DNA of 64,000 bases, taken from NCBI GenBank assembly GCA_965655095.1, contig OZ296656.1, forward strand, positions 44,640,001 through 44,704,000, in the 5' to 3' direction. Position 1 is the first letter of the stretch. The number at the start of each line of letters is the position of its first letter. This document shows positions 1 through 64,000 of the stretch, in pieces. The notes beneath the pieces were generated by a model. That model was given only the letters and a program-made list of their open reading frames with translations, was not told the DNA's origin and searched no databases. The translations under genes and the position numbers were made by a program. The DNA is from Haplodiscus bocki. Lineage: Eukaryota.

Positions 1-691
1 CTAGCAAAACGCCGTTAACGCCCTAATACCGACAAAAACCGCCGTTAACGCTGTTGTCCTACAACTGTTTTTTACTTTTTGTCTTCTTTTGACTAATACG
101 TTTTATCTTTTTAGATGTATTCGGCCTTTTCTATTTTGTGCCATATCTGAATCGGGCTGTTTGATTTTCAATAAGGTGTCATTTTCTTGATATCTATATT
201 CTCTATTCTGTTAGGCAGTTTTGGGGTCGTTTGGAGGTCACTTTCTCGTAGTGGATCCTGTCAAGTGGGCTTCATTGTGCCCGCGAGCTGAAAGCCTCTA
301 ATTTGAAACATACGACTGCTGTTTCCATCATCTGCAAACTTTTTTTGTGGAAGGCAACGTTATCCGACAATATGATTTCCGTTTTTTTTCCTTTTGACTA
401 GCTACCAGAGGAATTCCGAAATTGAAAACTTTCGCTCTTAACGTTGAACGACAGCGGCGAAAAATTTATCGGCGAATTTTTACTAAGATTGTGGCGATTC
501 GAAGTCCACCGTTATTTTCCTAAGATATGGGTGGTAATTTATCGGTGGAAATTTCCTAAAAAACGCCGGTAACCGCTGCTAAATTTCTAAGAAACGCCGA
601 TAACCATCGGTTTTTCGTACCGGCGTTTTCGCGTTTTTTCCGCCGATCCGTCGATATTGTAGAAAAATTTCGAGCAAAATTTCGACCCTGG
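1..691. mobile_element. Partial non-autonomous DNA transposon (right end), with CGCCGTTAACG-type subterminal repeats
   Basis: Clustered cgccgttaacg/cgccggtaacc motifs at 10-56 and ~455-660, ending in ttcgaccctgg (681-691). A similar motif cluster ending in ttcgacccagg recurs at 6145-6323. The left end is outside the window. Confidence 0.4.
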
Positions 692-2225
692 TTGTTGAAA
701 ACACTTTTCGTTGATTGAAAGATGGTCTCGTGCTGAAACTGTTTTTATATCGTACAAACCTTTGAGCACGGTTTCACATTCAAAATGGAACCAACCCTTT
801 AGATTTGCCGGTTTTTCAATGCTTTCCTTGAGTTTTTAGTTATTTGTGCATGTTAACAAGTATAATGCATGATAAACTTGGCATAGGCTTAAGCACGTTT
901 AAAAACTTTATTATACCTTGGGAGGTTTGATACAGTTACTGAATTCTATTTGTCAGTTGACCTGAAATATTGTTGCTTTCATCTAATCCCCCGTATTGCA
1001 GAGATTAACCACACCCCAGTTGAAAACACATTGATAGCATTGATGATTCATCGATATCGTCATCAAAAAACAGGCCTGTTCATTGAAAAGACAACGATGC
1101 GGCATCCATGCAACATTGATGAAACATTGATGATTCCGATGCAAATATTAAAAGTCACCAATGATTACAATGTGCTATTGCCTGAAACTTTGATGTTCCA
1201 GTAATGTTTCTTTGAAGATTCTTCGACGAAACATTGATAATTTTGATTGAAATATTGAAGATCAGTAATGATTACAAAGCACAGTTTTTCCAAATATTGA
1301 TGTTTCAATATTGAGTAGTGTATCATTGACGTTTGTTTCGCAAACTTAAGTAACAACAACAGGTTTAAAAAATAAGGCGAAGAGCAACAGGATGTGAAAA
1401 TATAAAACAAACGAAAATTCTGATTGGAATAAAACTGACCGAACTTTTTCAAAACAAAGACTCGAACTAAGAAACCAAGAACTAAGAATTCCGTTTTAAC
1501 AGGACCAGCCAAAATTTTCAGGCTCAAAGTAAGAAACAAGTTACGAAATATAAAACTACTACGTCCAAAATGTTCCGCTGGACACTCAAGAATCAATTTC
1601 AAGAACAGCAGTCAAGTTTTATCCGCTCAAAGTTCGAGTTATTGCTCTTTTTCTTTTCAAATGAACTTTTTGGCAAAACTTTTTGATCATTTTGATTGGA
1701 AATGATGAAATTTGAAGAATTCGTAAATTTAATGCCTGGAATTCAGCCATAAAAGTAGCAATTGCATCATCGGTGATTCATCATTATATAATTCATGATT
1801 CATCGATGTTACATCGATGAATCAGTGATGATTAGTAAAGGGGACATCGCTGGCTTCAAGGTGGAAAATCATTCAAAACAAGGATGAAACATTTAAGTAA
1901 AATCAGAGTTATCAATGTTTACGATATTCGGTTCAAAATTGATGTGTCATGCTCGCATGAAGGAAATACGAACTACATAAATATACAATGCGATTAACCT
2001 ATGTCCTTTTATGAAGCCCCTACGTCGATATAGTATCACCTAATGCGTACGAAAAGATGGAGCATTTTATACACTCAATATGAGAGCCACTATGCCATTT
2101 TATTTCCTCTCCCAACGATATGAACGAAATTATGTTTTATTTATAAATGTGGAAAATGACATTAATTACGCCTCTCTTATCGTTATCGATGCTACGCTCC
2201 ATAAACCAAAAATTAAGTAATCATT

Positions 2226-2716
2226 TGGAATTGAGGTGTAGCACACCTCACATCACTGCAGATATATTTCGCACCACGTTCATTTTATAAATTAGAGTGA
2301 ACCGCAACACACTTCAGTGCAATTCTTGGAAGCATCCTTAAAATTTACTGATTTGAGTGAACCGACATACACGCGACTCCGAAATTCAGATTGTACTACC
2401 TTTTATCAAAAGCAACGTTTATAGTGATCCGTTATACACATCATTCATAGTGCAGTCAAATTTGAACGTCAACAAAATTCATCAACGAGAATGAGCCGCA
2501 CCACACCTCACTCTCGAATGTCCGTATTTTACCGCAGCAGTAGTGCATTGTTGAGAACGAGCTCTAGCAGATCTCACTCCAGTGTTATTTATTAAATAAA
2601 CGCGGGATCGGGTTTAAAGTGTACTAATAGTATTGCCTGCGTTATTTCAAGTGTTTATTCAGCCAGTGCCAAGAAAACACGATTGATTACAGTGAGCCGT
2701 ACATAAGCTCACTTCA
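2226..2716 (+). repeat. Degenerate ~28-bp hairpin repeats at ~66-bp period with unrelated spacers, inside the solo LTR
   Basis: Copies of approximate consensus GAGTGAGCCGYAYCACACCTCACTC(CAGTG) at ~2230, 2295, 2355, 2422, 2489, 2555 and 2690. Several are self-complementary (tgaggtgt-agc-acacctca; agtgagc...gctcact). Confidence 0.6.
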
Positions 2717-3235
2717 ATTATCCAAAATAATTACATTCGTTTCAAATTAGTGCTTTTGGTAAAGGATTACGTATCTTATGTAATTAGAGAGACTGTCAGC
2801 ACATAATCCGCGCGGTCAAACCCACCAAGTTTAATTATAAAAGAAGGTTTGATATCAGAAATGAGTTAATTAAGATGGGTAATCGGTGATAGCTAAATAG
2901 GGTGAAGTTTAGCTGTGAATATGAGATCCAATGAGAAGCACCCTACTAGTCACGTGACTTAATTATGTCCGCAATTAAAGCACAATCCACTTGGCGCTAC
3001 TGAACACACAGAACCTTGATAGAAAACTGACCACGACACTACCAGTGTTACGCTGCTACAAAACTATTGTAATTTCTTAAGCCAGCAAATCTTCAAATAC
3101 GCTGAACTACACTCTGCCTTTGACTTAGTTTGAACATTTACATTTTCTGCTTGCTTCATAACCTCACTATACTTAAACACATCACCTACAATCAAAATTC
3201 AATATTTGAACCTTAACAAGACGTTTCCCTAGTTA

Positions 3236-3540
3236 ATGAGCGAAGAAACGGAAACTGGTACTCAAACGCTAGATAGTTCCTCTGAAACAATTGAATTAAG
3301 ATACAGACAGAAACTAGAGATGGAAACTCGAGTGAACAGTAAGTACATCAGCTGATGAATTAACAGTAAGCTCGGTTGATGAACGGATCAATCAACCGAT
3401 TGATCCAATCCTCAGGTCAGTAGAGGAATTGTGTGCTCTGTTAGAGGGTCGGACTGAGATGGAATCCACTGGGAACAGTGAAGCATCCGCTTCGAGGCGG
3501 AATATTGAGTCTATTAGCCCCTCACGTAGCCGGCACCACA
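3236..3540 (+). pseudogene. Gag-like N-terminal reading frame starting inside the LTR (frameshifted)
   Basis: ATG at 3236 gives MSEETETGTQTLDSSSETIELRY...; after a frameshift, VDERINQPIDPILRSVEELCALLEGRTEMESTGNSEASASRRNIESISPSRSRH runs open to the LTR's last base. Confidence 0.45.
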
Positions 3541-3683
3541 TGATTCATCATTAATGTTGTTGATGACAACATTAATGGATCATTATTTTAGACAATGTGC
3601 TCTCGACTTGGGGATCGTCAATTGATCTGTTTCATACAATATATCAAAAACGAAACCACTGCTTTCAAATGTTTTTTTTTCAT

Positions 3684-5000
3684 CTAGGCTTTAAGTGATA
3701 TGCAATTGAGAGGGAGTACTGAACTTCTTGGTGTCTCAGTAGAGCAACCGATAAAACGGTTAAGTTCATCTGGGTAGTTGATGTTGCAGTTTCCCGTGAG
3801 AACAATTGAAATAGAATGAAAGCACGACTTATCAATAATTACTGGGGAAGTATCAAAAAAAGATTCATGATTTTTTGACTCTTGTACCTCAAATTGAGTA
3901 GAATTGTCATTTTTCATTTACCGGAAAACTATAACAAGTCAGCCTTACGGCACCATTACTTTGCCAATCGAAAACAAACAGACTTTTCGGCAATCTGAGT
4001 GAAACTCTCGATGGCTCTGTGCAGAGATGAAACTGGGTCCAGGGTCAATGGGACATTGGGTCAGCCCATACGAAATTTAAGGATGGGTCAAGTCGGTCCA
4101 GGGTCTAAATCTAAATTTAAGGGAAATAAAATTGTTACCAATTGAGCCGTGGAGCGTTCAACCAATCACAGCGAACTAACCTAAAATTTATTCCAACACC
4201 GTTCAACAGTGTGATTTCAATCGATTTACAAGCTAAGTTTTCTCACTTGTTTTACGGTACGAGAACTTGAAAACTATTCAGCGTGAAGGGCAGAAACTGA
4301 GCTATTTTACACGAAGTGATATTGGTTAACCTTGTCAATCAAATTTCTGCTTTCTTGAAACCTGCAACTAAATTGTTTGACTAGCTTGAAGCTTGACTTT
4401 TTTCAATTAGTTTGCTGTGTCCAGGGTCAGGGTTCACTAGAGTCAGAAGGGTCCAGGGTCAACAAAAGTGACCCAGTTCCATCTCTGGCTCTGTGACAAA
4501 ACGTTCCATAGTATTTCATAACCACCACCTTTGAGCCGAGTTCCGGATTTCCCTAATATTGTACTAGTTCCCTGTTTAGAGCCGAAGTATTTGAATAGGC
4601 TGATTTCCTCACGCCGGTCTTTGACTCTTAAACTATTCTGGATGCAGATAACCAAAACTAAAATTAAGGCTGAAAAAACGACTGCCCTGAGTTCAACCTG
4701 GACTGTTTTCTGTCCGTAGAAGGAGATGACAAATTCGGAGTTTCCGTGAAGTCGAGGAGGCATTCAATTTCGTGCGTCAAGCCTTTGCCAATTTGAATAC
4801 CTCTATTTAACTCGCCAGTTAACAGTGTTTGAAATGATTGTAGGAATTCCCACATCCAACAAATGAAAATCTTCGAGTTTCCAAAAAAAATTGGAGCAAC
4901 CTCCTGGTAAAACATGTCTTGTATTCCAAGAGGTGATTTTGTAAGTCTTGCTATAGATGATTCCATCACCAAACGAGTAGTTCCAAAAAACAAAGTGTCT
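3684..5000 (-). pseudogene. Decayed non-LTR retrotransposon (LINE) fragments: AP-endonuclease-like piece and a C-terminal RT-tail-like piece
   Basis: Minus-strand ILVLVICIQNSL..., ILGKSGTRLKG (like ILGLSETxL) and IVLTGNCNINY (like GDFN motif), split by the hAT MITE. GIQDMFYQ-ERLLQF resembles the LINE C-terminal YxERL motif. Confidence 0.4.
4022..4487. mobile_element. hAT-superfamily MITE (466 bp)
   Basis: 18-bp TIR cagagatgaaactgggtc / gacccagttccatctctg (17/18 match). Perfect 8-bp TSD gctctgtg at 4014-4021 and 4488-4495. Repeated gggtc subterminal motifs. Confidence 0.92.
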
Positions 5001-6144
5001 TCTCAATCTGTCGTGCGGAGTCATGGCCGTATTGAAATTATAGGCTTGCTAGAACGAGTTGGCAACACTTTAAAAAATCATCTTTCATGAAAAAATGAAA
5101 AATCGCTGTTGGTATGAAAAACGTACTGCAAAAAAAACTCGAAAAGCAAAGAATAATTGATTACATTGTTATTAAAAACTCATTGTTAATAAATATTTTT
5201 AAACAAAAGATTGCAAAGCTTTCAAAAAGTGTGGGGAAACCAAAGGGGCTTGGAATCTGAGCGTGAACGTGGTGGCCCTGCAATTTTCAGTGACCATGTC
5301 ATGACCAGCCAAGATTATAAAGACGCCAAACTCGTTAAGATTTGACTTCTTACTCAAATTCTTGCAAAAATTCCGACAGTTTTAATCTGAATGCTGTTTT
5401 TAAATTCTTTATTTTTTTCTTCCTGTTCATAACTCCCCTGGTTGAAAAACATTAAAATTTTGTAAGATTTCATATGTCACCGAACACTTTTTGAATGATT
5501 TTGGATGATTCATGATTCATATAAAACTTTCCATGCCTAAATTTTGTCCGCTGTTGTGATGTTTTTCAAGTTTCTTCAAATAATTACATAAAATTAGGCG
5601 GGGTTTTGTAGTTTGCTTTCAAAATTAACAAACGAAAAATAAATAAAGTTTTTCATGTTTTTGGACGCGGCTTGATTAATTTTACAAGTGAATAATTGTA
5701 AATCAAACTTACAATTTGGCCGCGCATTACATTAGAAATTACACAGATTAAGTTTATGAAAACCCACGCCGAGTCATATGTTAGCAAATAATAGCTTAAC
5801 GGTCATAGCGTCAAAGAAATATCAAATATGAACAGGTCTGAAGCGCTAGTGATTGAGTCAATAGAGGTGCGAGAACATTCACGTTTTCTATTTTACATTG
5901 ATATCTTGAACAAACGTTTGCTGCTGAAGTGTAAACATTCAAAATACATGTATGCTAGATGTCTGAATTTTCCATGTTTTATCAATTATTTGGCTGCATA
6001 CATACATGCAACTTGCATGTTTTATCTGTACGTCTCACTAGGGTCCCTTGTTTATTTGCTAGTTTGAAAGCCTTGTGCTCCACTGGGTGGTCGTTTTCTC
6101 ATATCAGCAGCTGGTTTATTTTTGGTTACATGCAGTTGACGACG

Positions 6145-6323
6145 CTACTTTTCCGGTTAAACGCTGTTAACGCCGCTATTTTTCCGGTTAAACGCCGTTA
6201 AATCCGCTATTGTGCAATGAAATGCCATTAACACCGCCGTTTTTCTGGTTAATAACGGCTTCTGTTTTGACATCCGTTAACGCCCTTGTATCGGAATAAA
6301 TTTGGCCAATGATTCGACCCAGG
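6145..6323. repeat. Subterminal repeats and terminus of a DNA transposon related to the 1-691 element
   Basis: Tandem ttttccggttaaacgc(t/c)gtta copies and gttaacgcc motifs, ending in ttcgacccagg. Confidence 0.4.
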
Positions 6324-6351
6324 TAAAACTACTCAATTAACGAAATGAACG

Positions 6352-6721
6352 TGTTGCGTATACAATAAACACGCCTTCGTTCCAGTCAAACTGAGTGAGG
6401 ATGGCTTAGCGGTAGCGTGTGCGCCTTTGAATCGATAGGATACCAGTTCAATTTCCGGTGAAAGAACTAGTTTCTTTTTTTTCTATTTTCCATAAATTCA
6501 CTAATTTATTGACCACTAGAAGTTTTTGCTATCGCACTTCTAATTACTGTCTGTTGATGTTTGTAAACAACCACATATTGATGATGTAAAATTGTTCTTT
6601 TCAAGCCAATACATCAAATTGTCCGATGATATCAGAACGTTAACGGCCGACGATAATTGTTAGTCAGTATTAATACATTATTCAGAAATTTTTATTATTT
6701 TTTGGAGAGTCATCGAAAACA
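6352..6721 (+). repeat. BEL 5' LTR
   Basis: tgttgcgta...gaaaaca; direct repeat of 14479-14831. About 13% divergent outside the tRNA-like block, with a 15-bp segment absent from the 3' copy. Confidence 0.95.
6399..6482 (+). ncRNA. tRNA(Gln)-like Pol III cassette in the 5' LTR (SINE-head-like, not a functional tRNA)
   Basis: A box TGGCTTAGCGG, CT-TTG-AA anticodon-like loop, B-box-like AGTTCAATTTCC with a T-arm stem, then a T-run at 6471-6482. No acceptor stem. Confidence 0.7.
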
Positions 6722-7420
6722 TTGTGGCCATAGAGAGGTGTCCTTTAAAGCCCGAGTATTTTGATGAACCTAGTAATTAGGTTTGAAATTTGAAACGAAT
6801 TGAACAGTCAGTGCTCGTTTCCTTTCGTCGAAAGCAGCTTGGAGCGTCTCCGGTCACACTATACCGCTAGGGATAGTTTAGCTGCTGAAGGCAAAATCAC
6901 CGACCGAGGAAACGGGAGCTCTCGAGAATTGTAAGAAAAAGCCGAAAAGAAGTGCGAGTGACGGTGAATATTTGGAAAAAGTGAAGAAAGACTTTGAGAG
7001 TAGTATGTGACCCACTGCTGAAGATTCTATGAAACGAGAATGAACCCAGCGAAGTAAAACATTGGCGATTATCTTTCACCTGAGATGATCAAAAACTTAT
7101 GACTCGTTCACGCTGATCGAATACATGTGGGAACTTTTCAATTGATGTCATTGCTCACCAGCAGAGAAGCCGGCAGATAAAGCCAACTTGTTGAGAGAGA
7201 AACTTAGATTCAGACTGAAAGCGATCGCTATAGATACTGCTCTCGAGAAGTTGTGAGCTAGGTCATCACCTTTCAACTGCAAACATCAAAAGAAAGCTTC
7301 CGTCGTATTTCGAGCTAAAGTTGAATGCTGAGCGTGGTAAATATCAGCTGTTAACAACCCGGCGTCAAAATTGCCCAAATCCGGGTCCCATGTGATTCAC
7401 CCGAAAATGTGCGAACTCAA

Positions 7421-8178
7421 TGTCTTATCTGCAACCGCCATTTTGTTAACAAAAAACGGTGAAACTCTCAGGAACGGTTTTTATATCTTTATATTCGTTT
7501 GAAGTAATACCGATAGCGAGCACCACCCCTCGAAATTTTTTGTCAAAATTTTCTTGATTGTGGAAACGTTGAATGGTGTTCCTTATTGGTGCAAGCAGTT
7601 TACATCGCGCTACTGAAACGCTAAGTCCCGAAGACAAGACATTGGAAAAGCGCAACATTTTCACAGTACCGGGACTTAGTTTGATTTATTACTCGAAAAA
7701 CCCCCAGAAGTAGTTCAAAAATCTTCTTGTATAACAGTTGATTGGTAAAACTCAGCTGGCGATTTGACACGATACGCTAAATAATTCCATTTCTGTGCGC
7801 GCAAGCAATGGTAATCGCCCATTTAGTATTTTTGAGCTACTCGAAGAAATGATTCCTTGTAACAACCAACTCCGTGTTCTGGTGTACTGTCCACGCGATT
7901 GTAACCCAGATAACTTCAACATTTTTAAGCAGCAAAAACTTTTAACGTTGAATAGAGTGAGAGACCTGATTTTTTAGACGAAACAGAAAAATTTTGATTT
8001 TTTTCGGCAGTACAAAGCCGTGCACCAGAGTCCCGAGTTGGAATTGAAAACACTCTCAGTAATTGTACATTATCAGAGCTATTTGAACGTCAAAATCAGC
8101 ACAAGGCGGCCAAAACAAATTTCGAAACGCGCTCAAAAAGCAGCACAAAACACTTCTTTGACCGTGATGTCTGCTTAA
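7421..8178 (+). pseudogene. Extra ORF upstream of BEL gag: decayed C2H2 zinc finger plus SGNH-hydrolase-like domain (may extend 5' to ~6780)
   Basis: CLICNRHFVNKKR*NSQERFLY at 7421 has C2H2 spacing with single-base changes at L/H/H. Frame 1 from 7573 reads MVFLIGASSL...TVPGLSL...AI*HDTLNNSI...KAVHQSPELELKTL to a stop at 8178, with a few in-frame stops. Confidence 0.6.
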
Positions 8179-8249
8179 CAGTAGTTTCCCGCCCTCAAAA
8201 GTTTTGTTTCATCGGTGTCCGAACTTGATTGTTTGGCTGAAGATTAGCA

Positions 8250-10720
8250 AGAACTTTGCCCCACTTGATGGTGTCCGGGCCTAATATCCTGGTTGAAGTC
8301 AAGGGCTTCCCCACTTCAGCTACTGTAAGCACCTACGCTGCATCTGTTCGTTCTCAGAGATCCCCGCTTGGTAAATAAAGTAACTTTAAGAAACACAGAA
8401 AAAAGGAACCGATGCTCCACATGATAGAGTTACAAAACTGTTCGAGAGTCGAGCCGAAATTGGAACCGAACTGATTGAAGTGCATTTTAGCATTCAAGAC
8501 ATCGTCCGGGCGACTGATAGGCACGTGCGTCTGGAGAAGCTAATCTGCACGTCTCAAGAAGTTTTAGCCTAAGCTGTTGCAAAAAAAGAGCAACATTTTG
8601 CGCTGGCTGACAAATCAAGCAATCCAGAAACACTCAATAATCAAACGGAAGGTTGATTGAATACCGTTGCCAGCGAAAATGATGATTTTCGAGTGAAGCC
8701 CCACAGTACATTGACACGCTTCAGCCGATTGATGATCAGTGCCAAAAGTCTGCAAAAAGTGGTCACAACACCGCCTCTAGTCGAACAAAAACGGCATCCC
8801 GGACGTTAAGTCAAAAACAGAAGGACATTTTGCTGAGCGAACTTGGCCGCAGGGAAGTTTAGAAGCAAAATGAGAATGCTTTACGTATTGCTAAACAGAA
8901 ACAAGAAATGGAGTTTAAAAGATTAGAGAAGGAAGAAGATCTTGAAATTGAAGCTCTGTGTGAAGAGAACAGGAAAAAAATAGCTGAAACAAAACTAAAC
9001 GACGTCGAGTTGATGGTTCACGTGTCTCAAGCCAGTCAAAATCTTGTAAAGGAAGGTTCAAAAACTAATTTGGATGATGATGCAAGTGGTCACCGGGTAG
9101 ATTAGTTGACAAACGGGTCGAAATCATATTGTGATCAACCTTCTCGGGGTGGTGATATCGAAACAGAGGAGGAAACATATGCTGGTGAGACGACAAGCAA
9201 GAAACGGCCTCACTTGCCATCTACAAGCAACGAATTAACGTTCTTACAAACACAATCTCAGATCCGGCAACCTGAATTTTCACTTGCTGCGTCGAGTCAT
9301 TTTTCGTTGAATACTGCAGCACCAGGGCTTGTGGTTCCATGAACGGCCAAAAGCACACGCCGTCGAAGCCTATGGAAAGCCAAGCAGTATTTGTTTTACC
9401 GGCAAGCAACAATTTCAGTACTGGACCATCGGCACGCCTGATAGAGCCGGAAGTTCATCAGTTTCCCCAAGTGTCACAATCTCAACAAGCCGAGCAGACA
9501 AGTTATCCACCGCGTGCGACAATTTCGACAAGAATTCCGGCAAACCATAATCTACCAAACTTGCGTGCATGGACGTTTTCAGTACAAACAACAAGTCATT
9601 AGCTGTTTGTTGTTTTTTTTCACAACCACCTGCAGCCCAGAGTTTTGCAACACATGTTGTTTCAAGTAAAGACACCACCACCTCAAGTCTGCCCGTATGT
9701 CCGATAGCAAGTGGAGGTCCCTTTTACTACTGTAATCCTCCAACTTTAGCAGCTCCGTTCATGACTACTTTGCCGGCTCCCGTTTCATCAGTTTCTTCGA
9801 GCAACCCGAATACTTACCATTTGCCGACTGCAAGCACAGTGCTTCCCCAGCAAATCGAAACTTCCGTGTCCCTGAACGATTTTGTGCAATTGGTAGCCTC
9901 TACCAAATACTACCATCTTATTGAGTGGAAACATGCCGAAAAGAACACTAACTCTCTTGAATATCATGAATAGTCTGGCTAATTCAAGAGTGCCATCGAC
10001 TCGACAGCGTTCACGAAAGATGTCGAACTGACTTTTCTCAAGACATTAGTCACTGGAAAATCAAATACAGTCATTGCTGAGTTTGCTTACTGTGGTACGA
10101 TGTACAGAGTTGCCTTGAAGATCCTTGAACGTAAATTTGGTCAGCCACAAGGTATTGTTAGTGCTTCCTGAACAAAACTACTTGACTTCAACCAGTGGTT
10201 GAAAAAGAAGGCTGAAGGACATGAGCCATAGAAAATGTCAAGTGGCAAAGGCAGGTCAGATGACAGCCCTACATCGAATGCTACCAGAACGAAACACGGC
10301 ACTAAAGTTTTTGCATCCGCCGCAAAAACTAATCAACGAAAAAATCCAGTTAACAAAAGCAAAACAACCGTCACTACCAATTCAAATTGTTTGGTCTGCA
10401 AAATCAAACGTCCTCTTTGGAAGTGTGCTGTTTTCCGACAAAAGACACCCACCGAACGCGCAAAGGCTGTAGTAGCTCAGACGCTGTGTTTCTTTTGCCT
10501 CCAGAATCAGCATTTTTTCAAACAATGCCCAGGACCCCATGAAAATAAAAAGAAAGATGTACCAAATCTCACAAAAGCCTACTACATGGTGCAGAGTGCA
10601 TCTTCCAACCCCAATCTGCAACAAAGCAACAAAACAAAGATGACGAATTTTTTGCTAAGGCAAGTAATGAATCTCGTGATCGTGAAACCAAAAGCTCCGG
10701 ACTGTCCTCCGTTATCAATG
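8250..10720 (+). pseudogene. gag: BEL gag (coiled-coil region, low-complexity linker, partly deleted DUF1759-like region, zinc knuckles)
   Basis: Charged segment 8908-9105. FKSAIDSTAFTKDVELTFLKTLVTGKS...LERKFGQPQ near 9985-10150. Knuckles CLVCKIKRPLWKC and CFFCLQNQHFFKQC. Start position approximate. Confidence 0.8.
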
Positions 10721-13700
10721 TAAAAGGTTTACTGCAAATCGCGGAGGCAGACGATTATTCCACAGACTGTTTTGAGCAGATTCTTGTCTTGTGTGACTCA
10801 GCTTGCAGTCACTTTTGGATTTCTGAAAAGTTTGTCAAAAGACTCAAACTACAGGGCCCTCCGACGACACTCACTGTTCGAGGTATTACTTCTCAGCAAA
10901 CAATAAACACCCAGAATGATGACTTCAAGTTAACACCCGTTCATTCGGGTAGCTCTTGCGCAACATTCAATATCATGCATTATGTGAGGAGAGACCTCAA
11001 CCTTGGCACCGATATCATCGACGTCAAAAATTTCAAACAACGATATCCACACCTCGAGCTAGTTACACTCGGTAAGTACAGCTACGCCAATTTAAAAAAG
11101 TTACTTTTCCAAGACGCGTTCTACCTCATCCACCCGCTGGAGTTTTTGCAATCCAACCGTCGGGATACTCCGTTTGCCATACTCCTAACGCTGGCTGGGT
11201 GTTGACTGGACTGCTTCCTTCGGCTTCAGTTCTTTTGTCCTTATGTTTTGAAACACTTGTACGAACAGACAATGACTCTGAGTTGGCCAATCAACTCCGT
11301 AATCGGTATGACTTGGAGTCGTACGGAGCGTACAAGCAAGTCGATCGAAGCTCCGCAGCTGACGCGCGAGCGCTCCGCATTCTCGAAGACTTAGCTAACG
11401 ATTTTGGGTCCCGATATCAACTCCGTTTGGTATGGGTCGATGACTGAAGTAAATTGCCAAATATTTATTATTCCGCTTTTGTACAGCTGAAGTCAATAGA
11501 GCACCGTCTTAGGAAAGATCTTAATTCAAGAGTGTTGTTCCTATACAATTCAGGAAGATTTTTTGCAAAATTGTATCGTAAAAACTGATCGATCTCATTG
11601 TTTTAATGTAGAAAATCCACAGGACTGGTACTTGCTGCACCAACTCGTACTTCATTCACATATGCTTGCCAAGGTGCGACGTGTTGTAAATGGAGCCACA
11701 AAATTCCGTGGCCATTCGCTGAAAGCCACCCTTTTCAAGGTGCCAGATTTAATTCAGAGTCTGATTCATGTTCTTCTTCGTTTCCGGCAGCACCAATACG
11801 CGGTCTGCGCAGACATCGAGGAAAAGTTTCTACATGTCGGTGTCGTTCTGACAGCTGAACGGTCTTTTTGTTCCCTGTGGCGGCAAAACCCATCAAAAAA
11901 CGTTCCAGTGTTTCAATACACCCGTCATAATTTACACCCGTCAAAACAAAGATGTGAAGGTATATGCTGGCGATAATGAAATTTCGCACGTCGTGGGTCT
12001 ATATTGAAGTCACCAGTCAGACACTTTGGTAGTAAGTCGAGGAACAAGCCCAAAACAGAAAAACTTGCCAACGCAAGGGACAGTACTTAGTTTACTGTCC
12101 ACCGTGTTTGATCTCGTCGTTCTCGTAGCACCTGATACAGTCAAAGCGCGCTTACTCCTAAAAGTTATCTGGCGTCTCAGTGGCCAAAGGTGGGACAATG
12201 AAACACCGGAAGACAGTGCGCATCAGTTTTTTGAGTGGAGCAGAGAACTGCCTTCATTGAGTTCCGAAATCATCCCACGGAGCTATTTCAAACATGAAGT
12301 TCATTGTTTAGAATTGCACGTGTTTGGTGACGGCTCTCAAACTGTTTTAAGTGCAGTAGTTTTTCTCCGACGAAAAGTTGTTTTTAACCAAAACGTCATA
12401 TTAGAATTGGCTTTTGTAATCTTTAAAGTTCGTGTTGCCCCTATGAAAGCGTTGACAAATCCGAAGCTGGGGTTGAAAGCCGCCGTGCTGGCTTTGCGAA
12501 ATAGAGCTGAAGTTCACCGCGCTATGCCGATGCAATTTGACGGAGCCTTCATGTGGACCGAAAACACAGGCGTAATTCAGTGGCTACTCTCAATTGACAA
12601 ACAACCTGTGTTGGTTGCGAACCGCGTAGCAGAATTGTTTGACTTAGCAATCACAGATGTATGGAATTATGTTCAATCCGCTGACAACCCGGCCGATGCA
12701 GGTACGTGTGGTGTTGCAGCTAGTGCTCCTCTGGAATGTAGTTGGTTGAAATGTCCTGACTTTCTTAGAACATCAGATTCGCTTTTCAAGCCACCCGACG
12801 AAATTGTCAAAAGATCAGAAAAACCAAGCTAGCTACAGAAACTAAACCAAATTCCGTAACACAAAACGCGTCAACGTTCAGCACAACTGTCACCAGTAAA
12901 TGCATCAACTTTCGGCAAGCGAAAATGCAGCTCATTGAAAAATTTTTCGCATTGTGGGGTACGTTTTGCGTGTGTTACCGAAGTTCAGTGGGCATCGAAC
13001 AAGAGATGGATCAATCATCGATCCAAATGAACTTATGCTTACAGAAAGGGAACTTTTCTGTCTAATACAACTTGAATCGTTCAACTCACAGAGGAAATGC
13101 TTGTTAAAACTTTCCACAGTCAGCAAGTCTTCGAAATTAAATAAGTTTTCGCTTTTAATGGACCCAACGGTCTATTTCGCGCAACCCGCTGAGTTAGAGC
13201 GCTGGAAAAAAATATTTTTTTTGGCATGAAACACACCGTTTTGTTAGACAAAAATCACCCGGCTGTTCAATCGTGTCTCGAAAATCTTCATCACAAACTT
13301 TGCCATCAAGGTGTTGAATCTCTCAGAGCCTCAATTCAGCAAAAGTATCTGATTATCTGACTGAGACCAACTTTGAGATCAATAGAGACTAAATGCGTTA
13401 CATGCCGCAAGCGCAAAGCGCAAGTCATCAAGTCAATCTTGGCAAATCCTCCTCGGAAACGTTTGGATTTCCGTTATTGTCCGTTCACCAACACCGGAGT
13501 TGAATATCTCGGGCCATTTTACGTGTCTGTAAAATGGTCGAACGAGAAACGATGGGGATTGCTTTTCATCTGTCTAACCACACGCTCAGTGCATTCCGTT
13601 GTGGTTTTATCAATGGACACGAGTAGTTGTGTCAAGGGGATTAAAAAAATTGTTTCATGCCGTGGTGTTCAATCAATCCTTTGCTCTAGTCAGGGGAATA

Positions 13701-14370
13701 ATTTCAATGCCATTGAAAAGAAACTTCTCCAAAACATTCGTAGCTGGAATCAACGGGTCTCACTTGATTCTCTAGTCAAAAAAGGCATACTTTGGATGTT
13801 TAACCCGCCCAGTTAACCAGATCATGGAGGTCCGTGACAACGGTTTGTAAAACTTTTGAGCATGTGTGCAGCGCTATCGTTTTAAACAGACGCCTAACTG
13901 ACGAAATACTTAGCACCACCTTTTGTGTTGTTGAACAGAGTCTCAATGAACGCCCGCTAGTTGCCGCCAGCTCAGATGCAACTGAACTCAAGGCATTGAC
14001 TCCCAACCATTTTATACTCGGATTACGGAATTCATGCTTACCGTTTCACTCTCCGAACGCCCTCGATCATCGGAAGCGCTACGTCCACGCCCAGGCCTAT
14101 CCCGACGCAGTTTGGATTAGATGGCTAAAAGAGTGCTTTCCTACTTTGAATCCTTGATCAAAATGGTCAATTTCACAAGAAAGATTCTAGAAAAATGGCA
14201 ATCTTGTTTGGATCGTAGAGCTAACAAATCCCAGAAGATACTACCCTCTAGCACGTATTGTGAATTCACAATTCAGCAAGGACACAGTAGCCCGTTCAGC
14301 TGAACTGAAAAGTTCGTCCGGAAATCTTCTCCGTCCATTAGTAAAACTCGCCCCCGTTCTTGTACCAGGC
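10721..14370 (+). pseudogene. pol: BEL pol: aspartic protease, RT (core deleted), RNase H, integrase
   Basis: Protease LCDSACS (~10789). RT KVRRVVNGA, PDLIQSLIHVLLRFRQ, ADIEEKFLHV. RNase H in 12026-12832. Integrase CVTC, PFTNTGVEYLGPF, LNERPL, ALTPNHF and a GPY/F-like tail. Confidence 0.93.
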
Positions 14371-14466
14371 TCAAACACTTCCTTTAAATTAAATTTGTCA
14401 TTATAAGCATGCCACGTGTTCTTCAACGTCACGCACTTTCGCTTTTGACAGATTCGACTTTCTTTT

Positions 14467-14478
14467 GGGCCCGGAAGA
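14467..14478 (+). promoter_or_regulatory. Polypurine tract (plus-strand primer site) of the BEL element
   Basis: gggcccggaaga immediately before the TG of the 3' LTR. Confidence 0.7.
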
Positions 14479-14831
14479 TGTTGCGTATGCAGTAAAAACG
14501 CTTTCGTCCCGGATGGCTTAGCGGTAGCGTGTGCGCCTTTGAATCGATAGGATACCAGTTCAATTTCCGGTGAAAAACTAGTTTCCTTTTTTTTCTATTT
14601 TCCATGAATTCACTAATTTATTGACCACCAGAAGTTTTTGTTATCGCCCCTCTAATTACTGTTTGTCGATGTTAGTAAACAACCATATATTGATGATGTA
14701 ATATTGTTCTTTTCGAGCCGGTACATGAGTTTGTCCGATGATATCAGTACGGTGACGGCGGACAATAATTGTTCGTCAGTATCATTGCATTGTTCAGAAT
14801 TTTAGTCTTTTTCGGAGAGTCACCGAAAACA
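14479..14831 (+). repeat. BEL 3' LTR
   Basis: tgttgcgta...gaaaaca; direct repeat of 6352-6721. Confidence 0.95.
14511..14594 (+). ncRNA. tRNA(Gln)-like Pol III cassette in the 3' LTR
   Basis: 65 nt identical to 6399-6463, followed by a T-run. Confidence 0.7.
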
Positions 14832-15051
14832 AAACGCTTCAACCACTTTTTGATTAAAACACTACTGCAATGAAAAACTATCTGTCTTGTGTTGCAACAC
14901 TGAAGATAACTCAGGGCTTGATATAAACTATATAGCGGACGTCAAAAAACATCGTCATGCTACTAACACTATCATCTTTGTTGATTTATAATTTCAAAAC
15001 CGGTATCAAACTGTTTTTTTGAATGCTACAACGGCACGTTGTGCAATAGTT

Positions 15052-17278
15052 CATCGTGAAACTGGCGCGTGCAAAAGTACCTGCGATGGCTGCAGGTCAC
15101 CCTTTTCGGAGGTAAAATTACCTGCAAATGTAGGCAAAATTTTTCGTAGGTAACAATTGCTTGTGGTTTCCGCAAGTATCTGGCAGAAATTTACCTGGGC
15201 CTGCAGGTAAGTTACGTGAAAGCTTTATCTTTCGTGTCAGGTCGGGTTTTTTCAAACCTACAGACGTTTCTTTTTGTCCATTACCAAAAAATTTGACCAA
15301 AGTAATAACTTACTGCCTTTGAAGTCAAGGGTGAACCCCTTGAAATTGAATATTTTCCGAAAAAAAATTGAACTTCTCCTTGTTGGATGTTCACTCCGTT
15401 ATCCCAAAAAATAGAGCGAACTAAAAACTTCTTCACGATCTCTAAAAAGATTGAAAACTGGCATTTGTCATTTTTTCAACATTCTCATTTATCCAGAGGA
15501 TGAAAAATGTCAAGCAAAAGTAAGATTTGGTCTTGAAACCGCTTGAAAACACAGAGTTTTTCAAAAGAGATGTAACACAACTGAATTTTTGAAAGTTTTT
15601 GGAATTTGACTAAACGGAAAAACGCATCACTTTTTGTGAAAAAAAAGTTGGAGAATCCATTTTCCCAGGAAAAGGTTGACCAAAAAGTGCTGAAATAATC
15701 CAGCAGGAAGTTTATTACGCCTTTCAGAGCTGAAGCACCAAAGAACAGTTGAGGTTTATTTAAATGTTAGAAATAGGAATCCCGAATTCGCGGAAAGTAA
15801 AATAGTAGAAAAAATGACGTAATAAAACCTTTTTTACTGAAATTAAACTCAAAACATCTTGAATCAAATTTTTGTTGAACTAAAAGCACAATGAGGACTC
15901 TTATGTTATGTACAATGAAGAGGACTATTAAGTATCCGATGCAACTTTCTTTTCTAAGTTTGGGTGCCTTCTGGTTTAATTTACCCGCGAGTAATGATGG
16001 TGTAACTCTGTAATTGCTGCTGAGGATCAATTAGTCCGTTTTCCAATTTTTCATCGTAGTTGTGTTTAGCTTTTCTACTCCGTTTACTGTGATACTTGTG
16101 TTTCGAGTGATGGTAATGGACGCTGCCAATGTATTTGCCCGTTGGTGGCCCTGCTGGTGCCGTAAAGGTTTTTTTGACCTGCAAAAATGAGAAAAGACTT
16201 GAGTTCATTGAGATGCATACTTGTCTTGGACCTGGTGCTCAATTTTTGTTGAGACATAATTGAGGGAAAATGGATACTTTTGAGGGTATTTTGAGCCGTA
16301 GGATTTCTAATATCGGTTGGTGAGCCCTAGCAATGCAATGAAACTTAATTTTTTAATGTCAGGGCGTCTTCCAGCTTAGCTTTCCTGCAAGTAGTGATAT
16401 TTTTCCGACACGGTTGCATTACCTGCAAAGTTGGGCAATTTTATGTGAGGAGAGAGGCATCTGAAAAGGCCTCACTCGCATTTGACCTGCTTTACATGCA
16501 GTTTGTTTACCGGTAAAAGTAGGTTAGATCACGCGCGTCTACTTGGCAAGCAATTCCCTCGAAATACACGCGACCGAACGTAAAAGCACGCAAATTGCGG
16601 GTCACTTCATTTACAGGATACAGTCTAACTTACATGGATTTTGGAGGTAAATTTATCCGCGGTTTGATAGCAGTTTTGCCTGCAATGACGGGTTTTTTGC
16701 CTGCAACTGATGGTATTTTGCCTGCGTTTGCGGGTATTTTTGCCTGGGATTGCGGCTACTTTTGCCTGCGATTGAAGGTATGTTTCACTGCGACTGTGGG
16801 TGTTTTTGCTTGGGGTTGCAGGTATTTTGCCTGCGTTTGCGGGTATTTTTGCTTGGGATTGCAGCTACTTTTGCCTGCGATTGAAGGTATGTTTGCCTGC
16901 GACTGTGGCTGTTTTTGCTTGGGATTGCAGGTTTTTTTTGCCTTCGATTGCGGGTGTTTTCGGCTGCAAATTGCATGTATTTTTGCCTTCAGAAGCAGGC
17001 AGTTTTGCATGGCAGTCGCGGGCGAATTTGCAAGAGTTCCACATCTAAAAACATCTGTAAAATACCCGCTATGTTCCGGTAAGTTTACATGCGGTTGCAG
17101 GCAATTCGCGTGTATTCTGCGTGAGGTGCTTGCCCCGAAGACACAGGTAAATTTACCTCTTTTTACAGGTAAATTGCATGTAACGAATGTAAACTGCCCG
17201 TGGGGCATTTCTGAATGCGGTTCCTATGTAAATTCACCTGCTTTTGTAGGTAATTTTGCACGCGCCAGTTTTACAGTG
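15052..17278. mobile_element. Non-autonomous DNA transposon with CACT-type TIRs (CMC/EnSpm-like)
   Basis: Left end catcgtgaaactggcgcgtgcaaaagtacct versus right-end reverse complement cactgtaaaactggcgcgtgcaaaattacct. Many (tt)acctgc/gcaggt subterminal motifs at both ends. Confidence 0.8.
16675..16965. repeat. ~22-bp minisatellite with ~109-bp higher-order duplication
   Basis: Unit approximately ttttgcctgcgattgcgggtat; block 16712-16820 is repeated from 16821. Confidence 0.85.
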
Positions 17279-17706
17279 TAATGTGAATTTGAAGACTGTA
17301 AGCGACTAATTTATCATAGGTCTCTAAATCTTTTTACTTTGATCAAAGTCGTTCAACATCCAAGTGCATTCAGCAGATCGATGGTTTTCTACAATACTAG
17401 CGTGTCCTCCTCCTACTTGTTTCTTTTTCAAAATTACTTGTTTTACCGATTGGAGAAAATTTTCAACAGAAAAATGACCTAACTATTCCGTAAATGCTCA
17501 GAGTGATAATAGTTTCGTTAGTGGTGTTCCATGTTTGTGCCTTTTACATATCGCGGACTTTGCAAACTCGTTCATGCCGCAGTCGTTTATGTGCAACATA
17601 ACGATAGCCAAAACAGCTAGTTATAGGTATTGGGCAAGGAAGCACCGTCAGTGCAACAGTAGAGTTGATAGGTATCTCGCAAACATATGTTGTTGATGTT
17701 GTTGTT

Positions 17707-17937
17707 NNNNNNNNNNNNNNNNNNNNNNNNNNNNNNNNNNNNNNNNNNNNNNNNNNNNNNNNNNNNNNNNNNNNNNNNNNNNNNNNNNNNNNNNNNNNNN
17801 NNNNNNNNNNNNNNNNNNNNNNNNNNNNNNNNNNNNNNNNNNNNNNNNNNNNNNNNNNNNNNNNNNNNNNNNNNNNNNNNNNNNNNNNNNNNNNNNNNNN
17901 NNNNNNNNNNNNNNNNNNNNNNNNNNNNNNNNNNNNN
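17707..17937. other. Assembly gap (231 N), preceded by a (gtt)n-like tract
   Basis: Run of N in the sequence. Confidence 1.
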
Positions 17938-18214
17938 TAACCCGGAAAGTTCTGAGAATCGATCGCTATCACTACCAGAAGAAATTACAAAACTAGAGGG
18001 ACACTTCCGCTAGCATTTTGAGCACTTCAAGTGTTCGTTAAAAACTGCAAAATTTCCAAAAATCTCGATTGTCATGAAAAATTCTGTGATTTCTTCTCAG
18101 GAGGAAGTTAGATTTCCGATTAGTTACTTCAACTCGGGTTTCCACCAAAAGAAACATTTCACCGTTGCTGTGGCGTCTAGAAAAGTCAAAAAGCAATTAC
18201 AACACATTGTTTCC

Positions 18215-18450
18215 CACTGAAATTGAGTGTACAAGAACTAAAGGTACAGGTAAGGTACCGCCTGTATTTTTCATGCGGCTTGCGAAACCAACCAGCAAAT
18301 CCTTGATTGAAACTTAGAAAACTTCATTTGATTTCAAGAAAACTTCGAACGCTCTGGAAACTTGGCGCAGTTGAACCGATACACGAAAACGATGATATTA
18401 GAAACATCGAAGAGTACCGGCCAGCAAAACCACTTCCTGTAGTCACATAA
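18215..18450 (+). pseudogene. LINE (CR1/L2/Jockey-group-like) RT N-terminal fragment
   Basis: TRTKGTGKVPPVFFMRLAKPTSKSL and WKLGAVEPIHENDDIRNIEEYRPAKPLPV resemble the conserved KSxGPDxIP...WKxAxVxPIxKxGD...NYRPISLL block. Confidence 0.65.
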
Positions 18451-18454
18451 CGTA

Positions 18455-18847
18455 TGTTTGGTAGGCGTCGTCCGCGCAGCAATCTTGTGAGGATTGGCCC
18501 AGAGAAACCTTTGCTTCAGGATGAGGACAAGTCTGGGAAGGATCTTTAGTCCGTTCCTGGTTTTCTCTACTTTAATTTCGGGATGTATCCGGAACAGATC
18601 CGGAGTGAACCCAAGCTAGTGGGTTCAAAACAAATTCATCAAGCCTGGAGAGAGCACCCAGAATGCGACTCTCTCTTTTGCTAATCTCCTGAAACAATTT
18701 TTTTTGTCACTTAACATTCAATCTTTTCAAACACCAGAGTGATGTAGTCCTCTTGCATTCCAGGAACATTTGTGTCCCCCGCCTGGCTATTTCTGGGATG
18801 TTCCTCATGGTTCTCTCTATGGCTGCTAACTTATTTTCATTTCTCAT
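18455..18847 (-). pseudogene. Gag-like N-terminal reading frame inside the LTR
   Basis: MRNENKLAAI... then, across frameshifts, NHEEHPRNSQAGDTNVPGMQEDYITLVFEKIEC*VTKK / LFQEISKRESRILGALSRLDEFVLNPL..., running to the LTR end. Confidence 0.55.
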
Positions 18848-20386
18848 CGTTCCCACTTTCAGAAGTGGGGAAAATAGCTAGCAGTGTTGAAGACTGAATT
18901 TGTTGAAAGATTAAGTGGGGAAAATGATTAAAAGTAACGTCATAGGGAAAACGGAAAAGGACTCGTTATTATCATCAGTACAAAGGATTAGTAAATTGGT
19001 ATTTTCATTTTACTGATTTATACATTTTCCTTGGCGAGAAACATTATTGTTTACACGCCAAGTCAAGGTACAAATAGGGAGAAGTACAATCGTGATTACA
19101 ACAACAAAGCAGAGATTCCGACTCTGACGGGAAATAAACACCCTACCATCCCTTTCTTCCCTCATAAGACGCGTCCACTCCATCTCTGAACAGAAACCTA
19201 GTCCGTCGCAAATGGACATCACACTGCTTATTCTAGCGCCTACATATTCTTTAAATACAAATTCATTTTCTGAATTGGGAAATGTAGAAAAATAAAATGT
19301 TCATGAAATTTGTTGAAAATATGAATGGTACTTCAAAAGAGAAGAATCATGTTGTTTCATGTATATTTCAGCACTCTTAGTTCATTTGTAGCTGGTTTTG
19401 AGAAACGAGGAGAAACTATTAACACTACTAACTTGCTTTGTAATTCAGACAAGTAGCTACTAGTGTGCTCCGGAAAACTTCCGTAGCCACTGGTAGTGGC
19501 AGTCGAGTCAAGCAGGCCGTGCTTAAATGAGGAGTGAATACGGAGTCAGTCCGTATTCAGCACAGCGCTGCCACACAGTATGGTAATTGAATTAGTTGTG
19601 AAGTCACCAAACCAGTAGCGACGGAACACGTAGGGAACAAATTTTCACTCCTAGAGTCATCCACGTTGTTTTACAGTCACTCTGTTTGTTAGCTTGTGAA
19701 TTAATTTAGGCTGCACTGTTTAAATTGGCACTTATCACAATCAATCAATTTGATTGCATTCGTAAGGTGGATTTATATCAACTAAAAAATGAAACATTAT
19801 AAATAAAGCACTTTTTACAATGAACTAATTGTTGAATACGTGTTTGTTCCGTAACGGTTGCGTCCCGGTCTGGATCAGTCTAGTGTTGTGATCCGTATAT
19901 AATACGGATCACTTTACATGTACAAGAAATGTAAATATGTATGAGTGTTTATTGAATTAAACTTAAAAATTTGAGTTTCATTCTGAGTCTGGGGTTGTCT
20001 TTTCTTAAGGCAGGGGTTAACCACAAGCTTCGCAGGTGTGCTGCGACAGTATCTACCGATATATCTACCATGAATTGCTCAATTGCATTCAATCAGATTT
20101 TACCTCTGGGTAAGACATCTGCAGGTCATAAAAAGACATTTGCAGTCGAATTATAGTGGTTTTCTTAGAGGGAATGTAGAATGCCATGGAGAAAAGTAGT
20201 GACTCAGTAGTCCCCTCTTACACCGACTTTGGAAGGCCTTTGGAAAAGGTTCCACACAAAGAGCGGTCATTGAGAACGAAAAGCAACGGCATTGGAGGCT
20301 ACTGTCTGCGTCTCACAGCTTGTTGCCTCACAAGCAGAAACATGTTGAGGTGAATTATTAAAAGTTGACTAGTGGTTGTCGCGACA
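18455..20386 (-). mobile_element. Second solo LTR (~1.9 kb, probably Gypsy-type), minus strand
   Basis: Starts TGTCGCGACA at 20386 and ends ...CA at ~18455. It carries a gag-like frame at its 3' end and lies next to the end of the LINE fragment. TSD not convincingly recovered. Confidence 0.6.
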
Positions 20387-20389
20387 CCT

Positions 20390-22330
20390 TACCTTGCGAC
20401 CAATGTTGTTTTGTCAATTCATAAAAGTTCTACTTGAATTTGCCCAATTCAGGAAACTCCTTTTCTACTTTTTGATGAAACCAAACGGCACCTGCAAATT
20501 GATTCAAATACATATTGTATTAGTCTTCTGTTCAGAAACAACAACGGAATGGAATTGGCAAATGACAAATGCTAAGCTTTAAATTTCCGCGGACCTAGGA
20601 GTTCGTTTCCTTTTGTAAATACTGACCTTGAATCAACTTCACTCATGATGAATTCAAGCGTTCAACGCACATACACATTGGCGACACTTGGGAATATTGG
20701 ACATTGAATACAAAAATCTAAAAAGAATTCTCCTTTTTCCCATGAACTTAGCGAACAATACTAATAGAAACGTGAAGCTACTTCTAAACGTGTCTCTAAT
20801 AATAGTAGGCTCAGTCTTTAACGAAGCATCTAGTTTTTGTTTCCAGACAATGGGTGACTCTTGAAACGTGTATTTTTCAAAAATTGTTCCTTTTTTTTCA
20901 TCGAAAGTGCTACATTTTCTCCAGCCCAATAAATTGCTGACGTAATCGCGGGTCCAAGGAGAAGGTCAAAAAAATTTGCCGAGCTTCAGAACACAGTAAT
21001 CGCATTCCTCTAAAAACTGAGAGGTTCTAGTCCCATGTCAAATGCAGCAAGATATCGTGAGAATTTTTACTGCAGGACAGCGAAAAATTGAGACCGATAC
21101 CCCAGGGAGGTTGATTGTTTCAATCCTGTTGTTGAACTCTGATGTGAACAGTTTCCAGTTTCGTATTCAACAAAAAAAGTTCACAATCAATTTGCCGTTT
21201 TAACATCCTACCAAAAACCTTCAGGAAATACTTTTCAAAACAAGCCCATTGATTTTTGGAATGAATTTCAATGTTCTTCCAAACAAACTAGTCCCATATC
21301 CGCAAAACGATGAAAAAAGTAGACCTGAGCTGCTTAATAGCTTAGCTAGAACGTGAGTACCGCAACAGTTGGCAGGTAAACCAATTTGACAGCTAGTCAT
21401 TGAGAAAAGACATGACTAAGAACTGAGAGAACATTTTTGTTTTTTAAATTATCACTCGAAGTATTTCTGCCTACAGTTCTAAAACAGCCCCTCTCTACAT
21501 TCCAGCTGAGCTCTTGGACATCAAGTAGATGAGAAACGCTTGATGAAATCGGCGGAAGCAATAAGTTTCGGTAAAGGCTCTGTTCACGATAAACTGAGGC
21601 AAAAACGTGTTTGATTTGTCAATTGAAATTCAAGAGGTTTTGGGCAAAAAGAGCAACTTTGAGCCTTCCTCTTACTCAGCAGACCATCCGTACGCTCTGT
21701 GTTTGAAAAAGTGCTGGCCGGAGGCAACCTTGCGATTCGGTCCGAAAAAAACTGTTAACATAAGGAGCAAGTGAAAAATCATAGGTTTCTGAGAAACAAC
21801 GCAAGATAATTCGCAGAATTTACACAAGACATACAACAAATAAACCTCCAAAACATCCAAATTTCGCACCCGGAGTCAGAGGTGAAGTATTCAAAGTCCA
21901 CCAAAACTGGAGTTTATTAAATCTTGGAACACTTCAGATTCTCTTAAAATATGTTTCTTGTGGGCGAGTGTAAGAAAAACACACGTTGAGAGTAATAGAC
22001 ATGCTTCGCAGCAATGCGCCAGCCTGACACAGAGGGAAGTCGTCTGAAACACTTGAAAAACAAGTGGAGGTTTTTCAATACTAAGGAAAGAACCAAACTC
22101 AGATTTGATCAAGCCATTGAGGTTTCAGGACTTATACTTTTTTATCACTTGACCATTCCTGACGATAACACATTCTATTGTGTTCCTAGGAAAGAAACTA
22201 CTGCATGCAATAGAGTAAAAAAGAGTGCAACACCAAAACATGAGTTGAGCAATATTGAAATAGCATGAACAGATTTTTTGTAACGTTGCTGCTGGAGGAG
22301 CAAATATTTTCAAAAACTCTAATCGATGAG
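20390..22330. pseudogene. Highly decayed LINE 3'-end fragments (both strands)
   Basis: Weak similarity to LINE C-terminal tails, e.g. RENFYCRTAKN*DRYPREVDCFNPV at ~21055-21130 and patches at 20400-20930 (-) and 21890-22320 (+). Confidence 0.3.
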
Positions 22331-22378
22331 AAAAAATTCAGCATTTTTTTCAAAACTGGCACTCTCGTGCATTCCACC

Positions 22379-22990
22379 AGTAGTAGAAGAGTGAGTCGAT
22401 GGGGTGAGGGTGGGGGGTTGGAGGTCTCAATTTATTAACATAAGCTATAACGAGCCGACATGAGCCAAAAGCTGAAAAGGGACTTCCACGCTAGTTGAGA
22501 GCTCTCGGGTGCCGTATTACTCGCCTCTGATTGGCTGACGAAGTTTTTCCTGCTCGATTCTGAGTAGCTGCTGAGTCGCAATACTCGGTTCGCATTGGAC
22601 GTCGTCTCCCGCAAACCGGCAGCAATGTATTAAGGTAGGGTATAGTTTGGCCATGTTTCATTTAGATTTGAATAAGATTTAATAAGATAGAGTATAGTTC
22701 GGCAATTTATCAAGATAGGGTACAGCCGAGACGAAAACCATGTCAATGTATAAAGATGGGCAATGTTGTTAGGCAGCGTAATAAGATAGGAGGGTAAAGT
22801 ATTAGGATAGGGTATGGTAATTTACAATGTATAAAGATGCGGAAGAGGATAAAAAATTTCATTTTCGGCACTCTGCGACTTTTTTTAAAAAAAGTTTCTT
22901 GGATTTTTTCTTGGGTGCGGATAATTATTACGCACGCCGACTAACTATGACACCTGCGGATAATTCTTGAGGCCTGCAGTTACTTTTTAC
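22379..22990 (+). repeat. Polinton left terminal (TIR) region
   Basis: Starts agtagtagaagag, followed by a G-rich tract, repeated taagatagggtatag units (22630-22840) and tgcggataatt copies. Predicted 6-bp TSD tccacc at 22373-22378. Confidence 0.75.
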
Positions 22991-23269
22991 GCGTTTGGAT
23001 ACTGTTTTAACGTAATGCTATGCAAAAAGAATGATGAAAAGTTTGAAAAAATTTATTAGAGAGTACAAACAGTGAAAAAAAAACATTGTAAAACCTGCAC
23101 ATTTACATTTAAAATTTGAGATCAAAAAATTGCACACAATTGAAAATAAGGTTTGCGTGCAAAATCTGATTGTGTTCAAGCAAAAAACTATTGAATCTAC
23201 GGAAAAGTTTGAATAGATTGTAACATAAACAGTAAAAAGCATGCAAAGTTTTACGAGAGAAAATTAAAG

Positions 23270-26200
23270 TTACAAGTTCAGTGGGTCTGTGTGAATTCCA
23301 TCGTCATCTACTATTCCCTCAGGATAAAAAGACAATAATCCTCCTTTGGTTTGTTCATAGGATGAAAACATTTGATCCCTTGTTGGCAAACCTCCGTTCT
23401 CAAATGCAAAATCCACTCTTCAACAAAAACTTTGCAATACTTTTCCAGACGACCATCACCAATCTGCTCTAATCTTCGCATATTGAGACTTTGACTGCTG
23501 AAAATAAACTTTTTCGAGTTTTTGCCGTAGCAGCAGTAACTTTTCCTATAACTTCACAGCATTTCCGAACACCTGAACTCCTGTTTCAGTGAGCCAAGTT
23601 CTCCTTTATCAGATCTTTTGTGCTTGTCTGCACATTCAGTTGAAATATTTTCCTACTCCAACAACATTGAAACTATCGGCACAGTCTTGGAACCGCAGTT
23701 GGTTCCACTCTGCGGTCATTTCAAGTTGTATACAGTCTTCCAGTTCCTTCTCGGCAAGAACAATTACAGTGAACCTGTGTCTATTTTCAAATCTTCCAAC
23801 TTGTTTACGTAACAGAATTTGTTGAAAAAGTTGCAGAGTTCCAACATTTGTAGTTTTGCGTAATGAAGAATAGGCAACTCAACATTGATAGGCTCTTCAT
23901 GTTCAATTTGTGCTTTGGCGAGTTCATTTTTGTATATTGCATTGTTCACGTGACCTAGCTTCCTAAAAAACATACAACTGACAACGGCAATTGACTTTTT
24001 GTCGCTGAGGTACCTTTTCACAGTGTGTCGGCTATTGGGCTGTGGAACATGATCTGGTAACCGTAGGAGTTTATTGCGAGAAGCTTCGATGTCTCTGCAA
24101 CGACACTTGAATTGGGATTCTCGTCATTTTGTCTTCCTGCATCAACTGCTGACTGCACAAAGTTGTTGAAACATTCGTTTGAAATGTACTGAACAAACCA
24201 AGGTAGTTTTGAGCAATCACGACCCAATCAGATGTAGAACAACTGCAAGGGAGTAATGAGAGGTCCATTGTGTAATGTGAAGCTTGATATCAACATTCTC
24301 CGAGGTTGAGACAATAGTCCTTCTTCTTTGACATAGTTTTCAATTCGGTCCTCGATGTTAAAATCACCAAAAAAGGGCTCTTGATGATTGGAGGAAAGAT
24401 ATCAAGATTGGATCCCAAATTTTTAGGTTCCTCATTGTCACATTGAATTTAGTCAAAACAAATTTACTTTTTTATTTCTTCTTGGAGCTTGTGTTCTGTA
24501 AAATAACATTTGTGAGAAAAATTTCTCGGATATGTTGTTCAACGTTACTAGTTATCTTGTCCGGATGCCACTATTCACAGTCACAGATTTCAATAAAAGT
24601 GAAGCCGTTTTCTTGGATGTAACTTCGTCCTATTTTATCGAGCTCTTGTTTTTTAGTGTCCGTTTTTTATCTTCTTCCTTGAGAAATGGACGTGCTTCAT
24701 GACAGGGACAAAAATGATAGAAGCAACGTATGGCATCAAAGACATTGTTGCAATGAGAACAAAATCCATCAACACTGAGACAGTCACTTTTATTCTGGGC
24801 TTGTCGCATTGAAGCTTTCAATTTTACCTTGCTATCTTGTTCTGTGAAAATAGGACCTTACCATTTTTCTAAGGCTACGGGTTTTGTTTTTTTTTTCGAG
24901 GCATGAAACTACTTTTCTCCGAGTTGAAATCCCATCGCATAGACAGTCCGGTTGGCATGGGTTTACACATCGAGTTGTTTTGCGTAGTGAAGAACAAACA
25001 ACCTTAATTTTTATCGGCTCTTTATTTTCATATTGTGCTTTGGCGAGAGCATTTTTGTATAAGGCATTGTTCACCTGATCTAGCTTCCTAACAATTTTGT
25101 TTTTGATAACGGCATTTAACTTTTAGATGACATTTTCCGAGCTCGAGACAATATTCCTTCTTCTTCAGCATAGTTTTTAATTAGGTTCCGGATATCAATT
25201 TTTGCTAACTAAAGTGCTCTTGAAAGTTTGAGGGAAGTTATCAAAATTTGATAGGTCAGAAAACAATTAATGGTCCACCAACATCAATTTTTCGGATGTT
25301 TTCCAAAAGGTCCTTGTCTGCCTCTGTGAAGGGATAGATTTTTGCATCTGTATGTTTTTGTAGATAAATGTTGGCCAGGTTTGGTAATGTACAACAAAAC
25401 TTCATCATATCGATATCTTTTTCATCTTAGAAAGCAATCATTTGTGCATTGCCTTCAAAACTAACAGAACATCGTTTATGTTAGTTTATGTTATCCCGCC
25501 GCAAGAGCCTTTGAATGTGGACATTTGTTCATATTTGCGTGTCTGTTCCGGGTATTGAAAATTCTCAATTCCAGTTCCTGCTGGCTTTGACAGTTTCAGT
25601 TTGATAGAAGCTTGTTTTGTGGTCAATCCACTCTTCAAAAGGTTAACAAAGTTCCGTACTTGGCTTCAGGAGTGTTACAGTTAGGCAGTTTACTGTAAAA
25701 AGCTTCATATGGGGGATATACCGCATTCCGCATTTTGTCAGGTGATCACACCATTCGTTTGACAAAAACTTTTTGTTTCTGATAATTTGTATGCTTTCAA
25801 GTGTGTATTTTGACTTGTTGCTCCACCTAGAGAGTTCTTTTTATCCAATAGTTGAAAATGGCGGATTTTGAATTCGATGATCTGGTTTGTTCTTTTGATA
25901 AGAGTAGGAGCAATATCTCCCTCGTTAACAAAAATGGGTAACAAGCACGATTTGATTACATTCAGATCATTTTTTGCACTGTTCAAAACAAACACAGTTA
26001 CAATAATGCAATAAAGTTCCAGATCTTCCTGAAGATCAATTACTCGATTCTTTTGTAATTGTAGGAATTGAGTTGAGGCACAAATGTTGTTATGACACGG
26101 ATTTTGACTCATGTTAAACCTTTCCGCGGGTTCGTGTGGTCTATGACGCTGCGTGAGTTTTTCCAATTTGCTGCCCAGTTTAATCATAAACTTTGTCTCA

Positions 26201-27816
26201 GTATCAAAAGTAGATATATTTTTAATTTGCGCTTTACATTACAACGCCAGACCTTTCAGTGCTCCAATTACTGATGGAACGAAGTGCTGAGGATCAGAAT
26301 TGTAGAGAAAAATTGGTTTTCTCACAAGGTTTCAAGAAATGGGTAATGAAATTGGCACATGTTTTCTGATCCACGTTGTTGTTTTCGTATCTTTGAGGGT
26401 CTCTGCCTGGACACAAATCGAGTCAAAATTGAAAAATGCTAAGCTCATGAAGAGTTTTTAATGTTTTGAGTACTTGATACCAAAAGAATTTAGCTTGTCA
26501 AAGAGAGTTTCTTGGATTTGATCTACGTTCCTCGTATAGATCTTTTTTACCAGCTCGCTGCATGTAGACAAACGTCGCTCCATGTTGTCTGCTCTGTTGA
26601 AGAATGCGTGACGGTTAGGACAACGAAAAGATCGGAAACAACAATATTGTTGCTGGCATAGAATTTAAACTTGTTGCATCTTAATAGTCGCATCGTGTTT
26701 TCACATTTTCGCACACTTCGTCTAGCAAAATTTCCGACAACTTTCTCATTAACGGTGGCTAAATCATCATGTACCTTTTTGAGTGTTAGCAGATCCTCAT
26801 CAGTTGGAATGTCGTTCATATGGACACCTGCAACTGGTTCTTGCAGAGCCCATCTATTCCTTTCATGAAAAGAGTGAAAGTTTAAGAAGTTTCTTCCTAA
26901 TTTTTATTTCCGTGCAAATGGGAAAAACAGGAACAAAAAGGCAGAGATTGTCTTTATATGGCTGACTTAAGTTCTCCTTAAACGTGAGACAATAGATTTT
27001 TTGATTTTTAGGCAAAAGTTTAGGCAAGGTGAAACAGCGTCCTTGCGACCCATAAGTACAAGTACAGTTGTGAGGAAAACAGCAAAAAAGTTGAAATTGC
27101 CAGTTTGTAGAATCTCCAATTTGTGCTCATCTTTCCTCTATTGAACAACTCCATGACATTAATTTGTTGAGAAAATCTTTTAGCTTTATCAAGTGATCCT
27201 TTGTGCATTTAAATTTCTATCAGTCCAGCAGGGTATTATTTTCGTGTGCATAAATTTATCTGAACTTTCCACCCACTGTATTCTTCAGAGTAAACCGAAA
27301 AGCCAATTCCTCTTATACCGCACAATTTATATTGTAGACAAAAAGATCAAGCTGCTCGTTCGCCACTGTTTCGTTTTTATTTTCTGTTTCGTAATTCAAA
27401 AACTGGTGTCTCGACGTTTCAAGCTCAGAATCCACCAAAAAAGAATTCACAGGAATGCAAGTCCTCTATAAGATTGGTACAGTCTACATCTTTCTTGATT
27501 TTGTCCGGATCAGCAGTTGCTGTCTTAATTGAAAAGCCATGATGAACGTTTCTCTGTTTTCTTAAAGCTCAAAAACCTGGAAAATCTGGATGACAAGGTT
27601 CGCACTTGAAATTAACAGCAAGTTTTCGAGTGTTGTACTGGTTAGCAATGTGATAATTCGAACCTTCCTGGGGAAAAGTGGAGAAAATGTGTCACAGGGT
27701 GCATTACCAGGTTCCAGCTGAGCATCTCTTCTTGTGCCATACAACATTGTTTTTGCAACTTGGGTACCACACTTTTCTCTTGAATTTTTTTTCTGGGATT
27801 GAGGAAAACTTCTCAT
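23270..27816 (-). pseudogene. polB: Protein-primed family B DNA polymerase with N-terminal C2H2 fingers, exonuclease, endonuclease-like insert and palm motifs
   Basis: Exo II-like FVLNSAKNDL. Motif B KLLAINSYGYQ. Motif C KIDTGSL (from DTDS). Insert DGFCSHCNNVFDAIRCFYHFCPC. C-terminus DDDGIHTDPLNL* at 23270. Many stops and frameshifts. Confidence 0.93.
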
Positions 27817-30800
27817 TGAGAGGTGTTCAACGGAATGATTTCGAATAAGTGTAAAGATAGCAGCAACTTGACTGTGGCAATGGAAGAGGAAATATGCCAA
27901 AAAAAGACATAGCAAGTGCTACTCAATACTTTCAATTTTATATGGAAAACCCCATTAGAAAAAGAGCAACCATAAAAACAAAGAAACATGACAGTAAAAA
28001 GAAAAACCGTACGAGTTGTCAATCAACTTCTTTCGTTTTAGAAACCGAATGTGTCCAAAAAAAAATCAATTAAAATGGTCAAAAATCTTATCTATGAAAA
28101 CACTTCAAGTGGAATAAGTTCTCTTTTTATAGTGACAGAATGTCTGAGAAAAAACACCCTGTGGATTAACTTCCCCAGGCAGCAACTTTGAGAAATTCGT
28201 CAACCATCAATCAAAAAGGTTTCCATGGAAGAAAGAAAAATACTTTGCATAGTCAATGTTGTGCGGATCTTAAAAACTTGAGAGCAACAACATGTATGGC
28301 AACATCCACCAGCAAAACATATCGTGGTACCAGGTTCGTAACTACTAGACAACAATTTCATTTTCAATTATCCAAAGCGAACTTTCAATACTTGTTTGGA
28401 TCAAATAAAATGACCGACGTCGCTGAATTTTGGAGTATTAACATAATCAGCACTGGTGTACACACCGACAAAATCAATTCACAAAAATGACTGTCTTAAA
28501 GCAGCTGATCTCTGCCAGAAAGCATTTTCCATATTTTTGCAAACTGTATTCAATTCAAGAAGAAAACCTGGAGGAAATTTTAGCCGAAAATGACGTAGAT
28601 AGTTTTGTATACCACAACTTTTTTCATTTCTCCAGGTCCCACATCGATCAAAAAACAAGTTAGCAAAGGCTCCAACGAAAAACGTTCTCCATTCATTCTG
28701 TTTCAATTTTGCGATTTGAAGCCACAGCTGCATTATAAGATGATCAAACTTCCAGTTCACTACTGTTTCGGTGAGATTTTCCACTTCTTAATTCCGAACT
28801 CTGTGTCTCGCCCTTTCAATTTCAAAAACCTTCAAAAAAATACGGAAACGAAACTCTTCATTAATATTCGTTTGATCCACTGCGCTGTTAAATTTTCCCG
28901 AATGAACATTTTCTGTCTGAATTAAAATGCCATGTTGAATGTTTTCCTGTTTTCGCAAAGCATAAAATCCTGGAAACTCTTGATAACATTGTTTACAAAT
29001 GAAAGTAACCGCAGCTTTTGGAGCGGTGTTATGTTAAGCAAAATGATGAACAAATCCTACTGCGATATAGTAGAGAAATTGAGGCTTTGTGTGTAACAAA
29101 TGTTTTAGCTGAGCATCTCTTTTTGTGCCGTACAACATTGTTTTTTTTATGTTGGATAACAATTTTTTCTCTTCAAATTTTTTTCTCGGATTGACGAAAG
29201 CTTCTCATTACGAGGTGTTCAACGGAAAGATTTCAAATAAACGTAAAAATTGATGCAACCTGAATGTGGCACTGGAAGACGAAAAATGCCAATAAAAGAC
29301 ATAGCAGGTGTTACTCAATACTTTCAATTTTTTATGGAAAACCCCATTAGAAAAAGAGCAACCACAAAAACAAGGAAACATGACAGTAAAAGGAAAAACC
29401 GTTCGAGTTGTCAATCAACTTCTTTCGTTTTAGAAACCGAATGTGTCCAAAAAAAATCAATTAAAGTGGTCAAAAAGCTTGTCTATGAAAACACTTCAAG
29501 TGGAATAACCCCTTTTTTTTGTAGTGACAGAATGTCTGAGAAAAAACATCCTGTGGATTAACTTCCCCAGGCAGCAACTTTGAGAATTTCGTCAACCATC
29601 AATCAAAAAGGTTTCCATGGAAGAAAGAAAAATACTTTGCATAGTCAATGTTGTGCGGATCTTAAAAACTTGAGAGCAACAACATGTATGGCAACATCCA
29701 CCAGCAAAACATATCGTGGTACCAGGTTCGTAACTACTAGACAACAATTTCATTTTCAATTATCCAAAACGAAATTTCAATACTTGTTTGGATCAAATAA
29801 AATGACTGACGTCGCTGAATTTTGGAGTATTAATATAATCAGCACTGGTGTACACACCGACAAAATCAATTCACAAAAATGACTGTCTTAAAGCAGCTGA
29901 TATCTGCCAGAAAGCATTTGCCACATTTTTGCAAACTGTATTCAATTCAAGAAGAAAACCTGGAGGAAATTTTAGCCGAAAATGACGTAGATAGTTATGT
30001 ATACCACAACTTTCTTCATTTCTCCAGGTCCCACATCGATCAAAAAACAAGTTAGCAAAGGCTCCAGCGAAAAACGTTCTGCGTTCATTCTGTTTCAATT
30101 TTGCGATTTGAAGGCACAGCTGCATTATAAGATGATCAAACTTCCAATTCACTACTGTTTCGGTGAGATTTTGCACTTCGTAATTCAAAACTCTGTGTCT
30201 CGCCCTTTCGATTTCAAAAACCTTCAAAAAAATACGGAAACGAAACTCTTCCTTATTATTCGTTTGATCCACTGCGCTGTTAAATTTTCCCGAATGAACA
30301 TTTTCTGTCTGAATTAAAATGCCATGTTGAATGTTTTCCTGTTTTCGCAAAGCATAAAATCCTGGAAACTCTTGATAACATTGTTTACAATTGAAAGTAA
30401 CCGCAGGTTTTGGAGCGGTGTTATGTTAAGCAAAAAGATGAACAAAACCTACTGCGATATAGTAGAGAAATTGAGGCTTTGTGTGTAACAAATGTTTTAG
30501 CTGAGCATCTCTTTTTGTGCCGTACAACATTGTTTTTTTTATGTTGGATAACAATTTCTTCTCTTCAAATTTTTTTCTCGGATTGACGAAAGCTTCTCAT
30601 TACGAGGTGTTCAACGGAAAGATTTCAAATAAACGTAAAAATTGATGCAACCTGACTGTGGCACTGGAAGACGAAAAATGCCAAAAAAGACATAGCAGGT
30701 GTTACTCAATACTTTCAATTTTATATGGAAAACCCCATTAGAAAAAGAGCAACCACAAAAACAAAGAAAAATGACAGTAAAAACAAAAACCGTACGAGTT

Positions 30801-33800
30801 GTCAATCAACTTCCTTCGTTTTAGAAACCGAATGTGTCCAAAAAAAATCAATTAAAGTGGTCAAAAAGCTTGTCTATGAAAACACTTCAAGAGGAATAAG
30901 TTCTTTTTTTGTAGTGACAGAATGTCTGAGAAAAAACATCCTGTGGATTAACTTCCCCAGGCAGCAACTTTGAGAATTTCGTCAACCATCAATCAAAAAG
31001 GTTTCCATGGAAGAAAGAAAAATACTTTGCATAGTCAATGTTGTGCGGATGTTAAAAACTTGAGAACAACAACATGTATGGCAACATCCACCAGCAAATA
31101 CATATCGTGGTACCAGGTTCGTAACTACTAGACAACAATTTCATTTTCAATTATCCAAAACGAAATTTCAATACTTGTTTGGATCAAATAAAAAGACTGG
31201 CGTCGCTGAATTTTGGAGTATTAATATAATCAGCACTGGTGTACACACCGACAAAATCAATTCACAAAAATGACTGTCTTAAAGCAGCTGATATCTGCCA
31301 GAAAGCATTTTCCACATTTTTGCAAACTGTATTCAATTCAAGAAGAAAACCTGGAGGAAATTTTAGCCGAAAATGACGTAGATAGTTATGTATACCACAA
31401 CTTTCTTCATTTCTCCAGGTCCCACATCGATCAAAAAACAAGTTAGCAAAGGCTCCAGCGAAAAACGTTCTGCGTTCATTCTGTTTCAATTTTGCGATTT
31501 GAAGGCACAGCTGCATTATAAGATGATCAAACTTCCAATTCACTACTGTTTCGGTGAGATTTTCCACTTCGTAATTCAAAACTCTGTGTCTCGCCCTTTC
31601 GATTTCAAAAACCTTCAAAAAAATACGGAAACGAAACTCTTCCTTATTATTCGTTTGATCCACTGCGCTGTTAAACTTTCCCGAATGAACATTTTCTGTC
31701 TGAATTAAAATGCCATGTTGAATGTTTTCCTGTTTTCGCAAAGCATAAAATCCTGGAAACTCTTGATAACATTGTTTACAATTGAAAGTAACCGCAGGTT
31801 TTGGAGCGGTGTTATGTTAAGCAAAAAGATGAACAAAACCTACTGCGATATAGTAGAGAAATTGAGGCTTTGTGTGTAACAAATGTTTTAGCTGAGCATC
31901 TCTTTTTGTGCCGTACAACATTGTTTTTTTTATGTTGGATAACAATTTTTTCTCTTCAAATTTTTTTCTCGGATTGACGAAAGCTTCTCATTACGAGGTG
32001 TTCAACGGAAAGATTTCAAATAAACGTAAAAATTGATGCAACCTGAATGTGGCACTGGAAGACGAAAAATGCCAAAAAAAGACATAGCAGGTGTTACTCA
32101 ATACTTTCAATTTTTTATGGAAAACCCCATTAGAAAAAGAGCAACCACAAAAACAAACAAACATGACAGTAAAAACAAAAACCGTACGAGTTGTCAATCA
32201 ACTTCTTTCGTTTTAGAAACCGAATGTGTCCAAAAAAAATCAATTAAAGTGGTCAAAAAGCTTGTCTATGAAAACACTTCAAGAGGAATAAGTTCTTTTT
32301 TTGTAGTGACAGAATGTCCGAGAAAAAACATCCTGTGGATTAACTTCCCCAGGCAGCAACTTTGAGAATTTCGTCAACCATCAATCAAAAAGGTTTCCAC
32401 GGAAGGAAGAAAAATACTTTGCATAGTCAGTGTTGTGCGGATGTTAAAAACTTGAGAACAACAACATGTATGGCAAAATCCACCAGCAAATACATATCGT
32501 GGTACCAGGTTCGTAACTACTAGACAACAATTTCATTTTCAATTATCCAAAACGAAATTTCAATACTTGTTTGGATCAAATAAAATGACTGACGTCGCTG
32601 AAGTTTGGAGTATTAATATAATCAGCACTGGTGTACACACCGACAAAATTCTTTCACAAAAATGACTGTCTTAAAGCAGCTGATATCTGCCAGAAAGCAT
32701 TTTCCACACTTTTGCAAACTGTATTCAATTCAAGAAGAAAACCTGGAGGAAATTTTAGCCAAAAATGACGTAGATAGTTATGTATACCACAACTTTTTTC
32801 ATTTCTCCAGGTCCCACATCGATCAAAAAACAAGTTAGCAAAGGCTCCGACGAAAAACGTTCTGCATTCATTCTGTTTCAATTTTGCGATTAGAAGCCAC
32901 AGCTGCATTATAAGATGATCAAACTTCCAATTCACTACTTTTTCGTTGAGATTTTCCACTTCGTAATTCAGAACTCTGTGTCTCGCCCTTTCAATTTCAA
33001 AAACCTTCAGAAAAAACGGAAACGAATTTCTTCCTTAAAATTCGTTTGATCCACTGCGCTGTTAAATTTTCCCGGATGAACATTTTCTGTCTGAATTAAA
33101 ATGCCATGTTGAACGTTTTCCTGTTTTCGCAAAGCAAAAAATCGTGGAATTTCTTGATAACATTGTTTACAAATGAAAGTAACCACAAGCTTTGGAGCGG
33201 TGTTATGTTAAGCAAAATGACGAACAAATCCTACTGCGATATAGTAGAGAAATTGAGGCTTTGTGTGTAACAAATGTTTTAGCTGAGCATCTCTTTTTGT
33301 GCCGTACAACATTGTTTTTTTAAGTTGGATAACAATTTTTTCTCTTGAATTTTTTTTCTCGGATTGACGAAAGCTTCTCATTAGGAGGTGTTCAACGGAA
33401 AGATTTCAAATAAACGTAAAAATTGATGCAACCTGACTGTAGCACTGGAAGACGAAAAATGCCAAAAAAGACACAGCAGGTGTTACTCAATACTTTCAAT
33501 TTTATATGGAAAACCCCATTAGAAAAAGAGCAACCATAAAAACAAAGAAACATGACAGTAAAAGAAAAAACCGTACGAGTTGTCAATCAACTTCTTTCGT
33601 TTTAGAAACCGAATGTGTCCAAAAAAAATTAATTAAAGTGGTCGAAAAGCTTGTCTATGAAAACACTTCAAGTGGAATAACTTCTTTTTTTGTAGTGACA
33701 GAATGTCTGAGAAAAAACATCCTGTGGATTAACTTCCCCAGGCAGCAACTTTGAGAATTTCGTCAACCATCTATCAAAAAGGTTTCCACGGAAGGAAGAA

Positions 33801-36800
33801 AAAAACTTTGCATAGTCAGTGTTGTGCGGATGTTAAAAACTTGAGAACAACAACATGTATGGCAAAATCCACCAGCAAATAGATATCGTGGTACCAGGTT
33901 CGTAACTACTAGACAACAATTTCATTTTCAATTATCCAAAACGAAATTTCAATACTTGTTTGGATCAAATAAAATGACTGACGTCGCTGAAGTTTGGAGT
34001 ATTAATATAATCAGCACTGGTGTACACACCGACAAAATTCTTTCACAAAAATGACTGTCTTAAAGCAGCTGATATCTGCCAGAAAGCATTTTCCACACTT
34101 TTGCAAACTGTATTCAATTCAAGAAGAAAACCTGGAGGAAATTTTAGCCAAAAATGACGTAGATAGTTATGTATACCACAACTTTTTTCATTTCTCCAGG
34201 TCCCACATCGATCAAAAAACAAGTTAGCAAAGGCTCCGACGAAAAACGTTCTGCATTCATTCTGTTTCAATTTTGCGATTAGAAGCCACAGCTGCATTAT
34301 AAGATGATCAAACTTCCAATTCACTACTTTTTCGTTGAGATTTTCCACTTCGTAATTCAGAACTCTGTGTCTCGCCCTTTCAATTTCAAAAACCTTCAGA
34401 AAAAACGGAAACGAATTTCTTCCTTAAAATTCGTTTGATCCACTGCGCTGTTAAATTTTCCCGGATGAACATTTTCTGTCTGAATAAAAATGCCATGTTG
34501 AACGTTTTCCTGTTTTCGCAAAGCATAAAATCGTGGAATTTCTTGATAACATTGTTTACAAATGAAAGTAACCACAAGCTTTGGAGCGGTGTTATGTTAA
34601 GCAAAATGACGAACAAATCCTACTGCGATATAGTAGAGAAATTGAGGCTTTGTGTGTAACAAATGTTTTAGCTGAGCATCTCTTTTTGTGCCGTACAACA
34701 TTGTTTTTTTAAGTTGGATAACAATTTTTTCTCTTGAATTTTTTTTCTCGGATTGACGAAAGCTTCTCATTAGGAGGTGTTCAACGGAAAGATTTCAAAT
34801 AAACGTAAAAATTGATGCAACCTGACTGTAGCACTGGAAGACGAAAAATGCCAAAAAAGACACAGCAGGTGTTACTCAATACTTTCAATTTTATATGGAA
34901 AACCCCATTAGAAAAAGAGCAACCATAAAAACAAAGAAACATGACAGTAAAAGAAAAAACCGTACGAGTTGTCAATCAACTTCTTTCGTTTTAGAAACCG
35001 AATGTGTCCAAAAAAAATTAATTAAAGTGGTCGAAAAGCTTGTCTATGAAAACACTTCAAGTGGAATAACTTCTTTTTTTGTAGTGACAGAATGTCTGAG
35101 AAAAAACATCCTGTGGATTAACTTCCCCAGGCAGCAACTTTGAGAATTTCGTCAACCATCTATCAAAAAGGTTTCCACGGAAGGAAGAAAAAAACTTTGC
35201 ATAGTCAGTGTTGTGCCGATGTTAAAAACTTGAGAACAACAACATGTATGGCAACATCCACCAGCAAATACATATCGTGGTACCAGGTTCGTAACTACTA
35301 GACAACGATTTCATTTTCAATCATCCAAAACGAAATTTCAATACTTGTTTGGATCAAATAAAATGACTGCCGTCGCTGAATTTTGGAGTATTAATATAAT
35401 CAGCACTGGTGTACACACCGACAAAATCAATTCACAAAAATGACTGTCTTAAAGCAGCTGATATCTGCCAGAAAGCATTTTCCACATTTTTCAAACTGTA
35501 TTCAATTCAAGAAGAAAACCTGGAGCAAATTATAGCCGAAAATGACGTAGGTAGTTGTGTATACCACAACTTTTTTCTTTTCTCCAGGTCCCACATCGAT
35601 CAAAATACAAGTTAGCAAAGGCTCCAACGAAAAACGTTCTGCATTCATTCTGTTTCAATTTTGCGATTTGAAGCCACAGCTGCAATATAAGATGATCAAT
35701 CTTCCAATTCACTACTGTTTCGGTGAGATTCTCCACTTCGTAATTCAAAACTCTGTGTCTCGCCCTTTCGATTTCAAAAACCTTCAAAAAAATACGGAAA
35801 CGAAACTCTTCCTTATTATTCGTTTGATCCACTGCGCTGTTAAACTTTCCCGAATGAACATTTTCTGTCTGAATTAAAATGCCATGTTGAATGTTTTCCT
35901 GTTTTCGCAAAGCATAAAATCCTGGAAACTCTTGATAACATTGTTTACAATTGAAAGTAACCGCAGGTTTTGGAGCGGTGTTATGTTAAGCAAAAAGATG
36001 AACAAAACCTACTGCGATATAGTAGAGAAATTGAGGCTTTGTGTGTAACAAATGTTTTAGCTGAGCATCTCTTTTTGTGCCGTACAACATTGTTTTTTTT
36101 ATGTTGGATAACAATTTTTTCTCTTCAAATTTTTTTCTCGGATTGACGAAAGCTTCTCATTACGAGGTGTTCAACGGAAAGATTTCAAATAAACGTAAAA
36201 ATTGATGCAACCTGAATGTGGCACTGGAAGACGAAAAATGCCAAAAAAAGACATAGCAGGTGTTACTCAATACTTTCAATTTTTTATGGAAAACCCCATT
36301 AGAAAAAGAGCAACCACAAAAACAAACAAACATGACAGTAAAAACAAAAACCGTACGAGTTGTCAATCAACTTCTTTCGTTTTAGAAACCGAATGTGTCC
36401 AAAAAAAATCAATTAAAGTGGTCGAAAAGCTTGTCTATGAAAACACTTCAAGTGGAATAACTTCTTTTTTTGTAGTGACAGAATGTCTGAGAAAAAACAT
36501 CCTGTGGATTAACTTCCCCAGGCAGCAACTTTGAGAATTTCGTCAACCATCAATCAAAAAGGTTTCCACGGAAGGAAGAAAAATACTTTGCATAGTCAGT
36601 GTTGTGCGGATGTTAAAAACTTGAGAACAACAACATGTATGGCAACATCCACCAGCAAATACATATCGTGGTACCAGGTTCGTAACTACTAGACAACGAT
36701 TTCATTTTCAATCATCCAAAACGAAATTTCAATACTTGTTTGGATCAAATAAAATGACTGCCGTCGCTGAATTTTGGAGTATTAATATAATCAGCACTGG

Positions 36801-39800
36801 TGTACACACCGACAAAATTCTTTCACAAAAATGACTGTCTTAAAGCAGCTGATATCTGCCAGAAAGCATTTTCCACACTTTTGCAAACTGTATTCAATTC
36901 AAGAAGAAGACCTGGAGGAAATTTTAGCCAAAAATGACGTAGATAGTTATGTATACCACAACTTTTTTCATTTCTCCAGGTCCCACATCGATCAAAAAAC
37001 AAGTTAGCAAAGGCTCCGACGAAAAACGTTCTGCATTCATTCTGTTTCAATTTTGCGATTAGAAGCCACAGCTGCATTATAAGATGATCAAACTTCCAAT
37101 TCACTACTTTTTCGTTGAGATTTTCCACTTCGTAATTCAGAACTCTGTGTCTCGCCCTTTCAATTTCAAAAACCTTCAGAAAAAACGGAAACGAATTTCT
37201 TCCTTAAAATTCGTTTGATCCACTGCGCTGTTAAATTTTCCCGGATGAACATTTTCTGTCTGAATTAAAATGCCATGTTGAACGTTTTCCTGTTTTCGCA
37301 AAGCATAAAATCGTGGAATTTCTTGATAACATTGTTTACAAATGAAAGTAACCACAAGCTTTGGAGCGGTGTTATGTTAAGCAAAATGACGAACAAATCC
37401 TACTGCGATATAGTAGAGAAATTGAGGCTTTGTGTGTAACAAATGTTTTAGCTGAGCATCTCTTTTTGTGCCGTACAACATTGTTTTTTTAAGTTGGATA
37501 ACAATTTTTTCTCTTGAATTTTTTTTCTCGGATTGACGAAAGCTTCTCATTAGGAGGTGTTCAACGGAAAGATTTCAAATAAACGTAAAAATTGATGCAA
37601 CCTGACTGTAGCACTGGAAGACGAAAAATGCCAAAAAAGACACAGCAGGTGTTACTCAATACTTTCAATTTTATATGGAAAACCCCATTAGAAAAAGAGC
37701 AACCATAAAAACAAAGAAACATGACAGTAAAAGAAAAAACCGTACGAGTTGTCAATCAACTTCTTTCGTTTTAGAAACCGAATGTGTCCAAAAAAAATTA
37801 ATTAAAGTGGTCGAAAAGCTTGTCTATGAAAACACTTCAAGTGGAATAACTTCTTTTTTTGTAGTGACAGAATGTCTGAGAAAAAACATCCTGTGGATTA
37901 ACTTCCCCAGGCAGCAACTTTGAGAATTTCGTCAACCATCTATCAAAAAGGTTTCCACGGAAGGAAGAAAAAAACTTTGCATAGTCAGTGTTGTGCCGAT
38001 GTTAAAAACTTGAGAACAACAACATGTATGGCAACATCCACCAGCAAATACATATCGTGGTACCAGGTTCGTAACTACTAGACAACGATTTCATTTTCAA
38101 TCATCCAAAACGAAATTTCAATACTTGTTTGGATCAAATAAAATGACTGCCGTCGCTGAATTTTGGAGTATTAATATAATCAGCACTGGTGTACACACCG
38201 ACAAAATCAATTCACAAAAATGACTGTCTTAAAGCAGCTGATATCTGCCAGAAAGCATTTTCCACATTTTTCAAACTGTATTCAATTCAAGAAGAAAACC
38301 TGGAGCAAATTTTAGCCGAAAATGACGTAGGTAGTTGTGTATACCACAACTTTTTTCTTTTCTCCAGGTCCCACATCGATCAAAATACAAGTTAGCAAAG
38401 GCTCCAACGAAAAACGTTCTGCATTCATTCTGTTTCAATTTTGCGATTTGAAGCCACAGCTGCAATATAAGATGATCAATCTTCCAATTCACTACTGTTT
38501 CGGTGAGATTCTCCACTTCGTAATTCAAAACTCTGTGTCTCGCCCTTTCGATTTCAAAAACCTTCAAAAAAATACGGAAACGAAACTCTTCCTTATTATT
38601 CGTTTGATCCACTGCGCTGTTAAACTTTCCCGAATGAACATTTTCTGTCTGAATTAAAATGCCATGTTGAATGTTTTCCTGTTTTCGCAAAGCATAAAAT
38701 CCTGGAAACTCTTGATAACATTGTTTACAATTGAAAGTAACCGCAGGTTTTGGAGCGGTGTTATGTTAAGCAAAAAGATGAACAAAACCTACTGCGATAT
38801 AGTAGAGAAATTGAGGCTTTGTGTGTAACAAATGTTTTAGCTGAGCATCTCTTTTTGTGCCGTACAACATTGTTTTTTTTATGTTGGATAACAATTTTTT
38901 CTCTTCAAATTTTTTTCTCGGATTGACGAAAGCTTCTCATTACGAGGTGTTCAACGGAAAGATTTCAAATAAACGTAAAAATTGATGCAACCTGAATGTG
39001 GCACTGGAAGACGAAAAATGCCAAAAAAAGACATAGCAGGTGTTACTCAATACTTTCAATTTTTTATGGAAAACCCCATTAGAAAAAGAGCAACCACAAA
39101 AACAAACAAACATGACAGTAAAAACAAAAACCGTACGAGTTGTCAATCAACTTCTTTCGTTTTAGAAACCGAATGTGTCCAAAAAAAATCAATTAAAGTG
39201 GTCGAAAAGCTTGTCTATGAAAACACTTCAAGTGGAATAACTTCTTTTTTTGTAGTGACAGAATGTCTGAGAAAAAACATCCTGTGGATTAACTTCCCCA
39301 GGCAGCAACTTTGAGAATTTCGTCAACCATCAATCAAAAAGGTTTCCACGGAAGGAAGAAAAATACTTTGCATAGTCAGTGTTGTGCGGATGTTAAAAAC
39401 TTGAGAACAACAACATGTATGGCAACATCCACCAGCAAATACATATCGTGGTACCAGGTTCGTAACTACTAGACAACGATTTCATTTTCAATCATCCAAA
39501 ACGAAATTTCAATACTTGTTTGGATCAAATAAAATGACTGCCGTCGCTGAATTTTGGAGTATTAATATAATCAGCACTGGTGTACACACCGACAAAATTC
39601 TTTCACAAAAATGACTGTCTTAAAGCAGCTGATATCTGCCAGAAAGCATTTTCCACACTTTTGCAAACTGTATTCAATTCAAGAAGAAAACCTGGAGGAA
39701 ATTTTAGCCAAAAATGACGTAGATAGTTATGTATACCACAACTTTTTTCATTTCTCCAGGTCCCACATCGATCAAAAAACAAGTTAGCAAAGGCTCCGAC

Positions 39801-42800
39801 GAAAAACGTTCTGCATTCATTCTGTTTCAATTTTGCGATTAGAAGCCACAGCTGCATTATAAGATGATCAAACTTCCAATTCACTACTGTTTCGTTGAGA
39901 TTTTCCACTTCGTAATTCACAACTCTGTGTCTCGCCCTTTCAATTTCAAAAACCTTCAGAAAAAACGGAAACGAATTTCTTCCTTAAAATTCGTTTGATC
40001 CACTGCGCTGTTAAATTTTCCCGGATGAACATTTTCTGTCTGAATTAAAATGCCATGTTGAACGTTTTCCTGTTTTCGCAAAGCATAAAATCGTGGAATT
40101 TTTTGATAACATTGTTTACAAATGAAAGTAACCACAAGCTTTGGAGCGGTGTTATGTTAAGCAAAATGACGAACAAATCCTACTGCGATATAGTAGAGAA
40201 ATTGAGGCTTTGTGTGTAACAAATGTTTTAGCTGAGCATCTCTTTTTGTGCCGTACAACATTGTTTTTTTAAGTTGGATAACAATTTTTTCTCTTGAATT
40301 TTTTTTCTCGGATTGACGAAAGCTTCTCATTAGGAGGTGTTCAACGGAAAGATTTCAAATAAACGTAAAAATTGATGCAACCTGACTGTAGCACTGGAAG
40401 ACGAAAAATGCCAAAAAAGACACAGCAGGTGTTACTCAATACTTTCAATTTTATATGGAAAACCCCATTAGAAAAAGAGCAACCATAAAAACAAAGAAAC
40501 ATGACAGTAAAAGAAAAAACCGTACGAGTTGTCAATCAACTTCTTTCGTTTTAGAAACCGAATGTGTCCAAAAAAAATTAATTAAAGTGGTCGAAAAGCT
40601 TGTCTATGAAAACACTTCAAGTGGAATAACTTCTTTTTTTGTAGTGACAGAATGTCTGAGAAAAAACATCCTGTGGATTAACTTCCCCAGGCAGCAACTT
40701 TGAGAATTTCGTCAACCATCTATCAAAAAGGTTTCCACGGAAGGAAGAAAAAAACTTTGCATAGTCAGTGTTGTGCCGATGTTAAAAACTTGAGAACAAC
40801 AACATGTATGGCAACATCCACCAGCAAATACATATCGTGGTACCAGGTTCGTAACTACTAGACAACGATTTCATTTTCAATCATCCAAAACGAAATTTCA
40901 ATACTTGTTTGGATCAAATAAAATGACTGCCGTCGCTGAATTTTGGAGTATTAATATAATCAGCACTGGTGTACACACCGACAAAATCAATTCACAAAAA
41001 TGACTGTCTTAAAGCAGCTGATATCTGCCAGAAAGCATTTTCCACATTTTTGCAAACTGTATTCAATTCAAGAAGAAAACCTGGAGCAAATTTTAGCCCA
41101 AAATGACGTAGGTAGTTGTGTATACCACAACTTTTTTCTTTTCTCCAGGTCCCACATCGATCAAAATACAAGTTAGCAAAGGCTCCAACGAAAAACGTTC
41201 TGCATTCATTCTGTTTCAATTTTGCGATTTGAAGCCACAGCTGCAATATAAGATGATCAATCTTCCAATTCACTACTGTTTCGGTGAGATTCTCCACTTC
41301 GTAATTCAAAACTCTGTGTCTCGCCCTTTCGATTTCAAAAACCTTCAAAAAAATACGGAAACGAAACTCTTCCTTATTATTCGTTTGATCCACTGCGCTG
41401 TTAAACTTTCCCGAATGAACATTTTCTGTCTGAATTAAAATGCCATGTTGAATGTTTTCCTGTTTTCGCAAAGCATAAAATCCTGGAAACTCTTGATAAC
41501 ATTGTTTACAATTGAAAGTAACCGCAGGTTTTGGAGCGGTGTTATGTTAAGCAAAAAGATGAACAAAACCTACTGCGATATAGTAGAGAAATTGAGGCTT
41601 TGTGTGTAACAAATGTTTTAGCTGAGCATCTCTTTTTGTGCCGTACAACATTGTTTTTTTTATGTTGGATAACAATTTTTTCTCTTCAAATTTTTTTCTC
41701 GGATTGACGAAAGCTTCTCATTACGAGGTGTTCAACGGAAAGATTTCAAATAAACGTAAAAATTGATGCAACCTGAATGTGGCACTGGAAGACGAAAAAT
41801 GCCAAAAAAAGACATAGCAGGTGTTACTCAATACTTTCAATTTTTTATGGAAAACCCCATTAGAAAAAGAGCAACCACAAAAACAAACAAACATGACAGT
41901 AAAAACAAAAACCGTACGAGTTGTCAATCAACTTCTTTCGTTTTAGAAACCGAATGTGTCCAAAAAAAATCAATTAAAGTGGTCAAAAAGCTTGTCTATG
42001 AAAACACTTCAAGAGGAATAAGTTCTTTTTTTGTAGTGACAGAATGTCCGAGAAAAAACATCCTGTGGATTAACTTCCCCAGGCAGCAACTTTGAGAATT
42101 TCGTCAACCATCAATCAAAAAGGTTTCCACGGAAGGAAGAAAAATACTTTGCATAGTCAGTGTTGTGCGGATGTTAAAAACTTGAGAACAACAACATGTA
42201 TGGCAAAATCCACCAGCAAATACATATCGTGGTACCAGGTTCGTAACTACTAGACAACAATTTCATTTTCAATTATCCAAAACGAAATTTCAATACTTGT
42301 TTGGATCAAATAAAATGACTGACGTCGCTGAAGTTTGGAGTATTAATATAATCAGCACTGGTGTACACACCGACAAAATTCTTTCACAAAAATGACTGTC
42401 TTAAAGCAGCTGATATCTGCCAGAAAGCATTTTCCACACTTTTGCAAACTGTATTCAATTCAAGAAGAAAACCTGGAGGAAATTGTAGCCAAAAATGACG
42501 TAGATAGTTATGTATACCACAACTTTTTTCATTTCTCCAGGTCCCACATCGATCAAAAAACAAGTTAGCAAAGGCTCCGACGAAAAACGTTCTGCATTCA
42601 TTCTGTTTCAATTTTGCGATTAGAAGCCACAGCTGCATTATAAGATGATCAAACTTCCAATTCACTACTTTTTCGTTGAGATTTTCCACTTCGTAATTCA
42701 GAACTCTGTGTCTCGCCCTTTCAATTTCAAAAACCTTCAAAAAAAACGGAAACGAATTTCTTCCTTAAAATTCGTTTGATCCACTGCGCTGTTAAATTTT

Positions 42801-45800
42801 CCCGGATGAACATTTTCTGTCTGAATTAAAATGCCATGTTGAACGTTTTCCTGTTTTCGCAAAGCATAAAATCGTGGAATTTCTTGATAACATTGTTTAC
42901 AAATGAAAGTAACCACAAGCTTTGGAGCGGTGTTATGTTAAGCAAAATGACGAACAAATCCTACTGCGATATAGTAGAGAAATTGAGGCTTTGTGTGTAA
43001 CAAATGTTTTAGCTGAGCATCTCTTTTTGTGCCGTACAACATTGTTTTTTTAAGTTGGATAACAATTTTTTCTCTTGAATTTTTTTTCTCGGATTGACGA
43101 AAGCTTCTCATTAGGAGGTGTTCAACGGAAAGATTTCAAATAAACGTAAAAATTGATGCAACCTGACTGTAGCACTGGAAGACGAAAAATGCCAAAAAAG
43201 ACACAGCAGGTGTTACTCAATACTTTCAATTTTATATGGAAAACCCCATTAGAAAAAGAGCAACCATAAAAACAAAGAAATATGACAGTAAAAGAAAAAA
43301 CCGTACGAGTTGTCAATCAACTTCTTTCGTTTTAGAAACCGAATGTGTCCAAAAAAAATTAATTAAAGTGGTCGAAAAGCTTGTCTATGAAAACACTTCA
43401 AGTGGAATAACTTCTTTTTTTGTAGTGACAGAATGTCTGAGAAAAAACATCCTGTGGATTAACTTCCCCAGGCAGCAACTTTGAGAATTTCGTCAACCAT
43501 CTATCAAAAAGGTTTCCACGGAAGGAAGAAAAAAACTTTGCATAGTCAGTGTTGTGCCGATGTTAAAAACTTGAGAACAACAACATGTATGGCAACATCC
43601 ACCAGCAAATACATATCGTGGTACCAGGTTCGTAACTACTAGACAACGATTTCATTTTCAATCATCCAAAACGAAATTTCAATACTTGTTTGGATCAAAT
43701 AAAATGACTGCCGTCGCTGAATTTTGGAGTATTAATATAATCAGCACTGGTGTACACACCGACAAAATCAATTCACAAAAATGACTGTCTTAAAGCAGCT
43801 GATATCTGCCAGAAAGCATTTTCCACATTTTTGCAAACTGTATTCAATTCAAGAAGAAAACCTGGAGCAAATTTTAGCCGAAAATGACGTAGGTAGTTGT
43901 GTATACCACAACTTTTTTCTTTTCTCCAGGTCCCACATCGATCAAAATACAAGTTAGCAAAGGCTCCAACGAAAAACGTTCTGCATTCATTCTGTTTCAA
44001 TTTTGCGATTTGAAGCCACAGCTGCAATATAAGATGATCAATCTTCCAATTCACTACTTTTTCGGTGAGATTCTCCACTTCGTAATTCAAAACTCTGTGT
44101 CTCCCCCTCTCAATTTCAAAAACCTTCAAAAAAATACGAAAACGAAACTCTTCTTTATTATTCGTTTGATCCACTGCGCTCTCAAATTTTCCCGGATGAA
44201 CATTTTCTTTCTGAATAAAATGCCATGTTGAATGTTTTCCTGTTTTCGCAAAGCATAAAATCCTGGAAACTCTTGATAACATTGTTTACAATTGAAAGTA
44301 ACCGCAGGTTTTGGAGCGGTGTTATGTTAAGCAAAAAGATGAACAAAACCTACTGCGATATAGTAGAGAAATTGAGGCTTTGTGTGTAACAAATGTTTTA
44401 GCTGAGCATCTCTTTTTGTGCCGTACAACATTGTTTTTTTCGGTTGGATAACAATTTTTTCTCTTGAATTTTTTTTCTCGGATTGACGAAAGCTTCTCAT
44501 TAGGAGGTGTTCAACGGAAAGATTTCAAATAAACGTAAAAATTGATGCAACCTGAATGTGGCACTGGAAGACGAAAAATGCCAAAAAAAGACATAGCAGG
44601 TGTTACTCAATACTTTCAATTTTTTATGGAAAACCCCATTAGAAAAAGAGCAACCACAAAAACAAAGAAAAATGACAGTAAAAACAAAAACCGTACGAGT
44701 TGTCAATCAACTTCCTTCGTTTTAGAAACCGAATGTGTCCAAAAAAAATTAATTAAAGTGGTCAAAAAGCTTGTCTATGAAAACACTTCAAGTGGAATAA
44801 CCCCTTTTTTTTGTAGTGACAGAATGTCTGAGAAAAAACATCCTGTGGATTAACTTCCCCAGGCAGCAACTTTGAGAATTTCGTCAACCATCAATCAAAA
44901 AGGTTTCCACGGAAGAAAGAAAAATACTTTGCATAGTCAATGTTGTGCGGATCTTAAAAACTTGAGAGCAACAACATGTATGGCAACATCCACCAGCAAA
45001 ACATATCGTGGTACCAGGTTCGTAACTACTAGACAACAATTTCATTTTCAATTATCCAAAACGAAATTTCAATACTTGTTTGGATCAAATAAAATGACTG
45101 ACGTCGCTGAATTTTGGAGTATTAATATAATCAGCACTGGTGTACACACCGACAAAATCAATTCACAAAAATGACTGTCTTAAAGCAGCTGATATCTGCC
45201 AGAAAGCATTTTCCACTTTTTTGCAAACTGTATTCAATTCAAGAAGAAAACCTGGAGGAAATTTTAGCCGAAAAAGACGTAGATAGTTTTGTATACCACA
45301 ACTTTTTTCATTTCTCCAGGTCCCACATCGATCAAAAAACAAGTTAGCAAAGGCTCCAACGAAAAACGTTCTCCATTCATTCTGTTTCAATTTTGCGATT
45401 TGAAGCCACAGCTGCATTATAAGATGATCAAACTTCCAATTCACTACTGTTTCGTTGAGATTTTCCACTTCGTAATTCACAACTCTGTGTCTCGCCCTTT
45501 CAATTTCAAAAACCTTCAAAAGAAACGGAAACGATCTTCTTCCTTAAAATTCGTTTGATCCACTGCGCTGTTAAATTTTCCCGGATGAACATTTTCTGTC
45601 TGAATTAAAATGCCAAGTTGAACGTTTTCCTGTTTTCGCAAAGCATAAATTCGTGGAATTTCTTGATAACATTGTTTACAAATGAAAGTAACCGCAGGCT
45701 TTGGAGCGTTGTTATGTTAAGCAAAAAGATGAACAAATCCTACTGCGATATAGTAGAGAAATTGAGGCTTTGTGTGTAACAAATTTTTTAGCTGAGCATC

Positions 45801-48800
45801 TCTTTTTGTGCCGTACAACATTGTTTTTTTTAAGTTGGTTAACAATTTTTTCTCTTGAATTTTTTTTCTCGGATTGACGAAAGCTTCTCATTAGGAGGTG
45901 TTCAACGGAAAGATTTCAAATAAACGTAAAAATTGATGCAACCTGACTGTGGCACTGGAAGACGAAAAATGCCAAAAAAGACATAGCAGGTGTTACTCAA
46001 TACTTTCAATTTTATATGGAAAACCCCATTAGAAAAAGAGCAACCATAAAAACAAAGAAACATGACAGTCAAAGGAAAAACCGTTCGAGTTGTCAATCAA
46101 CTTCTTTCGTTTTAGAAACCGAATGTGTCCAAAAAAAATTAATTAAAGTGGTCAAAAAGCTTGTCTATGAAAACACTTCAAGTGGAATAACCCCTTTTTT
46201 TTGTAGTGACAGAATGTCTGAGAAAAAACATCCTGTGGATTAACTTCCCCAGGCAGCAACTTTGAGAATTTCGTCAACCATCAATCAAAAAGGTTTCCAT
46301 GGAAGAAAGAAAAATACTTTGCATAGTCAATGTTGTGCGGATCTTAAAAACTTGAGAGCAACAACATGTATGGCAACATCCACCAGCAAAACATATCGTG
46401 GTACCAGGTTCGTAACTACTAGACAACAATTTCATTTTCAATTATCCAAAACGAAATTTCAATACTTGTTTGGATCAAATAAAATGACTGACGTCGCTGA
46501 ATTTTGGAGTATTAATATAATCAGCACTGGTGTACACACCGACAAAATCAATTCACAAAAATGACTGTCTTAAAGCAGCTGATATCTGCCAGAAAGCATT
46601 TTCCACTTTTTTGCAAACTGTATTCAATTCAAGAAGAAAACCTGGAGGAAATTTTAGCCGAAAATGACGTAGATAGTTATGTATACCACAACTTTCTTCA
46701 TTTCTCCAGGTCCCACATCGATCAAAAAACAAGTTAGCAAAGGCTCCAGCGAAAAACGTTCTGCGTTCATTCTGTTTCAATTTTGCGATTTGAAGGCACA
46801 GCTGCATTATAAGATGATCAAACTTCCAATTCACTACTGTTTCGGTGAGATTTTCCACTTCGTAATTCAAAACTCTGTGTCTCGCCCTTTCAATTTCAAA
46901 AACCTTCAAAAAAATACGGAAACGAAACTCTTCCTTATTATTCGTTTGATCCACTGCGCTGTTAAATTTTCCCGAATGAACATTTTCTGTCTGAATTAAA
47001 ATGCCCTGTTGAATGTTTTCCTGTTTTCGCAAAGCATAAAATCCTGGAAACTCTTGATAACATTGTTTACAATTGAAAGTAACCGCAGGTTTTGGAGCGG
47101 TGTTATGTTAAGCAAAAAGATGAACAAAACCTACTGCGATATAGTAGAGAAATTGAGGCTTTGTGTGTAACAAATGTTTTAGCTGAGCATCTCTTTTTGT
47201 GCCGTACAACATTGTTTTTTTTATGTTGGATAACAATTTTTTCTCTTCAAATTTTTTTCTCGGATTGACGAAAGCTTCTCATTACGAGGTGTTCAACGGA
47301 AAGATTTCAAATAAACGTAAAAATTGATGCAACCTGAATGTGGCACTGGAAGACGAAAAATGCCAAAAAAAGACATAGCAGGTGTTACTCAATACTTTCA
47401 ATTTTTTATGGAAAACCCCATTAGAAAAAGAGCAACCACAAAAACAAACAAACATGGCAGTAAAAACAAAAACCGTACGAGTTGTCAATCAACTTCTTTC
47501 GTTTTAGAAACCGAATGTGTCCAAAAAAAATCAATTAAAGTGGTCAAAAAGCTTGTCTATGAAAACACTTCAAGAGGAATAAGTTCTTTTTTTTGTAGTG
47601 ACAGAATGTCTGAGAAAAAACATCCTGTCGATTAACTTCCCCAGGCAGCAACTTTGAGAATTTCGTCAACCATCAATCAAAAAGGTTTCCACGGAAGGAA
47701 GAAAAATACTTTGCATAGTCAGTGTTGTGCGGATGTTAAAAACTTGAGAACAACAACATGTATGGCAACATCCACCAGCAAATACATATCGTGGTACCAG
47801 GTTCGTAACTACTAGACAACAATTTCATTTTCAATTATCCAAAACGAAATTTCAATACTTGTTTGGATCAAATAAAATGACTGCCGTCGCTGAATTTTGG
47901 AGTATTAATATAATCAGCACTGGTGTACACACCGACAAAATCAATTCACAAAAATGACTGTCTTAAAGCAGCTGATATCTGCCAAAAAGCATTTTCCACA
48001 TTTTTGCAAACTGTATTCAATTCAAGAAGAAAACCTGGAGGAAATTTTAGCCAAAAATGACGTAGATAGTTATGTATACCACAACTTTCTTCATTTCTCC
48101 AGGTCCCACATCGATCAAAAAACAAGTTAGCAAAGGCTCCAACAAAAAACGTTCTGCGTTCATTCTGTTTCAATTTTGCGATTTGAAGCCACAGCTGCAT
48201 TATAGGATGATCAAACTTTCAATTCACTACTGTTTCGGTGAGATTTTCCACTTCGTAATTCAAAACTCTGTGTCTCGCCCTTTCAATTTCAAAAACCTTC
48301 AAAAAAAACGGAAACGAATTTCTTCCTTAAAATTCGTTTGATCCACTGCGCTGTTAAATTTTCCCGGATGAACATTTTCTGTCTGAATTAAAATGCCATG
48401 TTGAACGTTTTCCTGTTTTCGCAAAGCATAAAATCGTGGAATTTCTTGATAACATTGTTTACAAATGAAAGTAACCACAAGCTTTGGAGCGGTGTTATGT
48501 TAAGCAAAATGACGAACAAATCCTACTGCGATATAGTAGAGAAATTGAGGCTTTGTGTGTAACAAATGTTTTAGCTGAGCATCTCTTTTTGTGCCGTACA
48601 ACATTGTTTTTTTAAGTTGGATAACAATTTTTTCTCTTGAATTTTTTTTCTCGGATTGACGAAAGCTTCTCATTAGGAGGTGTTCAACGGAAAGATTTCA
48701 AATAAACGTAAAAATTGATGCAACCTGACTGTAGCACTGGAAGACGAAAAATGCCAAAAAAGACACAGCAGGTGTTACTCAATACTTTCAATTTTATATG

Positions 48801-51800
48801 GAAAACCCCATTAGAAAAAGAGCAACCATAAAAACAAAGAAATATGACAGTAAAAGAAAAAACCGTACGAGTTGTCAATCAACTTCTTTCGTTTTAGAAA
48901 CCGAATGTGTCCAAAAAAAATTAATTAAAGTGGTCGAAAAGCTTGTCTATGAAAACACTTCAAGTGGAATAACTTCTTTTTTTGTAGTGACAGAATGTCT
49001 GAGAAAAAACATCCTGTGGATTAACTTCCCCAGGCAGCAACTTTGAGAATTTCGTCAACCATCTATCAAAAAGGTTTCCACGGAAGGAAGAAAAAAACTT
49101 TGCATAGTCAGTGTTGTGCCGATGTTAAAAACTTGAGAACAACAACATGTATGGCAACATCCACCAGCAAATACATATCGTGGTACCAGGTTCGTAACTA
49201 CTAGACAACGATTTCATTTTCAATCATCCAAAACGAAATTTCAATACTTGTTTGGATCAAATAAAATGACTGCCGTCGCTGAATTTTGGAGTATTAATAT
49301 AATCAGCACTGGTGTACACACCGACAAAATCAATTCACAAAAATGACTGTCTTAAAGCAGCTGATATCTGCCAGAAAGCATTTTCCACATTTTTGCAAAC
49401 TGTATTCAATTCAAGAAGAAAACCTGGAGCAAATTTTAGCCGAAAATGACGTAGGTAGTTGTGTATACCACAACTTTTTTCTTTTCTCCAGGTCCCGCAT
49501 CGATCAAAATACAAGTTAGCAAAGGCTCCAACGAAAAACGTTCTGCATTCATTCTGTTTCAATTTTGCGATTTGAAGCCACAGCTGCAATATAAGATGAT
49601 CAATCTTCCAATTCACTACTGTTTCGGTGAGATTCTCCACTTCGTAATTCAAAACTCTGTGTCTCCCCCTCTCAATTTCAAAAACCTTCAAAAAAATACG
49701 AAAACGAAACTCTTCTTTATTATTCGTTTGATCCACTGCGCTCTCAAATTTTCCCGGATGAACATTTTCTTTCTGAATAAAATGCCATGTTGAATGTTTT
49801 CCTGTTTTCGCAAAGCATAAAATCCTGGAAACTCTTGATAACATTGTTTACAATTGAAAGTAACCGCAGGTTTTGGAGCGGTGTTATGTTAAGCAAAAAG
49901 ATGAACAAAACCTACTGCGATATAGTAGAGAAATTGAGGCTTTGTGTGTAACAAATGTTTTAGCTGAGCATCTCTTTTTGTGCCGTACAACATTGTTTTT
50001 TTCGGTTGGATAACAATTTTTTCTCTTGAATTTTTTTTGTCGGATTGACGAAAGCTTCTCATTAAGATGTGTTCAACGGAAAGATTTCAAATAAACGTAA
50101 AAATTGATGCAACCTGAATGTGGCACTGGAAGACGAAAAATGCCAAAAAAAGACATAGCAGGTGTTACTCAATACTTTCAATTTTTTATGGAAAACCCCA
50201 TTAGAAAAAGAGCAACCACAAAAACAAAGAAAAATGACAGTAAAAACAAAAACCGTACGAGTTGTCAATCAACTTCCTTCGTTTTAGAAACCGAATGTGT
50301 CCAAAAAAAATCAATTAAAGTGGTCAAAAAGCTTGTCTATGAAAACACTTCAAGAGGAATAAGTTCTTTTTTTGTGGTGACAGAATGTCCGAGAAAAAAC
50401 ATCCTGTGGATTAACTTCCCCAGGCAGCAACTTTGAGAATTTCGTCAACCATCAATCAAAAAGGTTTCCACGGAAGGAAGAAAAATACTTTGCATAGTCA
50501 GTGTTGTGCGGATGTTAAAAACTTGAGAACAACAACATGTATGGCAACATCCACCAGCAAATACATATCGTGGTACCAGGTTCGTAACTACTAGACAACA
50601 ATTTCATTTTCAATTATCCAAAACGAAATTTCAATACTTGTTTGGATCAAATAAAAAGACTGACGTCGCTGAATTTTGGAGTATTAATATAATCAGCACT
50701 GGTGTACACACCGACAAAATCAATTCACAAAAATGACTGTCTTAAAGCAGCTGATATCTGCCAGAAAGCATTTTCCACACTTTTGCAAACTGTATTCAAT
50801 TCAAGAAGAAAACCTGGAGGAAATTTTAGCCAAAAATGACGTAGATAGTTATGTATACCACAACTTTTTTCATTTCTCCAGGTCCCACATCGATCAAAAA
50901 ACAAGTTAGCAAAGGCTCCGACGAAAAACGTTCTGCATTCATTCTGTTTCAATTTTGCAATTAGAAGCCACAGCTGCATTATAAGATGATCAAACTTCCA
51001 ATTCACTACTGTTTCGTTGAGATTTTCCACTTCGTAATTCACAACTCTGTGTCTCGCCCTTTCAATTTCAAAAACCTTCAAAAGAAACGGAAACGATCTT
51101 CTTCCTTAAAATTCGTTTGATCCACTGCGCTGTTAAATTTTCCCGGATGAACATTTTCTGTCTGAATTAAAATGCCAAGTTGAACGTTTTCCTGTTTTCG
51201 CAAAGCATAAATTCGTGGAATTTCTTGATAACATTGTTTACAAATGAAAGTAACCGCAGGCTTTGGAGCGTTGTTATGTTAAGCAAAAAGATGAACAAAT
51301 CCTACTGCGATATAGTAGAGAAATTGAGGCTTTGTGTGTAACAAATTTTTTAGCTGAGCATCTCTTTTTGTGCCGTACAACATTGTTTTTTTTAAGTTGG
51401 TTAACAATTTTTTCTCTTGAATTTTTTTTCTCGGATTGACGAAAGCTTCTCATTAGGAGGTGTTCAACGGAAAGATTTCAAATAAACGTAAAAATTGATG
51501 CAACCTGACTGTGGCACTGGAAGACGAAAAATGCCAAAAAAGACATAGCAGGTGTTACTCAATACTTTCAATTTTATATGGAAAACCCCATTAGAAAAAG
51601 AGCAACCATAAAAACAAAGAAACATGACAGTCAAAGGAAAAACCGTTCGAGTTGTCAATCAACTTCTTTCGTTTTAGAAACCGAATGTGTCCAAAAAAAA
51701 TTAATTAAAGTGGTCAAAAAGCTTGTCTATGAAAACACTTCAAGTGGAATAACCCCTTTTTTTTGTAGTGACAGAATGTCTGAGAAAAAACATCCTGTGG

Positions 51801-54800
51801 ATTAACTTCCCCAGGCAGCAATTTTGAGAATTTCGTCAACCATCAATCAAAAAGGTTTCCATGGAAGAAAGAAAAATACTTTGCATAGTCAATGTTGTGC
51901 GGATCTTAAAAACTTGAGAGCAACAACATGTATGGCAACATCCACCAGCAAAACATATCGTGGTACCAGGTTCGTAACTACTAGACAACAATTTCATTTT
52001 CAATTATCCAAAACGAATTTTCAATACTTGTTTGGATCAAATAAAATGACTGACGTCGCTGAATTTTGGAGTATTAATATAATCAGCACTGGTGTACACA
52101 CCGACAAAATCAATTCACAAAAATGACTGTCTTAAAGCAGCTGATATCTGCCAGAAAGCATTTTCCACTTTTTTGCAAACTGTATTCAATTCAAGAAGAA
52201 AACCTGGAGGAAATTTTAGCCGAAAATGACGTAGATAGTTATGTATACCACAACTTTCTTCATTTCTCCAGGTCCCACATCGATCAAAAAACAAGTTAGC
52301 AAAGGCTCCAGCGAAAAACGTTCTGCGTTCATTCTGTTTCAATTTTGCGATTTGAAGGCACAGCTGCATTATAAGATGATCAAACTTCCAATTCACTACT
52401 GTTTCGGTGAGATTTTCCACTTCGTAATTCAAAACTCTGTGTCTCGCCCTTTCAATTTCAAAAACCTTCAAAAAAATACGGAAACGAAACTCTTCCTTAT
52501 TATTCGTTTGATCCACTGCGCTGTTAAATTTTCCCGAATGAACATTTTCTGTCTGAATTAAAATGCCCTGTTGAATGTTTTCCTGTTTTCGCAAAGCATA
52601 AAATCCTGGAAACTCTTGATAACATTGTTTACAATTGAAAGTAACCGCAGGTTTTGGAGCGGTGTTATGTTAAGCAAAAAGATGAACAAAACCTACTGCG
52701 ATATAGTAGAGAAATTGAGGCTTTGTGTGTAACAAATGTTTTAGCTGAGCATCTCTTTTTGTGCCGTACAACATTGTTTTTTTTATGTTGGATAACAATT
52801 TTTTCTCTTCAAATTTTTTTCTCGGATTGACGAAAGCTTCTCATTACGAGGTGTTCAACGGAAAGATTTCAAATAAACGTAAAAATTGATGCAACCTGAA
52901 TGTGGCACTGGAAGACGAAAAATGCCAAAAAAAGACATAGCAGGTGTTACTCAATACTTTCAATTTTTTATGGAAAACCCCATTAGAAAAAGAGCAACCA
53001 CAAAAACAAACAAACATGGCAGTAAAAACAAAAACCGTACGAGTTGTCAATCAACTTCTTTCGTTTTAGAAACCGAATGTGTCCAAAAAAAATCAATTGA
53101 AGTGGTCAAAAAGCTTGTCTATGAAAACACTTCAAGAGGAATAAGTTCTTTTTTTTTGTAGTGACAGAATGTCTGAGAAAAAACATCCTGTCGATTAACT
53201 TCCCCAGGCAGCAACTTTGAGAATTTCGTCAACCATCAATCAAAAAGGTTTCCACGGAAGGAAGAAAAATACTTTGCATAGTCAGTGTTGTGCGGATGTT
53301 AAAAACTTGAGAACAACAACATGTATGGCAACATCCACCAGCAAATACATATCGTGGTACCAGGTTCGTAACTACTAGACAACAATTTCATTTTCAATTA
53401 TCCAAAACGAAATTTCAATACTTGTTTGGATCAAATAAAATGACTGCCGTCGCTGAATTTTGGAGTATTAATATAATCAGCAATGGTGTACACACCGACA
53501 AAATCAGTTCACAAAAATGACTGTCTTAAAGCAGCTGATATCTGCCAAAAAGCATTTTCCACATTTTTGCAAACTGTATTCAATTCAAGAAGAAAACCTG
53601 GAGGAAATTTTAGCCAAAAATGACGTAGATAGTTATGTATACCACAACTTTCTTCATTTCTCCAGGTCCCACATCGATCAAAAAACAAGTTAGCAAAGGC
53701 TCCAACAAAAAACGTTCTGCGTTCATTCTGTTTCAATTTTGCGATTTGAAGCCACAGCTGCATTATTTCATGATCAAACTTTCAATTCACTACTGTTTCG
53801 GTGAGATTTTCCACTTCGTAATTCAAAACTCTGTGTCTCGCCCTTTCAATTTCAAAAACCTTCAAAAAAATACGGAAACGAAACTCTTCCTTTTTATTCG
53901 TTTGATCCACTGCGCTGTTAAATTTTCCCGAATGAACATTTTCTGTCTGAATTAAAATGCCATGTTGAATGTTTTCCTGTTTTCGCAAAGCATAAAATCC
54001 TGGAATCTCTTGATAACATTGTTTACAATTGAAAGTAACCGCAGGTTTTAGGGCGGTGTTATGTTAAGCAAAATGATGAACAAATCTTACTGCGATATAG
54101 TATAGAAATTGAGGCTTTGTGTGTAACAAATGTTTTAGCTGAGCATCTCTTTTTGTGCCGTACAACATTGTTTTTTTAGGTTGGATAACAATTTTTTCTC
54201 TTGAATTTTTTTCTCGGATTGACGAAAGCTTCTCATTAAGAGGTGTTCAACGGAAAGATTTCAAATAAACGTAAAAAATGATGCAACCTGACTGTGGCAC
54301 TGGAAGACGAAAAATGCCAAAAAAAGACATAGCAGGTGTTACTCAATACTTTCAATTTTATATGGAAAACCCCATTAAAAAAAGAGCAACTATAGGAAAA
54401 GGAACATGGCACTAAAAACACAAACCGTACGAGTTGTCAATCAATTTCTTTCATTTTAGAAACCGACTGTGTCCAAAAAATTCATTTGAAGGTGTCGGAA
54501 AGCTTGTATGAAAACAATTCAAGCGGAATAAGTTCCCTTTTTATGGTGACAGACTGTCTGAGAAAAACAATGTAAGGGATTACCAACCACAGGCAACGTG
54601 ACTGAAACTTTTCATCAACAAGAAGAAATACCCGCGACGAACGCTTGTGTGAGGAGATTGTTTGGTTTATTTTTGCAAATTTATTCTCAACTGTTAATCA
54701 AAAAGATGTACATTAAGGGAAAAAGAATTTTTTTGCACAGCCACTGTTGTGCTGAAATTTAAAACGTTGCAACGACAACATGCACAACAGCATCCACCAG

Positions 54801-55226
54801 CAAACACACCTTCTGGAGCCAAGCTCCTGAGCACAAGACCAAAATTTTGTTTTTAAATAGCCGAAACAAAATATTTAAATCTGTTTGGTTCATATAAAAG
54901 CGTTGGCGTCGCTGAATTTTGAGATCTTTAATTAATCAGCATCGGTGTACACCAGCGATAAAATCATTTCACATACTTTACTGTGTGAGGACAGCTCATC
55001 TCTTTCAAAAAGAAACTTCTCAGTTTGCGCAAACACTATTCATTTTACGAAGACAATCCAGAGGAACTTTTGAACGCAATTGACGTGGATAGTATTTTTT
55101 GTCACAACTTTTTTCACATCTGTCAGTCCCAGTATCGAATTGAGCAAGTTACCAATGGCTCTAGAGAAAAATCTCCTGCAATCAGTTGGTTCCATTTCAC
55201 AGATTCGAAGACACAGCAACATTATA
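27340..55226. repeat. Polinton-derived macrosatellite: 20 tandem copies of a ~1390-bp unit
   Basis: Landmark agctgagcatctc at 27716, 29107, 30499, 31890, 33281, 34670, 36059, 37450, 38839, 40230, 41620, 43011, 44400, 45790, 47181, 48573, 49962, 51352, 52743 and 54137 (spacing 1389-1394). Internal copies are near-identical; the outer edges are much more divergent. Confidence 0.98.
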
Positions 55227-55600
55227 CCCTACAAGAAGATATGAGAATTCCTAAAAGAAACTTGAGTTTTTTGATCGGCAGTTTGCACGACTTTCTCAAA
55301 TTTTTTGATGAAGCGAGAAATTGATCACAAATTCCATTATCAAAATCGAAAAATGACAATGGGTTTACAAAGTCAAAAGTCAACCCTTCTGCTCATTGCT
55401 ATAAAGAAACCATTGAGCATCCAGACACGTATTCGTTTGTCGTTCCGGTTTGAAAAAGACATTCCTTGCGTCTTCTCCATTAAAAAGATTGAAGAATAAG
55501 GTAATCAATATACACTTTTGGAAAATGTCAATTTTGACCACCGCGAGGTTTACAACTTCTACAAAAACCATATTTACTATTCAAATAGTTGTCTAACAAT
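54985..55600 (+). pseudogene. Polinton accessory ORF divergent from polB; its 5' part is included in every satellite unit
   Basis: LRKHYSFYEDNPEELLNAIDVDSIFCHNFFH... aligns with MTVLKQ...LYSIQEENLEEILAENDVDSFVYHNFFH from 28487 in the unit. Confidence 0.55.
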
Positions 55601-56279
55601 TGATATCTTTTTAAGATTTGTAGCACATACAGTCTTGATTGACAACAACAATCTTAATTTTATGGGGAACGTGTAATCTGCGATTAACATGTGCTCTGCA
55701 GTACTTCGCGTGCACAAAAAGACCATTCAATCTCTTGAAGGAAGTGATTATCAGTTTGCATAAGGCGACTCCAGGTGTCAGATCGGCAAAATTCTCTTTA
55801 AAAAAAAACCAGCAAGTTCTTTTTTCCTGATGTGTGAAGAAAAGATTCACATTTTTGTAGAGACTCAGAAATCAAATCAAGATGTTTTTCGCGACGTCGT
55901 TGTCGTCCAACATACCGAAAGTGTGTTTATTTTTCAACAAGAAAAAGTCTAGTTTCCACGACCGTGAGGAGTGCAAAGTCTGCCCTCACATGCTTAATGT
56001 TCCATTTACGAAACAAAACCCACAATATTTTTGTTTGTTGGAGATGGTACATATTGCACTGAAAATAAGACGAATCGTGGCTACGAAGATGAAAAGGCTT
56101 TTCCTTTTGTTGATGAGGTTTCTCCGCCAATCACAATCAAGCACACCCAAACAAGCGCCAAATAGGCAAAAAATCCTTCAGTTCGTTGCAAAAAGGTGTC
56201 GACTCCCCATTGGTTGATATAGGTAACCATAAAATTAAATCTGTTCTCGTTTTATACAGTTCCAATCTACAGTAAAGCA

Positions 56280-56850
56280 ACATAAGTTTCTGAGTCTTCA
56301 ACGTTGGCGTTGAGTTGTCATTCGACTCTGGATCACATTCAGGTACTCCGACGGAAAACGATGACGTCCAAGAAATGACAATAGGTTCCCAAGAACTTTC
56401 TCTGGCAGCTTGGAGCTTGTTGCTGTCTTAAAAACACAACGTTCTCAAAATCCATCTAGCGCGAACATCTTTTACCCCCAACGTGCAAAGGATTCTGAAG
56501 CTGAAAGACGACCTGCTCGCATGTTTAGGTGCAAAAGATATGGACACAAGCGGTCATCAGTTGTGTGATCTGAACGATATAAAATAAAACTGGAAAAATG
56601 ATCAATTGGACCTCGACACTGTCTTCAAACCCAGGAATTGGTATCCCTTTATCCCTTACAGCGTTTGACGACGTGGAGAAGGGAGTATCAGCAGATTCTG
56701 CTCGACGAAGAAGAGGAGGAGGAGATAGATCCTCCAGCAACACCAGTCTCTGAGAGACCGAAACAACCTCCTGCCTCGGTAAGAAGTCATTCATTTGGAA
56801 CCAGCATAGAAAAAAATTCAATATGTTTATAAAAAGTTATCTCAGTAAGT
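56280..56850 (+). pseudogene. Acidic, Pro-rich low-complexity Polinton accessory ORF
   Basis: ENDQLDLDTVFKP...ILLDEEEEEEIDPPATPVSERPKQPPA across frameshifts. Confidence 0.45.
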
Positions 56851-57229
56851 TTTACTGTCTATGTAAATTGATAAAAAATAAAATTGAACTGTTTCATTTT
56901 TTGTTATTTTTTCCCCAAAACTAGTCAAACATGGGGGAGACAGAAGCAGTGAGAACTTGGATAACATTATTTTTACTAGTGGCGGCAGGTTTCTGCATGT
57001 ACCAAGTCCATCCACAGAAAAAATTGGGACACCAGAGCGAAATTGAAAGTCAATGTCTTCGCGACATTTAGTAATGTTCGAACAGTAGCGAATGGTATTA
57101 TGAGTTGATGAAAGACTTGTATGTTAGAAAATTACACGGATGGAGGAAAACTATGGTCTGGAGGGAAAGTAAGAGAAGTACATGTGGACGGGCTTGGTTT
57201 GAATTGAGCATTAAAGAAGGTGAAAAACT

Positions 57230-57745
57230 TTTGATTCAAAACGATGCATGTTCTAAATTTTTTATTTCGAAATCTAGGGAGATATGAACTTTTCAAATCA
57301 AAATCTGACGAGAAGAAATTTTTTCAATTCGAATCCGGATCAATTCAAACAAATATATCCAGTTCTTTACCTGATTTTCAGAAAAAACTTCTCAGTCAAG
57401 TTTTGATTTATAGAAAAAACTTTGCTTCGGAATCATGTTTTTTAAAAAAAAACGCAAACATTGTCGCTTTCACGGTGTAAAATGCATTTGAACGTAATTT
57501 TTTGGATTCATAAGTTTTTTCAAAATCTTATTCCTCCAAAAAAGTACTCAAAATCTGATTTTAGGAAAAAAAATTCTCAAAGTCTGAATTTTCAGAAATT
57601 TTCTAATTCAGAATAAGAATACATGAAAAATTGTTAATTGAAAATCTTACAAGTCGAAGGTTTTTTTTTACAAAATCCGACAGGACGAAAATTTCAAACT
57701 CAAACTCTGCCGTGCTGTAAAAATATCAATTCAGAGTCTCATTTT
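57230..57745. repeat. Degenerate AT-rich ~30-bp repeats (caaaatctga core) inside the Polinton
   Basis: About 10 or more copies of tcaaaatct(g/t)a-like cores. Confidence 0.55.
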
Positions 57746-58749
57746 TAAACTTGTTTGTAGTTTATAGCAAAGGAAAGATTAAATTAGAAGAAGAATGCGA
57801 GCTTACAACATATGTTTGTGTTCCTTCGTGAAGTTGGTTTGTTTGTTGGTTTTATCGCCTTGGAGAACTGATGATGGATGCAATGGTTTTTTCTTTCGCA
57901 CTATCATTTCACATTTTGAACTCTCTATAGTTGGCAAATTTGGTTAGGCTTTCGAGAAAGAAATTGAAAAGTTGTTTATTTGCTTTTATACTTATCATAA
58001 CCATCTGGGACACAATCTACAGAAATTTATCGTTTCCCGTTCATCATTCGACTTTTCATCGTGTTCAATTTTTTTTGAAAAGACTCTTTCACTAGTTTGC
58101 GTTCAACTGGTCTCTCGGAAGGAGCTCAAAAAATGCTTTTTTTTCTTTTTTTTTCCTCCGCAGGCTGTGCATTCCATCCATTTTTCTGTTTCTTTGATTA
58201 AAGATGATTGCTTTTCGCACAATATAAAACACTTGCCCACTCTTCACAACAACTTTTCCACCGGATCAATACCTGAAGAGTGTATAGAGACAGTCAAAGG
58301 TTTGATAAGTGAAACACAATGTGTCCAATTTCTGTAGCAACTCTTCAAAATTACCCAGCAGTAAATTGTCATATCTGCAATTGGGTAAAGTCATATCTCA
58401 TCCTTGTGGTGGGAAATGCAGTACTCTTTGCTCACAATATAATTCCCATACCTTTCTGCAGAAGTAAAGTGGCCATTTTTTTTGAAAGATTGGCAGTAAA
58501 GCTGGGACTCACTTAGAACGTTACAGCTGCCATCTGATCGTTGAGACGTTCGCTGAGCAAACGAAGTTGCGAAACAAAATTCAACTCTTTTTGTATCTAC
58601 CAAAAGTGGAAAGGGAATCCACATATGAAATTGTCACTTGACAATGACCCAAGTAGAAGCGTATACAAGCAATAAGTTACTTCAAAATTTTTCTTCGACT
58701 TTCATTGTCACAACCTAAACACTTCCTTCAGCTACCAGCGTGCTATGTC

Positions 58750-59320
58750 ATTTAGCCATGTCTTAGAGCACTTTTGCTTCCTTGCAACCTAACTTGTACA
58801 GAATCTGCAGAATTTGGAGAAAGTCCAGATAGCTTTGAACAAATTTTTGTCAGGAGGTGGTTCAAAATATTTGGATGTACAACTCATTGTGGTCAAGAGA
58901 GATGACCACAAAGATTTCTGAATGATGAAAAAACTTACATTGGGAGATGCAGTTTTCAATCACTTCAGGCGATTGAGGAAAAAGCTGGTCCTTGCAGCTT
59001 GAAAAATCGGTAGAGAGGAAAACCTGTGCCAGTAATGGTACCAACAATGTCCAAACACATGCATGAACACCGTGAACTGGCTCATGAGGTGGTTAAAGAA
59101 GAAGATCGAGGAACAAGAAAGTTTTTTGTGACTCTGCCGCGGTACAATTTGAACGAGCCAGAGGGTTCATTTGCACTTGTCGGTTTATTTGCAGGGAGGA
59201 AGAAGACCAAGAGGGTTTAAAGGAATGTTTTTGTGATGAAAACTTTGACAAATTCCTCTATCTATTTGATGTAATCATTTCTGTGTTTTTTTTGAAGTCA
59301 TGTCTGATGAACTGATTTGA
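58750..59320 (+). pseudogene. Accessory ORF, possibly a PC4-like ssDNA-binding protein
   Basis: SKYLDVQLIVVKRDDHKDF*MMKKLTLGDAVFNHFRRLRKKLV has the YLDxR...LT...F..L pattern of PC4-like folds. Recalled similarity only. Confidence 0.4.
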
Positions 59321-60195
59321 AACGTCTTAGTACAAGGAATTGCAACTATCTTTTTTTTCATTTTTCTTTTTCTCTCGAGTCACGTTGAGTTTGAACATCG
59401 GACATAATGAAAACATATTTCTCAAGTTAAAAACGAAATTGCAAGATTATCAAGTTTAATTTACAACTTTAAAAAATTCTCCCAAAAAATAAACACTAGC
59501 TGTAGCTGAAATGCAACACTTACCAGGCATTGAAAAGACTGATTCCAGAGAAGAAAAATCTTCTTTATACGGTTAAAAGATAATGATAGCGGAAAAATGT
59601 GTGTAAATCTCAGGATTGACACAGACAGGTTGAAAATTGCCTTGCAGCTTTATCAAAACAGATTATGCCTCAAAAACAGCGAAATTGATTTTGAATTGAC
59701 AAAATAGTAGACAATCTTGGCAAAACGGTTTTATATTCTGATATACGAGGACATATATGTCAAGCAGTCCCTTGTAATGGATGAAACGACACTTAATTAT
59801 CGAAACAAACTTAATCAAGAAACGATATTCTCTGCCTAATTTTTTTTTCGGATACTACTTGGTAGTAAAATTGTGCATTCGAAAAATTATTTCTAACTGA
59901 ATGTATCTCTTGCGATGATAGAGTCTCTTTACAAAAGATGGACCAAAAATATAAACTGTGGTGAACCACTGGCTGTCATAGTTCGTACTTGGAGTTCATA
60001 TTTCTTCACTTCAAAAAAATCAGAATAAATGCAAAGCCACATGATGTTGATGAAGCAGCGCGGTCACTGAGTAGTAAAGGATCCGGCTACCGCTACCTGC
60101 TTCCTAAAGCACCAAAGCGAACAGTACTACTATTTTGCCTTTGGTTATAACTCTTTGTCCCTTCCATTTTCAACTCTGTCGACTTCTGAAACAAT

Positions 60196-60640
60196 ATGTC
60201 CTGCAATTCACTAGATATTGAGCTTTTACATGAAGACTTTAATGAAGCGTTGGGAATGTTCATAGATGGAATTGTTCGAAGATCTCTTTTTGGTCCTCTA
60301 AAAGAGCACAAACCGACAAACCAAGTATTTTGATGTACAAGAAGCAAGCAGGCCAAAATGTGGAATAGTGGTTTACAAAGAATTGACAAAAATCATTCTT
60401 AGAGACGTGAAGTGTAAATACTTTTCGGAAAGTACGGAAAAACGCTAGATTTTTGGCACTTTGATCGATAAAGAGGTTGAAAATTTGGAAGATCATGGCC
60501 ATCACTGGTTCAGGATTTTGCAGAAACACATGAAGAAATGAGGATTTGCCCGAGTTACCCATTCAGACACAACACCACGCTTCAAAGTGCAGAGCGCTGA
60601 ACAAAAATTTGTAGTAACTGGAAAAGGTAGCTATTGAAGC
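60196..60640 (+). pseudogene. Small DEDD/DnaQ-like exonuclease
   Basis: MSCNSLDIELLHEDFNEALGMF (DxE, xLG), ...VENLEDHG..., RICPSYPFRHNTTLQSAER. Confidence 0.55.
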
Positions 60641-61006
60641 CGTAAATTTTGTATTGTGAAGTGTAATGTCAGTATCTTTGAAATTAAATCCTAAAAAATG
60701 ATTCAACTTTTTTCTGGTAATCCAAAATGGAAAATGGTGTGTTCAAAACAACTGACTAAACAAGAAAATAATTTTTGTTGAGATAAAAAGGTTTTTGACA
60801 ACAAAAAGCAAGAAGGAAAATCGTGGTCCCGATTGGTTCAAACCTGTTCCACGTCTTCAATTGCGTTGTTGTCCCATCTCCTTGTCTTTTTTTTGATTAT
60901 CTTGGATTGGTTCAGAGACTTCACCGTTCAAGAACCTGTGGCAAATCAACTTCTTAGGTGGGATTTTTTTGGAGTGGAGCATGCTCGTTTTATCCCCACC
61001 AAGACT

Positions 61007-61850
61007 GTGAACATGTTAATTTCGACAAAAAACTGCGTCTTTTTATCGCTGGTTGCCCCCCCCCCCCCAAGATGCAAAAGTTGCATTTTTTGTATATTTG
61101 GCTTGAAATAGGATCTTCTTAGCCAAGACTTGACAAAAGTTTTCCTTTTTCCATCAAAACTTGCAGGGATTTTATGATCGTACGCGCAAAGAAACTGATA
61201 ATCTCGAATTTGTTCTAGGTGTAGATTTTAAAAATATAGTTTCTTTACAAAACAAACGGTACTAAGTACTTGTTGAACCCTCACAGTTCAAATGAAAAAA
61301 ATTGTAACTCAAAAGCAAAATTTGACGTTTCCACCGTTCGAAACAACGTGGATTGAGTACTATTTACAAAAAGCACAACTTGTTTCATCCAAGCAAACAT
61401 GGGCGAGACGTTAAGCTCCAAAACACGCACATTGTTTTCTTCTAGTCTCTCCGTCACATGTTGCACGTCTGCATGTTTAGTGCAGAGTCAGGTTTCAGTT
61501 CAATGGTAGTTGATTGGTATCGAGACTCAACGTCTGTTTCCCACGGTCTTTTGTTGATGAACTTGTCACCACGAACAAACAATCGACTACGCTACTACAC
61601 AAACACTAGATCCACTTTTCATGATTATTTATCCAACAATGGTTAAAGCAAATAAGGTGTTTGAACGGCCACGACGCAATTTTTTTCTACTCTCCAAGTG
61701 TTTTAATTGTTTTCAGTGTTCTAATTGTTTTCTCAGAAGCGCGAAATTCATTTCTTTCAGTGTTGTTCAAAACAATTCATCTGGTTTCCCTGCGAATGTT
61801 TAAAAAATTTGTTCCAAGGAAACTTGCAAAACAAGGAAAGAAATCACATG
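61007..61850 (+). pseudogene. A32/FtsK-like genome-packaging ATPase
   Basis: VFLSLVAP followed by a C13 run where Walker A should be. Then TKYLL (Walker B region), RGLSTIYKKHNLFHPSKHGRDVKLQNTHIVFF and DWYRDSTSVSHGLLLMNLSPRTNNRLRY. Confidence 0.88.
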
Positions 61851-61990
61851 GCAATTTTACACGGCAAGATACAACTATTCTTTCTCAACCGAACAACTTG
61901 GAAGTTAAAAATAGAGGTTCCAGGATTGAAAGAAGGGTTAAAATTTAATATGAATAATTACTCCTCCTCTCAATAACCGTTTGTGTTGGC

Positions 61991-62399
61991 ATGGTGCAGT
62001 TTCTTCTCTTTCCCGCTTCAGGGTAGAACAGGCGTCTAAATACCCAATCGAATGCAAAGCAGGAACTTGCGTAACATCAATCTTTACAAAATCCCACGTA
62101 CCAAATTGGTATGTTAAAAAAGAAAGTAAGAAAATGTTGTTTGCCACAGCAGACTCTCCAGTTGACAAATGTTTGATTCTTCAGGTAACAAGATCTCAAA
62201 ATCCCAGACTGTTATTTTGGACGGCGTAGAAACCGGAATGTTACTGTCAAACTTTGCTCAACAACTGCGCCGTAAGAACGCCTACGTTCCAGTTATTTAA
62301 TTAACTTTATTCGACGCTGCTGGTAGATCTCTGTCTCTTGTTCTGAGTTAGAATTCCAAAACTAAAGTGAGAGGTAGCTGGGTTTTTTTTAAAATCTGA
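61991..62399 (+). pseudogene. Polinton ORF between ATPase and integrase (function unknown)
   Basis: MVQFLLFP...QTVILDGVETGMLLSNFAQQLRRKNAYVP...RGSWVFFKI* across frameshifts. Confidence 0.5.
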
Positions 62400-63095
62400 A
62401 ATTCAAAAGTTACAAAAGCTCTACAGAGAGTGTTGTGCTGCTTATGGGTCTGAGCGCAACTTAGTTGAAGCTAGCAATCTGTTAGTATCAAGGGTGAGAC
62501 AATTCTTGCATTCAAAACCTTATAAAACTTTTACTACGGCGACACGTAAAATCAAGAGAACGAAGCCATTTGCCAGATATAAAGCAGAAGTTTGTTGTGT
62601 GAATCCTGCACATGTCGAGAAAGTAGCCAAAATAAATAACAGTCAGAAAATTTTAATAGTTCGACCAGCCTTGTATGATAGAACCGTAGTTGCGAATGGA
62701 ATGAGAACACAAAACTGTAAAGAAACTGTTTGATCAGTTCTAGCTACAACATCAAAAAATATCGACAAAAAAAAATTTAATTGGACAAGGAAACAGAGTT
62801 TATGAGAGAGTTTAAATGACTATGCAAAACTGCAGGATTTCAAAATTTTTCAGCAAAGATTGAGACTAAGGCTGCAATTGTTGATCGTACGATACGATCC
62901 CTGAAAAAAACTTTTTATCGTTACACGGAAGATTATGAGTGCAAGTTTATTCAAAAGTTGCCTCAATTCGTTACAGATCTGAATTCAAGAAGAAATTGAT
63001 CAATAGACTTGATACCAAAGAACGTAAACAATTCGGACTTTTGCCCCATCTGTACAGCAAACCACTGCGAGAATTTCGAGAATCCCCATGTGAAG
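62400..63095 (+). pseudogene. int: Retroviral-type (c-)integrase, C-terminally deleted
   Basis: KLYRECCAAYGSERNL...VRQFLHSKPY..., LDKETEF (like DKGTEF), DRTIRSLK, LPQFVTDLNSRRN. Confidence 0.88.
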
Positions 63096-63790
63096 TTGGT
63101 CAGCTGGAAGTGACATAATCCCAAAAAATCCCAACAATCAGTGTACCAAAATATTACGGAGGTAGAGAGGGAACCTCATGTTTTTTTACCAAAAAAACTT
63201 TCAGAAGCGTCAGATTTTCACTACCTGCAGCCCTTCCTCTACGGATAATGTTGAAGTTGTGAACACCATCTTTCAACAGAGACATAATGACACCAAAAAA
63301 CGCACCACAGTCAAGGTGTTTCGAGGAACTAAAAAAATGAAATTTACTTTGCAGGAGGAAGATCTGGTCGTGCATTCCTTAGTTTTGGGACACATTTTTG
63401 AAAGTAATTTCAGCAATGAACATGAGGTGATGTTGAGAAAGAAAGGACCTCAGAAACCAATGTTTCCTTTAGAATTTTTCCGTATACTCTCTCTCACGAT
63501 GTAAACAGAAATGATTGAATACAATAATGTTGGCGACACAGAAATCTCCTTGCTGCGTTGCCCTTTTTTTTATTTCAGAGCTTAAAACTGAAGATATTTT
63601 TTCACTCGACTGTATATGAACTATCAAACCTCTAGTATCCTACAATTCAGACGGCTGCTCAAAAACCCTTTTTGTAGTTGTTACATAGACTTGAGAGACA
63701 CGACGGATGAAAAGTTACTCTTTGTGTCTGTCGGTATTCGTTGTCTTGTTCTGATCTTTAGAGAAACCTCCAACACTCAATTCTACCAAA
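63096..63790 (+). pseudogene. Minor capsid (penton-like) protein, N-terminus deleted
   Basis: GQLEVT..., RILSLTM*TEMIEYNNVGDTEISLLRC (like IYxDxIExxxVGDxxxPLLR) and YIDLRDTTDEKLLFVSVG. Confidence 0.8.
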
Positions 63791-63799
63791 AACGATGTT

Positions 63800-64000
63800 A
63801 CAAGTTGGTCGGTTAAGACAAAAAGTGGTTCATTTTCATACAGGTTTTGGTCGACAGCTTCAAGGTGTTCCGGTGCAATAGCACAAGGGATTGGGAGAAC
63901 CGCAATTCAAATTTTGCAAAAAAGTTTCATCTTTGCTCTAAAACCTGTCGGTCCGGAGATATTGGAATTTGCCGCACCAGAACTTGCAGAGGTTGTTGAT
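63800..64000 (+). pseudogene. Small core / membrane-lytic-type virion protein (partial)
   Basis: TGFGRQLQG.../GAIAQGIGRTAIQILQKSFIFALKPVGPEILEFAAPELAEVV: a QxGxG-like site followed by amphipathic helices, downstream of the penton. Confidence 0.55.

What the first reader, a model, noticed from the sequence alone, without database searches (positions are those of the whole stretch)
6399..6482. tRNA-derived Pol III cassette built into both LTRs of a BEL retrotransposon
The LTR contains A box TGGCTTAGCGG, a CT-TTG-AA loop, a B-box-like T arm and a T-run terminator, aligning by eye with eukaryotic tRNA-Gln(UUG) but lacking an acceptor stem. Its presence at the same position in both LTRs shows it was part of the replicating element, not a later SINE insertion. 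The known analogue is the 5S-derived cassette in plant Cassandra LTRs; I do not recall a tRNA-type case in BEL/Pao LTRs. Inference: a Pol III promoter for a ~85-nt RNA, a TFIIIC insulator shielding the element from silencing, or a source of SINEs.
Basis: partly seen in the sequence, partly recalled or inferred. Interest (0 to 1): 0.8.

Follow-up and report, generated by a model that had tools for sequence, protein, structure and literature searches.

The report
tRNA-derived module inside BEL/Pao LTRs
Both long terminal repeats of an old, broken BEL/Pao retrotransposon carry a decayed tRNA-derived block that was inherited with the repeat; young relatives in another species keep it with better Pol III promoter boxes, which extends the recently described tRNA-bearing miniature elements (Helenus) to full-length elements.

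Summary
The A box is at 6402-6412, the CTTTGAA loop at 6425-6431, a weakened B box at 6445-6456 and a T8 run at 6475-6482. All four recur in the right LTR.

The block is an inherited part of a ~370-bp TG..CA LTR (6352-6721 and 14479-14831) of a degraded BEL/Pao element. Every family LTR copy I could read carries it, and I saw no stand-alone SINE.

It is tRNA-derived but not a tRNA. ARAGORN and Rfam find nothing in this family and no RNA structure is conserved, yet it aligns collinearly with the genome's own tRNAs. The parent isotype is unresolved; Gln(UUG) is not established.

Three young related BEL/Pao elements from another assembly share the same PBS, PPT and LTR ends and carry a tRNA-like block at the corresponding place. 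Two of them give full-length but sub-threshold Rfam tRNA matches. The positions that are the same in all four lineages are mainly the universal tRNA/box positions. Two close relatives lack the block, so it is dispensable.

Pol III or TFIIIC activity is untested, and the window copies are probably relics.

First-stage notes report similar BEL/Pao LTR cassettes elsewhere in this genome.

The parts
6347..6351 (.). Left target-site duplication candidate, GAACG
   Evidence: GAACG lies before the left LTR and AAACG after the right LTR, a 4/5 match.
6352..6721 (+). Left (5') LTR, 370 bp, TGTTGCG...GAAAACA
   Evidence: Pair alignment. Homology of 22 other genomic copies starts at 6352 and ends at about 6721.
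6384..6398 (+). 15-nt stretch present in the left LTR and absent from the right; a remnant of a small hairpin seen upstream of the block in most family copies
   Evidence: The helix has no covariation support.
6395..6466 (+). tRNA-homologous block of the left LTR (tRNA positions 1 to about 73 by alignment)
   Evidence: Collinear local alignments to the genome's own tRNAs, z 3-5 against shuffles. Alignment with relatives and real tRNAs.
6402..6412 (+). A box TGGCTTAGCGG
   Evidence: It fits TRGYNNARNGG.
6425..6431 (+). Anticodon-loop-like CTTTGAA; the flanking stem does not pair
   Evidence: Sequence. RNAalifold predicts no pairs in this region. The stem pairing itself is my own pair count on the sequence. 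At the corresponding place the related element L085 reads CTTCCGA.
6445..6456 (+). Degraded B box AGTTCAATTTCC
   Evidence: no match to GTTCRANNC. Eight of 23 family copies have GGTTCAATTC.
6475..6482 (+). T8 run, a possible Pol III terminator
   Evidence: In one search a run of T>=5 was recorded within 45 nt of the B-box anchor in 14 of 23 copies; in most other copies no anchor was found, and at least one of those (the window's right LTR) does have a T8 run.
6722..6738 (+). Primer-binding site TTGTGGCCATAGAGAGG, one mismatch to the clade's TGGTGGCCATAGAGAGG
12008..12829 (+). Open segment of pol with the Pao retrotransposon peptidase domain
   Evidence: Pfam PF05380, E 4.9e-24, profile 2-161/162. 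There are 123 homologues, nearly all carrying PF05380.
14467..14478 (+). Polypurine-tract-like GGGCCCGGAAGA just before the right LTR
   Evidence: The same motif, GGGCCCGGAGGA, stands before the 3' LTRs of family copies and of relatives L085, L091 and L092; L089 has a variant.
14479..14831 (+). Right (3') LTR, 353 bp
   Evidence: 85% identical to the left LTR with gaps.
14507..14577 (+). tRNA-homologous block of the right LTR, with A box 14514-14524, B-like stretch 14557-14568 and T8 run 14587-14594
14832..14836 (.). Right target-site duplication candidate, AAACG

Best explanation
The block is a fossil of a tRNA-derived sequence. An ancestor of a clade of BEL/Pao retrotransposons took it into the 5' (presumed U3) part of its LTR, in sense orientation, and every descendant LTR of this family has copied it since.

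It does not encode a tRNA. What the lineages keep are the parts that make a type-2 Pol III promoter: T8, G10 and GG18-19 of the A box, GGTTC..TCC of the B box, and their 43-44-nt spacing. The anticodon stem and the acceptor pairing are lost.

My reading is that in active elements the block is an accessory TFIIIC/Pol III site. If transcribed, it would start about 7 nt before the A box and stop at the first T-run. That gives an RNA of about 90-110 nt, never the 8-kb genome. This points to a role in cis (a bound TFIIIC site next to the LTR's own promoter) or as a short RNA, not as the promoter of the element's genomic RNA.

The block is dispensable, because close and equally young relatives lack it. 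The two copies in the window belong to an old, dead element (LTRs about 85-88% alike, pol in pieces) and have a weakened B box, so they are most likely inactive relics.

Shown: tRNA ancestry, inheritance with the LTR, and presence in related young elements. Inferred: binding of TFIIIC or Pol III, and any effect of it.
For: Part of the LTR:
- The block sits at the same offset in both LTRs.
- All 23 BLAST matches of the 84-mer in the genome lie inside full-length LTR copies whose homology starts at 6352 and ends near 6721.
- All 11 LTR-like matches found with anchors outside the block also carry it.
- Neighbouring internal sequence is homologous among copies.
- The window element has a Pao peptidase domain, a PBS and a PPT.

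tRNA ancestry:
- The strict A+B pattern gives 711 matches against 0 in the reversed control.
- Alignments to the genome's own Glu-CTC, Lys-TTT and Gly-TCC genes are collinear, with z 3.4-5.1 against shuffles.
- Relatives with the same PBS/PPT/LTR ends carry a block at the corresponding place that gives full-length Rfam tRNA alignments: 20.5 bits, E 0.075 (L085) and 13.4 bits (L091).
- The columns identical in all four LTR lineages include T8, G10, GG18-19, GGTTC and TCC.

Constraint:
- Between L085 and this family the block is 61% identical against 46-50% for the rest of the LTR (p 0.008-0.035).
- Shared (lineage-level) variants are fewer in the block (0.71 against 1.02 per column, p 0.07), while singleton variants are equal.
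- Young elements (LTR pairs 96.5-99.4% alike) have GGTTCGATTCC or GGTTCGAGTCC.

Short product: a T8 run stands 8 nt after the block in the window, and T4-5 runs stand 25-40 nt after it in the relatives.
Against: - No transcript or occupancy data exist; no run on record as RNA holds the stretch.
- Nothing in this family reaches any tRNA score. ARAGORN finds 0 even at relaxed thresholds, with no excess over shuffles. Rfam gives no tRNA match at E<=10.
- RNAalifold predicts 0 pairs, and the helices I imposed show no covariation.
- Only 4 of 23 copies keep both boxes, about what neutral decay gives.
- The constraint signals are weak (p 0.01-0.07). Within the family they are biased, because the copies were found by searching with the block itself.
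- Two close relatives with young LTRs (L084 99.6%, L092 95.6%) lack the block entirely, each sister to a block-bearing element with 100% support. So it is not needed for transposition.
- T-runs are common in this AT-rich LTR. The motif after the block in the relatives (AAAATATATTTT) could equally be a Pol II TATA box.
Confidence: 0.5

Rival explanations
1. Neutral passenger. A tRNA or a tRNA-headed SINE RNA was copied into the LTR once, for example by template switching during reverse transcription, and has simply been carried along. The surviving boxes reflect slow decay and the strong starting similarity of all tRNAs, not selection.
For: - The block is dispensable in young relatives.
- Old copies decay at the same singleton rate as the rest of the LTR.
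- No structure is conserved.
- Most copies have lost a box.
- The constraint tests are only marginal.
Against: - The block persists in four LTR lineages whose remaining LTR sequence is only about 50% identical.
- The identical positions fall mainly on the A- and B-box/universal tRNA positions, while the anticodon arm has diverged freely.
- Three lineages with LTR pairs 96.5-99.4% alike still have near-canonical boxes.
Confidence: 0.3
2. A Pol II regulatory piece. The block is kept because it serves the LTR's own Pol II promoter, as a binding platform or a nucleosome-excluding stretch just upstream of a TATA-like motif. Pol III does not transcribe it.
For: In L085, L089 and L091 a TATA-like AAAAT(T)ATATTTT follows the block by 25-40 nt. 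It is followed in turn by the clade-wide core TTTGCTATCTCGAAA. This places the block where a proximal promoter element would sit.
Against: The positions kept are those of Pol III boxes, not an obvious Pol II factor site. U3/R/U5 borders and the Pol II start are not mapped. Relatives without the block are equally young.
Confidence: 0.12
3. Repeated independent capture. Different tRNAs were taken up at the same LTR site in different lineages, so the blocks share only general tRNA features and not descent.
For: The D arms differ strongly between lineages: L091 is Lys/Phe-like, while L085 and L089 share a different one. Block-bearing and block-less elements are interleaved on the pol tree.
Against: The sequence downstream of the block is shared between L085, L091 and L089 (ACCG..AAA.ATT.. 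and AAAATATATTTT), and the block lies at a similar offset, 45-65 nt from the LTR start. One gain and two losses is more parsimonious than three or four gains.
Confidence: 0.06
4. Chance resemblance. An AT-rich LTR happens to contain box-like words.
For: No tRNA program reports it in this family.
Against: The reversed-pattern control gives 0 matches in 1.5 Gb. Alignments to real tRNAs are collinear over the full length, z up to 5. Relatives give full-length Rfam tRNA alignments at the corresponding place.
Confidence: 0.02

Closest known systems
Helenus (TRIMp3), non-autonomous LTR retrotransposons with a tRNA-derived sequence in their LTRs (Kojima 2024, PMC10886601)
   Same: Both have a tRNA-like stretch inside both LTRs with kept A-box (TRGCY..YGG) and B-box (GGTTC) positions. 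In both, the stretch is mostly not a functional tRNA by prediction. Both have a PBS and a PPT and short target duplications, and both occur in animals.
   Different: Helenus elements are 311-1263 bp, carry no genes, and are thought to be transcribed whole by Pol III. Animal Helenus is linked to Gypsy partners. That paper argues that autonomous partners must use Pol II and should not share such LTRs. Here the carriers are 8-9-kb BEL/Pao elements with gag, pol and integrase domains, and a T-run right after the block rules out Pol III transcription of the genome.
Cassandra, plant TRIMs with a 5S rRNA-derived Pol III unit in the LTRs (as summarised in PMC10886601)
   Same: A small-RNA-gene-derived Pol III promoter is built into both LTRs and propagated with the element.
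   Different: The Cassandra unit is of 5S type (internal control region), not tRNA type. Cassandra occurs in plants and is miniature and non-coding. Its Pol III transcript runs from the 5' LTR to the 3' LTR terminator. No 5S match was found here.
tRNA-derived SINE heads (SINE2)
   Same: Both are decayed tRNA sequences in which the A and B boxes outlast the cloverleaf.
   Different: A SINE head starts the element and is followed by a body and a LINE-related or A-rich tail with its own target duplications. Here the block lies 43-47 nt inside a 370-bp LTR, and all 23 genomic BLAST matches are inside LTR copies.
Canonical BEL/Pao LTR retrotransposons
   Same: TG..CA LTRs, a tRNA-complementary PBS, a PPT and the Pao peptidase domain. 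Relatives also have DUF1759 gag, Integrase_H2C2/rve and DUF5641.
   Different: I found no description of a tRNA-like block in BEL/Pao LTRs in the searchable literature. Close relatives L084 and L092 show the ordinary state without it.

Membership tests
Functional tRNA gene | Cloverleaf recognised by tRNA finders (ARAGORN call, or Rfam RF00005 at or above 29 bits) | tested here: not met
   ARAGORN finds 0 in the window and in all loci. Relaxed ARAGORN shows no excess over shuffles. Rfam gives no tRNA match at E<=10 in the window, in 20 family loci or in L003. Relatives reach only 20.5 and 13.4 bits.
Functional tRNA gene | Paired acceptor and anticodon stems | tested here: not met
   RNAalifold predicts 0 pairs on 23 copies. 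In L003 the acceptor halves pair at 3 of 7 positions and the anticodon stem at about 2 of 5; both figures are my own pair counts on the sequences shown.
Type-2 (tRNA-type) Pol III promoter unit | A box TRGYNNARNGG | tested here: met
   TGGCTTAGCGG at 6402-6412 and 14514-14524. Present in 8 of 23 family copies.
Type-2 (tRNA-type) Pol III promoter unit | B box GGTTCRANNCC | tested here: not met
   The window copies read AGTTCAATTTCC. The feature is met in 8 of 23 family copies (GGTTCAATTC), in L091 and in the L089 3' LTR. L085 has G at position 58.
Type-2 (tRNA-type) Pol III promoter unit | A-to-B spacing as in tRNA genes | tested here: met
   41-44 nt start to start in the four copies that keep both boxes, and 43 nt in the window. 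Real tRNAs of this genome give 42-44 nt; that figure is my own count on the sequences printed.
Type-2 (tRNA-type) Pol III promoter unit | Run of at least four T downstream and none between the boxes | tested here: met
   T8 at 6475-6482 and 14587-14594. No T4 lies between the boxes in the window. In one search a run of T>=5 was recorded within 45 nt of the B-box anchor in 14 of 23 copies; most of the others had no anchor to measure from.
Type-2 (tRNA-type) Pol III promoter unit | Transcription by Pol III / binding of TFIIIC | not testable with these tools
   No run on record as RNA for this organism.
Helenus / TRIMp3 | tRNA-derived sequence with box A and box B inside both LTRs | tested here: met
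Helenus / TRIMp3 | Miniature, non-coding element (screened at under 1000 bp; the longest described is 1263 bp) | tested here: not met
   The LTRs are 8.1 kb apart and enclose a Pao peptidase domain. Other pairs of the family lie 4.5 and 7 kb apart. Relatives encode gag, pol and integrase.
Helenus / TRIMp3 | PBS after the 5' LTR, PPT before the 3' LTR, 4-6-bp target duplication | tested here: met
   PBS at 6722-6738, PPT at 14467-14478, target duplication GAACG/AAACG with 4/5 matching.
BEL/Pao LTR retrotransposon | Pao-type pol (PF05380) between TG..CA LTRs | tested here: met
   PF05380 at E 4.9e-24. LTR ends.
BEL/Pao LTR retrotransposon | gag (DUF1759) and integrase (rve/H2C2, DUF5641) in this copy | tested here: inconclusive
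   No Pfam match in the other open segments of the window copy, which is broken by many stops. These domains are present in relatives L084, L085, L089, L091 and L092.
Stand-alone tRNA-derived SINE | tRNA head at the element's 5' end, own tail and own target duplications, dispersed copies outside LTRs | tested here: not met
   23 of 23 BLAST matches lie inside full LTR copies. The context of 18 further 19-mer matches could not be read.
Cassandra | 5S rRNA-derived sequence in the LTR | tested here: not met
   No 5S match in the Rfam scans.

The most novel reading that the evidence does not exclude
A clade of full-length, protein-coding BEL/Pao retrotransposons has maintained a working tRNA-type Pol III/TFIIIC unit in the U3 of its LTRs across species. 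The unit acts as an optional accessory: a bound TFIIIC site that shields or opens the LTR, or a short tRNA-like RNA. Such autonomous carriers, rather than SINE insertions into miniature elements, may be the source from which Helenus-type TRIMs arise by internal deletion.
Probability: 0.3. Interest if true: 0.7.

Novelty: new variant of a known kind. Interest (0 to 1): 0.5.

Why it matters
LTR elements with small-RNA-gene promoters in their LTRs have so far been described only as miniature, non-coding parasites (Cassandra, Helenus, Ajax). The stated expectation is that their autonomous partners cannot share such LTRs.

Here the tRNA-derived block sits in the LTRs of full-length BEL/Pao elements. 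It persists in several lineages in at least two species, with the promoter positions best kept, and it is lost without harm in others. This gives a natural presence/absence series for testing what a TFIIIC/Pol III site does for a Pol II-transcribed retroelement: insulation, chromatin opening, or a short RNA. It also suggests a simple route to Helenus-like elements.

There is a practical point too. Such blocks inflate counts of tRNA-like sequences in genome annotation.

The particular copy in this window is an old relic and is unlikely to be active.

Tried and rejected
- **tRNA finders.** ARAGORN at default and at 95-70% thresholds gave no excess over shuffles. Rfam gave no tRNA match at gathering thresholds on the window, nor at E<=10 on a 261-nt slice, on 20 family loci or on L003 alone. 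So the block is not a tRNA gene.
- **RNA structure.** RNAalifold on 23 copies found no pairs. Three helices I proposed showed no covariation beyond shuffles: an outer acceptor-like helix, the upstream hairpin and a shifted T stem. I dropped them.
- **Isotype.** The Gln(UUG) parent was considered. It matches the anticodon loop and T arm only, while other isotypes score as well. I left the isotype unresolved.
- **Expression.** Two run searches found only four runs from one study, none on record as RNA. Read laying was not used, since contigs of unknown kind cannot show a transcript.
- **Stand-alone SINEs.** None appeared among the BLAST matches. An apparent tRNA array at C1:166.2 Mb turned out to be LTR-block-like sequence in a 989-bp tandem repeat.
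- **Relatives without usable LTRs.** L086, L087, L088 and L090 showed no LTR pair around the gene, so they say nothing about the block.
- **Domains.** Pfam found no further domains in the window's other open segments.
- **Primer read-through.** I rejected read-through of the tRNA primer as the origin, by reasoning: that would place antisense tRNA sequence after U5, not sense sequence in U3.
- **Consensus.** The consensus lines that DNA alignment prints were not used.

Full report
**What is at the coordinates**

The A box TGGCTTAGCGG is at 6402-6412 and the loop-like CTTTGAA at 6425-6431. A B-box-like AGTTCAATTTCC lies at 6445-6456 and a T8 run at 6475-6482. The 36-mer from 6399 occurs exactly twice in the window, at 6399 and 14511, with none expected by chance.

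The two sites lie in a direct repeat. Its true limits are 6352-6721 and 14479-14831, running from TGTTGCG to GAAAACA. The left copy is followed by TTGTGGCCATAGAGAGG, a primer-binding site. The right copy is preceded by GGGCCCGGAAGA, a polypurine-like tract. The flanks GAACG and AAACG are a 4/5 target duplication.

Between the repeats, the open segment 12008-12829 matches the Pao retrotransposon peptidase domain over the whole profile, E 4.9e-24. The other open segments give no domain, and the reading frames are broken by many stops. The two LTRs are about 85% (gapped) to 88% (ungapped) identical. This is an old, dead BEL/Pao element.

**The block belongs to the LTR**

In the 1.5-Gb genome the 84-mer has 23 BLAST matches. 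Every one lies inside a full-length LTR copy, with homology to the window starting at 6352 and ending near 6721.

- Nine copies are preceded by the same polypurine motif and seven are followed by the same primer-binding site.
- The neighbouring internal sequence is homologous to the window's internal region at 68-81%.
- A search anchored on two LTR words outside the block found 11 LTR-like places, three of them new, and all 11 contain the block.
- A 19-mer from the block has 41 matches with up to two mismatches, against 1 in the control.

I saw no stand-alone SINE with this head. One limit applies: after no more genome DNA could be cut out, so the context of 18 of those 41 matches is unread.

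**It is tRNA-derived but not a tRNA**

The tRNA finders are negative.
- ARAGORN reports nothing, and at relaxed thresholds it finds no more than in shuffles.
- Rfam's tRNA model gives no match at E<=10 on a 261-nt slice of the window, on 20 family loci, or on the best-preserved copy alone.
- RNAalifold predicts no pair on 23 copies, and helices I imposed show no covariation.

The sequence evidence for ancestry is nevertheless strong.
- A strict pattern (A box with GGTAG, a gap of 24-34, then the B box) has 711 matches in the genome and none when read backwards. A family LTR copy is among the matches.
- Copies of the block align collinearly, from about tRNA position 2 to 72, with this genome's own tRNA genes. 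Median local scores are 3.4-5.1 standard deviations above shuffles for Glu-CTC, Lys-TTT and Gly-TCC. That is about as high as different real isotypes score against each other.
- The genome's Gln-TTG gene matches well only from the anticodon loop through the T arm.

**State of the boxes in the family**

Other family copies, such as L003, L009 and L022, read GGTTCAATTCC where the window has AGTTCAATTTCC. The window's B box is therefore a degraded version. Only 8 of 23 copies keep an A box, 8 keep a B box and 4 keep both. In one search a run of at least five T was recorded within 45 nt of the B-box anchor in 14 of 23 copies. Most of the remaining copies had no anchor to measure from, and at least one of them (the window's right LTR) does carry a T8 run.

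Singleton variants, which are mostly decay after insertion, are equally frequent in the block and in the rest of the LTR (0.90 and 0.88 per column). Variants shared by two or more copies, which arose in active lineages, are fewer in the block (0.71 against 1.02, p 0.07). This is a hint of constraint at most. It is also biased, because the copies were found by searching with the block.

**Relatives outside this genome**

The Pao segment has 123 homologues. The best named ones come from the acoel Symsagittifera roscoffensis at 49-51% identity. The best overall, at 55-60%, come from two unnamed ENA assemblies. I fetched nine loci.

Five of them hold elements with clear LTR pairs that share this family's hallmarks:
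- an LTR starting TGTTG/TGTAG;
- a primer-binding site that is the same or near-identical (TGGTGGCCAT.GAGAGG in L084 and L092, with one to several changes in L085, L089 and L091);
- the core TTTGCTATCTCGAAA, or a close variant;
- where the 3' LTR was read (L085, L089, L091, L092), the tract CTTGGGCCCGGAGGA before it, with a variant in L089.

Three of the five carry a tRNA-like block 45-65 nt into an LTR of about 350 bp:
- L085, LTR pair 98.6% identical. The block gives a full-length Rfam tRNA alignment of 20.5 bits, E 0.075. The T stem is intact, the acceptor pairs at 6 of 7 positions (my own pair count on the alignment), and TCC stands at the anticodon place.
- L091, LTR pair 99.4% identical. 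The block gives a full-length alignment of 13.4 bits and has a canonical GGTTCGATTCC.
- L089, LTR pair 96.5% identical. It has GGTTCGAGTCC in its 3' LTR but no tRNA match.

The LTR of L085 has no BLAST match in the window's genome, so it comes from another species.

When the four lineages are aligned with real tRNAs, the columns identical in all four include T8, G10, GG18-19, GGTTC and TCC, while the anticodon arm differs freely. Between L085 and this family the block is 61% identical against 46-50% for the rest of the LTR (p 0.008-0.035).

**The block is dispensable**

L084 (LTRs 250 bp, 99.6% alike) and L092 (227 bp, 95.6% alike) are of the same clade but have no block. On a pol tree, L092 is sister to the block-bearing L091 and L084 is sister to the block-bearing L089, each with 100% support. 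One gain and two losses is the most economical reading. Repeated capture is not excluded.

**How it most likely works**

What survives across lineages is what TFIIIC and Pol III read, not what a tRNA needs. That is the pattern reported for SINE heads and for Helenus LTRs. A Pol III transcript would start about 7 nt before the A box, near 6395, and stop at the T8 run at 6475-6482, giving about 88 nt. In the relatives the first T4-5 run is 25-40 nt after the block.

So the block cannot drive the 8-kb genomic RNA. This is the key difference from Cassandra and from the proposed Helenus mechanism. I therefore read it as an optional accessory of the LTR: a TFIIIC/Pol III site acting in cis beside the LTR's own promoter, or the source of a short RNA. 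This step is inferred. No expression or binding data exist.

A neutral passenger remains a serious rival. In the relatives, the T-rich motif after the block could be a Pol II TATA box rather than a terminator. The window's two copies, with a weakened B box in a dead element, are most likely inactive.

**Comparison with what is known**

Kojima (2024, PMC10886601) described Helenus, miniature LTR elements of fungi, animals and a plant with tRNA-derived sequence in the LTRs, and grouped them with Cassandra and Ajax as TRIMp3.
- He noted that 'not a few' Repbase LTRs resemble part of a tRNA, but kept only elements under 1 kb.
- He argued that autonomous partners must use Pol II and are unlikely to share such LTR sequence.

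The present family meets the LTR criterion of Helenus but fails the size and non-coding criterion. It is a full-length BEL/Pao family with the same kind of LTR block. I found no paper describing this for BEL/Pao or for other autonomous LTR elements in the searchable library. The library omits most subscription journals, so the case may be described elsewhere.

First-stage notes of this scan report similar cassettes in other BEL/Pao LTRs of the same genome. I did not check those notes.

**Verdict**

This is a new variant of a known kind. It is of moderate interest, mainly because of the related young elements and the natural presence/absence series, not because of this decayed copy.

Noticed in passing
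window 6399-6470 vs 14511-14582: The tRNA-like block is almost identical between the two LTRs (66 same, 3 different) while the rest of the LTR differs (244 same, 40 different; Fisher p 0.02). The identical stretch is bounded by two indels. The other readable LTR pair of the family (L006/L009) shows no such effect, so a short gene-conversion tract or chance fits better than selection.
   Followed up: partly
G000 C1:166,199,193-166,205,157 (not in the window): Seven tandem copies, 989 bp apart, of a sequence homologous to the LTR block (TAGCGTTAGCGTATGCGCC...ACCGGTTC). The period is about one LTR plus 620 bp, so it could be a tandem array of a short LTR derivative.
   Followed up: partly
L054, L057, L058, L060, L061 (G000 C1, C2, C5): A second dispersed tRNA-like sequence with a CTTTGAA loop and a canonical GGTTCGAATCC B box sits in tandem repeats of about 890-900 bp with about 120-bp sub-repeats. 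It has no similarity to the window beyond the tRNA-like part.
   Followed up: partly
G000 C6:84.97-85.01 Mb (L064-L077); C7:23.68-23.79 Mb; C4:107.9-108.1 Mb; C1:144.0-144.2 Mb: There are large tandem arrays of tRNA genes: Glu-TTC/CTC with interspersed Gln-TTG copies that look like Glu genes with a changed anticodon, plus Arg-TCG, Lys-TTT and Gly-TCC/Val-TAC arrays. The first look of the Rfam tRNA search counted about 138,000 candidates in the genome.
   Followed up: no
L003:1500-1537 (family copy): In this copy the 3' half of the T loop and the acceptor-like tail form a perfect 7-bp hairpin (AATTCCC/GGGAATT) directly before the T-run. Its reverse strand gave a chance match to a CRISPR repeat model (20.6 bits, E 0.31).
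   Followed up: no
window 6722-7350: The roughly 630 bp after the primer-binding site have no counterpart in the other family copies. Those copies carry a different stretch of about 530-670 bp before homology resumes near 7353-7439.
   Followed up: no
window 17707-17937: A run of N (assembly gap or masked). I left it untouched.
   Followed up: no
L085:1291-5844; L089:11885-15095; L091:2240-6371: In the related young elements, LTR plus adjacent internal sequence is tandemly duplicated (units of 2.3, 1.6 and 2.1 kb, 98-99.8% alike), giving three LTRs in a row in L085 and L089.
   Followed up: no

What the first reader, a model, noticed from the sequence alone, without database searches (positions are those of the whole stretch)
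14511..14575. The tRNA-like block is invariant between LTRs that otherwise differ by about 13%
The 65 nt at 14511-14575 are identical to 6399-6463, including several intact CpGs, whereas I count roughly 38 differences in the other ~290 LTR positions. At a uniform 13% rate, zero changes in 65 nt has probability near 1e-4 (hand estimate, window chosen after the fact). Since the element's ORFs are dead, this suggests post-insertion constraint, local protection from mutation or methylation by bound TFIIIC/Pol III, or gene conversion.
Basis: partly seen in the sequence, partly recalled or inferred. Interest (0 to 1): 0.75.

Follow-up and report, generated by a model that had tools for sequence, protein, structure and literature searches.

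The report
Identical 65-nt patch in old LTRs
Two end-repeats of a long-dead BEL/Pao retrotransposon share a perfectly identical 65-base patch although they differ by about 12% elsewhere; this is real but only modestly beyond chance, and it most likely reflects ordinary copy-correction (gene conversion) between repeats, not a protected or selected tRNA-like gene.

Summary
Bases 6399-6463 and 14511-14575 are identical. They lie in the two LTRs (6352-6721 and 14479-14831) of a degenerate BEL/Pao element. Elsewhere the LTRs differ by 35 substitutions and 4 indels.

Corrected for choosing the longest run afterwards, it becomes 0.008-0.02.

The cold zone is not confined to the block. The next 65 columns carry only 2 substitutions and 2 one-base indels.

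"tRNA-like" is weak:
- ARAGORN at default and the Rfam tRNA model find nothing.
- Only a poor cloverleaf appears in the 3' LTR, at an 80% threshold that 4% of shuffles also reach.
- That unit's 5' part is not invariant.

CpGs are not depleted anywhere, so intact CpGs say nothing about methylation. Published data show that active tRNA genes mutate faster, not slower.

The best reading is a short gene-conversion tract, between the two LTRs or from another copy. Rivals are chance, a polishing artefact and selection on a Pol III-type module.

The decisive test is other copies of this LTR family. I left it out because I could not tell whether fetching them is barred.

The parts
6352..6721 (+). 5' LTR (370 nt, TG..CA ends)
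   Evidence: Direct repeat with 14479-14831.
14479..14831 (+). 3' LTR (353 nt, TG..CA ends)
   Evidence: Aligned to the 5' LTR: 317 identical columns, 35 substitutions, 4 indel events.
6399..6463 (+). Invariant 65-nt block, 5' LTR copy (49% G+C; the rest of the LTR is 31%)
14511..14575 (+). Invariant 65-nt block, 3' LTR copy
6464..6528 (+). Low-divergence shoulder to the right of the block (2 substitutions and 2 one-base indels in 65-66 columns). Its partner is 14576-14640.
6384..6398 (+). 15 nt present only in the 5' LTR, abutting the left edge of the block
6402..6412 (+). Box-A-like motif (TRGCY...YGG core as given in PMC10886601). Its partner is 14514-14524. The box-B core GGTTC is absent; AGTTC lies at 6443-6447 / 14555-14559.
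   Evidence: motif definition.
6475..6482 (+). T8 run starting 12 nt after the block (terminator-like for Pol III). Its partner is 14587-14594.
14500..14579 (+). Poor 80-nt cloverleaf ('tRNA-Ala tgc'), found only at 80% of ARAGORN's threshold and only in the 3' LTR
   Evidence: 12 of 300 shuffles also give a hit at that threshold.
6722..14478 (+). Internal region of the element. There is a TGG-containing candidate primer-binding site just after the 5' LTR and a short purine run just before the 3' LTR.
10549..14403 (+). Broken pol of BEL/Pao type. It holds a weak aspartyl-protease remnant, an RT remnant, Peptidase_A17, an integrase remnant and DUF5641.
   Evidence: Pfam scans. tblastn with relatives, with only counts and outer bounds printed.
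6347..6351 (.). Candidate target-site duplication, left copy (GAACG). The right copy is 14832-14836 (AAACG), matching at 4 of 5 bases.

Best explanation
The two LTRs belong to one old, dead BEL/Pao insertion. They have diverged by about 12-15% nearly everywhere. A short stretch was later re-copied from one repeat onto the other by non-allelic gene conversion (homologous repair), or onto both from a third homologous copy. That erased the accumulated differences over a tract of at least 65 nt. The tract may originally have been about 130 nt and has since picked up four small changes on its right side.

The block carries a decayed tRNA-derived, Pol III-promoter-like motif set. This kind of module is known in some LTRs. 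It was part of the LTR before insertion and is not itself the cause of the invariance. At most, a Pol III-type site could have favoured the break that started the repair.

Shown here: the identity, the counts, the modest excess over chance, the shoulder, the lack of CpG decay and the weak tRNA-likeness. Inferred: the conversion event itself, its donor and its timing.
For: - A 65-nt perfect run sits in LTRs with 39 differences elsewhere. The next longest runs are 22, 20 and 17.
- P = 0.008-0.02 after correction for choosing the window. This is the same kind of test that GENECONV applies.
- The cold zone extends past the tRNA-like part. Columns 47-177 hold 4 events. The left flank has 5 substitutions in 32 aligned columns, and the right part 28 in 194.
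- A 4-of-5 target-site duplication supports a single insertion, so both LTRs started identical.
- The setting is repeat-rich and gene-poor, next to a 27-kb tandem array with copies up to 99.8% alike. Sequence homogenisation is visibly at work there.
- Literature: converted regions were predicted in 25% of LTR pairs, mostly 100-1000 bp long and longer within one element (PMC7251063).
Against: - There is only one LTR pair and no outgroup or donor, so conversion is inferred from pattern alone.
- The tract is shorter than most predicted LTR conversion tracts.
- Both edges of the perfect run are indels. With 4 of 39 events being indels this is unexpected by chance. It would fit homology-limited conversion from a third copy, or a polishing artefact, as well as LTR-to-LTR conversion.
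- The overlap of the run with the G+C-rich, tRNA-like part is left as coincidence unless the site itself provokes repair.
Confidence: 0.45

Rival explanations
1. Chance: with 39 differences scattered over about 356 sites, one long gap between differences can happen, and the reader picked it out afterwards.
For: The corrected probability is 0.008-0.02, not 1e-4. Outside the block the run lengths look as expected.
Against: The probability is still only about 1-2% for this pair. The run also coincides with the one G+C-rich, motif-bearing part of the LTR. G/C sites elsewhere differ more often than A/T sites (16% against 10%), so the block should have collected about 8.6 substitutions.
Confidence: 0.15
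2. Selection or binding constraint on a Pol III-type (tRNA-derived) module. Both LTR copies would be kept as TFIIIC/Pol III sites, for example as an insulator or a small-RNA gene, in the manner of the Pol III modules of Helenus and Cassandra LTRs.
For: A box-A core with YGG is present, a near-miss box-B core lies 41 nt downstream, and a T8 run starts 12 nt after the block in both LTRs. A weak cloverleaf is found in the 3' LTR. tRNA- and 5S-derived promoter modules in LTRs are documented (PMC10886601).
Against: - There is no tRNA call by ARAGORN at default or at 90% of its threshold, and none by Rfam at E <= 10 in either LTR.
- The fold is no better than shuffles.
- The box-B core GGTTC is absent.
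- A promoter-only constraint would cover about 20 nt, not all 65.
- The 5' part of the cloverleaf has 2 substitutions and a 15-nt indel between the LTRs.
- The cold zone continues into A+T-rich sequence beyond the T-run.
- The element is 8.5 kb, far beyond what Pol III-driven TRIMs reach.
Confidence: 0.12
3. Assembly or polishing artefact. Reads from the two LTRs, or from other copies of the block, were mixed during consensus polishing, and this wrote the same sequence into both places.
For: The identity has sharp edges that coincide with indels on both sides. The region is repeat-rich, with an assembly gap 2.9 kb downstream of the 3' LTR. Nothing in the window can exclude an artefact.
Against: Collapse usually affects longer stretches, and the rest of the LTRs kept 39 differences. 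The block has no further copy in the 64-kb window, so it is not a very dense repeat.
Confidence: 0.1
4. Mutational cold spot or protection by bound proteins or from methylation.
For: The block differs in composition from the rest of the LTR (49% against 31-37% G+C).
Against: - There is no CpG depletion in the window, the element or the LTRs, and only 7 of 35 substitutions touch a CpG.
- G/C sites in these LTRs change more often, not less.
- Active tRNA loci mutate 7-10 times faster than average (PMC6130373).
Confidence: 0.05
5. The two LTRs come from two diverged family members, joined by recombination between elements. The differences would then reflect family evolution, in which the block was conserved for LTR function.
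For: It would explain conservation of a functional U3 module without post-insertion selection.
Against: The flanking pentamers match at 4 of 5 bases (chance about 1.6%), as expected for one insertion. No second copy of the family is in the window.
Confidence: 0.05

Closest known systems
Gene conversion between the LTRs of one retrotransposon (GENECONV-type tracts; Jedlicka, Lexa and Kejnovsky 2020, PMC7251063)
   Same: A contiguous stretch of identity lies inside otherwise diverged LTRs of a single element. It is detected as a longest identical fragment beyond expectation.
   Different: The perfect tract is short at 65 nt, or about 130 nt with the shoulder. Tracts in plants are mostly 100-1000 bp. 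This is a single case in an animal BEL/Pao element, and no donor or outgroup is available.
Helenus (tRNA-derived) and Cassandra/Ajax (5S-derived) TRIMs with a Pol III promoter in the LTR (Kojima 2024, PMC10886601; Maiwald et al. 2023, bioRxiv 10.1101/2023.07.14.548913)
   Same: A small-RNA-gene-like piece with a box-A core lies inside both LTRs in sense orientation. It is not a functional tRNA by prediction.
   Different: Those are elements of 0.3-1.3 kb without coding sequence. This one is 8.5 kb with pol remnants. The box-B core is imperfect, and no tRNA model recognises the block. Their conservation is seen across many copies, whereas here only two LTRs of one copy were compared.
True tRNA genes: conserved body, hypervariable flanks (Thornlow et al. 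2018, PMC6130373)
   Different: In tRNA genes the core is kept by strong selection on a folded, functional RNA. This block fails tRNA detection, and its putative 5' acceptor side is not conserved.

Membership tests
BEL/Pao LTR retrotransposon | Two LTRs in direct orientation with TG..CA ends, flanked by a short target-site duplication | tested here: met
   LTRs of 370 and 353 nt, TG..CA ends, pentamer duplication matching at 4 of 5 bases.
BEL/Pao LTR retrotransposon | pol with the Pao-type signature domains (Peptidase_A17, DUF5641) in the order PR-RT-(A17)-IN | tested here: met
   Peptidase_A17 E=4.9e-24 and DUF5641 E=7e-6, plus a weak aspartyl protease upstream. RT and integrase remnants were placed by tblastn with relatives. 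Relatives all carry PF05380.
BEL/Pao LTR retrotransposon | Recognisable gag | tested here: not met
   No family hit in any open stretch of 45 codons or more between 6722 and about 9300. It is either decayed or too divergent.
tRNA gene or tRNA-derived Pol III unit | Cloverleaf recognised by tRNA finders or a covariance model | tested here: not met
   ARAGORN at default and at 90%: none. Rfam at gathering score and at E <= 10: no tRNA hit in either LTR. There is only a poor hit at the 80% threshold, in the 3' LTR, with 4% false positives in shuffles.
tRNA gene or tRNA-derived Pol III unit | Box A and box B cores at tRNA-like spacing, with a T-run terminator downstream | tested here: inconclusive
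   Box-A core plus YGG is present. The box-B core GGTTC is absent, with AGTTC 41 nt downstream. A T8 run starts 12 nt after the block (cores as defined in PMC10886601).
tRNA gene or tRNA-derived Pol III unit | Pol III transcription or TFIIIC binding | not testable with these tools
   This needs expression or occupancy data.
Helenus / TRIMp3 | Miniature non-autonomous element (about 0.3-1.3 kb) without coding sequence | tested here: not met
   The element spans 6352-14831 (8.5 kb) and has pol remnants.
Helenus / TRIMp3 | tRNA-derived sequence in both LTRs, conserved across the family's copies | not tested
   Only the two LTRs of this copy were compared.
Gene-conversion tract | Identical fragment longer than expected from the pair's overall divergence | tested here: met
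   P = 0.008-0.02.
Gene-conversion tract | Identified donor, or a phylogenetic conflict between tract and flanks | not testable with these tools
   This needs other copies or an orthologous locus.

The most novel reading that the evidence does not exclude
A full-length-type BEL/Pao LTR carries a tRNA-derived Pol III module, a relative of the Helenus idea outside miniature elements. After the element died, the host kept that module unchanged in both LTRs, for example as a TFIIIC-bound boundary or a small-RNA gene.
Probability: 0.07. Interest if true: 0.6.

Novelty: new member of a known kind. Interest (0 to 1): 0.25.

Why it matters
If the patch is a conversion tract, it is a small, ordinary reminder that LTR divergence underestimates element age and that patchy identity should not be read as constraint.

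If other copies showed the same columns to be cold, it would extend small-RNA-gene-derived LTR modules from miniature elements to a coding-type BEL/Pao lineage. It would also hint at host use of such a module.

Tried and rejected
- tRNA detection: ARAGORN on the window and on the LTRs at lowered thresholds; Rfam at gathering score and at E <= 10 on both LTR copies. No tRNA or other credible RNA family was found. The weak JUMPstart, PK-HAV and similar hits are chance-level.
- RNA fold of the block: no better than shuffles.
- Other copies of the LTR or block in the window: none.
- Link between the block and the primer-binding site (a captured primer tRNA): no complementarity beyond chance.
- Methylation reading: rejected on CpG counts.
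- My first guess that the host was a mosquito is dropped. The only named relatives of the element's protein are from the acoel Symsagittifera roscoffensis at 49-51% identity. The nearest unnamed ones reach 59%. The host stays unidentified.
- Host genes in the window: none recognised.
- The large representative protein search, structure prediction and collection scans were not used. The family scans had settled the protein.
The N run 17707-17937 was left as it is.

Full report
**What is there**

The window holds one LTR retrotransposon at 6352-14831.
- Its LTRs are 6352-6721 (370 nt) and 14479-14831 (353 nt). Both begin TG and end CA.
- The flanking pentamers GAACG and AAACG match at 4 of 5 bases, as a decayed target-site duplication of one insertion would.
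- The interior carries remnants of a BEL/Pao pol: Peptidase_A17 (E=4.9e-24), DUF5641 (E=7e-6) and a weak aspartyl-protease match.
- Relatives found with the element's own A17 piece place an RT remnant upstream and an integrase remnant downstream.

The pol is dead.
- Between about 11.6 and 13.75 kb it shows at least one frameshift and about eight in-frame stops against relatives. One search printed only counts and outer bounds.
- The longest open stretch is 274 codons.
- The RT and integrase remnants seen by tblastn gave no Pfam match, and no gag is recognisable.
- I did not make an exact count for the whole pol. That would need a full-length relative, which I did not fetch.

**The observation**

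- 6399-6463 and 14511-14575 are identical over 65 nt, with 5 CpGs.
- Elsewhere the LTRs differ by 35 substitutions (22 transitions, 13 transversions) and 4 indel events.
- The next longest identical runs are 22, 20 and 17 nt.
- The block is bounded on the left by a 15-nt stretch present only in the 5' LTR (6384-6398), and on the right by a one-base indel.

**Is it more than chance?**

- For a window fixed beforehand, P = 2.3e-4.
- With separate rates for G/C sites (16% differ) and A/T sites (10% differ), about 8.6 substitutions were expected in the block, and P = 1e-4.
- The window was chosen afterwards. The probability that the longest identical run reaches 65 is 0.008-0.019.
- A likelihood-ratio scan for the coldest segment is matched by 9 of 400 shuffles.

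**The cold zone is wider than the block**

- The 65 columns to the right carry only 2 substitutions and 2 one-base indels.
- The left flank has 5 substitutions in 32 aligned columns, and the far right has 28 in 194.
- A segment of 131 columns (6399-6528 / 14511-14640) with 4 events fits the data almost as well as the 65-nt segment with none. By hand from the counts, the log-likelihood gain is about 7.6, against 8.4.
- This shoulder is A+T-rich sequence beyond the T-run. It is not tRNA-like.

**Is the block tRNA-like?**

Only weakly.
- ARAGORN finds no tRNA in the window, nor in the LTRs at default or 90% thresholds.
- Rfam finds nothing at gathering score, and no tRNA match at E <= 10 in either LTR.
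- The RNA fold is no better than shuffles, z = +1.03.
- At 80% of ARAGORN's threshold a poor 80-nt cloverleaf appears in the 3' LTR only (14500-14579). 4% of shuffles also give a hit at that threshold.
- Using the motif cores given by Kojima 2024 (PMC10886601), the box-A core with YGG is present (6402-6412 / 14514-14524). The box-B core GGTTC is absent, with AGTTC 41 nt downstream. A T8 run starts 12 nt after the block.
- So a decayed tRNA-derived, Pol III-promoter-like module is plausible but not demonstrated.
- The 11 nt that form the 5' side of that cloverleaf differ at two positions between the LTRs, and the 15-nt indel falls inside it. The unit as a whole is therefore not invariant.

- Methylation. 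CpG observed/expected is 0.91 for the window, 1.02 for the element and 1.35-1.49 for the LTRs. The LTRs keep 15 and 20 CpGs after about 12% divergence, and only 7 of 35 substitutions touch a CpG. CpG decay is not operating here, so intact CpGs in the block carry no information.
- Protection by bound Pol III machinery. Published work shows the opposite: active tRNA loci mutate 7-10 times faster, and their bodies are kept by selection (PMC6130373).
- Constraint.
  - A promoter-only constraint would cover about 20 of the 65 nt.
  - A constraint on a folded RNA conflicts with the failed tRNA tests and the disturbed 5' side.
- Gene conversion.
  - It fits the contiguous tract, the shoulder and the single-insertion evidence.
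  - It is common in LTR pairs: predicted in 25% of plant LTR pairs, with tracts mostly 100-1000 bp (PMC7251063).
  - The neighbourhood is a repeat-rich, gene-poor stretch next to a 27-kb tandem array with copies up to 99.8% alike.

**What remains odd**

Both edges of the perfect run are indels, and the run sits on the one G+C-rich, motif-bearing part of the LTR (49% against 31-37% G+C). Three ideas would explain this:
- conversion templated by a third copy that shares only the block;
- repair started at a Pol III-type site;
- polishing with reads from other copies.

None of the three can be told apart inside this window.

**Comparison with what is known**

- LTRs with small-RNA-gene-derived modules are known: Cassandra and Ajax (5S) and Helenus (tRNA). 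[quoted passage not shown]
- Those named groups are miniature, non-coding elements. This one is 8.5 kb with pol remnants, so it is not a member.
- Patchy LTR identity through conversion is also known.
- I therefore file the finding as a new member of known kinds, with low to moderate interest.

- I did not fetch other copies or relatives of the element's DNA by pattern, look-up or accession. BEL/Pao elements are classed as a virus family of animals (Belpaoviridae; from my own knowledge).
- The word search showed no protein relative above 59% identity. LTRs of the relatives it found would probably not align in any case. Only copies of this same LTR family would decide the matter.
- The N run 17707-17937 was not touched.

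1. The motif cores used here are those printed in PMC10886601.
2. One search printed the coordinates of stop-to-stop open stretches of the element's three forward frames. I used them only as references for the piecewise family scans. They are not a list of gene breaks, but they border on one. I did not repeat or carry them further.

Noticed in passing
window 27505-54595: Tandem array of a 1390-nt unit, about 19.5 copies. Copies are 95-99.8% identical to a reference unit; some sit near 99% and the rest near 95-97%, which suggests a higher-order repeat. Several units carry a 159-169 aa open frame on the minus strand, with no Pfam match in the two tested. A decayed partial unit follows at 54697-55226 (69% identity).
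   Followed up: partly
window 16674-16988: Short tandem repeat (22-nt unit, also read as a 109-nt unit) inside a 228-aa open frame that has no Pfam match.
   Followed up: partly
window 17707-17937: A run of 231 N (an assembly gap or a masked stretch), 2.9 kb downstream of the 3' LTR. It was left as it is.
   Followed up: no
window 6130-6300: Just upstream of the 5' LTR, a locally repeated motif rich in GTTAA/CGCC words recurs several times. The element may have landed in another repeat.
   Followed up: no
window 6722-9300: About 2.6 kb after the 5' LTR has no open stretch with any family match, so no recognisable gag. It is either heavily decayed or foreign sequence.
   Followed up: partly
window 12008-12829 (protein search): The element's best-preserved piece has no relative above 59% identity among 5.8 billion proteins. 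The only named relatives are from the acoel Symsagittifera roscoffensis (49-51%). The host is unidentified and is probably not an insect, as I had first assumed.
   Followed up: partly
whole window: CpG observed/expected is about 0.9-1.0 overall and above 1.3 in the old LTRs, so this genome shows no sign of methylation-driven CpG decay.
   Followed up: yes

Follow-up and report, generated by a model that had tools for sequence, protein, structure and literature searches.

The question raised by this locus of Haplodiscus bocki is how, and when, an internal piece of a mobile element came to be repeated 20 times within that element. Coordinates refer to the window, i.e., the whole stretch of 64,000 nucleotides that was analysed.

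Organization of the array

A sequence-only reading of the window had described 20 tandem copies of a ~1.39-kb piece, and both the period and the number of copies were recovered:

27341..55227, + strand: whole array (20 periods, 19 junctions)
28738..53767, + strand: 18 homogenised inner units, u02-u19 (mosaic, with dimer and tetramer blocks)

All periods run head to tail and measure 1388-1397 bp, except for the last (1460 bp). At each of the 19 junctions, the 5' part of a plus-strand gene abuts the 5' part of pPolB. The unit had been ascribed to coding DNA; comparison with intact relatives revealed that this applies to ~730 of its ~1390 bp, namely the 5' ends of pPolB and of the opposite-strand gene, but not to the remainder, which is the intergenic stretch separating these two divergent genes. 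With a kilobase-scale head-to-tail unit homologous to a mobile element, the array is another TE-derived tandem array (satellite or macrosatellite), and thus of a known kind. A search for the junction elsewhere in the genome, which had been proposed as a check, scored only the best candidates (n = 40). The junction-spanning query matched at full length at 19 of these places, every one inside the window, and with one side only at the other 21; among the scored places, the array is thus restricted to one locus. Internal tandem duplications also occur in two other Polintons of the same genome.

That the array is an assembly artefact is refuted as far as its existence is concerned, and the probability left to this explanation is close to nil. 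All 18 inner units are distinct in sequence. In the read-depth check, likewise proposed beforehand, array contigs reached 10-19x the depth of the flank in four of four public runs from two samples (12.9-18.9 in one, 10.0-14.1 in the other), and one contig bridged the junction, reaching 46 bases beyond it on one side and 97 on the other. The raw-data support covers the left edge and the junction. In favor of an artefact, the ratios lie mostly at 10-14 instead of the 19 assembled, although contig depth is too crude to be equated with copy number, and the runs stem from a single study, whose samples may comprise the assembled one.

The parent element

The parent element spans 44,678 bp with the array and ~18.2 kb without the 19 extra periods. 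Three relatives each span ~18 kb, and both values fall within the 13-25 kb of Polintons. Alignments with single-copy relatives extend from the left flank through the first unit and from the last unit through the right flank; the unit is therefore internal and the parent colinear on both sides, as the sequence-only reading had it. The following parts were recognized:

22373..22378, no strand: left target-site duplication (6 bp, 5/6 matching the hexamer after the right terminus)
22379..22962, + strand: left terminal inverted repeat, beginning AGTAGTAG
23426..27818, - strand: pPolB pseudogene (stops and frameshifts throughout; start placed against intact relatives)
24974..25252, + strand: old insertion in pPolB (copies of 23850-23999 and 24293-24413, 21% and 24% diverged)
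54980..55600, + strand: decayed plus-strand gene (limits approximate; ~208 aa in relatives)
61137..61885, + strand: decayed packaging-ATPase-like gene (weak Pox_A32 match of a relative, E 0.13, below cut-off)
62341..63098, + strand: decayed retroviral-like integrase gene (relative L026: Pfam rve, 35.2 bits, cut-off 32.6)
63094..63783, + strand: candidate minor capsid gene, decayed (N-terminal motif and position)
63863..64000, + strand: start of decayed major capsid gene, which runs past the window end

The right terminal inverted repeat lies outside the window (G000:C9:44706464-44707056, window-equivalent 66464-67056). The two repeats (584 and 593 bp; 78 of 553 aligned bases differ) and the target duplication are of Polinton size (100-1500 bp and 5-8 bp, respectively). 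Pfam scans of 39 window frames returned no Polinton match and only a Pao peptidase, in a neighbouring retrotransposon; gene labels were therefore taken from better-preserved relatives. A relative's 691-aa pPolB frame, which aligns to 23426-25821, contains on reading what we take to be the family-B motifs A, B, and C; its match to a VSR-like insert is weak (E 0.06), and Pfam scans returned no match to DNA_pol_B_2. The major capsid protein had an Atlas feature score of 0.97 to clusters named major capsid protein or DJR-like, PF21738 being found on 16-52% of the cluster members, which places it with double jelly-roll (DJR) major capsid proteins; sequence searches of PDB and Pfam with this frame retrieved nothing, and a PDB search with one accessory frame gave no match. 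The gene at 63094..63783, presumably a minor capsid gene judging from its N-terminal motif and position, had no family match in the Pfam scan. An adenovirus-like maturation protease was absent from the Pfam scans and the seven frames read, a scope that ends before the region behind the capsid gene. The plus-strand gene has 1644 homologues, of which the 120 listed are all without name or domain; it matched no Pfam or PHROG family, had no usable Atlas match, and its predicted fold had a mean pLDDT of 38.5. A PC4-like DNA-binding protein would be a guess that no search supports. Taken by its sequence features, the parent is a decayed Polinton.

Homogenised inner units and stratified end units

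The 18 inner units differ by 3.15% on average (0.07-4.9%, 153 pairs), compared with ~30% from 50 other copies, i.e., they evolve in concert. Dimer blocks span u06-u12, and a partial tetramer duplication leads from u12-u15 to u16-u19; units two or four periods apart differ by as few as 1-6 bases. Among inner units, 1005 of 3916 site pairs failed the four-gamete test, and at least 15 exchanges were inferred. Their mosaic structure with dimer and tetramer blocks rules out a single rolling-circle burst.

The difference of a few percent stated for internal units thus holds, but the outer parts of the first and last unit are 31-33% from them. Each end unit is divided into three strata that mirror each other:

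27341..27716, + strand: left old stratum (32.7% from inner units; adjoins the remainder of pPolB without a break; read depth in public runs is that of single-copy sequence)
27717..27919, + strand: left middle stratum (15.6% from inner units)
27920..27957, + strand: 38-bp stretch of the first unit (identical in first and last unit)
54340..54377, + strand: the same 38-bp stretch in the last unit
54378..54567, + strand: right middle stratum (15.1% from inner units)
54568..55227, + strand: right old stratum (31.5% from inner units; continues into the remainder of the plus-strand gene)

The young strata are 4.1% from the inner units at both edges, and their boundaries meet within the one 38-bp stretch. 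Two change-points were superior to one by 9 and 14 log-likelihood units; the strata boundaries rest on segments of 190-200 bp (SE 2.5 points).

In the old strata, the Jukes-Cantor (JC) distance between edge and inner copies is 0.41-0.43. Edge-to-inner differences are flat over codon positions 1/2/3, both in the pPolB part (0.26-0.29/0.29-0.31/0.32-0.34) and in the plus-strand gene (0.28-0.32/0.28-0.34/0.33-0.34), which indicates neutral drift of the two from one viral lineage. By comparison, pPolB of either the edge or the inner copy differs from an intact relative by ~0.3/0.26/0.45. Against the relative used, the plus-strand gene shows no excess at third positions (0.24-0.26), and the codon test therefore rests mainly on pPolB. 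In a tree, edge and inner copies clustered together against 47 other copies (support 99/97), on a segment picked from the change-point fit and with a bootstrap that had not settled; as they form the two longest branches, long-branch attraction may contribute to their grouping. Their shared stem is at most ~0.06, and the branches after the split are 0.23-0.27. Edge units, inner units, and flanks are equally decayed, with 17-21% of family-conserved sites altered. Hypermutation centred on the array is ruled out, as the element has decayed evenly over its length and relatives lie at the same distance from edge copies as from inner ones.

Given the short stem and the long branches, the founding duplication is best read as having occurred soon after the element died, early in its decay. 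Expansion of the array would then be recent and its birth old, the founding duplication being ~10x older (JC 0.41-0.43 versus 0.04). The sequence-only reading was right that homogenisation and expansion followed decay, inner units being ≤4.9% apart and each ~17-21% off at family-conserved sites; a recent birth of the satellite in an already dead element, as it was worded there, is not supported.

A probable stepwise history of the array

We favor a three-step growth of the array within a Polinton that was already integrated and decaying, with a probability of roughly 0.7; the array itself is assumed to be functionless, as seems likely. Early in the decay of the element, a head-to-tail duplication of a 1.39-kb internal segment would have given rise to two copies, which then drifted to ~32% apart. 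Much later, ~420 bp (unit offsets 377-800) would have become identical between both copies, either by gene conversion or by a cycle of expansion and collapse; this tract is now ~15% apart. An unequal crossover at mid-tract, within 38 perfectly matching bp, may then have produced a chimeric third copy, with its front from copy 2 and its back from copy 1. From the strata boundaries, we infer that this seeding crossover fell within 27920..27957 / 54340..54377. Further rounds of unequal exchange between periods that had become identical would have brought their number to 20, the dimer and tetramer blocks being the latest products. Expressed as distance, duplication would date to ~0.42, re-homogenisation to ~0.17, and expansion to ~0.04 and younger. 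Such a history predicts equal left and right values for each stratum, and these were found (32.7/31.5% old, 15.6/15.1% middle, 4.1/4.1% young).

A large array might instead have persisted since the founding duplication under continuous turnover, with only its outermost bases escaping homogenisation. A homogeneous centre with divergent ends is the standard outcome of unequal exchange, as described for Rsp (PMC5411766), and the stepwise edges are compatible with repeated events. However, whole units of intermediate age are missing, the boundaries of the young strata converge on the same 38 bp, and the middle strata extend only ~420 bp beyond one period; the latter two features indicate that the array passed through two-copy states, and we consider long persistence unlikely. 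An inner unit derived from a different Polinton copy, which supplied a circle or acted as conversion donor and recombined in by homology, would account for an edge-to-inner distance of ~30%, close to the distance to other family members and larger than the terminal-repeat divergence. The flat codon profile, the grouping of inner with edge copies in the tree, and the 21-22 of ~46 third-position states that both share in the pPolB part make such an origin highly improbable; no closer donor was present among the 50 copies compared or the scored matches, a weak argument as one search missed the window itself. We give equally little credence, if not less, to retention of the array for a function, be it as a chromatin or centromere seed or through junction read-through into overlapping sense and antisense RNA that feeds small RNAs against the family. 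Each unit does contain the region between two divergent genes, and the family is abundant (1308-3432 first-look candidates per query). Yet the unit is ~30% from all 50 other copies compared, a divergence too great for efficient small-RNA pairing, and the intergenic region has decayed like the remainder.

Terminal repeats apparently younger than the interior

The main difficulty for the three-step history inside an integrated element is posed by the terminal repeats. They would be expected to be at least as old as an in situ duplication, but are 14-15% apart compared with 32% at the array edges; their divergence of 14.1% ± 1.5 (second estimate, 15.2%) is about half of what the interior implies. 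The assertion that the array arose in situ therefore applies to the expansion, given that the divergence of the terminal repeats predates it, while the founding duplication may or may not have taken place at this site. The same three steps could have included, as the second, another transposition: proteins of an active relative would have copied the dead element with its two-copy duplication to the present site, resetting terminal repeats and the 420-bp stretch together, and only the expansion would be local. We regard this as a possible but distinctly less probable course of events.

Several observations speak for it. Terminal-repeat divergence (14.1-15.2%) equals that of the middle strata (14.2-15.6%) within error. 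Over 14 other elements, a calibration that leaves out L005 (no terminal-repeat pair found), interior decay tracks terminal-repeat age (r = 0.76); it predicts 0.137 for the interior, and the observed 0.264 is 4.2 residual SD off. The same calibration rules out a generally slower mutation of terminal repeats. Decay is uniform across all eight reading frames tested (second-position distance 0.21-0.26) rather than array-centred, AGTAGTAG and 19 identical bases are kept at both termini, and the distances of its terminal repeats to young ones (0.18 and 0.21) are nearer to the 0.17 expected from the age of the pair than to the 0.26 expected from that of the interior. On the other hand, neither a parent nor a sibling copy was found, the best of 39 other scored pPolB-flank matches being 74%. 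A similar pattern results if one terminal repeat converts the other in place; in element E1, one end is present in a 3.5-kb inverted copy, and deviations in the same direction, though weaker, are seen in L006 and E1. Of the 14 calibration pairs, some consist of short local alignments and are perhaps not true mates. A terminal-repeat tree of 32 rows (4 of 35 loci dropped, matches short) lacked resolution and never paired the two ends, and a chance agreement of the two ages is not unlikely. Hence, the proposal that a Polinton decayed by more than one-tenth of its bases was re-integrated by an active relative, and that this reset created the homology for a 28-kb macrosatellite, is put forward tentatively.

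Relation to known repeat arrays

Satellite DNAs from internal TE parts, including central parts of DNA transposons, are reviewed in PMC12628747 and PMC9659126, where unequal crossover or non-allelic recombination is given as the route. As in the present array, part of a mobile element has been turned into head-to-tail repeats; here, however, the unit has 1.39 kb, a single locus is involved, and both parental flanks and the founder copies are still present. The terms "polinton" and "maverick" are absent from the main text of these reviews, and the available text of PMC12129174 mentions Mavericks only as a repeat class. No satellite from a Polinton interior was found in the literature searched, mostly at the level of titles and abstract beginnings, which is not proof of absence. 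In Drosophila, tandem TE dimers expand into arrays, e.g., of hobo (~16 copies) and R1 (PMC5932611), with a two-copy substrate, unequal exchange as the likely engine, and a copy number similar to ours. Those dimers arise mainly by double insertion of elements with ends and target duplications, whereas the present duplication joins internal to internal sequence without ends, and its dimer lay dormant until ~30% diverged before expanding. The Rsp array of Drosophila shares a homogeneous centre, divergent ends, and higher-order blocks (PMC5411766); here, only parts of the two terminal units are divergent, and their three sharp strata, arranged as mirror images, narrow the position of the seeding crossover to 38 bp. 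The parent resembles pPolB2-type Polintons with a VSR insert (PMC10748475) in its pPolB, integrase, capsid, and putative ATPase genes, ~590-bp terminal inverted repeats, 6-bp target duplication, and length of ~18 kb without the extra units, but this copy is dead, measures 44.7 kb owing to the array, and has a weak VSR match (E 0.06).

The step from dimer to satellite can usually only be inferred, since the founder copies are lost by overwriting. In the present array, the outer halves of the two end units preserve both founders, which allows the order and relative timing of events to be read. The locus suggests that a short homogenised tract can render a duplication capable of recombination again after its copies have diverged too far, and the age mismatch between terminal repeats and interior calls for caution in dating endogenous Polintons. 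If a second transposition did occur, dead Polinton copies would still be moved as cargo, dating by terminal repeats would make them look too young, and kilobase satellites would repeatedly arise from the interiors of Polintons in this genome.

The array and its parent Polinton

Array-free relatives of the parent element were numerous in the H. bocki genome (66 to 74% identity) and aligned to the window at 23.4 to 28.2 kb and then at 54.9 to 64 kb, confirming that the parent continues colinearly on both sides of the array.

22379 to past the window's end (equivalent to 67056): Polinton, inverted repeats of 584 and 593 bp

The termini were AGTAGTAG, with a 6-bp target duplication (5/6 matching), and the element measured ∼18 kb once 19 extra periods were subtracted. 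In better-preserved relatives, the polymerase belonged to family B and carried a weak VSR-like insert, the rve integrase exceeded the Pfam cut-off, and Atlas features indicated a capsid of the double jelly-roll type (score 0.97); the match to an A32-like ATPase was weak, and no protease was identified among the frames read. The element fits the Polinton definition in the passages of PMC10748475 on that definition and on the VSR insert. Termini, inverted repeats, polymerase, integrase, and capsid thus bear out the earlier identification of the parent.

Alignment of the window with itself revealed a single extended array (period, ∼1390 bp), in which 19 full periods and a split twentieth aligned to a central unit. 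Cut at the unit-to-unit junction, the units spanned 27341 to 55227 (each 1388 to 1397 bp, the last 1460 bp), in agreement with the 20 tandem copies of a ∼1.39-kb Polinton piece previously proposed. All 18 inner units (u02 to u19) were distinct, with a mean pairwise difference of 3.15% (range, 0.07 to 4.9%; 153 pairs). The few-percent difference claimed by the sequence-only reading therefore held for these units, but not for the end units (u01 and u20), whose outer parts were ∼32% off. A 241-bp junction-crossing query matched at full length in 19 of its 40 best-scored places in the genome, all within the window; the remaining 21 matched to one side of the junction only.

Comparison of the window frames with intact relatives showed that each unit contains a 5′ piece of pPolB (∼480 bp of the minus-strand DNA polymerase gene; zinc-finger region, with weak C2H2 matches), an intergenic region (∼670 bp), and a 5′ piece of a plus-strand gene with no assigned function (∼250 bp). 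Both gene pieces were broken, with 2 to 3 stops and 1 to 5 frameshift gaps in 400 bp of the pPolB part.

Raw data came from four public runs (X1 to X4; two samples of a single study, possibly including the assembled one). The flank, together with the divergent beginning of u01, formed one single-copy record per run (1 to 5 differences in 1.1 to 1.25 kb), with depths of 41.9, 11.5, 36.7, and 39.1. Array contigs had depths of 539 and 791 (X1), 138 to 162 (X2), 376 to 463 (X3), and 390 to 549 (X4), i.e., 10 to 19 times the flank record. Since contig depth does not equal copy number, these data support ten or more copies rather than exactly 20. This support covers the left edge, the array body, and the junction, which was crossed by one X2 record that extended 46 and 97 bases to its two sides.

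End units are chimeras

Overlooked in the first reading, the end units are chimeras of three mirror-image strata. Bases private relative to the inner units made up 29% of offsets 1 to 376, 13% of 377 to 580, and 1.6% of the remainder in the first unit, and 1.5% of offsets 1 to 610, 11% of 611 to 800, and 29.5% of the remainder in the last. Models with two change-points gained 9 and 14 log-likelihood units over those with a single one. Mean pairwise differences from the inner units were 32.7, 15.6, and 4.1% on the left and 4.1, 15.1, and 31.5% on the right (SE, 0.7 to 2.6 points). The left middle stratum's last private base and the right middle stratum's first one flanked a 38-bp stretch that was identical in both end units (27920 to 27957 and 54340 to 54377).

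These divergence patterns suggest a founding state of two copies that drifted ∼32% apart, after which a 420-bp tract would have been re-made identical between them and a single crossover would have occurred within it. Inner units would then carry the front of copy 2 and the back of copy 1, with both founders surviving as end units; this model predicts exactly the observed mirror pattern. Later growth probably proceeded by iterative exchange, for which meiotic exchange, sister exchange, and replication slippage would look alike. Among inner units, 1005 of 3916 site pairs were incompatible, requiring at least 15 exchanges; alternate units in u06 to u12 differed by only 1 to 10 bases, u14 and u18 by 2, and u15 and u19 by 4.

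An intergenic segment just upstream of pPolB (27825 to 28034), overlapping the putatively re-homogenised tract, was homologous (68 to 72%) to a segment in or beside the terminal repeats in certain relatives (L017:7367-7558, L018:4429-4634, and L024:3993-4134).

Old origin, recent expansion

In the pPolB part, edge-versus-inner divergence was about flat over codon positions 1, 2, and 3 (0.26 to 0.29, 0.29 to 0.31, and 0.32 to 0.34), whereas third positions were raised (0.44 to 0.46) when either was compared with the intact relative L004. Departures from family-conserved first and second positions were equal (17 to 21%) in edge units, inner units, and both flanks, and exceeded those in all 50 other Polinton copies (1 to 15%). 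The array is most likely neutral. Only 7 to 9 of about 44 departures in the pPolB part were common to edge and inner copies, which grouped in a tree (support, 99/97; short stem, branch lengths 0.23 and 0.27), indicating duplication early in one copy's decay; the tree had 51 rows (47 of 50 loci covering the segment), its bootstrap had not settled, and long-branch attraction is possible. The array is real and Polinton-derived, and of the recent timing proposed earlier, the expansion stood (inner units <5% apart) but not the origin, which is old (outer strata of the end units ∼32% off).

The terminal repeats differed at 78 of 553 bases (14.1%; 88 of 579 in a second alignment), half the edge divergence and matching the age of the middle strata. 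In 14 other elements, interior decay tracked terminal-repeat age (r = 0.76; one further element gave no pair); the array-bearing Polinton lay 4.2 residual SD above this line, with decay uniform across eight frames. Two readings fit: in-place conversion of its terminal repeats, or renewed movement of the dead element. Their distances to young repeats (0.18 and 0.21) fell between those expected from pair age (0.17) and interior age (0.26), nearer the former. Against renewed movement, no parent copy was present in the best 39 other scored matches. Under either reading, the expansion (<5%) is younger than the terminal repeats and took place at the present site, which upholds the claimed in situ amplification for this step.

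Other rearranged Polintons and neighbouring repeats

A Polinton at G000:C3:41785147-41791412 carried three tandem copies of a 2087-bp pPolB piece (98.4% identical), which is a young internal array. Another (G000:C3:109556300-109563400) contained two tandem copies of ∼3.7 kb, spanning the pPolB 5′ and intergenic region also present in the window unit. Divergence between these copies was patchy, falling from 22% at the edges to 0% across ∼450 bp, which points to a recent conversion tract comparable to that proposed for the window array. Both elements came from best-scoring matches, placing recurrence at at least two other elements.

At G000:C6:73799515-73818500, a Polinton inverted repeat was lengthened to ∼3.5 kb (97.7% identity) and included the 3′ part of pPolB; a rearranged Polinton on contig C12 (L013:1-2728) had an internal 785-bp inverted repeat (98%). 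The array-bearing Polinton showed a second early rearrangement, an old pPolB insertion (24974 to 25252) from copies of 23850 to 23999 and 24293 to 24413 (21% and 24% diverged), missing in relatives. A dispersed repeat (∼65 to 73% identity) flanked the Polinton externally on both sides in inverted orientation (window 18513 to 19911; L019:5055-6602 and 8546-9692). Also in the window were:

6124 to 6211: minisatellite, 31-bp unit, 2 to 3 copies
6352 to 14831: BEL/Pao-type LTR retrotransposon (Peptidase_A17 match, 12008 to 12829; direct repeats 6352 to 6721 and 14479 to 14831, 9.9% different)
16674 to 16988: minisatellite, 22-bp unit, 14 copies

Discussion

Like satellites described in passages of PMC12628747 and PMC9659126, the array derives from the interior of a mobile element; neither main text names Polintons, and no title on a satellite from a Polinton interior was found in the literature searched. 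Its probable start from two copies resembles the dimers that expand into arrays in the part of PMC5932611 consulted, and its diverged end units the divergent array ends in that of PMC5411766. Save for the age mismatch between terminal repeats and interior, the history of this array is unusually readable.
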